This document shows positions 1-32,000 of a stretch of DNA of 32,000 nucleotides, piece after piece. This stretch comes from Candidatus Methanophagaceae archaeon (GTDB taxonomy: Archaea > Halobacteriota > Syntropharchaeia > Alkanophagales > Methanospirareceae), in assembly GCA_003194425.1 (NCBI GenBank), contig PQXB01000001.1:910444-942443 (forward strand). Direction: 5' to 3'. A program made the translations under genes and the position numbers. The stretch's first letter is position 1. Every line of letters begins with the position of its first letter. The notes beneath the pieces were generated by a model. The model saw nothing but the letters and a program-made list of their open reading frames with translations. It ran no database searches and had not been told where the DNA came from.

Positions 1-2
1 AC

Positions 3-269
3 CACTACTCCGAGGTCGGCAGGGGACACATCGAGCAGATTGAGACCGGCAGGCTCATCACAACCGGCGAATACTCGGGAATTAAAGGCTTCAAGAACGT
101 GGCGGGAAAATACGAGTTGGAATTTCGGGACGACGAGGAAGCCCGCGAGATTTTGGAACTCGTGCGCTACGCGAACGTTCACACGCAGAAGCCCGTGACC
201 GAGGACGAGATGAAGTTCATCGCGAACTACCCCGAGCAGGCAAGAAAAATTATGTCGGTGCAGCCGTAA
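3..269 (+). CDS. C-terminal fragment of an unidentified protein (5' end lies outside the window)
   Basis: Frame 3 is open from the window edge to TAA at 267-269 (...HYSEVGRGHIEQIETGRLITTGEYSGIKGF...KFIANYPEQARKIMSVQP*). Composition resembles the neighbouring genes. I did not recognise a family by eye. Confidence 0.45.
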   Translation, partial: HYSEVGRGHIEQIETGRLITTGEYSGIKGFKNVAGKYELEFRDDEEAREILELVRYANVHTQKPVTEDEMKFIANYPEQARKIMSVQP

Positions 270-330
270 TTTTTTTGTTTTTGATCAAACTTTTTCTTAA
301 AAAATTGACTCCAAAAAAACAAAAAAAGTT

Positions 331-1332
331 TCACTCTAACTCCTCAAACTCCTCCAACGACGCCCGGCTTCCAATGACCACGAGAGTGTCGCCTTCACGA
401 ATCTCGTTCTCTGCACCTACATTTAAGATAATTTTTTCACCCCGAATAATCGCAAGAATCGTCGCCCTTCCTCCTCCTCCTCTCTCCTTCAACCTTAACT
501 CCCCCACCCTCTTGCCCGCAAGTTTCGCACCGTGCTCGACCTTCAAACACTCCAACGAGGTCTCTCCTGTCTTTGTCGCGGACTCCAAGAAATCAACGAC
601 CGCGGGTTTCGTCAGGCTCTTCGCCAACCTCCGACCACCGATTTCCTCCAGCAGAACCACCTTCTTCACTCCAACGCTGCACAACCTCTTCGCAGCCTCT
701 TCAGAACTCGCCCGCGCCACAATATCCAAACTCTTGTTGAGGTCTCTCGCGGTGATCGCGAGCAGTAAATTGCTGCAATCCGAGGGCAGAGTAGAGACCA
801 GCCCCGACGCCCGCTCCACTCCCGCTTCTCTCAAAACCTCGCCTCTCGTCGCGTTCCCTTCCACCACCGGCACCTCCTGCCTCCTCAACTCTTTCACCAC
901 CTCTGCCTCGCACTCTACTACTACAAACTTCAAACCCTCTTTTCTAAACTCCTCTACAATCACTTGCCCTGTCCGCCCGCCGCCGCAAATTATCAGGTGC
1001 TTCTTCATCTTCGCCACGCTCCTCTTCTGCCTCACCAACCCAAACGCCTCGCTCAACCTTCCTTCCAGCACAGATTCCATTATCTCAACCAGCACATATA
1101 AGGCTACTCCAACGCCCGAAATAATCAGCCCCACCGTAAATATTCGCCCAGCAAGTGTCTCAGGTACAATATCGCCGTATCCGACCGTGGTAACCGTGGC
1201 GACGGTCAGGTACAAAGCCTCGAAGAGCGAGAGTTCTTGCTGCGCCTCGAGGTACCAGAACCCCACCGTCCCGACCACTACCACCATAAACAATAAACTG
1301 ACTGCGATCAGTACGTGCCTTATCGGCTCCAT
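331..1332 (-). CDS. Two-TM potassium channel with cytoplasmic RCK (TrkA-N/TrkA-C) domains, MthK-like
   Basis: The 333-aa ORF has two hydrophobic helices flanking a pore loop with the canonical K+ selectivity filter TVGYGD (LTVATVTTVGYGDIVP). This is followed by the Rossmann motif IICGGGRTG and a TrkA-C-like C-terminal domain. Confidence 0.9.
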   Translation of the reverse strand: MEPIRHVLIAVSLLFMVVVVGTVGFWYLEAQQELSLFEALYLTVATVTTVGYGDIVPETLAGRIFTVGLIISGVGVALYVLVEIMESVLEGRLSEAFGLVRQKRSVAKMKKHLIICGGGRTGQVIVEEFRKEGLKFVVVECEAEVVKELRRQEVPVVEGNATRGEVLREAGVERASGLVSTLPSDCSNLLLAITARDLNKSLDIVARASSEEAAKRLCSVGVKKVVLLEEIGGRRLAKSLTKPAVVDFLESATKTGETSLECLKVEHGAKLAGKRVGELRLKERGGGGRATILAIIRGEKIILNVGAENEIREGDTLVVIGSRASLEEFEELE

Positions 1333-1402
1333 CCTTCCCTCTTTAACGAATTTTCTTATACATTGGCATAAGTAGTTTTCCCTTTTAAATTGCTGTTTTT
1401 AG

Positions 1403-1960
1403 CGGCACCAGTGTTTGCGGCGGTGCAGAACGCGAAGGCAAGCCCAGCTCGAGCAGGCGTTAAAGGGACGAATTATTCCAGTCCTGCACGGCGACATTAT
1501 TTTTGACGAGGAGCAGGGGTTTCGGATTTTGAGCGGCGACCAGGTGGTAGTGTACGCGGCGAAAGAGGTGGCGAAGGTGTTCGGAGCGAGGGCGGTAAAG
1601 GTCGGCGTGGGCAGCGATGTCGACGGCGTTCTGAGTGGGGGTAGGGAAGGGGAAGGAGAAGTGGTGAGAGAGTTAACGCCTGCCGACGCGGAGAGGGAGA
1701 GGAAAAGAAAGAGCATAAAAGGGTCGGGGAGTTTGGCTGAGATTGAGTTTGAGGTTAAGGGAAAGAGCGGAGAGACAAGCGAACTGGACATTTCCAACGG
1801 GCTGCTTGTGGATGCCGAAGCGAGAGAAATCGTGGCGAACTGGCACGACGACGAGGTTACAGTTGAACACGAGATACCTTCAGTCATAAAGCGAGGTATT
1901 TCCTGGGCATCGGCTACCTCGCGAAGTGAGGTCAAAATATTTTATCCGCTGCCCCAGTAG
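1403..1960 (+). pseudogene. Truncated isopentenyl phosphate kinase-like (amino-acid-kinase fold) relic, C-terminal half only
   Basis: The frame opens only after TAG at 1400-1402, and the first start is TTG at 1415. The product matches the C-terminal half of IPK as I recall it (GRIIPVLHGDIIFDEEQGFRILSGDQVV...GSDVDGVL). The roughly 130-aa N-terminal K-x-GGS nucleotide-binding half is absent. The DVTGGM-equivalent region reads DISNGLL, and a GA-rich low-complexity insert (GGREGEGE...ERERKRK) is present. The upstream space is taken by the divergent K+ channel gene. Confidence 0.5.
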
Positions 1961-2357
1961 TGAGAACTTTACCACTCAACGAGGGAATCCTGATAAAATG
2001 CTTCTTGTTCTCCGTAAGCAGATAATCTCCGTTTTTATAAAGAAAAGTTGCAGCGATAGCGACATCTTGATACTCTATTACAGACCCGTCTGCAATTAAG
2101 AACGCATTTATCCGACCTATTATCTCGGCTATTTCAGTGTTTAAAGGAACGATTTCGAACTTTGAGAACAGCCCCTTCGCCTTTTGAGTCGCCTTCTCAT
2201 AATCTTTCCTCAAATAAGTGCCTGTAAAAATCTCAGACAGAACAACCGCGCTTATAAAGATTTCGTGCGTTTCCAGCAGATTTTCTACAAGCCCTATTGT
2301 TCTCTTCTTTCTCCGCTCTATCTCCACGATGATGCTCGTATCCAAAGATATTCTCAT
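1932..2357 (-). CDS. vapC: PIN-domain ribonuclease toxin (VapC family)
   Basis: The 141-aa ORF begins MRISLDTSIIVEI (PIN acidic residue D6). It has further conserved acidic positions (...LSEIF..., ...QDVAIAATF..., LLTENKKHF). It is AT-rich relative to its neighbours. Its start overlaps the upstream antitoxin stop by 4 nt (ATGA). Confidence 0.85.
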   Translation of the reverse strand: MRISLDTSIIVEIERRKKRTIGLVENLLETHEIFISAVVLSEIFTGTYLRKDYEKATQKAKGLFSKFEIVPLNTEIAEIIGRINAFLIADGSVIEYQDVAIAATFLYKNGDYLLTENKKHFIRIPSLSGKVLTTGAADKIF

Positions 2358-2593
2358 CGAATCACGCCCAATCTTTTGAATCTCTCTCTTGAATCGGTCC
2401 TGATTTTTTTTAGCATAAACTCGAAATCATCGGGCAAGAAGTCATTAAAATCTTCTAAAGATCTTTCAATTTCGCTGCTTGCTCTTCTTTCTCTTTTTAT
2501 GCTGATAACCACTTTTTCGCCTTCCAAAAAATCCACTCTCTCTAAAGGTTTGAGCACCCCTTTCTCATAAACAACCTCGATTGTCTTCTGCAT
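2354..2593 (-). CDS. DUF104/UPF0165-type antitoxin (VapB-like partner of VapC)
   Basis: From the ATG at 2593 the product starts MQKTIEVVYEKGVLKPLERVDFLEGEKVVISI. This is the hallmark N-terminus of the archaeal DUF104 antitoxin family. It is translationally coupled to vapC. The track ORF start at 2617 is probably too far upstream. Confidence 0.75.
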   Translation of the reverse strand: MQKTIEVVYEKGVLKPLERVDFLEGEKVVISIKRERRASSEIERSLEDFNDFLPDDFEFMLKKIRTDSRERFKRLGVIR

Positions 2594-2617
2594 CTCTCCT
2601 CTCCTTTCAATTCTCAA

Positions 2618-2710
2618 TTATGCGTTTTCTATAGTTATTATAAAGTCTTTATAAGAAGAAAATAGAAAGTTTTTTTATTAACCTCGCCTTTATAATAATA
2701 AAGTAGCATT
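2618..2710. promoter_or_regulatory. AT-rich divergent promoter region with TATA-like boxes
   Basis: The 93-nt spacer between the vapB-like start and the GA-rich leader contains ctttataag and cctttataataataaa elements, which resemble archaeal TATA boxes. Confidence 0.35.
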
Positions 2711-2886
2711 TTAAAAGAGGAAAAAGGGGAAATGTATGAAAAGGGAGTAAAGGGGAAGGAATTGGAAACGGGACTCCCTACGAGGCGTAATTTCGCAGCA
2801 AGAGACGGGGGAACGAGTGGGGAGAGAGAGTAGAAGGGGGAAGAGTAGGAAAGGGAAGAGAGGGAGAAAAGGAGGAATAAAAAAAG

Positions 2887-4145
2887 ATGAAACCAACATT
2901 GTTTGAAATAGCAGTAGTGCTGTCTTCGGCGGTGTTTTTAATAGCACCAATGTTTGTGGCACAAGCAGCAGGAGCATGAGACGATTTCGTGTTGGGTATT
3001 TACGGTAATGCGAACGAGGACGAGACGATAGATATGCGGGACTTCACATACACGGCGCGGATAATCGCTGGTTAGAGGAGAAGAACGAGTTAGCGGATGC
3101 GAACAATGATGGTGAGATAGATGTGGGAGATATGACGCAGATTGGACTGATTATTTTGGGCAAGGAGAGTGAGCTCACGATTGTCGACGCTGCGGATAGA
3201 ATCGTGACGGTGAAGATGCCGATAGAGCGAATGGCAGTGCTAAACACCGATTTTGCGGAGGCAATTGCAGCGCTGGACGAGCGGGACAAGGTGGTCGGCG
3301 TCACCACTACCTTGACGGGCTACACGCAGTTCTTTCCAGAGCTCAGCACGAAGACCGATGTTGGAGGTTGGTACACACCCGACATAGAAGCGATTCTGGC
3401 AGTCGAGCCTGACACCGTCTGCGTTTATGCCAAGTGGCCCAGTACCGAGGCACTCGACGAGAAACTGCCCGGCGACATAAACATCGTTCGACTGGACTTC
3501 TACAAGGCACCAACACAGCGAGAAGAGATGATACAACTCGGCTACCTGCTCAACAAGAGAGAACGGGCGGACGAATACATCGAGTGGCACGACCAGTATG
3601 TGGATGAGATCTACGACCGAGTTGCGGAGATTCCAGACGACGAGAAGGTGCGAGTGTTCATCGACGCAGGCGGAGGGAAGGAGTTTGGTCGCCGAGCGTA
3701 CTCGACAGGAACGGGAATGCACGACCTCTGCGTGCTCGCGGGTGGTAAGAACATTGCAGAGGGCTACGTTGAGGGCTACGCGGATGTAGAGACCGAGTGG
3801 ATTCTGGACCAGAACCCAGATGTGATTGTCGGGATTTCATACAAGGGCGGCTACGAGACCGACGACGAGACCAAGATGGGGGAGCATTACGAGGAGATAA
3901 GAGCGCTTCCGGGCTTTGCAGAGCATGTCACGGCGGTGCAGAACGACAGCGTTTTCATTATGTCGAACGCGTTCGCATTCGCACCGCACTACCCGGCACC
4001 GCTCGCAGTGATGGCGAAGTGGCTCTACCCAAAGAGGTTCGCGGACTTCAAACCTGAAGCGATTCATCAGGAGTACATCGACGAGTTCCTCGGCATCGAC
4101 TTCGATGTCTACGAGCAGGGCGTGTTCGTATTCCCTCGACGGTGA
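2887..4145 (+). pseudogene. Disrupted secreted dockerin-fused periplasmic substrate-binding protein (TroA/FepB/BtuF-like ABC binding protein)
   Basis: ATG at 2887 encodes a signal peptide (MKPTLFEIAVVLSSAVFLIAPMFVAQAAGA) that ends at an in-frame TGA (2977-2979). The same frame continues with dockerin repeat 1 (GNANEDETIDMRDFTYTARII) to TAG at 3073-3075. Dockerin repeat 2 (ADANNDGEIDVGDMTQIGLIILG) and the binding-protein body (to 4145) lie in the -1 frame, which is open from 3009. The track ORF 3123..4145 starts at GTG inside dockerin repeat 2 and would lack any export signal. Confidence 0.65.
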
Positions 4146-4156
4146 AGGGATTGTGT

Positions 4157-4190
4157 AGGGGGAGTTTTTGCTCTCCCTTTTTTATTTTTA
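4157..4190 (+). terminator. Hairpin plus oligo-T tract downstream of the binding-protein gene
   Basis: agggggag (4157-4164) and ctctccct (4171-4178) form an imperfect stem with one mismatch. The stem is followed by ttttttattttt, and archaeal termination typically uses oligo-T runs. Confidence 0.4.
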
Positions 4191-4277
4191 ATATTCTTAA
4201 AAATTTAAGGTTTAATAAATAATATTTTTACGAAGCAGTGTAAAATAAAATAATTACAGAACAGGGGAAAACGAAAA

Positions 4278-7200
4278 ATGAAGGTGGCGGGAGTGGTGTG
4301 GGGAAGCGACAAGGCGTTGCTCGTCAATGCCTGTAAGGAGCTCGGAGTAGAGTTGAGCGTGAGGACTACACACGAGGTAGAAGAAGCGAAGAAGCGAGAG
4401 GAGTGCTTAAAATCGTTTGAGCAGGCGGACCTCATTCTCTTGCACCCCTCAACCGATGCGTATTGGGACGAAATCGCCGAGAGGCTAAACGAGAGGCAGA
4501 AAAAGGAAAAAGAGAAAGCAGTGCCAACGGTTTCGTTTGGGCACGATTCTTCCTTCTGGTCGTTTTCAAGCGTCTCCTTAAAAGTTGTTGCGACGGTCAA
4601 CGCCTACTACATCTACGGCGGGGCAGAGAACATCGAAAATATGCTAAAATATCTCGGAAAAGAGGTTTTAGGGCTGGCGGGGAAGGGCTACGACTACGAG
4701 GAGCCGAAAGAGACGCTGTGGGAGGGGATTTACCACCCTGACGCCGAGACCACTTTTGAGTGCTTGGACGACTATTTGGCGTGGTACAACGCCTCGCACA
4801 GGCAGGAACAAACACAGCACCGGCACAGAGTCGGCTTGCTCTTCTTCCGCACCTACTGGGCGAACCGAGACCTTGAGATTGTGGACGCTTTAATTCGGGA
4901 GTTAGAATCAGAGTTAGAGGACGAGAGCGGGTTTGATGTGATTCCTGTCTTCAGTTACGGCGCGGGCGACAAGGAGTTGGGTGCAAAGTCGAGCAGCGAG
5001 GTCGTTGAAGAGTTCTTTTCGGCGAGCGGGATTGAGGCACTCATAAACCTTCAGTCGATTTTTAACACAGGAGGTGCTGCTGCCGGAGGGGTGAAAGAAG
5101 AGGGAGAGAAAGAAGAAGCAGGCACGGTGAGCGCACTGAAGAGACTCGATGTCCCGGTCTTTCACCCCCTGCTCTCCTACAACACGACAGAGGAGGAGTG
5201 GAGGCGAGGGAGTCAGGGGTTGAGCAGTTTGGAGGTTGGCTGGGGCGTTGCGATGCCGGAGTTGGAGGGCGTGATCGAGCCGATAATTGTGGGCGTTTTG
5301 AAAAGGGGCGACGGGGACAGCGGAGACAGCGGAACCAAAGAAACCGAACTCGAGCAGCACGCCCCGCTAAAAGAGCGAGTGAGGAAGATTGTGCGGAGGG
5401 TAAAAAAATGGGTAGAGCTGAGAGAGAAACCGAGAGCCGAGCGGAAAGTTGCGTTCGTCCTCCACAACAACCCCTGTGCGTCTGTTGAAGCGACGGTAGG
5501 CGGTGCAGCACATCTTGATTCGCTGGAGAGCGTTGCTCGGATTTTGCAGAGGCTGGGGGAGGCGGGGTACTCAGTTGAGCCTCCGGAGCCACCCGAAGAC
5601 GGCAAGGCACTCGTAGAAGAAATTATGAGTAGAAAGGCTGTTTCCGAATTCCGGTGGACGACCGTTGACGAAATCGTAAGCAAGGGCGGGGCACTCGCAC
5701 TCGTTGAGAAGGCGGACTACGAAGAGTGGTTTGCTAGTTTCTGCCCTGAGGTGAGGGAAAGGTTGTGCGAGGCGTGGGGAAACCCGCCGGGCGAGGAGAA
5801 GGACGGCGTTCCCGCGGCGATGGTTTACGAGGGGAAAATTGTTGTAACAGGGGTGAAGTACGGAAACGCGGTCGTCTGCGTGCAGCCGAAGCGGGGCTGT
5901 GCGGGTTCGCGGTGCGACAGGCAAGTCTGCAAAATCCTTCACGACCCCGAGGTGCCGCCACCGCACCAGTACCTCGCAACCTACCACTACCTCGAGAGCA
6001 GTTTCGGGGCTGACCTGGTTGTTCATGTCGGGACGCACGGGAACCTGGAATTCCTACCTGGCAAGTCGGTCGGGCTCTCCGAGAGCTGCTACCCCGACAT
6101 CGCGATCGGCAACCTGCCGCACCTCTACATTTACAACTCAGACAACCCTCCAGAAGGTACGATTGCGAAGAGGCGGAGTTACGCAACGCTCGTCGACCAC
6201 CTGCAGACCGTGCTGACCGAGAGCGGTCTTTACGGCGACCTCAAGACGCTTGAAGACCAAATCGCAGAGTACAACAGGACAAAATCCACAGACATTGACA
6301 GGGCGAGGGCACACGCCTTGAAGCACATTATTCTGGATTTGATAAGGGAAACGGGACTGGCGGAAGAGGTGGGACTTGAGAAGAGGTTGGGAGAGGGGGA
6401 GGGGTTTGAGAAGATAATTGAACTCGCACACGACGCCATTTCTCGCGTCTACAACACGCAGATTCCTGACGGAATGCACATCTTCGGCGAAGTGCCGCAG
6501 GGTGCGAAGAGGGAGGAGTTCATCAATTCAATCCTGAAATACAATCCAGAGTTGCGGACGCCAGAGAAGGTAGCGGAGATTTCGGCGAGGCTTGAGGCGT
6601 CGGACGAGATGGGCAGTCTGCTTCACGGCTTCGACGCGGGCTACATCGAGCCCGGTCCCTCGGGACTCATCACACGCGGACACCCCGAAATCCTACCGAC
6701 TGGCAGGAACTTCTACTCCCTCGACCCGTTCAAGATTCCGACGAGAGCCGCGTGGGAGGTCGGGAAGCGACTCGCGGACGCAGTGGTGCAGAAGTACAGG
6801 GAGGAGAACGACGGGCAGCCGCCTGAAAACATCGCGATGTATTGGATGGCGTCCGACATAATGTGGGCAGACGGCGAGCAACTCTCGCAAATTCTCTACT
6901 TAATCGGCGCCGAACCTGTCTGGGACGGTGCGAGGGTGAAAGGCTACAGGATAATTCCGCTTGAGGAACTTGACGGGTGCGGAGGGCTTGGACGCCCGAG
7001 AATTGATGTGACCGTGCGGGTGAGTGGGATTACGAGGGACTGCTTCTACAACTGCATTGAACTCTTGGACGAGGCGTTGCGGGAGGTTGCGGCACTCGAC
7101 GAGCCTGCGGAGAGGAACTTTCTGCGGAAGCACTCGAGGGAGCACGCAGACGGGAGGGTGAAAGACGGGAACGCAGACGAGAGGGCGAGAGAAGGGGAAA

Positions 7201-8015
7201 GAGAAGGGAACGGACCTGAAAACGGAAGTGAGAGCGTGAGCGACCTTGCGCGGATTTTCGCGTGCAAGCCTGGGACTTACGGGAACGGCGTTAATTTGGC
7301 GGTCTACGCGTCGGCGTGGAAGGAGGAGAAGGAGTTGTCGGATGTTTTTGTGCAGTGGAACGGCTACGCCTACGGCAAGGGCAGTTTCGGGGTCGAGGCG
7401 CAGGAGAGCCTTGTCTCGCAACTCAAGACCGTCGACCTGACCTTCAACAAGACCGTCACGGACGAGTACGACCTCTTCGGGTGCTGCTGCTACTTCGGGA
7501 CGCACGGCGGTCTCACTGCTGCTGCGAGGGAGATTTCCGAGAAGGGCGAGGCGGTCTGCTCGTACTACGGCGACACGAGGGACACGAAGCGGGTAGAGGT
7601 GCGGAGCCTCGCAGACGAAGTGCGGCGGGTCGTGCGGTCGAAGTTGCTGAACCCGAAGTGGATTGAAGGAATGAAAAGGCACGGCTACAAGGGTGCAGGC
7701 GACATTTCAAAGCGAATCGGGCGGGTCTACGGCTGGGAAGCGACGACGCAGGAGGTGGACGACTGGATTTTTGACGACATCGCGAAGACTTTCGTCTTGG
7801 ACGCGGAGATGCGGAAGTTCTTCGAGGAGAACAACCCCTGGGCGTTGGAAGAGGTCGGCAGGCGGCTACTCGAGGCTTACGAGCGCGGGCTTTGGAACGC
7901 GGACGAGGAGGTGGTTGAGGGCTTGAAGAGTGCGTATTTGGAGATGGAGGGCTGGATCGAGGAGAAGATGGGGGAGGTGAAAGGCGAGTTTCAGGGCGGT
8001 GCGATCGGGGTGTAA
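4278..8015 (+). CDS. cobN: CobN/magnesium-chelatase large-subunit family protein (cobaltochelatase CobN-like)
   Basis: The 1245-aa ORF has the length and motifs typical of the CobN/BchH family (...VHVGTHGNLEFLPGK..., ...YATLVDHL..., ...ILPTGRNFYS..., ...KPGTYGNGV...). A GGGGA Shine-Dalgarno-like element precedes the ATG. A GA-rich insert lies at about 7141-7240. Confidence 0.9.
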   Translation: MKVAGVVWGSDKALLVNACKELGVELSVRTTHEVEEAKKREECLKSFEQADLILLHPSTDAYWDEIAERLNERQKKEKEKAVPTVSFGHDSSFWSFSSVSLKVVATVNAYYIYGGAENIENMLKYLGKEVLGLAGKGYDYEEPKETLWEGIYHPDAETTFECLDDYLAWYNASHRQEQTQHRHRVGLLFFRTYWANRDLEIVDALIRELESELEDESGFDVIPVFSYGAGDKELGAKSSSEVVEEFFSASGIEALINLQSIFNTGGAAAGGVKEEGEKEEAGTVSALKRLDVPVFHPLLSYNTTEEEWRRGSQGLSSLEVGWGVAMPELEGVIEPIIVGVLKRGDGDSGDSGTKETELEQHAPLKERVRKIVRRVKKWVELREKPRAERKVAFVLHNNPCASVEATVGGAAHLDSLESVARILQRLGEAGYSVEPPEPPEDGKALVEEIMSRKAVSEFRWTTVDEIVSKGGALALVEKADYEEWFASFCPEVRERLCEAWGNPPGEEKDGVPAAMVYEGKIVVTGVKYGNAVVCVQPKRGCAGSRCDRQVCKILHDPEVPPPHQYLATYHYLESSFGADLVVHVGTHGNLEFLPGKSVGLSESCYPDIAIGNLPHLYIYNSDNPPEGTIAKRRSYATLVDHLQTVLTESGLYGDLKTLEDQIAEYNRTKSTDIDRARAHALKHIILDLIRETGLAEEVGLEKRLGEGEGFEKIIELAHDAISRVYNTQIPDGMHIFGEVPQGAKREEFINSILKYNPELRTPEKVAEISARLEASDEMGSLLHGFDAGYIEPGPSGLITRGHPEILPTGRNFYSLDPFKIPTRAAWEVGKRLADAVVQKYREENDGQPPENIAMYWMASDIMWADGEQLSQILYLIGAEPVWDGARVKGYRIIPLEELDGCGGLGRPRIDVTVRVSGITRDCFYNCIELLDEALREVAALDEPAERNFLRKHSREHADGRVKDGNADERAREGEREGNGPENGSESVSDLARIFACKPGTYGNGVNLAVYASAWKEEKELSDVFVQWNGYAYGKGSFGVEAQESLVSQLKTVDLTFNKTVTDEYDLFGCCCYFGTHGGLTAAAREISEKGEAVCSYYGDTRDTKRVEVRSLADEVRRVVRSKLLNPKWIEGMKRHGYKGAGDISKRIGRVYGWEATTQEVDDWIFDDIAKTFVLDAEMRKFFEENNPWALEEVGRRLLEAYERGLWNADEEVVEGLKSAYLEMEGWIEEKMGEVKGEFQGGAIGV

Positions 8016-8019
8016 GTGC

Positions 8020-9018
8020 TCAAGTGTTAGCGGGGGGTAAGACACAGAAAATTATCCACTCCCCCCTCGCCTCTCTCGTCGTGCCTACGACCAACCTCGT
8101 CTCGTGTTTTGTGCGTTCCACTACGCCGCGAGCCGCGATTTCCTCACCCGCGAACGCCTGCCCCGCGTAAGTGTGCGTGAACGAGAGGATTTTGCTTATT
8201 TCGGGGTGCTCGATTTCGTAGATTGCCGGGCTGTCAAAGGCGAACGAAGCGTCTTTTACTACCGCTGTTATTTCCGCGTAACCGACCCGCTCGCCGCGTT
8301 CGTAGTTCCGTTTGTCCAACCGCCCGATTTCCTCCCAGTCACGCGCAAACAAAATATCAAAATAGGTCTCGCCGACGACGCCCCTGTTCTTCTTCCGCCG
8401 CTCGTGTGCAACGAAATTGTCGTAGCTCAACGCAGGCTGCCGCTTCTCGTAAATCTGCCTCCACACCGCCTCTTTTAACTCTGCCATTCCCTCCTGCTCT
8501 ACGACCGACCTCGCGAGGTCAAAGTTCTCCCGCCCGTAAACAACGAAATCAAGGTCGGATTTTTCGGTGTTAAGACCGCACAGAAAAGAGCCTGTGATCC
8601 CGATTTTCTCTCCCTGAACCCCGCGTTCTTTCAAGAACTCAAACAAACTCCTGACCCTCTCGTCTCGTCCAGCAACCGCAGGAAGCCGCTCCTCAGGTCG
8701 CAGGATTTCTTTCACCTCCCTGCGCGGAACGGAATGCACATTTTGCACGCTCTTTAAGTAGTCCGGACGGTGCCGCCTCAGAAACTCAAAAGACTCGTGA
8801 AAGTCAAGTTTCCTGTACCTCCGGCTCTCTCCCTCTCCTGCTCCCTCCTCTGAGACCCTCTCCCCGCTCTTGTCCGGAACGTACCGCAGGAGGCATTGAA
8901 TTTCTTCTTCGTCCCCTCCCTCGCCACCCAGGTCGTAGCTGACCACCGAAAAAATCCAGTCCTGCTCGGTTACCACAAAATCGCGTAGCCTCGCTCTCGT
9001 TCTCCTGCTCGTTTTCAT
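8020..9018 (-). CDS. Pol-beta-superfamily nucleotidyltransferase, conserved archaeal type (COG1665-like)
   Basis: The 332-aa ORF has the minimal nucleotidyltransferase signature GSFLCGLNTEKSDLDFVVYG (G-S...D-x-D). The remainder resembles the conserved archaeal predicted-nucleotidyltransferase family as I remember it. Acidic and GA-rich inserts lie near the N-terminus (GGEGGDEEE, EEGAGEGE). Confidence 0.55.
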   Translation of the reverse strand: MKTSRRTRARLRDFVVTEQDWIFSVVSYDLGGEGGDEEEIQCLLRYVPDKSGERVSEEGAGEGESRRYRKLDFHESFEFLRRHRPDYLKSVQNVHSVPRREVKEILRPEERLPAVAGRDERVRSLFEFLKERGVQGEKIGITGSFLCGLNTEKSDLDFVVYGRENFDLARSVVEQEGMAELKEAVWRQIYEKRQPALSYDNFVAHERRKKNRGVVGETYFDILFARDWEEIGRLDKRNYERGERVGYAEITAVVKDASFAFDSPAIYEIEHPEISKILSFTHTYAGQAFAGEEIAARGVVERTKHETRLVVGTTREARGEWIIFCVLPPANT

Positions 9019-9021
9019 ACA

Positions 9022-9510
9022 CTATTTATTTGGATAAATGAGGTACTTTTCATCAGATTTATCTACTTTAACAAAGAACGAGTTTTTTTTCTTGTTTTTC
9101 TTGAACCGATTGGAGTTTTTTAAATCTTCCCACGGAAACAACCATATTTTATCAAGCGAGTAGTCGTCGTTGAAATGCACAAACATTAAATGCGTTGGCA
9201 AATCGTCGCTCTCAATTTTAGAAATGTTACCGGTTTTTTTCCATCCTCCTGCATTCCCCTTGCGTGTCTTTACTAAAATCCTCTCGCCCTTTTTAGTCTT
9301 GAATTCGTGCGACTGACCGGAATCTAATTCTCCGTCTTTGAGAAGTTTTCCATAAATCAGTCCAAGCCCACCCACAAAATCGTTCTTCTTAAGCTTCTTT
9401 GGCTTTGCGCGTTTTTCCAACTCTTCTCGGATACACTTTTCTGCCTTCCAGAGATTAGAAAGATCTCCCTTCAATTCAGATTCTAACTCTTCAAGTTCTT
9501 TTTGAGTCAT
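9022..9510 (-). CDS. AT-rich lysine-rich orphan protein (hypothetical); possible degenerate PD-(D/E)xK-like core
   Basis: The likely start is ATG at 9510 (MTQKELEELESELKG...), giving 162 aa. The stop is 3 nt from the start of the downstream nucleotidyltransferase gene. The gene is visibly much more AT-rich than either flank. An N-terminal coiled-coil-like segment is followed by GGLGLIYGKLL...SHEFKTKKGERILVKTRK. Confidence 0.55.
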   Translation of the reverse strand: MTQKELEELESELKGDLSNLWKAEKCIREELEKRAKPKKLKKNDFVGGLGLIYGKLLKDGELDSGQSHEFKTKKGERILVKTRKGNAGGWKKTGNISKIESDDLPTHLMFVHFNDDYSLDKIWLFPWEDLKNSNRFKKNKKKNSFFVKVDKSDEKYLIYPNK

Positions 9511-9531
9511 TTTTTGGATTATTTTTGCAAT

Positions 9532-9573
9532 AAAATTAAAAAGACTCAAAGGAAAATTAAAAAGACTCAAAGG
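9532..9573. repeat. Perfect 21-nt tandem duplication in a divergent promoter spacer
   Basis: aaaattaaaaagactcaaagg occurs at 9532-9552 and again at 9553-9573. This lies between the orphan gene start (9510) and the NIL-ferredoxin start (9590). Confidence 0.95.
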
Positions 9574-9589
9574 TAAAACAAAGCAAAAG

Positions 9590-9976
9590 ATGAAGTTGCT
9601 CTTGAGGTTTCCGCCGGATTTGCACGAGACGCCGCACACTGCGGATGTGATTTTGGAGACGGGTGCGAGGATAAACATTGACCGGGCGAATGTGGACGCG
9701 GTGCAAGGAGAGGCGGTGATTGAAGTTCCGAAGGAGAAGGAGGTGCAAGTTGCGGCACTCTTCGAGCAGAAAGGCGTCGAAGTGCGGCGGTTGTGGCGGC
9801 TGATTGAGCGGGACGAGGAGCGGTGCGTTCACTGCGGGGCGTGCGTTTCTGTCTGTCCAACCGGGGTCTTTGCGTTCGACCAGTCGTGGCAGGTGAGCGT
9901 GGAGGAGCAGAAGTGCATTCGGTGTAGTGTCTGCGTGAAAGCCTGCCCGCTCGGTGCTTTGGCGTGCGTGGAATGA
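9590..9976 (+). CDS. NIL-domain / 2x[4Fe-4S] ferredoxin fusion protein
   Basis: The 128-aa ORF has an N-terminal NIL-like domain (LRFPPDLHETP...ILETGARINIDRANV). It is followed by two ferredoxin motifs, CVHCGACVSVCP and CIRCSVCVKACP. Confidence 0.8.
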   Translation: MKLLLRFPPDLHETPHTADVILETGARINIDRANVDAVQGEAVIEVPKEKEVQVAALFEQKGVEVRRLWRLIERDEERCVHCGACVSVCPTGVFAFDQSWQVSVEEQKCIRCSVCVKACPLGALACVE

Positions 9977-10779
9977 GCGGTAAAAATCTGGGGGAGAAGG
10001 AGGGCGAAGGGGAGAGGGAGAGGGAGAAGGTAAGGGAGAGGGAGAAGGCGAGGTCAGAGAGCATTTTAAAGCAAGTAAAACCGCCTGACCTGCTCTCGCT
10101 CCTAAATGCGTTGCTCGGCTTTTCCGCGATTCTTCTTGTGCTTGACGGGGCGGCGGCGGTTGAGGTTGCGGTTGTCTTGATTTTGGCGGCTGCGGTTGTT
10201 GACGGGTTGGACGGAGCAGTGGCGAGGAGGGTAGAGTCGTCGGAGTTTGGAGAATATCTTGACTCACTGGCAGACCTGCTCTCTTTTGGCGTCGCACCTG
10301 CGGTTGTCGTTTGCGTGCTTCTCGCAGGCTCTTCGTTGGCTCTCTGCGTCTGCAGTGCGTACCTTGTTAGCGGAATGCTAAGGCTTGCGCGGTTCAACGC
10401 AAATTTTTTAGAAAAAGATTTAAGAGAAGATTTAGTAAAAGGCGATTTTAAGGGTTTTCCGATTACAATGAGTGCGGTTTTTTTAGCCTCTTTTTTGCTT
10501 GTCTCCCTGGAGTTTGTCTTTCCGTTTCACCTCTCTTCGCCACTTCTGCTCGGTTTAACTGCTGTTTTAAGCCTCTTGATGCCGAGCAGGATAAAATACA
10601 AAAAGATGAAGGAGAAGAGGATTTTGGTGCCGTTAGTGCTTATTTTTTTCACGCTCTTCTTACTCTTCTTCTCGCCTCTCTTCGCCTTGCGGTCGTTGTT
10701 CGTTTATCCCGCAGCCGCTCTTCTCGTCTTAACCGCCCTCTACGCGCTCAGCCCGCTCGTGCTCAACGCTTCTAAATAA
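9973..10779 (+). CDS. pssA: CDP-alcohol phosphatidyltransferase (archaetidylserine synthase-like)
   Basis: The CDP-alcohol phosphatidyltransferase motif D-G-x2-A-R-x8-G-x3-D-x3-D is present as DGLDGAVARRVESSEFGEYLDSLADLLS. The protein is multi-pass membrane. ATG at 9973 overlaps the ferredoxin stop (ATGA). The N-terminus carries the GA-rich tract GEKEGEGEREREKVREREKA. Confidence 0.85.
   Translation: MSGKNLGEKEGEGEREREKVREREKARSESILKQVKPPDLLSLLNALLGFSAILLVLDGAAAVEVAVVLILAAAVVDGLDGAVARRVESSEFGEYLDSLADLLSFGVAPAVVVCVLLAGSSLALCVCSAYLVSGMLRLARFNANFLEKDLREDLVKGDFKGFPITMSAVFLASFLLVSLEFVFPFHLSSPLLLGLTAVLSLLMPSRIKYKKMKEKRILVPLVLIFFTLFLLFFSPLFALRSLFVYPAAALLVLTALYALSPLVLNASK
10018..10053 (+). repeat. 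In-frame 18-nt x2 polypurine tandem repeat in the pssA N-terminus
   Basis: gagagggagaaggtaagg (10018-10035) is followed by gagagggagaaggcgagg (10036-10053). Confidence 0.9.
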
Positions 10780-10789
10780 AAAAAGGGAG

Positions 10790-10870
10790 GCAAAAAAGCA
10801 AAAAAAGCAAAAAAAGCAACCCTCCCCCGCATCAACCCCCAGAGCAACCCTCCCCCGCATCAACCCCCAG
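10790..10870. repeat. Convergent intergenic tandem repeats: gcaaaaaa(a) x3, then a 28-nt unit x2
   Basis: gcaaaaaa, gcaaaaaaa and gcaaaaaaa occupy 10790-10815. gcaaccctcccccgcatcaacccccag(a) occurs at 10816-10843 and again at 10844-10870. On the minus strand the first block reads as three T6-7 runs, plausibly oligo-T terminators for the DUF2061 gene. Confidence 0.85.
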
Positions 10871-10890
10871 CATCAAAATTTTCTGCTCCT

Positions 10891-11193
10891 TCACAACCTC
10901 CCTACCACAACAATTCCCGCAAAGGCGAGAACTAAAACCCCCTGCCAAAAATAAAACCAAAACATATTAACACAGGGATTTGTAGTACAACCCCACGCGG
11001 TAAGTTCCCACGCACGCTCGTGAAGCACGTACAGAACCATTCTAACTGCGTGGAAGACGAAGGTAATCAGGCTCGATTCAACCAAGTTTCCCGTGATTGA
11101 GAAGCAAAGCAGGATAAGAATCAAAATCCCAAGAATTCTCCAAGTCGCCGCTTTGGTAATCGATCTTACCCACATATCTTTATTATTCCTCAT
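10891..11193 (-). CDS. Small membrane protein, DUF2061-like
   Basis: The 100-aa ORF has an N-terminal RSITKAATWRILG motif and a later HERAWE motif, which resemble the DUF2061 family as I recall it. It has two or three hydrophobic helices. Confidence 0.55.
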   Translation of the reverse strand: MRNNKDMWVRSITKAATWRILGILILILLCFSITGNLVESSLITFVFHAVRMVLYVLHERAWELTAWGCTTNPCVNMFWFYFWQGVLVLAFAGIVVVGRL

Positions 11194-11210
11194 TCTACAT
11201 ATTCTCCGTT

Positions 11211-11244
11211 TCAGAGTTTCATTTTCAGAGTTTCATTTTCATTG
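11211..11244. repeat. 14-nt tandem duplication just upstream of the DUF2061 gene
   Basis: tcagagtttcattt occurs at 11211-11224 and 11225-11238, followed by a partial third copy (tcattg). Confidence 0.85.
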
Positions 11245-11300
11245 TCCTATTAAAAAATCTCAATTAAAAAACGAAGCCGAAATATCTGACACGACAAGCC

Positions 11301-11346
11301 GAGAGGTCTCTGCCGGTAGGTGCGAGAGGTCTTTACCGGTAGGTGC
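11301..11346. repeat. 23-nt imperfect tandem duplication in an intergenic spacer
   Basis: gagaggtctctgccggtaggtgc (11301-11323) is followed by gagaggtctttaccggtaggtgc (11324-11346), with 2 mismatches. Confidence 0.9.
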
Positions 11347-11405
11347 AATTTTAAGGGCATTTGGAACGCTTGGCTATTCTTTCTCCTCCTCTTTACGCAG
11401 GCGCA

Positions 11406-12962
11406 CTACAAAAACCGCCTCAACATAGATTTTATACGAGAAGCATCGACACCCAATATCCGCTCCACCTCCTCCAATATTATCTCATCTTCTCTCTCGA
11501 AACTCTTCGTGATAAGTATTGACAGCCCGTACATAACAAGAAATAAGAAGCTGAGCACGATTAAGATCCCGAATGTAACCCTGTCAGACCAAAAAATATT
11601 GACCACTGCATAAACGACGGAGACAAGCACGCAATAAATCACTACAGGCTTTAAATAATTGGTGGCAAAGGGATGTATCTTGTGGATGCGGTAGATTTGG
11701 ACGGATTTTAACAGAGTTAGCGCGGCGAGCGAAATTGCAGTTGCAACCGCGGCGCCGACGATGCCAAACACGGGTATTAGGAGTGCATTGAGCGAGAGGT
11801 TCGTGACCGCACCAACCAAGTCGTCCAGCATATTCAACTTCGTCCGTCCGACCACGACCAGCGTTGCAGCGTTCGGCCCGAGAAAGAAGGTAAAGAAGAA
11901 GCCGAGAGCAAGGATTTGGAGCGCCAGGCTTGCACTCTCGTACGCAGAGCCGAAGAGGACATTTAAGACCGGCTTGGGAAAGAGAAAGAGAAACAGGGAG
12001 GAAGGGAAGGCAGCCGAGAAGACCCACTTCGTCAGCACCGCGTAGTTCCTTCGTATCTCGTTCATAAGCCCTCTTGAATACAACTGTGAGGCTATTGGGA
12101 TGTAGATAAACGCTAATGAGATTATGAATACTGTAATAAGGACGGCTACTGTGTGTGCTGCGTTGTACAATCCAACGACAGCGGTAGTCTTGAAATATCC
12201 AAGCATTAGCGTGGCTGTCTGCAGGACCGCAACGCCCAAAACATAAGTAACAAGCAGCGGCAGAGAAAAGCGGAGAAGTCCCTTCGTTACTGTGGCAGGC
12301 ACTGCTTCTGCAGTTGCACACTTAAGCGGCAGCTTCTTGACCGCGTAGAACGCGAACGCCACGGAAGCGACCACGATCGAGAAAACATACGCACAAACAA
12401 GCCCGAGCAAGGAGCAGCCAAGAAGAACCGCACCCGCGACGAACGAGACTTTTAGCACATTCATTAGCACCTCCCGAAAATAGACACGCTCCTGCACCCG
12501 GTCGAAGCCCATAAAAACGGGTGCGAGAATTTCAATCGCGACGAAGAAGGGGACGGCGAGAGCGAACGCTCTTAAGACTGCCGTTTCTTGCGGCTGAAAG
12601 TGAAAGAGAGCGGTAAGAAAGTCAGCGGAGAGGAAGAGAAGAAGAGAGCAGAGCAGGCTTGCGAGGACCGAGAGTTTGAGCGTAGAACGAATTACAGCAC
12701 TCACTCGACGGTCGTCGCCTCTGCCTCTAAAATAAGCAATGCATCTCGGCGCTCCGCCCTGCAGCCCTAAACAAGCCGCGACTGCGAAGAAGTTCAGGAT
12801 AACTATTCCAATGCAGAAGGCTCCGTACTCGCTCTGCGTCGTGTTTCGGATAATAATTATGCGAGCAACGAACTCAAGGATTATGAAAACGAGCAGCCCG
12901 AAGAAAGCCACCGCAGTCCCCTTCGCAACCTGCCTCAACGACTCGCTCTCGCTCAATTCCAT
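11406..12962 (-). CDS. MOP-superfamily polysaccharide/oligosaccharide flippase (Wzx/RfbX-like)
   Basis: The 518-aa protein is highly hydrophobic and multi-pass, with about 12-14 helices by eye. Its overall layout is typical of polysaccharide biosynthesis and export proteins. Confidence 0.7.
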   Translation of the reverse strand: MELSESESLRQVAKGTAVAFFGLLVFIILEFVARIIIIRNTTQSEYGAFCIGIVILNFFAVAACLGLQGGAPRCIAYFRGRGDDRRVSAVIRSTLKLSVLASLLCSLLLFLSADFLTALFHFQPQETAVLRAFALAVPFFVAIEILAPVFMGFDRVQERVYFREVLMNVLKVSFVAGAVLLGCSLLGLVCAYVFSIVVASVAFAFYAVKKLPLKCATAEAVPATVTKGLLRFSLPLLVTYVLGVAVLQTATLMLGYFKTTAVVGLYNAAHTVAVLITVFIISLAFIYIPIASQLYSRGLMNEIRRNYAVLTKWVFSAAFPSSLFLFLFPKPVLNVLFGSAYESASLALQILALGFFFTFFLGPNAATLVVVGRTKLNMLDDLVGAVTNLSLNALLIPVFGIVGAAVATAISLAALTLLKSVQIYRIHKIHPFATNYLKPVVIYCVLVSVVYAVVNIFWSDRVTFGILIVLSFLFLVMYGLSILITKSFEREDEIILEEVERILGVDASRIKSMLRRFL

Positions 12963-12966
12963 CCTT

Positions 12967-13323
12967 CTACAAAATCCTTCTCAAGACGAGATAAAAACAC
13001 CAAAAAAAAGAGACGACAAACTGTTTTAGCCCCCTTCTGTAAAATTCCATTTTGATGCAAGCCGGCGTTCCACGACAGACAAAACAGGTGCTGCAGCCCT
13101 GCTCAACCCCAAGCCCCGAACCAAAGATGTCCGTGCTTACCACTTCGTTTAGCGGGCAGTTGCGAAGAGAAAAACATTCTTCACATTCTTTGCACTTCCC
13201 TTTGTTTTTTGTTACTCTGAAACTTTCCGGGTTCGTCCTAATGCAGTCGCCTGAATCTCTTATCTCCACCGCCTCAAGCGGGCAGGACTGGACACAAATC
13301 GTGCAGGGCTTTCGAAACGCCAT
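12967..13323 (-). CDS. Cys-rich ferredoxin-like protein ([4Fe-4S]-type motifs)
   Basis: From ATG at 13323 the product reads MAFRKPCTICVQSCP...CKECEECFSLRNCP...CSTCFVCRGTPAC. It is divergent from the geranylgeranyl reductase gene across a 34-nt spacer. Its stop is 4 nt from the flippase start. The track ORF start at 13461 overlaps the reductase gene and is unlikely. Confidence 0.5.
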   Translation of the reverse strand: MAFRKPCTICVQSCPLEAVEIRDSGDCIRTNPESFRVTKNKGKCKECEECFSLRNCPLNEVVSTDIFGSGLGVEQGCSTCFVCRGTPACIKMEFYRRGLKQFVVSFFWCFYLVLRRIL

Positions 13324-13357
13324 AATTTTAAGAGAGAACTCTTTGGAAGATAAATAA

Positions 13358-14587
13358 ATGTTGGTAGATGTTGTGGTAATTGGGGCGGGACCGGCGGGTT
13401 CGGTTACTGCTGCCACTGTTGCAAAGCGGGGTTTTAGCGTGCTGCTAATCGAGAAGGACACTTTTCCGGGGCAGACGAATGTCTGTGCAGGAGGTGTAGA
13501 GCAGTCGGTTGTAGAGGAGTTTGCGCTGGGCGGGGGCGAGGGCAGGGAAAGGGGCGAGGGCAGAGAAAGGGGTGAGGGCAGGGAAAGGGGTGAGGGCAGA
13601 GGAGAGGGAGGAGGAATAGTTGAGAAAGAGATTTTAAGCCATAAATATTATTTTCCGTGGGGGGTTGAAGAGTACGAAACCAACGCTGCAACAGTTCGCA
13701 GAGAGAATTTTGACAGTTTTCTTACCCGCAGCGCCGAAGACGCAGGTGCTCAATTGCTGACGAGTGCGGTGGCTTGTGGTGTAACCAGGTCGCGGCGGGG
13801 TGGCGGTTGTGTGAGGGTAGCTGTTAAAGAGCGGGGGAGAGAGGAGGAAGAGAGGAGAGAGGAGGAAGAGGGGGAGAGCTTAACAAAAATCGAAACGAAA
13901 ATACTGGTTTTTGCCGACGGTCCGAACACGCTTGCTCGGGGATTTGGAGTTGGGTTTGAGGTGCGACCTGACACTGTGGCAGAGTCGGCGATATTTGAAA
14001 TAGAGTGGAAGAGCAACCACTTAAACAGCTCCGAGTTCTTCTTTTCCTCCGAAATATCGCCGTGGGGCTACGGCTGGATATTTCCAAAGAGGAACTCCGT
14101 AAATATCGGCGTTTGGTGCTTGTACTCAAAGATGCAGCGGAATATTTATGAATATCTCAAGGATTTTAAAGACTTTCTCGCTGCTCGACAACTGCCGCTT
14201 CAGGAGAAAAGAATCGCGAGATTTTCGTCTGCTTTGATTCCTCTCGTCCCTGCAAAAAGGATTTACGAGGAGAGGGTGTTGGTTGTAGGGGACGCTGCTG
14301 GAATGGTTGATCCTTTTTTTGGGGGAGGGATTGGCTACGCGATAAATGGTGGAAGAATTGCAGGGCAGTCGGTTTTAGACGCGTTAGAAGAGAACGACTT
14401 CTCCAAAAATTTCCTCTCGGCGTACCAGAAAGCGTGGGAGCGGACAGAGGATTGCAGGAGCATAAAAAAGCAGTACCACCTCTCAAATCTCTTTTTGCCT
14501 CTTTCCAAAATTGACAGGAACATATTTGGGAAAATGGTTGGGGTGGGACTGAACAAAAGAGGTCTCTTGAGAAAACTGTTTGTTTGA
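13358..14587 (+). CDS. Geranylgeranyl reductase family flavoprotein (digeranylgeranylglycerophospholipid reductase-like)
   Basis: The N-terminal FAD-binding motif is DVVVIGAGPAGSVTA...LLIEK. Later motifs include VLVVGDAAGMVDPFFGGGIGYAINGG. Two GA-rich in-frame inserts are present. Confidence 0.85.
   Translation: MLVDVVVIGAGPAGSVTAATVAKRGFSVLLIEKDTFPGQTNVCAGGVEQSVVEEFALGGGEGRERGEGRERGEGRERGEGRGEGGGIVEKEILSHKYYFPWGVEEYETNAATVRRENFDSFLTRSAEDAGAQLLTSAVACGVTRSRRGGGCVRVAVKERGREEEERREEEEGESLTKIETKILVFADGPNTLARGFGVGFEVRPDTVAESAIFEIEWKSNHLNSSEFFFSSEISPWGYGWIFPKRNSVNIGVWCLYSKMQRNIYEYLKDFKDFLAARQLPLQEKRIARFSSALIPLVPAKRIYEERVLVVGDAAGMVDPFFGGGIGYAINGGRIAGQSVLDALEENDFSKNFLSAYQKAWERTEDCRSIKKQYHLSNLFLPLSKIDRNIFGKMVGVGLNKRGLLRKLFV
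13535..13606 (+). repeat. In-frame 18-nt x4 polypurine tandem repeat (GEGRER) in the reductase gene
   Basis: The four units are ggcgagggcagggaaagg, ggcgagggcagagaaagg, ggtgagggcagggaaagg and ggtgagggcagaggagag. A second GA tract lies at 13831-13877 (EEEERREEEEGE). Confidence 0.9.
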
Positions 14588-14597
14588 GTTTTCCTCT

Positions 14598-15368
14598 CTA
14601 ACTTCCACCAGCAACCAGCCTTCCCAGCTCGCTCACCAGTTCCGCCCGTACGCTCTCGTCTCTGTTGCCGCCGCAGACCATTCCTCTGACGCCGATTATG
14701 TCGGGGTTTATCTTTTTTACAGCGGGGAGATCCTCAAACTTAAGCGAGCCCGCAAGAGCAGTCTCCAGCCCGAGCGCCCGCGACTCCGAGACGAACATCT
14801 TAAGCTCCTCCTCGCTCAAGAACTCCAGCGTCGTCTTGCCGTCTTTTACCGCAGTGTCCACCATCGCCACATCTAACGCAACATCCTTCCCAATCGCCGA
14901 GATTTCAAACGGCGAAATTGAATTTATCCGCTTGTAGTCAGAGTAAAACGCTGCGACGACCTTCTTCTCGGGGTCTAACCCCTTCACCGCCTTGACAACC
15001 GCCCCAAGCAGGTCTACCGCCTCCTCCTTCGTTTTTATCTTGAAGAGCCCGATTTTTATGTAGTCTGCACCTGCGGCGGCAGCGCCCAACGCAGCCAAAG
15101 ACGCTGTTCCGGGCTTGTAGTCGAAATTCCCAATCGCAGCACTCATTTTCATCTTCTCCCCGTTCCCTCGCTCTCCCTCCTCTCTCTCCGCTCTCTCCTC
15201 TCTCTCCGCTCCTGCCGCCTTTACCATTTCCTTCACAGAACTTATGACCCACGGGAAATTAGCTCCCAGCGAACCTTCCTTTGGATTCTTGACATCCACA
15301 ATGTCTACACCGCCACGAATCACCGCCTTCGCCTCCTCTACATCCTTCGGGCTTACTAACAATTTCAT
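14598..15368 (-). CDS. mfnB: (5-formylfuran-3-yl)methyl phosphate synthase (methanofuran biosynthesis)
   Basis: The N-terminus MKLLVSPKDVEEAKAVIRGGVDIVDVKNPKEGSLGANFPWVI closely matches the MJ1099/MfnB family as I recall it. The insert AEREERAEREEGERGNGE is encoded by an 18-nt x2 repeat at 15174-15209. Confidence 0.85.
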   Translation of the reverse strand: MKLLVSPKDVEEAKAVIRGGVDIVDVKNPKEGSLGANFPWVISSVKEMVKAAGAEREERAEREEGERGNGEKMKMSAAIGNFDYKPGTASLAALGAAAAGADYIKIGLFKIKTKEEAVDLLGAVVKAVKGLDPEKKVVAAFYSDYKRINSISPFEISAIGKDVALDVAMVDTAVKDGKTTLEFLSEEELKMFVSESRALGLETALAGSLKFEDLPAVKKINPDIIGVRGMVCGGNRDESVRAELVSELGRLVAGGS

Positions 15369-15411
15369 CTTCTTTAACCTCTCTTTCTCCTTTTTTATTT
15401 TAATTTTACTC

Positions 15412-16110
15412 TTACTTCTTCAGGTTCTTAACTCCTTCCCTGCCTTCCACCCCAACAAGCACCTCGGTCGCATTCGTGAAGATTCCGTGCTCGACCGAGC
15501 CGACGACAGCGGAAAGAGCAACGCTCGTAGCCTCTGGGTTTTTTACGACCCCGAAGTCCGCGTCTACTACCAAATTCCCACCCTCGGTCATAAAAAACCC
15601 ACCCCTGTTCCCGTCCTTTCTTAAAACCGCCACGCCACCGAGCTCCCTCACCTGCCTCTCCACTACCTTCACGGCGTAAGGCAGAACCTCCAACGGAACC
15701 GACCTGTTCAGCGTCCTCACCATTTTCACCTCCTCAACGCAAATAACAACTCTCTCCGCTGCGTAAGACACCACTTTCTCCCTCGTGTGCGACCCCCAGC
15801 CGCCCTTAATTAAGTTCAATTCCGAATCCACCTGGTCTGCGCCGTCAATGCACAAGTCCAGCGAGGGGTGCTCAAAGAGCGAGGTAACAGGAATCCCACA
15901 CTCCACCGCCAGCAGTTCGGTTGCAAGCGAAGTAGGAACGCCCAAAACCTCAAGCTCCTCTTCTTTTATCCGCCAGCCGATTCTTCTTACCGCAATTTCC
16001 GCCGTAGACCCCGTGCCGAGACCCACTACCATCCCGTCTTTCACCAGCGAAGCCGCCGATTCCGCCGCTCTTTTCTTCTGCTCCCCTCGTCTCCCCTCGT
16101 CCTCGTTCAT
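15412..16110 (-). CDS. rpiA: Ribose-5-phosphate isomerase A
   Basis: RpiA motifs are present: VGLGTGSTA, CIDGADQVD and LIKGGWGSHTREKVV. The length of 232 aa fits the family. Confidence 0.9.
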   Translation of the reverse strand: MNEDEGRRGEQKKRAAESAASLVKDGMVVGLGTGSTAEIAVRRIGWRIKEEELEVLGVPTSLATELLAVECGIPVTSLFEHPSLDLCIDGADQVDSELNLIKGGWGSHTREKVVSYAAERVVICVEEVKMVRTLNRSVPLEVLPYAVKVVERQVRELGGVAVLRKDGNRGGFFMTEGGNLVVDADFGVVKNPEATSVALSAVVGSVEHGIFTNATEVLVGVEGREGVKNLKK

Positions 16111-16183
16111 CTTCCACCCCCTTCTAAATTTTCTTCACAAATAAAAACTTTTCTATTTTTCTCTGCTCGGCTTGGATGGATTT

Positions 16184-16447
16184 TTAGAGATATTTAGAGA
16201 AGTCCTTTGCACCAACTTTTGCCAATTTGAGAACCCCTTTCAAAGTCCCTATTTCAGTTCTTTATGCATAGGAACAACTGACCCTACTTTTCCCTCGGGA
16301 GTCTTTTTCAAGAGTCAGAGTCATTTTCAAGAGTCTGATAGGACTTCCCGTTCTTCCACTAATCTCAAAGCCTAACCTGTTACAAAGAATTTTGACTACT
16401 TTCTTTCCAGAGACCTTCCTAAACTTTGGCACTAACCGCGATCTCAA
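16184..16447 (-). pseudogene. hicA: Decayed HicA-family toxin (two frameshifts, GSH motif mutated to GSP)
   Basis: Three consecutive minus-strand frames together spell a HicA-like protein. Frame A (16447-16262) reads ...KVSGKKVVKILCNRLGFEISGRTGSPIRLL...DSRGK. Frame B (16314-16252) reads ...KVGSVVPMHKELK*. Frame C (16261-16184) reads IGTLKGVLKLAKVGAKDFSKYL*. A short HicB-like tail (GVKNLKEATELYLEE) ends at 16444, immediately upstream. Confidence 0.6.
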
Positions 16448-16510
16448 ATGTTGTCGAGAGTTCTCGCTTCTTTTAACGGGAACTCCTCAAGATAAAGCTC
16501 TGTAGCCTCT

Positions 16511-17500
16511 TTAAGATTTTTTACGCCTCGTCCATTTGACGCCTTCTTCTGTAACCACCGCCGCCACCAACTCAAACGGCGTGAAGTCAAACGCAGGGTT
16601 GAAGACCCGAACTTCAAGCGGTGCAACCTGCTCGCCGCCGAAAAAAATCAACTCCTCCGCACTCCGCTCCTCAATCTCAACCTCCCGGTAACTCCGCTCC
16701 AAGTCAAAACTGGTGAGCGGTGCAGCGACAAAAAAAGGAATCCCGTGCTCCTTCGCCGCTACTGCGTGCGAGTAAGTCCCGATTTTGTTTAGCACGCCCT
16801 CCTTGACGACCCTGTCCGCCCCCACGAGCACCTTGTCCACTTTCCCTGCCCGCATCAGCGACGCACTCGCGCTGTCCGAGATCAGCGTAACCGGAATTCC
16901 GTCCTGAAGCAGTTCCCACGCGGTCAGCCGCGAACCCTGGTTCAGCGGTCGCGTCTCGCACGCGATTACCTCCACCCGCTTCCCCGCTGCCACTGCACTC
17001 CGCACCACACCGAGAGCAGTCCCCCAGTCAACGCACGCCAACCGCCCGGCGTTGCAGTGCGTCAGCACCACGTCCCCGTCCTCAAGAAGCTCGCTTCCAA
17101 ACTCCCCGATTTTCTTGTTCGCCGCAACGTCCTCCTCCGCAATTCGCCTCGCCTCCGCAAGCGCACGCTCTTCTCTCTCCCGTGCAGTTCGCCCAAGCAG
17201 TGCTGCGTTTAACGCCCGCTCGACGCCGTAGGAGAGGTTAACCGCGGTGGGTCGTGCTTTCTTAAGCAGCTCAACCGCCTCTTTTACCCCCGCCTCGGTC
17301 TTCTCATTTTTGCAGGCTAAGACGACCCCGAAGGCACCAGCAGCACCCAACGCCGGCGCTCCCCGCACCCGCAGCTTTTTTATCGCGTCCACCAGCCCCG
17401 ACACGGTCTTGCACGCCACTACCCTGCACTCTCTCGGCAGCAAAGTCTGGTCAATCAGTTTTACCGCTCCCGCTTCCTCCGCCCACTCGATCGTTCTCAT
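16511..17500 (-). CDS. mtnA: eIF-2B alpha/beta/delta family isomerase, MtnA type (S-methyl-5-thioribose-1-phosphate isomerase-like)
   Basis: From ATG at 17500 the product reads MRTIEWAEEAGAVKLIDQTLLPRE...VRGAPALGAAGAFG...RPTAVNL...HCNAG...ETRPLNQG...NKIGTY. The N-terminal IEW...DQTxLP extension marks the MtnA/aIF-2BI subgroup rather than the shorter ribose-1,5-bisphosphate isomerase type. Confidence 0.8.
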   Translation of the reverse strand: MRTIEWAEEAGAVKLIDQTLLPRECRVVACKTVSGLVDAIKKLRVRGAPALGAAGAFGVVLACKNEKTEAGVKEAVELLKKARPTAVNLSYGVERALNAALLGRTAREREERALAEARRIAEEDVAANKKIGEFGSELLEDGDVVLTHCNAGRLACVDWGTALGVVRSAVAAGKRVEVIACETRPLNQGSRLTAWELLQDGIPVTLISDSASASLMRAGKVDKVLVGADRVVKEGVLNKIGTYSHAVAAKEHGIPFFVAAPLTSFDLERSYREVEIEERSAEELIFFGGEQVAPLEVRVFNPAFDFTPFELVAAVVTEEGVKWTRRKKS

Positions 17501-17565
17501 TTCTAACACCTGAACGAACAAATTTATAAAGGAGTTTTTTAAATTATCAACGGAGACAAGACAAA

Positions 17566-18447
17566 TTGAGCTTTGACGAAAGGAGGTTTGGAGAAAGAGT
17601 CGCAGAGGTGCGGAAGTTGTGGGAGATGAAAGAAGTCGTGTTTGACAAGGCTTTTTTAGCGAGTGCGAGCAAGGAGATGGAATTGTATTTTATGTTCAGG
17701 GGCGTCTCGAAGAGCGAGGAGGACGAGAGGAGGATAAATAAACTGGGGCTGAGATACGACATCACAATTATCCCCCCGAATACGCTCGGCTCGGAGTTCG
17801 TTAAAACCGCGGGACACTACCACCCAACTTTCTCGGACGGGTCAGACCTAACTTTTCCTGAAATTTACGAAGTGCTGGAGGGCGAGGCACACTACCTCCT
17901 GCAACGCAGGGAAGAAGGGAAGGTGCAGCGGGGAGAGAAGGTGCAGCGGGGAGAGAAGGTGCAGCGGGGAGAGAAGGTGCAGCGGGGAGAGAAGGTGCAG
18001 CGGGGAGAGAAGGTGCAGCGGGGAGAGGCGGAGAAAATAACAGACGTGGTGGTGGTAAAAGCGGAAGAGGGGGACAAGGTCTTAATTCCGCCAAATTACG
18101 GGCACGTTACGATAAATCCGAGTGAAAAGAAAGAGACTTTAAAGATGGCGAACTGGGTTGCGAGTGGTTGGTCCTCGATTTACGAGCCGATAAAAAGGAA
18201 GGGCGGTGCTGCGTATTTTGAGCTGACAAGCGGCGAGTTTGTGAAGAACGAGAATTACGGGGCGGTGCCGGAGATTCGGTTTCTCAAGGCTTCGGGGGCG
18301 GAATCGGCATCGGTGTTAAAAGAGTTGGGGCTAAGCAGAGAGCAGGAAATGTACGAGCTAATTGAAGAGCCGGAAAAGTTGGAATTTCTTACTAATCCCT
18401 CTTTTTTTATGAAAGAAAGTTTGATCAAAGAAACTTATATTTTTTGA
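17566..18447 (+). CDS. pgiA: Cupin-type glucose-6-phosphate isomerase (cPGI) carrying a repeat-expanded loop
   Basis: The cupin motifs are TAGHYHP...EIYEVLEGEAHYLLQ and LIPPNYGHVTINP. The N-terminal RKLWEMKEVVFD resembles the RRLSDMEGYFVD segment I recall from Pyrococcus furiosus cPGI. The start is TTG at 17566, with an alternative in-frame ATG at 17626. Confidence 0.8.
   Translation: MSFDERRFGERVAEVRKLWEMKEVVFDKAFLASASKEMELYFMFRGVSKSEEDERRINKLGLRYDITIIPPNTLGSEFVKTAGHYHPTFSDGSDLTFPEIYEVLEGEAHYLLQRREEGKVQRGEKVQRGEKVQRGEKVQRGEKVQRGEKVQRGEAEKITDVVVVKAEEGDKVLIPPNYGHVTINPSEKKETLKMANWVASGWSSIYEPIKRKGGAAYFELTSGEFVKNENYGAVPEIRFLKASGAESASVLKELGLSREQEMYELIEEPEKLEFLTNPSFFMKESLIKETYIF
17920..18027 (+). 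repeat. Six identical in-frame copies of an 18-nt unit (aaggtgcagcggggagag; peptide GEKVQR x6)
   Basis: Read directly from the sequence: copies at 17920, 17938, 17956, 17974, 17992 and 18010, with no mismatches. Confidence 0.97.
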
Positions 18448-18470
18448 TAAAAGTTTTTTAAAAAGTTTTT

Positions 18471-19352
18471 ATGAAGAGAGCGGAGGTTCTGATCGAGGCG
18501 TTGCCGTACATTCGCAGGTTCTACGGCTCGAAGATGGTGATAAAAGTCGGCGGGCACGCGTTGGTAGACGAGAGCATCTTGGAGAGAATTACGCAAGACC
18601 TCGTGCTGCTCAGGTTCGTGGGGATAAATCCGGTGGTTGTGCACGGCGGCGGTCCGGAGATAACAAGGTTAATGGAGAAGTTGGGAAAGAAGCCGGAGTT
18701 CGTTTTGGGGCTTCGCGTGACCGACGACGAGACGATGGAAATAGCGAGAATGGTGCTCGTGGGTAGCGTCAACGAACGCATCGTTTCGCTCATCGGGAAG
18801 CACGGCGGGAAAGGAATCGGACTGTCCGGGAACGACGGAGAATTGATTGTGGCGAAGAAGAAGCGGAAGCAGAAGGTTGGAATTGGAGGTGGTGAGGAGC
18901 GGGAGGTTGACCTCGGCTGGGTGGGGGAGGTGGAGAAAATAAACCCGGAGATAATCGAAATAACCGCTGCGAGAGGCTACATTCCCGTAATTTCGCCGAT
19001 TGCCGTAGCCGTAGACACCGCGGGCAGCAGCCTGAACGTGAACGCCGACTCGGTCGCTGGCGAGCTGGCGTGCGCGGTAAAGGCGGAGAAGTTGATTCTG
19101 CTCACTGATGTTCCGGGGGTGCTGCGAGACCCTGCAGACCCAACAACACTAATTCCGCAGGCGAGACCTGGGGAGATAAAAAAATTAATTGCAACCGGAA
19201 TTATCGGCGAAGGAATGATTCCAAAAGCGGAGGCGTGTTTAAGAGCCGCTTCTGGTGGTGTCAGTTCGCACATTCTCGACGGACGAGCCCCTCACTCCCT
19301 TCTGCTTGAACTCTTCACTGACAGAGGAATCGGGACGATGGTCAAGGCTTGA
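18471..19352 (+). CDS. argB: Acetylglutamate kinase (ArgB/LysZ family)
   Basis: Family motifs are present: RAEVLIEALPYIRRFYGSKMVIKVGGHAL, VVHGGGPEI and NVNADSVAGELA. The length of 293 aa fits the family. Confidence 0.9.
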   Translation: MKRAEVLIEALPYIRRFYGSKMVIKVGGHALVDESILERITQDLVLLRFVGINPVVVHGGGPEITRLMEKLGKKPEFVLGLRVTDDETMEIARMVLVGSVNERIVSLIGKHGGKGIGLSGNDGELIVAKKKRKQKVGIGGGEEREVDLGWVGEVEKINPEIIEITAARGYIPVISPIAVAVDTAGSSLNVNADSVAGELACAVKAEKLILLTDVPGVLRDPADPTTLIPQARPGEIKKLIATGIIGEGMIPKAEACLRAASGGVSSHILDGRAPHSLLLELFTDRGIGTMVKA

Positions 19353-19367
19353 CTTAACCAACTTTTC

Positions 19368-20402
19368 TCACCTCACTTCAACCTCGCTGCCGCTGTTGTT
19401 TGCGTTGGAGTAAGTCACAAACGCTCGTGCCCCTTCCCTTTTCCTGTCTCCCTTCCCTTTTTCGTCCAGAAATTCTTTCGTCGCCGCAGCGAGCTCCTCC
19501 GCCCTCCGTTCGCCTTCTACGACTGCGTAGGTCGCGGGACCAAACGAGGACATTCCGTAGCCTAACGCGTGCGGGTGGGCGTCGAAGAAACCGAAGAGTT
19601 CTTTTATTTTTTCGTGCTGAAGCCCGACCTCAATTTTCTTGAACCCGACCGTTTGCAGCCCCGTTAAACTCGCAGCAAAAGTGTTTAGGTCGTTCTCAAG
19701 CACCGCGGGCAGAATCCGCACGAGCACGAGCCTGCAAATTTTCTCGACCTCCTCCCTCTTTATCGGGCAGCACCGCCTGAAAATCTCCACCTCTTCAACC
19801 CCGTGCGCCCCCTGCTGCACCCCGGGAATTGCGACCACAAAGAACCAGTCCTCGGGGAGCGGGTGCTGAAAGAGGACGGGAGGAGGCGGGACTTTGGACG
19901 CCGAGGAAGGAAGGAAACTCGTTTTAAACCCTTTTCCCCCTCCCTCGCTTCCCTCTCCCTCGCTTCCTTCCTCTCCTCGTTGAAACGCGTGCCCGCCGTC
20001 CAAAATGAAACCCCCGTTCTCGAAGGCAGCCGTGCCGATTCCTGAAGTCCCGCCTCGCCCCACCTGTTTTGCCAATTCCGCTGCGTTTCTCTCCCGGTCG
20101 CGGTCTCGGGTTCGGTCTTGGTTCTCCAGCACGGAAATTGCTTTTGCCACGCTCAACGAGAGCTGTGTCCGAGAGCCCAGCCCCACGTGCGACGGCAGGC
20201 TCTTCAATATTTTTACACGGTACTTCCCGTTTCTGCTCCCGTTTCTGCTCCCGCTCCCGCCTTCTCCAACTGCGGACACCTCTATTTTCAGAGAGGGCTC
20301 GTTCAACGCCACGCCAATTCCGCCGTCCACTCTTCCAAGCTCGCCGTTTAGGTCAATGAGACCGAAGTGCAGCCTGCTCGGCGAAGTTACGAGAACGCTC
20401 AT
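19368..20402 (-). CDS. mptG: beta-ribofuranosylaminobenzene 5'-phosphate synthase (methanopterin biosynthesis, GHMP-kinase-like)
   Basis: The N-terminus SPSRLHFGLIDLNGELGRVDGGIGVAL and the GHMP-like GLGSRTQLSLS and GRGGTSGIG motifs match my recollection of the beta-RFAP synthase family. Three low-complexity inserts are present: SRNGSRNG, DRTRDRDRERN and EGSEGEGSEGGG. Confidence 0.75.
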   Translation of the reverse strand: MSVLVTSPSRLHFGLIDLNGELGRVDGGIGVALNEPSLKIEVSAVGEGGSGSRNGSRNGKYRVKILKSLPSHVGLGSRTQLSLSVAKAISVLENQDRTRDRDRERNAAELAKQVGRGGTSGIGTAAFENGGFILDGGHAFQRGEEGSEGEGSEGGGKGFKTSFLPSSASKVPPPPVLFQHPLPEDWFFVVAIPGVQQGAHGVEEVEIFRRCCPIKREEVEKICRLVLVRILPAVLENDLNTFAASLTGLQTVGFKKIEVGLQHEKIKELFGFFDAHPHALGYGMSSFGPATYAVVEGERRAEELAAATKEFLDEKGKGDRKREGARAFVTYSNANNSGSEVEVR

Positions 20403-20406
20403 TTTA

Positions 20407-21624
20407 TTAAATTATCAAATCATTCGGAGACAGATTTAAAGAATTTTTGCTTTTCGCTTCTGCGACCGCTACGTAGCGGGTCAAACTCTTGTGAACTCGG
20501 TAAGCGTGCCTTTCGAGGAGCCGGAAATTGTAGAGGAGGGAAAAAAAGGTCGGTGAATTTGAGACGACGACCGCTCTTCTTCCGGGCTTGAGCACACGCT
20601 GGATTTCAGCCAGAGCGTTCTGGTAGAGAGCAGAGAGAGCAGAGCAGCCTGACCCTGCCACCAACGAAGATCTGCCGTAGGGCAGGTCTGTAACGACGGC
20701 GTCCACACTGCTGTCCTGCAAAGGTATTTTAGAGGCGTCGCCGACAAGCACGACAAAATCCTCTCCGCTCCGTCCCTTCCCAAGTCCAACTCCAAAGAGC
20801 CGCAAGTTCTCTCGCGCCCCGCGCACCATTTTCTCCTGCACGTCCAGCCCCACGACCCTCGCCCCCACCTCAGGCAGACCCGCTTCAAGCAGAAGTCCGC
20901 CCGTGCCGCAGAAAGGGTCGAGGAGAAGCCCGCCCGCTCTCACTCCGCTGAGGTTGACGAGAGCGCGAGCCAGTTTCGGCTTCAGTACGCCGGGCGAAAA
21001 GAAAGGTCGCAAGTGCGGTCTCCGTTCCGCAAACTGCCTCTTCTTCTCCTTCTCCTCCTCCGCCGAGTGCGGGTGCAGGAGCAGACAGAAGAGGCACGCC
21101 TCTCCCGCGAAGAGCAGCACAAAAGTCTTGGACGGCTTCCGCAGGTTCACTTCGTAGCCCCGGCGTTTTATGATTTCGCCCGCTTTCCTCTCCAACGCTG
21201 CCCTCCCTAAACCCCGCTCTAACTTTCTCTTGCCCCTAACACGCACCGCGAATGTCTCACCCTGCCCCTCACCCTGCCTCTCACTCTGCCCCTCTCTCTG
21301 CCCCTCTCTCTGCCCTTCTTCCGAAAAATCGTTCAAATCCGCCTCTTTGACGACCGCTAGTATTTCGCTCGCTTCTGCCCCCGGCTTGCTCGTGCTCACG
21401 CCTTTCACCTCGTAAACGCAGTGCGTCAACGCCAGCCGCTTCGAGAGAAGTCCAAGAACTGCTGCGGGTGCAGGCACGAGAGGTGACGGCTGCACCTCAA
21501 CTACAAGCACACCGTCGCAGAAGATTCTCTCGGCGTAAGGAATCTTTAAAACCTGCAGGCAGGCGAAAACCTCGGCTCTCGGCAGCGTTTGGTGTTCGCC
21601 GGAGAGTTCAAAAGCAAGGTGCAT
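20407..21624 (-). CDS. trm11: THUMP-domain tRNA (guanine-N2)-methyltransferase, archaeal Trm11/Trm-G10 type
   Basis: An N-terminal THUMP-like region is followed by the SAM motif I LLDPFCGTGGLLLEA and the catalytic motif IV TDLPYGR. The insert EEGQREGQREGQSERQGEGQGE lies between the domains. Confidence 0.8.
   Translation of the reverse strand: MHLAFELSGEHQTLPRAEVFACLQVLKIPYAERIFCDGVLVVEVQPSPLVPAPAAVLGLLSKRLALTHCVYEVKGVSTSKPGAEASEILAVVKEADLNDFSEEGQREGQREGQSERQGEGQGETFAVRVRGKRKLERGLGRAALERKAGEIIKRRGYEVNLRKPSKTFVLLFAGEACLFCLLLHPHSAEEEKEKKRQFAERRPHLRPFFSPGVLKPKLARALVNLSGVRAGGLLLDPFCGTGGLLLEAGLPEVGARVVGLDVQEKMVRGARENLRLFGVGLGKGRSGEDFVVLVGDASKIPLQDSSVDAVVTDLPYGRSSLVAGSGCSALSALYQNALAEIQRVLKPGRRAVVVSNSPTFFSLLYNFRLLERHAYRVHKSLTRYVAVAEAKSKNSLNLSPNDLII
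21256..21315 (-). repeat. In-frame 12-nt x5 tandem repeat in trm11
   Basis: The plus strand reads ctcaccctgccc, ctcaccctgcct, ctcactctgccc, ctctctctgccc and ctctctctgccc. It is purine-rich on the sense (minus) strand. Confidence 0.9.
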
Positions 21625-21676
21625 CTAAACTAATCTTTTTTTACTAAAAGAAAAAAGGAAGAAAGGGTAAAGAAAA

Positions 21677-22597
21677 ATGGGAACGAGCAAGACGGGACAG
21701 GGATTAGAACTTGAAAACCTCAGGCACGGGACAGAGCTTTTGAAGCATGGGTTCGCGTCCTTGCAGAAGGGTGGCGTAATTATGGACGTGACGAGTGCCG
21801 AGCAGGCGAAAATAGCTGAGGACGCGGGTGCGGTCGCGGTGATGGCTCTGCACGCGGTTCCCGCGGACATCAGAAAATCCGGCGGCGTGGCACGAATGGC
21901 TGACCCCGCGGTCGTCTCCGAAATCATCGACGCAGTCACGATTCCTGTGATGGCGAAGTGCCGAATCGGGCATTTTGTGGAGGCGGAGATTCTGGAGGCG
22001 TTGGGCGTTGACATGGTCGACGAGTCCGAGGTTCTGACGCCTGTGGACACGCACCACGTGGACAAGCGGAGATTTACAACACCGTTCGTCTGCGGTGCCC
22101 GCGACTTGGGCGAGGCGTTGCGTCGGATTGAAGAAGGTGCAGCGATGATTCGGACGAAGGGCGAAGCAGGGACTGGCGATGTGAAAGAAGCGGTGCGGCA
22201 TATGAAATTGATTTTGGGCGAGGTGCGGTCGCTGAAGGGAAAGAGCGAGGAAGAGTTACGGGACGCTGCGAAGGCGTTTAAGGTCTCGTTAGAGTTGGTG
22301 CAGGAGACTGCGGTGTTGCAGCGGTTGCCTGTAGTGAATTTCGCGGCGGGTGGAGTAGCAACGCCTGCGGACGCTGCACTTATGATGAAACTCGGTGCAG
22401 ACGGCGTCTTCGTGGGCTCGGGGATTTTCAAGTCGGAAAAGCCAGAGAAGATGGCGTCTGCGATTGTGGAGGCGGTGAACAACTACGACGACGCAGCGAG
22501 GCTGGTAGAGATTTCTAAAGGGCTGGGAACGGCGATGAAAGGCATTGAAGTGAGCGTTTTGTCGGAAGAGGAAATGTTGCAGGTTCGGGGGTGGTAG
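21677..22597 (+). CDS. pdxS: Pyridoxal 5'-phosphate synthase lyase subunit PdxS
   Basis: The sequence is highly characteristic of PdxS: [56 protein letters not shown]...[29 protein letters not shown]...[10 protein letters not shown]. Confidence 0.95.
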
Positions 22598-22603
22598 AAG
22601 TAC

Positions 22604-23086
22604 CTAACCCCCCTTTTTATCCAATCCTTTATCCAACCTACCTCCTCCCCTCAACTTATCCAACCTACCTCCCCTCAACTTATCCAACCTACCTCGCCTC
22701 AACCTACTAATTAAGTCCGCAGCAGAGGCTACCCTCTGCCTCCTTCGCAGGTCGCTCCAAATCTTCAATTGCTTATACAACCAAAAATCCAACTCGTCCT
22801 CGTCCTCTGCGTAAATCACCTCTTTCTTCTCCAAAACCGCACCCTTCAAATACCACGGCATCTCATTGAACTCTACAATATCGTACTTCTCATCTGCCGA
22901 GACCTCCAAGATCCTTTCGTATAAATCCCGCGATTTAATTCCCTCCTTCTTTATCACACAAATATCAATGTCCGACCGCTCATCTGCGTAGCCCTTAACA
23001 AGCGAGCCATAAACTAATATCCCTCTAACACACGGAATAATGCCTCGCAACGCCGCTAAAACCGCTCTTTTAAGTCGCTCGTCCAT
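22604..23086 (-). CDS. mntA: Minimal nucleotidyltransferase (MNT/MntA-type antitoxin) with a tandem-repeat C-terminal tail
   Basis: From ATG at 23086 the product reads MDERLKRAVLAALRG...ILVYGSLVKGYADERSDIDICV, which carries the G-S...D-x-D nucleotidyltransferase signature. The C-terminus RGRLDKLRGGRLDKLRGGGRLDKGLDKKGG is encoded by 27/24/24-nt repeats at 22630-22704. Confidence 0.75.
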   Translation of the reverse strand: MDERLKRAVLAALRGIIPCVRGILVYGSLVKGYADERSDIDICVIKKEGIKSRDLYERILEVSADEKYDIVEFNEMPWYLKGAVLEKKEVIYAEDEDELDFWLYKQLKIWSDLRRRQRVASAADLISRLRRGRLDKLRGGRLDKLRGGGRLDKGLDKKGG

Positions 23087-23490
23087 TCTAAAACCACCAC
23101 CGAAAAATCTCTTAAATCCTCTACCAACTCCTTTATCGCACAGCACGCAATCTCATCATTTACACCTTCGTAACCATGAATCAGCCTATTTCTCAATCCG
23201 TTTGCCTCTTTCAGTTTCTCTCCCAACCCCCGTCTCTGCCCCAAAACCCCCCGCTCTACCAAGAACTCGATATTGCTGTAGTCATCCTTTGCTGACGAAT
23301 TTAGACTCCTTCTGAGCATTGCACAGACATCTGCCGCAGCCTCCACGGCCTCTTGAAATTCCTTGTAAATCGCCTTTCGCAATATTCTATCCCGCAATAT
23401 TTCCCAAGATAAATGCTCCTCAATGAACTCAACCCGCTCAACCACGACCTCTACCTTCCCCGCAATCCTCTCTTTAATTTCCTCATTCAT
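23056..23490 (-). CDS. hepT: HEPN-domain protein (DUF86/HepT-type toxin)
   Basis: The HEPN R-x4-H motif is present as GLRNRLIHGYEGV. The size and helical character fit DUF86. The gene overlaps the downstream MNT gene by 31 nt. Candidate starts are ATG at 23490 or ATG at 23511, which lie in a duplicated segment. Confidence 0.8.
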   Translation of the reverse strand: MNEEIKERIAGKVEVVVERVEFIEEHLSWEILRDRILRKAIYKEFQEAVEAAADVCAMLRRSLNSSAKDDYSNIEFLVERGVLGQRRGLGEKLKEANGLRNRLIHGYEGVNDEIACCAIKELVEDLRDFSVVVLEWTSDLKERF

Positions 23491-23529
23491 TTCCCTTCTT
23501 CCCGCCGCCATCTCCCTTCTTCCGCCGCC
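23488..23529 (-). repeat. About 21-nt tandem duplication spanning the hepT ribosome-binding region and start codon
   Basis: The plus strand reads catttcccttcttcccgccgc (23488-23508) followed by catctcccttcttccgccgcc (23509-23529). On the sense strand this gives ...ggaagaagggagATG gcggcgggaagaagggaaATG. Confidence 0.85.
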
Positions 23530-23556
23530 ACACACCACCGCTCAACCGCTCAGTCC

Positions 23557-25098
23557 TCAGCCACTGTTTTCTTTCCACCTTCGGTAAGTGCTGTAGTCCA
23601 CGTACTGCCTGTGCGGGCTCTCAATCTGCTCCTTTACGGACACGACGGCGGCTGACCGCTCCCTCTCCCGCTTCTTCTCTATTTCGTCGGTAACGGTAAA
23701 AATGTAAGCGTCGCTTCCCGCGCCAGAGCCGTAACTGGTCATTAAAATCCTGTCGCCAGGCTCGGCTACATCTAACACCGCAGCCAACGCAGTGGGGCAG
23801 GAGCCGGAGTAGAGGTTGCCGATTTTCCGAACCACCAAGCCGGGTTCAATTTGCTCCTTCTTGAAGCCTGCCTCCACCGCTACTTGGAACGGGAACTTGG
23901 CGTTGGGCGAGTGGGTGGCGAGGAACTGAATGTCGGCTGGCGAGAGGTCACAGGCTTTCAACGCGGCTCGCATCGCAGTCCCGACATGCTTGAAGTAGGC
24001 GGGTACGCCGGTGAACCGGCCACCGTGCCTGGGGTATTTCTGCCCGTCTCGGCGGTAGAAATCCGGCGTGTCTGACGTGTAAGGAACGTAGCAGTCCAGC
24101 GTCGCGATGACACCTCCTCGCCTGCCGAAAAGAAATGCAGCGGCGCCCGCTCCGACGGTGTAGTCCAGCGGGTCGCCAGCAGCCGCCTGCGAGTTGTCTG
24201 CTCCGACGACCAGCACGAACTCGCCGCCGAAGGAGGGGTAGGAGACTAAAGCAGCAGCGTCGACGAAGAGGTCAGTCGCGGCTTTGCAGGCAAACTGCGA
24301 GTCAACGCCGCCCGAGAAGAACCCGCCTTCGTGTGGCTCGCCGAGTTCGAGGGCTTGCGAGACCGTTGACATTGACGGCTTGACGGCGTAAGGTGCGGAC
24401 TCGGAGCCGACGAAGCACTTCTTCACGCGTCGGCTCTCGACGCCTGCGTGAATTAGCGCCCGCTTGCCAGCTTCTACGGCGAAGGTTGTTGTGTCCTCGT
24501 CAGCAAACGGCAGCGTCCTCTCCACCACGCCACCCCCCGTTCCACCGCCCAGAGCCTCGTTCTTTATTCTGAACTTTGGCAGGTAGACGCCGTAGCCCAC
24601 AATTCCTGGTCTTCCCCCGTTTCCTGTCTCAGAGGCTTTGACAGGCTTGTACTCTTGGAAAGGGTAGTAGTCGTCCTCGAACGAGAAGTTCAGGGAGGAG
24701 TAGTAAATGAGACCACTTGCTCCGCCCGTGTAGGTTCGTCTAAACCGCGGCACGACGCCTCTGCCGACGAACTCGGTGGCGTCCACCTCGCCCTGTCCCT
24801 GCGGCGGAATGTAGTCGGTTACCCTGCCTGGCACTTTCAGGTCGTCGCCCGGGAAATGCACGACACCTGTTAGGAATGATTTCAGGTAGCCGAACTTTTT
24901 CGTGGGTCCGCGGACGAGGCTGCAGGACAGGAGCGTGCCTTTCTCGTAGAAGTGGTCTGCCGGGTGCATTCTGCTTCGTCTGCCCTCAAGGTCGCAGAAC
25001 GACTTCGGTGGGAAGTAGACGCGACCGCAGTTCTCGCACCTCGCTGCCCTGATTCGGTAGTCCACGAGGATTTTCCGCCTCGTAATTGGCTCGCTCAT
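23557..25098 (-). CDS. DUF35 (Zn-ribbon/OB-fold) :: hydroxymethylglutaryl-CoA synthase fusion protein
   Basis: The N-terminal roughly 165 aa carry the DUF35-like rubredoxin-type segment ARCENCGRVYFPPKSFC followed by an OB-like region. The C-terminal roughly 345 aa are thiolase-fold HMGCS-like, with motifs FVGSESAPYAVKP, the catalytic-Cys context SQFACKAAT, ATHSPNAKF and GNLYSGSCPTALA. Confidence 0.75.
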   Translation of the reverse strand: MSEPITRRKILVDYRIRAARCENCGRVYFPPKSFCDLEGRRSRMHPADHFYEKGTLLSCSLVRGPTKKFGYLKSFLTGVVHFPGDDLKVPGRVTDYIPPQGQGEVDATEFVGRGVVPRFRRTYTGGASGLIYYSSLNFSFEDDYYPFQEYKPVKASETGNGGRPGIVGYGVYLPKFRIKNEALGGGTGGGVVERTLPFADEDTTTFAVEAGKRALIHAGVESRRVKKCFVGSESAPYAVKPSMSTVSQALELGEPHEGGFFSGGVDSQFACKAATDLFVDAAALVSYPSFGGEFVLVVGADNSQAAAGDPLDYTVGAGAAAFLFGRRGGVIATLDCYVPYTSDTPDFYRRDGQKYPRHGGRFTGVPAYFKHVGTAMRAALKACDLSPADIQFLATHSPNAKFPFQVAVEAGFKKEQIEPGLVVRKIGNLYSGSCPTALAAVLDVAEPGDRILMTSYGSGAGSDAYIFTVTDEIEKKRERERSAAVVSVKEQIESPHRQYVDYSTYRRWKENSG

Positions 25099-25144
25099 TT
25101 TAGTTACAAAATATTCTGCGAAGTTAAATACTAAAGTTTAAAGA

Positions 25145-26599
25145 CTAAACACTAAATCTCTTCTCCCACTTACACAACTCCAGCACCTGCGAGAGCGTCT
25201 TCCCGCGTTTTATCTCCGCCCTTACCCGCTCCTCGCTCTTCCAGACCTCCTTCGCCCGCCGTGCGATTTCGTACGCCTGCTCTTTTGGAACGACCACAAC
25301 GCCGTCCCTGTCGCCTACGACCCAGTCCCCGTTCCGCACCTCCTCGCCGCCGCAGTTTATCTCTGCGTTTATTTCTCCGAACCCCTTCGGCTCGCCTGCG
25401 TTCGGGACCACGAATTTAGCGAAAACAGGAAACCCCAACCCGCGAATCTCCGCCACATCCCGCACTGCACCGTCAACAACAACGCCCGCAATCCCTTTCT
25501 GCTTGCAGCTCCACGACGCGAGTTCGCCCCAAACAGCCACCTCCTTAGAGCCTGCGTAAACTACGATTACCTCGCCCGCCGCCGCTACGTCCGTCGCCTC
25601 AACAGGCTTTGCCCAGTCGCCCTCAAATGTCTGCACTGTTACCGCTTTTCCCACGAGTTTTGCACCTGCACCCTCGCCCTCGCCCTCGCCCCCCACTCCT
25701 CCGACTTCGAAGACCGGTTTTATACCCCGCATCACGCCCTTGCGGTGCATCGCATCCGAGATGTTCGCTGTGGAGACCTGCGAAAGTAACTCAAAAATCT
25801 GGTCGTCCCTCGTTTTTTCTTCCTTCCCCCCCTCTCCCAAATCTTTTCCCACCTCCGCTCCCAAATCTTTTCCCGCCTCCGCTCCCAAATCTAAGCCCTC
25901 TCTTATTTTCTTCGTCGCTTCTCGCACATTCGCAGACCGAATTATATTCCCTCCAACAATAACAACATCGGCACCCAAACGCACTGCTTCCGCCGCCGTC
26001 TCCGCGTCCACACCTCCCGCCACCGCCAACTGCGTGCTCGGACTCGGCGTGCTCGTGCTCACCACCGCAGCCGCGACCTCTTTCAGCAGGCTCAACGCGT
26101 CCATTCCACGCATCTGCTGGTCAATTCCGACGTGCACGCAGACGAAATCCACGCCCTTCGCCGCCAGTTCCTTCGCCCGCGCCACAGGCTCCACAGCGTT
26201 CATTAAATCCGCCATAATTTCAACGCCGTATTTACGAGCAGACTTCACCGCCTCCTCAATGACCGCGTCGTCCGCGAGTGCGAGAAGCGAGACCACCGAA
26301 GCCCCTGACTTCGCCGCCATCTCCACTTCCACCGCTCCCGTGTCCGTCGTCTTCATATCCGCAACTATTTTCACACCTCCACTTCCACTCGCACCACCAC
26401 CTCCACTCGCACCTACACCCGCACCCGAGCCAACGAAAGCCTCGTTCAACGCCCTCACTGCTTGCATTCCCTCGCTCTTTATCAACGGCGTTCCCGCCTC
26501 TAACCAGTCCGCACCCGCTTCTACGCACTCCCTACCGATTTCCACCGCTCTCTCCAACTCAAGCACATCGAGAGCGACCTGCAGTATTTTCCTCTTCAC
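25145..26599 (-). CDS. Bifunctional 3-hexulose-6-phosphate synthase-like (OMPDC fold) / RraA-like fusion protein
   Basis: The N-terminal half reads KILQVALDVLELERAVEIG...ADWLEAGTPLIK...KIVADMKTTDTG...VGGNII, which is the Hps/KGPDC family. The C-terminal half reads STANISDAMHRKGVM...GELASWSCKQKGIAGVVVDGAVRDV..., which is the RraA/HMG-aldolase fold. Several low-complexity inserts are present, including a 24-nt repeat at 25834-25895. Confidence 0.8.
   Translation of the reverse strand: MKRKILQVALDVLELERAVEIGRECVEAGADWLEAGTPLIKSEGMQAVRALNEAFVGSGAGVGASGGGGASGSGGVKIVADMKTTDTGAVEVEMAAKSGASVVSLLALADDAVIEEAVKSARKYGVEIMADLMNAVEPVARAKELAAKGVDFVCVHVGIDQQMRGMDALSLLKEVAAAVVSTSTPSPSTQLAVAGGVDAETAAEAVRLGADVVIVGGNIIRSANVREATKKIREGLDLGAEAGKDLGAEVGKDLGEGGKEEKTRDDQIFELLSQVSTANISDAMHRKGVMRGIKPVFEVGGVGGEGEGEGAGAKLVGKAVTVQTFEGDWAKPVEATDVAAAGEVIVVYAGSKEVAVWGELASWSCKQKGIAGVVVDGAVRDVAEIRGLGFPVFAKFVVPNAGEPKGFGEINAEINCGGEEVRNGDWVVGDRDGVVVVPKEQAYEIARRAKEVWKSEERVRAEIKRGKTLSQVLELCKWEKRFSV
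25834..25895 (-). repeat. In-frame 24-nt x2.6 tandem repeat at the Hps/RraA domain junction
   Basis: The plus strand reads ctcccaaatcttttcccacctccg, then ctcccaaatcttttcccgcctccg, then ctcccaaatctaag. The encoded peptide is LDLGAEAGKDLGAEVGKDLGEG. Confidence 0.9.
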
Positions 26600-26612
26600 T
26601 TCTCTTCACAAG

Positions 26613-27158
26613 TCACCTCTTTATGCTCTCCGCCAGTCTCAGCAGCATCTCCTTGTACTCCTCTTCCTCCCCGTCCCTCGCAGAGACATTCGCAAAACTC
26701 ATCCTCGCCTGCGGGTGGTAGTACCTGTCGATCGAGACCGCACGAACCAGCGGGTCGGTCGCAAAGTTCTTCAGGCACGAGAGCATCTGCGACGCGTAGT
26801 AGTAAACAATCCCTAAAAATATCACAAAGTCGTAATTCCCTGTTCCGTCCAACCCCCGCCAGCTCGGGTCTCGCAGACAGTTGGTGAGCTCGTGCAGGTT
26901 GTAGTAGCTCACTTTCTCGCCGTAGCCCTTCTCCACGAAGCCGCGGAGGCTGTGTCCTGTCGCTGCGATGGGAATCCCCTTTTTCGCCAGTTCCATCGCG
27001 GTCTCTACAAAGAAATCGTCTCTCAAAATCTCCGAGCCAACCACGAGCAGCGGTCGCTTCGCACTCGAAATGAAACTCCCAATCACCTCCGGCGCTACAA
27101 CCTCTCCCACTTCAGGACCCGGGATATTCGCCACATCAAACGGTATTTCTACTCCCAT
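26613..27158 (-). CDS. cdhB: Acetyl-CoA decarbonylase/synthase complex epsilon subunit
   Basis: The 181-aa ORF lies immediately downstream of cdhA. The N-terminus (PFDVANIPGPEVGEVVAPEVIGSFISSAKRPLLVVGSEIL) and the size are typical of CdhB. Confidence 0.85.
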   Translation of the reverse strand: MGVEIPFDVANIPGPEVGEVVAPEVIGSFISSAKRPLLVVGSEILRDDFFVETAMELAKKGIPIAATGHSLRGFVEKGYGEKVSYYNLHELTNCLRDPSWRGLDGTGNYDFVIFLGIVYYYASQMLSCLKNFATDPLVRAVSIDRYYHPQARMSFANVSARDGEEEEYKEMLLRLAESIKR

Positions 27159-27212
27159 TTTCTCTCCTCTCCTCTCCTCTTCTCCTTTCTCCTTCCCCCT
27201 TTTCCTCCTCTT

Positions 27213-29657
27213 TTACTTCTTTCCTTTCCCCCTCCCCCGCACCAGCCGCTCCAAATTCGTGGGGTTAAACGAGGGGTTGTAGCCGCGAATCGGACCCTCT
27301 TTTATCTTCTTCGTCTTCCAGTCAACCACCCAGCCCTGCTCGTCCTCTAACTTCTTCAGCAACTCGCCCTTCGCCGCGATCGGCAGGTCGCTCGCAGTCC
27401 TGACGAAGAGGTGCCAGTCCGGCGGGTACGCACTCAAGTACTTCTGGCTCAAGTCAATGTAGTGCGTCAGTTTTATCGAACGACCGCGGTCGGTGTCCGA
27501 GGGACGGAAGCAGAGTTTCGCGATCATCGGCAACGCCTCCTCCACCGTCTCGCAAGCCACGAGCAAGTGCTGCGGACCCGGCTCTACGAAAACCTCCGAC
27601 CCGTCAGTAGCGTCAATTATCCTCCAATCTTCGCTCCTGTCCGCGCGACCGAGGAACGCCCGCCTGTATTTTGCACCGTGCGGACCGACGACAGCGGGAA
27701 CGCCCAACCGATTAAAACCGGTTGCGATTGACGCCGCCTTCTGCGACATTGCACCCCACGCGACACCGCACGCCCCCACGCGGCTCAGAATGTAATCTGC
27801 GATCTCCTCGTAGTTCCCTCGCAGCGGTCTGCCCGCGAAGATGCTCGCTACTTTTATCGCAGCGTCGTGAATGTGTGCGTTCGAGACGCAGGAGCCGATG
27901 TTGAGGACACCGCCTGCGTCGAACCCGCCGTGGTGCTGCTCGTAGAGCGTCTTCCCGTCTTCGTCCTTCCAGAGCGCGGCGTCAATTGCCATACAGCCGG
28001 TCAGCGTGACGATGTAGTTCCGCTCTGCGAACTCTTTCACGATGAGCCAGGCGTCCTTCGTCCCGTTGGGGTAGTTTCCGCAGCCGATTGGAGCGATAAT
28101 TCCCGGAATCGTGCCCAAGACAATCGGAGCGCCCACTTCTCTTATCTCGCTGTCCCAGACAGGACCTCTCCCAATTCGCATCCTTCCTTTCTCGGCTTTT
28201 ACCTGCGGGTAAGCGGCTTTCGTTATCACATCCACAATCGGAATGTGCTTCTTGCAGACCTGCTCGCACCGCCCGCAGCCGACGCAGAGGTCAAACAAGT
28301 CCGCAAGCGGCTTCGTGTCTCCTAACGCCGCGGCGCTCTTGTTCGCCTCGCCGATCCGAAGCCCGTTCGGACAAGCAAGCGTGCAGCCGCCACACTGAAT
28401 GCACTCACCCACCCAGTGTTTAAATTCCGCATCGGTCAAAATAAAACTCAACTTCCTCCGCTTCCTGTCCATCTCCAACGCCGTCCGCACCGCGACCTCG
28501 CCCACTTGGTCGGGCTCGAGAATTACGACCCCCGGAACGCGCTCGCTCACCAAATCCGCAACGATTTTGTCAGGGTCGTCGTCAGTGCGGTCCACCAGCC
28601 CGTGCATCGCCTTGTCGTTCGTTGCGATCAGAGGCGAGTGTGTCTTCTGACAGAGTTCTAAAACGTCCGCACGAATGCACTGCTCGTCCACCACCACGAC
28701 ATCCGCAATCCCTGCCCGCAGCACACGCAGCTGCCGTCCAAGCGCCGACGCAATTTTCGCCTTCTTGTAGACCCGCGTCGTGTCTATTGAGGTGCAGCAG
28801 ATTCCCCCCAGCTCAACCACCTCCTCAAGCCCCTTCTCGGTCAGGTAGTCGCCGATGTCCGCAGCCGGCGGGACGTTGTGTCCAATCACGATAATCACGG
28901 GCTTCTCGGTCTCAATCGTCCCGATTCCGACATCCACGAGCGGAACATCAGGTCCGTCGCCCACACCCGTAAAACCCGACGGCATTTTGTAGCACGCGAT
29001 CTGAATAATGTCCGCCGCCTCCTTGTTCAGCGAATCCAGCATTCCCATATGCAGCGCCTTCGACTCGAAGTCCAAGTACGAACCTTCCTGACCGGTGTGG
29101 AGAGCGTCCGCCAACTGGACGATCTGCTCTTCGATGTAGTTGAAGACTTTCTCGTAGTCGCCGATCGTGCGCGGTTTTATGCCGCAGACCAGCCTCGTAA
29201 GCGGCGCTTCAATGTCCACCTCAGGCCCAAAATCTATCGGCACATCCCTCCCAAACTTTTTTATCATATCGTGCAGCAGGTGCCGCCCGTGCCCGCAGTG
29301 CGCACTACAACCCACCAAACAAGCAAGCAGAACAATTCTCCCGTGCTGTGCGTCCATCCGAATTCCGCAGGCGCCCTTCTTGTTCCCCGTGAGGTCACAT
29401 TTGCCGTAGGTACATAAGCAACACATATCGCAAAGCGGTGCGTAAAACGGCTTGTAGCGGTTCAGAAGTTTGAAATCCCAGTCTCGAAGCGTGGCAATCC
29501 TCGGCATCGGGTGCGGTCCCATCGGCTCCCTCTCTTTCCCTTCTCCCTCACCCGCTCTCCCCTCTTTCTCTCCTGCTTCCACTATTTCCCCAATGCTAAT
29601 CCGCACATTTTTCAAGTCCGAGATCTCAAAAATCCCGCCTTTCTTTAGCTCTTCCAT
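27213..29657 (-). CDS. cdhA: Acetyl-CoA decarbonylase/synthase complex alpha subunit (CO dehydrogenase catalytic subunit)
   Basis: The 814-aa ORF has N-terminal Cys clusters (CDMCCLCTYGKCDL, ACGI) and an inserted ferredoxin domain (CIQCGGCTLACP, CVGCGRCEQVCKK). It also has C-cluster-type motifs (GHNV..., GICCT, GCGNYP, GSCVSNAH). Confidence 0.95.
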   Translation of the reverse strand: MEELKKGGIFEISDLKNVRISIGEIVEAGEKEGRAGEGEGKEREPMGPHPMPRIATLRDWDFKLLNRYKPFYAPLCDMCCLCTYGKCDLTGNKKGACGIRMDAQHGRIVLLACLVGCSAHCGHGRHLLHDMIKKFGRDVPIDFGPEVDIEAPLTRLVCGIKPRTIGDYEKVFNYIEEQIVQLADALHTGQEGSYLDFESKALHMGMLDSLNKEAADIIQIACYKMPSGFTGVGDGPDVPLVDVGIGTIETEKPVIIVIGHNVPPAADIGDYLTEKGLEEVVELGGICCTSIDTTRVYKKAKIASALGRQLRVLRAGIADVVVVDEQCIRADVLELCQKTHSPLIATNDKAMHGLVDRTDDDPDKIVADLVSERVPGVVILEPDQVGEVAVRTALEMDRKRRKLSFILTDAEFKHWVGECIQCGGCTLACPNGLRIGEANKSAAALGDTKPLADLFDLCVGCGRCEQVCKKHIPIVDVITKAAYPQVKAEKGRMRIGRGPVWDSEIREVGAPIVLGTIPGIIAPIGCGNYPNGTKDAWLIVKEFAERNYIVTLTGCMAIDAALWKDEDGKTLYEQHHGGFDAGGVLNIGSCVSNAHIHDAAIKVASIFAGRPLRGNYEEIADYILSRVGACGVAWGAMSQKAASIATGFNRLGVPAVVGPHGAKYRRAFLGRADRSEDWRIIDATDGSEVFVEPGPQHLLVACETVEEALPMIAKLCFRPSDTDRGRSIKLTHYIDLSQKYLSAYPPDWHLFVRTASDLPIAAKGELLKKLEDEQGWVVDWKTKKIKEGPIRGYNPSFNPTNLERLVRGRGKGKK

Positions 29658-29719
29658 CTTCCCTTCCTTTTCCCTCTCTTTTGCACTTTTGTTGTCTGCG
29701 TATTTAAAGGGTTTCTATT

Positions 29720-30148
29720 TTATTCGCTGCTGCCGCTTTCCTCTTCACCCTCACGCGCCGCTTTCCTCTTCACCATCACACAGACATTCTGCACCACTTT
29801 TATGCGGTTTCGAGTGCAGAAATTTATCGCTCGCTCGGATTCAGAACCGGGCTGCATCCACACTCGCTCTACGCCTAATTCCTTGCACTCCTCAACTACC
29901 TTTTCCGTTACCGCTGGCGGGACTACGGTGTCTACAACATCAGGTCTTTCTGGCAGTTCGCCCAGCGAGTGGTAGCAGCGGTCGCCCAAGACTTCGTCAA
30001 TGTTCGGGTTCACTGCGTAAACTGCGTAACCCGCTTCTTTCAGGTCTTTGTAGACCTGATGCCCGTATTTCGCAGGATCTCTCGAGACGCCAACGACTGC
30101 AAAAACATTCTGCTTCCTCAGGAAGTCTTTTATTAGGTCAGTGCTCAT
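29720..30148 (-). CDS. CoA-binding domain protein (YccU/YneT-like)
   Basis: The sequence NVFAVVGVSRDPAKYGHQVYKDLKEAGYAVYAVNPN...VDTVVPPAV...VWMQPGSES fits the small CoA_binding_2 family pattern. Confidence 0.8.
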   Translation of the reverse strand: MSTDLIKDFLRKQNVFAVVGVSRDPAKYGHQVYKDLKEAGYAVYAVNPNIDEVLGDRCYHSLGELPERPDVVDTVVPPAVTEKVVEECKELGVERVWMQPGSESERAINFCTRNRIKVVQNVCVMVKRKAAREGEEESGSSE

Positions 30149-30187
30149 TTTTTAGACGGTTACAAACTTTTAAGATATTATGGTACT

Positions 30188-30241
30188 GGGCGAAAATATA
30201 ACTGGGCGTGGGCGAAAATATAACTGGGCGAGAATATAAAA
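30188..30241. promoter_or_regulatory. Triplicated gggcg-aaaatataa (BRE/TATA-like) element in a divergent promoter
   Basis: gggcgaaaatataact occurs at 30188-30203 and 30211-30226, and gggcgagaatataaaa at 30227-30241. This ends directly at the ATG (30242) of the mqn radical SAM gene. The second TATA-like box sits about 24 nt upstream of the ATG, which is consistent with a leaderless transcript. Confidence 0.5.
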
Positions 30242-31300
30242 ATGGACGAGTGGAAGCCGAGGAAGATTGAAGCACTCTTTGAACTGGGCGTCCACGAGCT
30301 CGGGGAGCGGGCAGATTCCGTCAACCGCAGGAACGGAAACATCGTGACTTTCGTCGTTAACCGACACATAAATTACACGAACATTTGCGTCTCGAAGTGT
30401 CCGCTCTGCGCCTTTTACCGCGACGCTGAAGAGAGTGACGCGTATTTTATGAGCGCTGCGGAGGTGCTTGAGAAGGCTGCGGAGGCTGTAAAAAAGGGTG
30501 CTACGGAACTTCACATCGTCGGCGCACTCAACCCTGAAATGAGCGTAGAATACTTCGAGCGGATTTTCGGGCAGATAAAACGTCGGTTTCCAGAGGTTGT
30601 CGTAAAAGCCTTGACCGCGACTGAAATTCATTTTCTCTCGCAGCACGAGGGGACGAGCGTTGCGGAAGTGCTCGGACGGTTGAGGGACGCGGGACTGCGA
30701 GCAATGCCCGGCGGTGGTGCGGAGATTCTTGACGACGAAATTCGGGCGGTCATTTGCCCGAGCCCGCAGAAAGTAACAGCCGAGGAGTGGCTTCGGACGG
30801 TGGAGACTGCCCACCGCCTCGGAATAAAGAGCAACGCGACAATGCTCTTCGGGCACATTGAAACACCAAGACACCGCGCTCTTCACCTCTACCGGCTCTG
30901 GCAGTTGCAGGAGAAGACGGGCGGGTTTGTCTCCTTCGTCCCGCTCGTTTTTTACCCCGAGAACACGGAGCTCAAAGCACGAGGGCTGGTTGAGGAGAAG
31001 ACGAGCCCCGTGGACGTGCTCAAGACGATCGCGGTCTCCAGAATTGTGCTGCAGAAGTTCAAGAGCGTGCGGGCGTACTGGGTCGCACTCGGCGAACGGC
31101 TCGCTCAGGTCGCTCTAAATTACGGTGCGAACGATTTGGACGGCACGCTTACCGAGGAGCGGGTCACGCACTCTGCGGGGGCGAAAACGCCTCTTGCACT
31201 TCAGACAAACAAGATTCTGAGCCTTGTGCGGGGCGCGAACGCGAACAAAATACCCGCAGAAAGGGACACTTTTTACAACATTTTGAAGGTGTTTTCGTGA
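30242..31300 (+). CDS. Radical SAM enzyme of the MqnC/MqnE (CofH-like) family, futalosine-pathway menaquinone biosynthesis
   Basis: The radical SAM cluster motif is NICVSKCPLCAFY (C-x3-C-x2-C). The length and the motifs HIVGALNP, GGGAEIL, ATMLFGHIET and ANDLDGT are typical of this family. The gene is adjacent to mqnA. I cannot tell MqnC from MqnE by eye. Confidence 0.75.
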   Translation: MDEWKPRKIEALFELGVHELGERADSVNRRNGNIVTFVVNRHINYTNICVSKCPLCAFYRDAEESDAYFMSAAEVLEKAAEAVKKGATELHIVGALNPEMSVEYFERIFGQIKRRFPEVVVKALTATEIHFLSQHEGTSVAEVLGRLRDAGLRAMPGGGAEILDDEIRAVICPSPQKVTAEEWLRTVETAHRLGIKSNATMLFGHIETPRHRALHLYRLWQLQEKTGGFVSFVPLVFYPENTELKARGLVEEKTSPVDVLKTIAVSRIVLQKFKSVRAYWVALGERLAQVALNYGANDLDGTLTEERVTHSAGAKTPLALQTNKILSLVRGANANKIPAERDTFYNILKVFS

Positions 31301-31301
31301 A

Positions 31302-32000
31302 ATGAGCAGGAAGACAAGAATCGGGAAGTTCGGGTTCGTGAACAATTTTCTGCCTTACTACAGGCTGGAGCAGAACGGGGTGGCGGTGGTTGAGGCGTCG
31401 CCGAAGCGGTTGGCGGGGCTGCTTGAGCGGGGCGAGGTGGATTTCGCACCCGTGCCTTCGTTCTACTACCTGAAGAACAAGGAGAAGTTGAGGAGTTACG
31501 AGTTCTGCGTCGCCTCAACAGAGCGGGTCTTGAGTGTGGTCGTCGTTTCCGAGAGGGCGGGGCGGCTTGAAAGGGGAGCAGGGCTTGAAGGAGAGTGGAG
31601 AAACGGCTGTGTCGCTGCGACGAACCAGACAGTAACCTCGCTCAACCTGCTGAAAATTATTCTGCGGGAGCGGGGGTTGGGAGAGGTGGGGTTGGGAGAG
31701 GCAGGGTTGGGAGAGGCAGGGTTGGGAGAGGCGGAGTTGGGAGAGGCGTGGGAGGTGAAGGTTGTGAATGAAAGTAGGGCAGGCGAACTACTCAAGCACG
31801 GCACGTACGCACTCGTGATCGGCGACGAGGCGATCCGGGCGAGGCTGACTAACAAGTACAGGGTAGAGTTGGATTTGGGAGCGGAGTGGCGGGAATTAAC
31901 GGGCTGTCCGATGGTTTTTGGGATTTCGGCGTCGCCGAGGGAGAAGGAGTTGGGAGAAGAGAGCAGGAAGGTTTTGGAGTCGCTGGCGTGGGGGGAGAAG
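31302..32000 (+). CDS. mqnA: Chorismate dehydratase MqnA (partial, 3' end outside the window)
   Basis: ATG at 31302 lies 1 nt after the upstream stop, and the frame is open to the window end. The N-terminus IGKFGFVNNFLPYY...ASPKRLAGLLERGEVDFAPVPSFYY fits the MqnA periplasmic-binding-fold family. It contains a 15-nt x5 repeat. Confidence 0.7.
   Translation, partial: MSRKTRIGKFGFVNNFLPYYRLEQNGVAVVEASPKRLAGLLERGEVDFAPVPSFYYLKNKEKLRSYEFCVASTERVLSVVVVSERAGRLERGAGLEGEWRNGCVAATNQTVTSLNLLKIILRERGLGEVGLGEAGLGEAGLGEAELGEAWEVKVVNESRAGELLKHGTYALVIGDEAIRARLTNKYRVELDLGAEWRELTGCPMVFGISASPREKELGEESRKVLESLAWGEK
31674..31748 (+). repeat. In-frame 15-nt x5 tandem repeat (GLGE[VA]) in mqnA, a canonical G-quadruplex motif
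   Basis: The units are gggttgggagaggtg, gggttgggagaggca, gggttgggagaggca, gggttgggagaggcg and gagttgggagaggcg. Confidence 0.95.

Follow-up and report, generated by a model that had tools for sequence, protein, structure and literature searches.

Why do conserved enzymes encoded in a single stretch of archaeal DNA carry in-frame, purine-rich tandem repeats, and are these arrays old linkers or the products of a process that is still at work? The window, by which we mean the whole 32,000-nucleotide stretch analysed here, derives from one species of methane-oxidising archaea of the ANME-1 group (Methanophagales), probably the "GB37/ex4572-4" species of Guaymas Basin. A first-pass annotation had labelled the lineage "Archaeoglobi-like", which was wrong: the genes have ANME-1 best matches and the lineage is ANME-1/Methanophagales. 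The gene identities that it proposed were confirmed by Pfam. Together with six conspecific contigs, the window provides seven conspecific alleles (strains are designated L001, L002 and so on), which are 97.7-99.5% identical at the nucleotide level in BLAST blocks.

With TRF thresholds of a period of at least 9 and a score of at least 50, 16 in-gene tandem repeats were observed in the window, compared with 0.34 +/- 0.62 after gene-wide codon shuffling, 0.93 after shuffling inside 20-codon blocks and 2.4 after shuffling inside 10-codon blocks; chance origin is excluded by these controls. Every array already listed in the first-pass annotation was recovered by TRF, displaced by a few bases at most. 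The in-gene arrays, all reported by TRF, are given below with their strain alleles.

6353..6392, + strand: cobN, 18 nt x2.2 (GLAEEVGLEKRLG); TRF score 50, sense purine 0.78.
7144..7196, + strand: cobN, 27 nt x2.0, within a longer GA-rich insert (about 7141-7240); CobN has 1245, 1246, 1256, 1257 or 1262 aa, depending on the strain.
9992..10053, + strand: pssA-like CDP-alcohol phosphatidyltransferase, N-terminal array (EKEGEGEREREKVREREK), TRF periods 6 and 24, sense purine 0.96; L003/L004 -24 nt, L002/L005 +18 nt.
13533..13608, + strand: geranylgeranyl-reductase-family gene (GGR), GEGRER, 18 nt x4.2; L001 and L002 +18 nt, L004 -18 nt.
13835..13878, + strand: GGR second array, E/R-rich, 18 nt x2.5, 100% purine; L002 +54 nt, L005 +72 nt.
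15173..15212, - strand: mfnB (4-HFC-P synthase), AEREER, 18 nt (9 nt sub-unit) x2.2; L001 and L006 +9 nt, L002 +36 nt.
17919..18027, + strand: cupin-type phosphoglucose isomerase (cPGI), EKVQRG x6 in identical 18 nt units (6.1 copies, 100% match); 6 copies in the window, 3 or 4 in other strains.
19934..19967, - strand: beta-RFAP synthase, GSEGE, 15 nt x2.3; L001/L004 -15 nt.
20225..20253, - strand: beta-RFAP synthase, SRNG, 12 nt x2.4; 2 to 5 copies across strains.
21256..21315, - strand: trm11-like methyltransferase, GQRE/GQGE, 12 nt x5; copy number 5 in the window and in L001, 3 in L002 and 2 in L003-L006.
22629..22703, - strand: mntA nucleotidyltransferase, C-terminal tail (RLDKLRGG), 24-27 nt x3; one additional 27-nt unit in the window relative to all five other strains.
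23488..23530, - strand: 21 nt x2.1 (GGGRREMAAGRREM), at the hepT start or upstream of it; since the annotated HepT has 144 or 160 aa depending on the strain, this repeat may belong to the 5' leader and not to the coding sequence.
25671..25691, - strand: hps-rraA fusion, hexamer run (GEGEGE) inside the RraA-like domain, 6 nt x3.5; L006 -6 nt.
25834..25892, - strand: hps-rraA, DLGAEAGK, 24 nt x2.5, inter-domain linker; L002/L003 -24 nt.
26374..26419, - strand: hps-rraA, G/S/A-rich array, 18 nt x2.6; L002 +18 nt, L003 -6 nt.
29732..29779, - strand: CoA-binding-domain gene, 25-nt duplication (x1.9) at the C-terminal tail.
31673..31748, + strand: mqnA, GLGEA x5 in 15 nt units (x5.1); MqnA has 270, 280 or 285 aa by strain.

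The repeat unit is a multiple of 3 in 15 of the 16 coding repeats of the window versus 1 of 7 non-coding ones (Fisher p = 5e-4), and over the 54 kb of window plus flanks the proportions are 21/24 and 3/18 (p = 5e-6). The claim that every coding unit is a multiple of 3 thus has exceptions. In the window, the sole coding repeat with another unit length is the previously overlooked duplication at 29732..29779, which encodes VMVKRKAA in its first copy and, after a change of frame, REGEEESG in its second, ahead of a stop codon. The purine-rich strand was likewise said to be the mRNA-sense strand on either gene strand, and this is true of all 16 in-gene repeats (sense purine 0.74-1.00), seven of which are in + genes and nine in - genes. 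As this rule follows the orientation of + and - genes in one contiguous region, it tracks the direction of coding or transcription, not that of replication. The encoded residues are hydrophilic in all coding arrays, and all of these arrays are sense-purine.

The seven alleles differ at almost every array, which supports the earlier proposal of recent and ongoing duplication or slippage filtered for frame and hydrophilicity. Whole-unit differences between strains were observed in pssA, GGR (two arrays), mfnB, cPGI, RFAP synthase (two arrays), trm11, mntA, hps (three arrays), mqnA and L15. A strain alignment of 19.8 kb contains 42 distinct indels versus 302 SNP columns, and the indels are multiples of 3 in 28 of 31 cases in genes versus 2 of 11 outside genes (p = 2e-5). 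Out-of-frame events were also found: besides the 25-nt duplication tolerated at a C-terminus, fwdC is split by a perfect 46-nt duplication in one strain. Two flank repeats, with periods of 22 nt (CCG-domain gene) and 14 nt (AFOR), may be coding as well. Fresh duplications of ordinary mixed composition measure 16, 19, 21, 22, 23, 27, 28 and 46 nt, and two that are not purine-rich (YALSPLV in pssA and VLENQDR in RFAP synthase) are singletons in one strain each. Flanking microhomology is absent at 7 of 10 fresh duplications, so that the arrays are not clearly founded by classical microhomology-driven slippage.

Outside genes, TRF detected the following repeats.

9531..9578, no strand: 21-22 nt x2.2; L001 has a 21-nt deletion.
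10815..10870, no strand: perfect 28-nt tandem duplication (x2.0, 100% match) between convergent genes; single copy in all five other strains, and no flanking microhomology was found.
11209..11346, no strand: two repeats of mixed composition, 14 nt x2.4 and 23 nt x2.0.
16299..16335, no strand: mixed-composition duplication of 19 nt; L001, L005 and L006 have only one copy.
27168..27206, - strand: cdhA-cdhB transcribed spacer, period about 20, sense strand 100% purine; 31-nt indel in four strains.
30187..30230, no strand: divergent promoter region with a perfect duplication of 22 nt.

These arbitrary non-coding periods, together with the rare out-of-frame duplications in genes, indicate a process that is blind to frame, with the filtering done by selection. 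The cdhA-cdhB repeat is a non-coding polypurine repeat on the sense strand with a period that is not a multiple of 3, and further spacer repeats of this kind occur at L096 4114, 7197, 9812 and 9944. Since transcribed non-coding spacers carry sense-polypurine repeats, protein-level selection cannot be the sole source of the strand bias.

Four regions that had been described as less regular proved to be GA-rich low-complexity sequence (sense purine 0.73-0.95) rather than clean repeats, namely the cobN insert and the following three.

1636..1715, + strand: AA_kinase fragment (GGREGEGE...ERERKRKS), sense purine 0.81; a weak period-11 TRF match lies at 1638-1661, and Pfam AA_kinase covers only part of the protein.
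8821..8930, - strand: COG1665-like nucleotidyltransferase, G/E-rich stretches, sense purine 0.73; no TRF array and no polymorphism among the strains covered.
29526..29580, - strand: cdhA N-terminal stretch (EAGEKEGRAGEGEGKERE), sense purine 0.95; no TRF array and no polymorphism, since CdhA has 814 aa in every other listed strain except L002.

The greater length of CdhA in L002 (819 aa) is due to 15 nt inserted at window 27215, at the C-terminal end. In a solved CODH structure from a related archaeon, the N-terminal region of the subunit, where the cdhA stretch falls, was not modellable (PMC11493965).

Comparison with other lineages at one TRF setting revealed 7.2 repeats per 10 kb in the window and 6.6 in the six conspecific contigs, against 0.53 in other ANME-1 (26 loci, 266 kb) and 1.9 in outgroup loci, mostly Methanosarcinales (55 loci, 934 kb). 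For purine- or pyrimidine-rich repeats, the corresponding densities are 5.0 in the window, 0.15 in other ANME-1 and 0.26 in the Methanosarcinales-dominated outgroup. The left flank holds 14 repeats in 14.3 kb, including those of ribosomal protein L15 ((AEGK)x5) and FwdC, and the right flank 5 in 7.7 kb, including Rpb4 ((TAEG)x6), which brings window and flanks to 7.8 per 10 kb. The suggestion of a genome property is accordingly borne out through about 54 kb of contiguous sequence, and the evidence is confined to that one neighbourhood. Composition offers no explanation. Purine loading of the window genes is strong, with sense-strand values of 0.57-0.66; argB stands at about 0.59 in the window, against 0.57-0.61 at most other ANME-1 loci, with lower values of about 0.54-0.55 in GC-rich lineages (L010-L012, L016) and Alkanophaga (L029). 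Repeats are almost lacking from ANME-1 lineages with a GC content of about 55%, and polypurine/polypyrimidine tracts are about twice as frequent here as in other ANME-1 (16 versus 8 per 10 kb), compared with a repeat excess of 14-30x. This excess is not explained by GC content, by purine loading or by the abundance of polypurine tracts.

The same inserts with diverged sequence, which would have marked them as ancient, were sought in other ANME-1 and not found, consistent with the recency claimed earlier. The cPGI insert is absent from the four other ANME-1 orthologues examined, as are the RFAP synthase inserts from those examined; the SRNG site is occupied in other ANME-1 by a longer segment that is not repetitive (EEVVSILEQIRSRIE). 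In a sister species, whose GGR is 85% identical in the multiple alignment (78% by BLASTP), a single seed unit is present, GEGRGEGGG, and other orthologues have no insert. In structural terms, the mfnB insert of about 20 aa is not in M. jannaschii MfnB and falls between 4RC1 residues 56 and 60, and that of cPGI lies between two blocks alignable to PDB 1J3P, at residues 116 and 121. An AlphaFold2 model of GGR has pLDDT below 50 at residues 59-85 (the GEGRER array, a loop) and 162-171 (the E/R-rich array, between two strands); the model is otherwise folded, and these are its only long internal segments below 50. The inserts of three proteins are thus located in loops, and the DLGAEAGK array of hps-rraA is flanked by the Pfam matches to OMPdecase and RraA. 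It had been stated that the inserts interrupt conserved cores and share no common peptide; they do lie within conserved proteins and have no peptide in common, but the sites are loops, linkers and termini, not core elements.

Several other explanations have to be weighed. Polypurine and G-run tracts on the sense strand might form triplexes (H-DNA), G-quadruplexes or R-loops, stall replication and so be the main driver of duplication and expansion, specifically where purine-rich DNA is transcribed. G4-capable motifs reach 2.8 per 10 kb here (0.17 in other ANME-1, 0.06 in Methanosarcinales), the 8 that fall in genes are without exception on the sense strand and for the most part inside arrays, the multi-copy, multi-allelic arrays belong to the purine-rich class, and the strand bias runs with transcription. 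We regard this origin as possible but unlikely, because many fresh duplications of 16-46 nt are of ordinary mixed composition, other ANME-1 have half the polypurine tracts but many times fewer repeats, and the G4 motifs may be a mere by-product of Gly/Glu/Arg codon repeats. The hydrophilic peptides, the sense-purine arrays in genes and transcribed spacers alike, the strong purine loading and the occurrence of members of this species both in a microbial mat at 50-80 C and in an enrichment culture at 37 C (PMC9012536) would also fit an adaptive origin, in which charged or Gly-rich disordered loops are positively selected (for solubility, for life under hydrothermal conditions at Guaymas or as copy-number "tuning knobs") or mRNA purine loading is favoured. 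This appears quite unlikely, given that copy number is free to vary in near-identical strains (cPGI 3/4/6, trm11 2/3/5), that the peptides lack a common motif, and that the sister species and all other ANME-1 examined, including thermophilic GC-rich lineages, manage without the inserts; most repeat-free ANME-1 loci are purine-loaded just as strongly, and the mixed-composition non-coding and out-of-frame duplications point to an undirected process.

It is very unlikely that the repeats reflect a local hot spot of hypervariability, or an island gained recently, and not a property of the lineage. Variable hot spots are reported for ANME-1 genomes (PMC13385816), strain-specific islands or inserts occur at window 9004-9565 and 21626 with a variable block beyond 1745, and the sampled sequence represents one chromosomal neighbourhood; nevertheless, the repeats affect core genes of housekeeping and of the C1 pathway, whose best matches are in ANME-1, GC content and purine loading are uniform along the window, and the density stays high over 22 kb more of flank (SecY, L15, TBP, Fwd, Rpb4, PurP). 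An origin of the arrays as artefacts of assembly or sequencing, or as linkers that are ancient and stable, is extremely improbable. Short-read assemblers may collapse or expand repeats, and L006 has N-gaps beside two arrays; however, the longest array, at 108 nt, fits within one read, subsets of strains share alleles in consistent patterns, and the arrays are present in more than 10 independent assemblies (ENA, NCBI, JGI, Logan) from many samples, which excludes an assembly artefact. Ancient linkers, against which the first-pass annotation had already argued, are ruled out by the absence from orthologues and the 100% identity between units.

We therefore consider it likely that the arrays stem from a burst of short tandem duplication and expansion specific to this lineage, with selection for reading frame and hydrophilic loops acting as the filter. 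Short tandem duplications of about 8-46 nt would arise or be retained at an unusually high rate in this lineage, and arrays, once present, would expand and contract quickly; the duplication rate itself, and not only retention, may be raised. The duplication would be blind to reading frame and sequence type, so that non-coding DNA keeps any period and any composition, while purifying selection in genes would leave almost solely multiple-of-3 units that encode flexible hydrophilic peptides (G/E/R/K/S/Q/A/D) at tolerated sites, that is, surface loops, inter-domain linkers and termini. Because the codons of such peptides are purine-rich (GGN, GAR, AGR, AAR) and ANME-1 genes are purine-loaded, the surviving arrays would be sense-strand polypurine on either DNA strand. 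The inserts may be nearly neutral, and in this ANME-1 species they are comparable to the low-complexity inserts of Plasmodium and to coding VNTRs.

All of the tandem arrays listed in the first-pass annotation were recovered by Tandem Repeats Finder (TRF), at most a few bases away from the positions given there. The gene identities proposed with them were borne out by Pfam, which recognized CobN, a CDP-alcohol phosphatidyltransferase, a geranylgeranyl-reductase-family flavoprotein (GGR), 4-HFC-P synthase (MfnB), a cupin-type GPI (cPGI), a GHMP-kinase-like beta-RFAP synthase, a UPF0020 (Trm11-like) methyltransferase, a MntA/HepT pair, an OMPdecase-RraA fusion (hps-rraA) and CdhA; the MqnA gene is partial, being cut by the right end of the window. 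On the curated gene map of the window, a TRF census (period ≥9, score ≥50) placed 16 repeats inside genes and 7 outside, with TRF matches between copies of 79-100% (6.1 copies at 100% in cPGI). Shuffling of codons yielded 0.34 +/- 0.62 in-gene repeats when performed gene-wide, 0.93 when confined to 20-codon blocks, which keeps the local composition, and 2.4 when confined to 10-codon blocks, against the 16 observed. The purine-rich strand was the sense strand, as had been claimed, in 16/16 coding repeats (74-100% sense purine), 7 of them in genes on the + strand and 9 in genes on the - strand. The claim that every coding unit is a multiple of 3 held for 15 of the 16 coding repeats (1/7 for non-coding repeats; p = 5e-4) and failed for a 25-nt tandem duplication at 29732-29779, in the C-terminal tail of a CoA-binding gene, the copies of which are read in two frames before termination. 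This duplication creates a new C-terminal tail, and in strain L091 the stop codon of the gene is also lost, giving 167 aa versus 142 aa. The four regions described as less regular inserts are GA-rich as stated, and by nature they are low-complexity stretches.

The label "Archaeoglobi-like" had to be abandoned, as the closest relatives of the encoded proteins belong to Methanophagales/ANME-1 and not to Archaeoglobi. The best listed ArgB matches from the GTDB species representatives (75-82% identity) are mostly MAGs that carry a Methanophagales or ANME-1 label. Database entries with exactly the ArgB and PdxS sequences (PXF51659.1, PXF51662.1) are assigned to Methanophagales or 'Ca. Methanophagaceae', and the TBP encoded nearby has the same sequence as the TBP of 'ANME-1 cluster archaeon ex4572_4'. 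Chadwick et al. listed ANME-1 GB37 and ex4572-4, both from Guaymas Basin, as one species; GB37 corresponds to PQXB01 (4 contigs, 1.53 Mb) and came from a Guaymas 37 C enrichment, and the source of ex4572-4 was a Guaymas mat at 50-80 C (PMC9012536). The window is inferred to belong to this species, with GB37 as its probable assembly.

Searches for exact protein matches recovered many independently assembled genomes of this species, and the possibility that the arrays are assembly artefacts was rejected because many of these independent assemblies carry them. Copy-number heterogeneity, which the first-pass annotation had proposed to look for, was found between strains. Six conspecific contigs overlapping the window (L001-L006) show 97.7-99.5% nucleotide identity in BLAST blocks, and among the resulting seven alleles whole-unit differences occur at almost every array, with whole-unit indels at no fewer than 12 arrays.

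Allelic variation of the arrays among conspecific strains
cPGI, [EKVQRG]: 6, 4 or 3 copies
trm11-like: 5, 3 or 2 copies
RFAP synthase, [SRNG]: 2 to 5 copies
GGR, array 1: +/-1 unit
GGR, array 2: +54 or +72 nt
mfnB: +9 or +36 nt
pssA-like: -24 or +18 nt
hps-rraA: -24, +18 or -6 nt
mntA: one 27-nt unit more in the window
MqnA, protein length: 270, 280 or 285 aa

Over 19.8 kb, the seven alleles differ by 42 distinct indels and 302 SNP columns. Indel length is a multiple of 3 in 28/31 cases within genes versus 2/11 outside genes (p = 2e-5), and 19 of these in-frame genic indels are gains or losses of at least 9 nt adjoining a similar copy.

Larger differences between strains were also observed. 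A block of about 560 nt at 9004-9565, adjoining the nucleotidyltransferase gene and carrying a 218-aa ORF (9022-9678, - strand) without a credible Pfam match, is shared by the window, L001 and L005 and missing from L002-L004, and is thus a small strain-specific island. At position 21626, in the interval between the trm11-like gene and pdxS, two strains have multi-kb insertions (L001 13176-16653 and L005 12765-20251), which encode giant secreted-type proteins of 969 aa (SLT, VWA, PKD, CARDB) and 1941 aa (CARDB). The region to the right of the AA_kinase fragment (beyond about 1745) likewise varies by strain: the window has a PIN toxin, a small upstream ORF at 2354-2617 (a possible antitoxin) and a 340-aa periplasmic binding protein; the counterpart region in the left-flank conspecific contig L096 (15990-19933) has two cohesin-domain proteins and a 436-aa binding protein, and that in L088 (144-1719) has PPS_PS and PTH2. 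In the gene tables of L001-L006, several insert-bearing alleles of GGR, cPGI, RFAP synthase and hps-rraA lack a precomputed Pfam match, which the shorter alleles of these genes do have.

Lineage specificity was examined for cPGI, RFAP synthase and GGR against other ANME-1, and for mfnB and cPGI against solved structures. The cPGI insert was not found in four other ANME-1 orthologues. In RFAP synthase, four low-complexity sites are peculiar to this species, one of them located where other ANME-1 have a longer non-repetitive segment. At the GGR array site, [GEGRER]x4-5 stands here against only GEGRGEGGG in the sister species (85% identity in a multiple alignment, 78% by BLASTP), and nothing was found at this site in eleven more distant orthologues. 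Relative to solved structures, the inserts amount to about 20 residues in MfnB (4RC1) and about 36 residues in cPGI (1J3P). These orthologue and structure comparisons did not reveal the same inserts in diverged form in relatives, and the view that the inserts are ancient linkers was rejected on account of their absence from orthologues. In an AlphaFold2 model of GGR, both inserts are predicted as unstructured loops (pLDDT <50, without secondary structure), and outside the inserts the model is folded (mean pLDDT 73, pTM 0.78). Insert positions in the other proteins were judged from alignment gaps; one hps array falls exactly in the inter-domain linker defined by Pfam, and the inserts of mntA, the CoA-binding gene, pssA and cdhA are terminal. 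The sister-species contig that carries the closest GGR orthologue (L094, ERZ23498719) has 43.7% GC versus 53.7% for the window; as the GGR gene itself has a similar GC in both (0.50), this difference lies mostly in neighbouring genes and spacers.

Density was compared under identical TRF settings for all sequence sets.

Repeats per 10 kb, followed by purine- or pyrimidine-rich repeats per 10 kb
Window: 7.2; 5.0
Six conspecific contigs: 6.6; 4.7
26 other ANME-1 loci (266 kb): 0.53; 0.15
One Alkanophaga locus: 0; 0
55 outgroup loci (934 kb, mostly Methanosarcinales): 1.9; 0.26

We extended the sample to 54 kb by walking outward from the window genes along conspecific contigs, which added 14.3 kb on the left side and 7.7 kb on the right. 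The left flank contains 14 repeats, among them the [AEGK]x5 array of ribosomal protein L15, an E/G array of FwdC and several polypurine repeats in spacers. The right flank contains 5, among them the [TAEG]x6 array of Rpb4 and a QGQQGQQG stretch encoded by a gene of the PurP family. Over the 54 kb, there are 7.8 repeats per 10 kb, about 20 of some 50 genes are affected, periods are multiples of 3 for 21/24 repeats in genes and 3/18 outside genes (p = 5e-6), and sense-strand purine exceeds 0.5 in 23/24 coding repeats. For the 54 kb sampled, these results support a lineage property, short of proof that it is genome-wide. A HemB homologue with insert-like sequence (P0243) was considered as a further sample of the same genome and set aside, as it belongs to a different ANME-1 MAG (JAODGR). 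Two apparent coding repeats with imperfect copies, of period 22 nt in a CCG-domain gene (L096 417-459) and 14 nt in AFOR (sequence L101, 5611-5641), may reflect chance similarity, compensated duplication or faulty annotation.

Several compositional features were examined as causes. GC content was rejected, because only 0-1 repeats per locus occur in ANME-1 of 54-56% GC and in Alkanophaga (52.5%). Sense purine is 57-66% in genes for soluble proteins whichever strand carries the gene, and this purine loading has the same polarity as the arrays, with the sense-purine excess found on both strands as expected from Szybalski's rule. However, the sense purine of argB, cPGI and RFAP synthase is similar in most repeat-poor ANME-1 loci (argB, about 0.59 in the window and about equal in most of these loci, lower at about 0.54 only in GC-rich lineages and Alkanophaga), and purine loading was therefore rejected as a cause: it explains the polarity of the arrays and not their existence, being common to most other ANME-1 loci, which have almost no repeats. 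Polypurine/polypyrimidine tracts (30 nt, ≥85%) are more abundant here than in other ANME-1 (16 versus 8 per 10 kb), yet this difference of about 2x falls well short of the 14-30x difference in repeats, and tract abundance was likewise rejected. As both tracts and purine loading occur in repeat-poor ANME-1, the substrate is present elsewhere and the difference lies in duplication, expansion or retention. The same loading bears on two long antisense ORFs, at 275-1375 (+) opposite the trkA-like channel and at 21625-22482 (-) opposite pdxS, which have 39-40% purine if read as sense and are artefacts, since strong purine loading depletes antisense stop codons. Purine loading of mRNA-synonymous strands was reportedly described by Lao and Forsdyke in 2000 as strong in thermophiles. 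A discussion of purine loading and thermophily is available (PMC1769408).

G-quadruplex-capable motifs (four G3+ runs, loops ≤7 nt) reach 2.8 per 10 kb in the window versus 0.17 in other ANME-1 loci. The genic motifs all lie on the sense (non-template) strand, mostly within repeats, and are probably a by-product of Gly/Glu/Arg codon repeats; they are at most a possible contributor. Scanning the window against Rfam and for tRNAs gave no hits.

G-quadruplex motifs in the window
9990-10024
10820-10868
13528-13596
19929-19959
23222-23252
25671-25694
29518-29562
31666-31726

The duplication process is blind to reading frame. In the window and flanks, non-coding repeats have periods of 14, 16, 19, 20, 22, 23, 25, 28 and 34 nt and mixed composition. 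In contig L097 (JGI 3300005264, about 3390-4260), a perfect 46-nt tandem duplication in fwdC, at L096-coordinate 3617, splits the gene into ORFs of 118 aa and 183 aa; it has no flanking microhomology and was seen in one assembly. Fresh duplications that are not purine-rich were found as singletons in a PssA membrane segment and in RFAP synthase. Given these frame-blind events (non-coding, 25-nt, 46-nt and non-purine), selection appears to filter duplications for frame, hydrophilicity and position. The sense-strand polarity of the arrays follows from the purine-rich codons for G/E/R/K and from genes that were already purine-loaded, and it is not a replication-strand effect, since it tracks gene orientation on both strands of one contiguous region. 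Polypurine repeats on the sense strand, with periods that are not multiples of 3, also occur in several transcribed spacers, which makes some contribution at the nucleic-acid level likely, for example from pre-existing purine-rich leaders or non-B DNA.

How the arrays were founded was addressed with perfect two-copy polymorphic duplications. Microhomology-mediated tandem duplication (MTD) resembles the present case in producing short tandem duplications that are polymorphic within species and expandable to arrays. MTD has been linked to Okazaki-fragment maturation, and only about 25-30% of within-species variable duplications across microbes lack microhomology arms (bioRxiv 10.64898/2026.02.28.708716). 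Here, by contrast, short direct repeats flanking the single-copy segment were absent (0 nt) in 7/10 duplications, as judged with a different pipeline, and measured 1, 2 and 4 nt in the others; this is compatible with the 75% expected at random (p = 0.72) and not with 30% (p = 0.011). Because the sample is small (n=10) and the methods differ from those of the published study, the deficit is a lead and not a finding, and founding by microhomology-mediated duplication is not supported on present evidence. We consider it rather improbable that the species is in a heritable, microhomology-independent 'short-tandem-duplication mutator' state, for which the putative causes would be altered Okazaki-flap processing (Fen1, RNase HII, polymerase strand displacement) or staggered-break repair (fill-in and end-joining). 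If true, such a state would mean continuous variation of protein length across the core proteome and a regime undescribed in archaea, unlike the microhomology-mediated route reported to be dominant across life.

A probable lineage-specific burst of short tandem duplication, filtered by selection, has parallels elsewhere, and the phenomenon behaves like the inserts of Plasmodium falciparum and the coding VNTRs or 'satellites' of prokaryotes. The arrays share with the P. falciparum inserts their lineage specificity, hydrophilic and biased composition that mirrors a genome-wide nucleotide bias, location, apparently at loops, in conserved housekeeping enzymes and length polymorphism among isolates. 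Pizzi and Frontali in 2001 and Xue and Forsdyke in 2003 are said to have argued for a purine-loading role of those inserts. The host here is an archaeon and not a eukaryote, the residues are G/E/R/K, encoded by GA-rich codons, and not the Asn/Lys that AT-rich DNA encodes, and the units are discrete, minisatellite-like and near-perfect (9-27 nt), whereas those of P. falciparum are mostly homopolymeric or cryptic runs; low-complexity inserts in its conserved proteins served as the comparison system (PMC3140889). As in the coding satellites or VNTRs of Methanosarcina, Burkholderia and Halobacteria, units are multiples of 3 and encode amino-acid repeats, and the features that define coding VNTRs are all present, namely head-to-tail copies, copy-number change within the species and a frame-preserving unit. 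The density of coding satellites varies strongly by species, most prokaryotes having 0-3 per Mb, and long coding repeats in that survey are mostly domain repeats of surface proteins (S-layer, PKD, TPR); Methanosarcinales are the richest archaeal group in the survey, and ANME-1 lie outside it (PMC6749651). The arrays described here instead have short units and reside in core enzymes of the cytoplasm, in a ribosomal protein and in a subunit of RNA polymerase, at a density about 4x that of the mostly-Methanosarcinales loci in a like-for-like TRF comparison. Hypermutable repeats with strain-variable copy number are also a property of the contingency loci of bacterial pathogens. Contingency repeats switch genes by frameshift or promoter spacing and are located in surface or restriction-modification genes. 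The present arrays are not contingency loci, since their units are frame-preserving and located in housekeeping genes.

In the ANME-1 literature searched, including PMC9894754, PMC13385816 and PMC9012536, no description of these repeats was found; the study of strain variation most pertinent here left out variants of ≤50 bp (PMC13385816). The inserts appear to degrade automated annotation, as seen from the insert-bearing alleles without a precomputed Pfam match, and inflate apparent protein diversity. The arrays are ready hypervariable markers for tracking ANME-1 strains in Guaymas-type sediments, and the host is an ecologically important uncultured methane oxidiser for which a 37 C enrichment culture and transcriptomes exist. 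Close lineages that are repeat-rich and repeat-poor pose the testable question of how the rate of short tandem duplication in archaea, and its dependence on microhomology, are determined. If genome-wide, the pattern would be a natural example, in an archaeon, of the rampant insertion of low-complexity sequence into housekeeping enzymes hitherto best known from Plasmodium.
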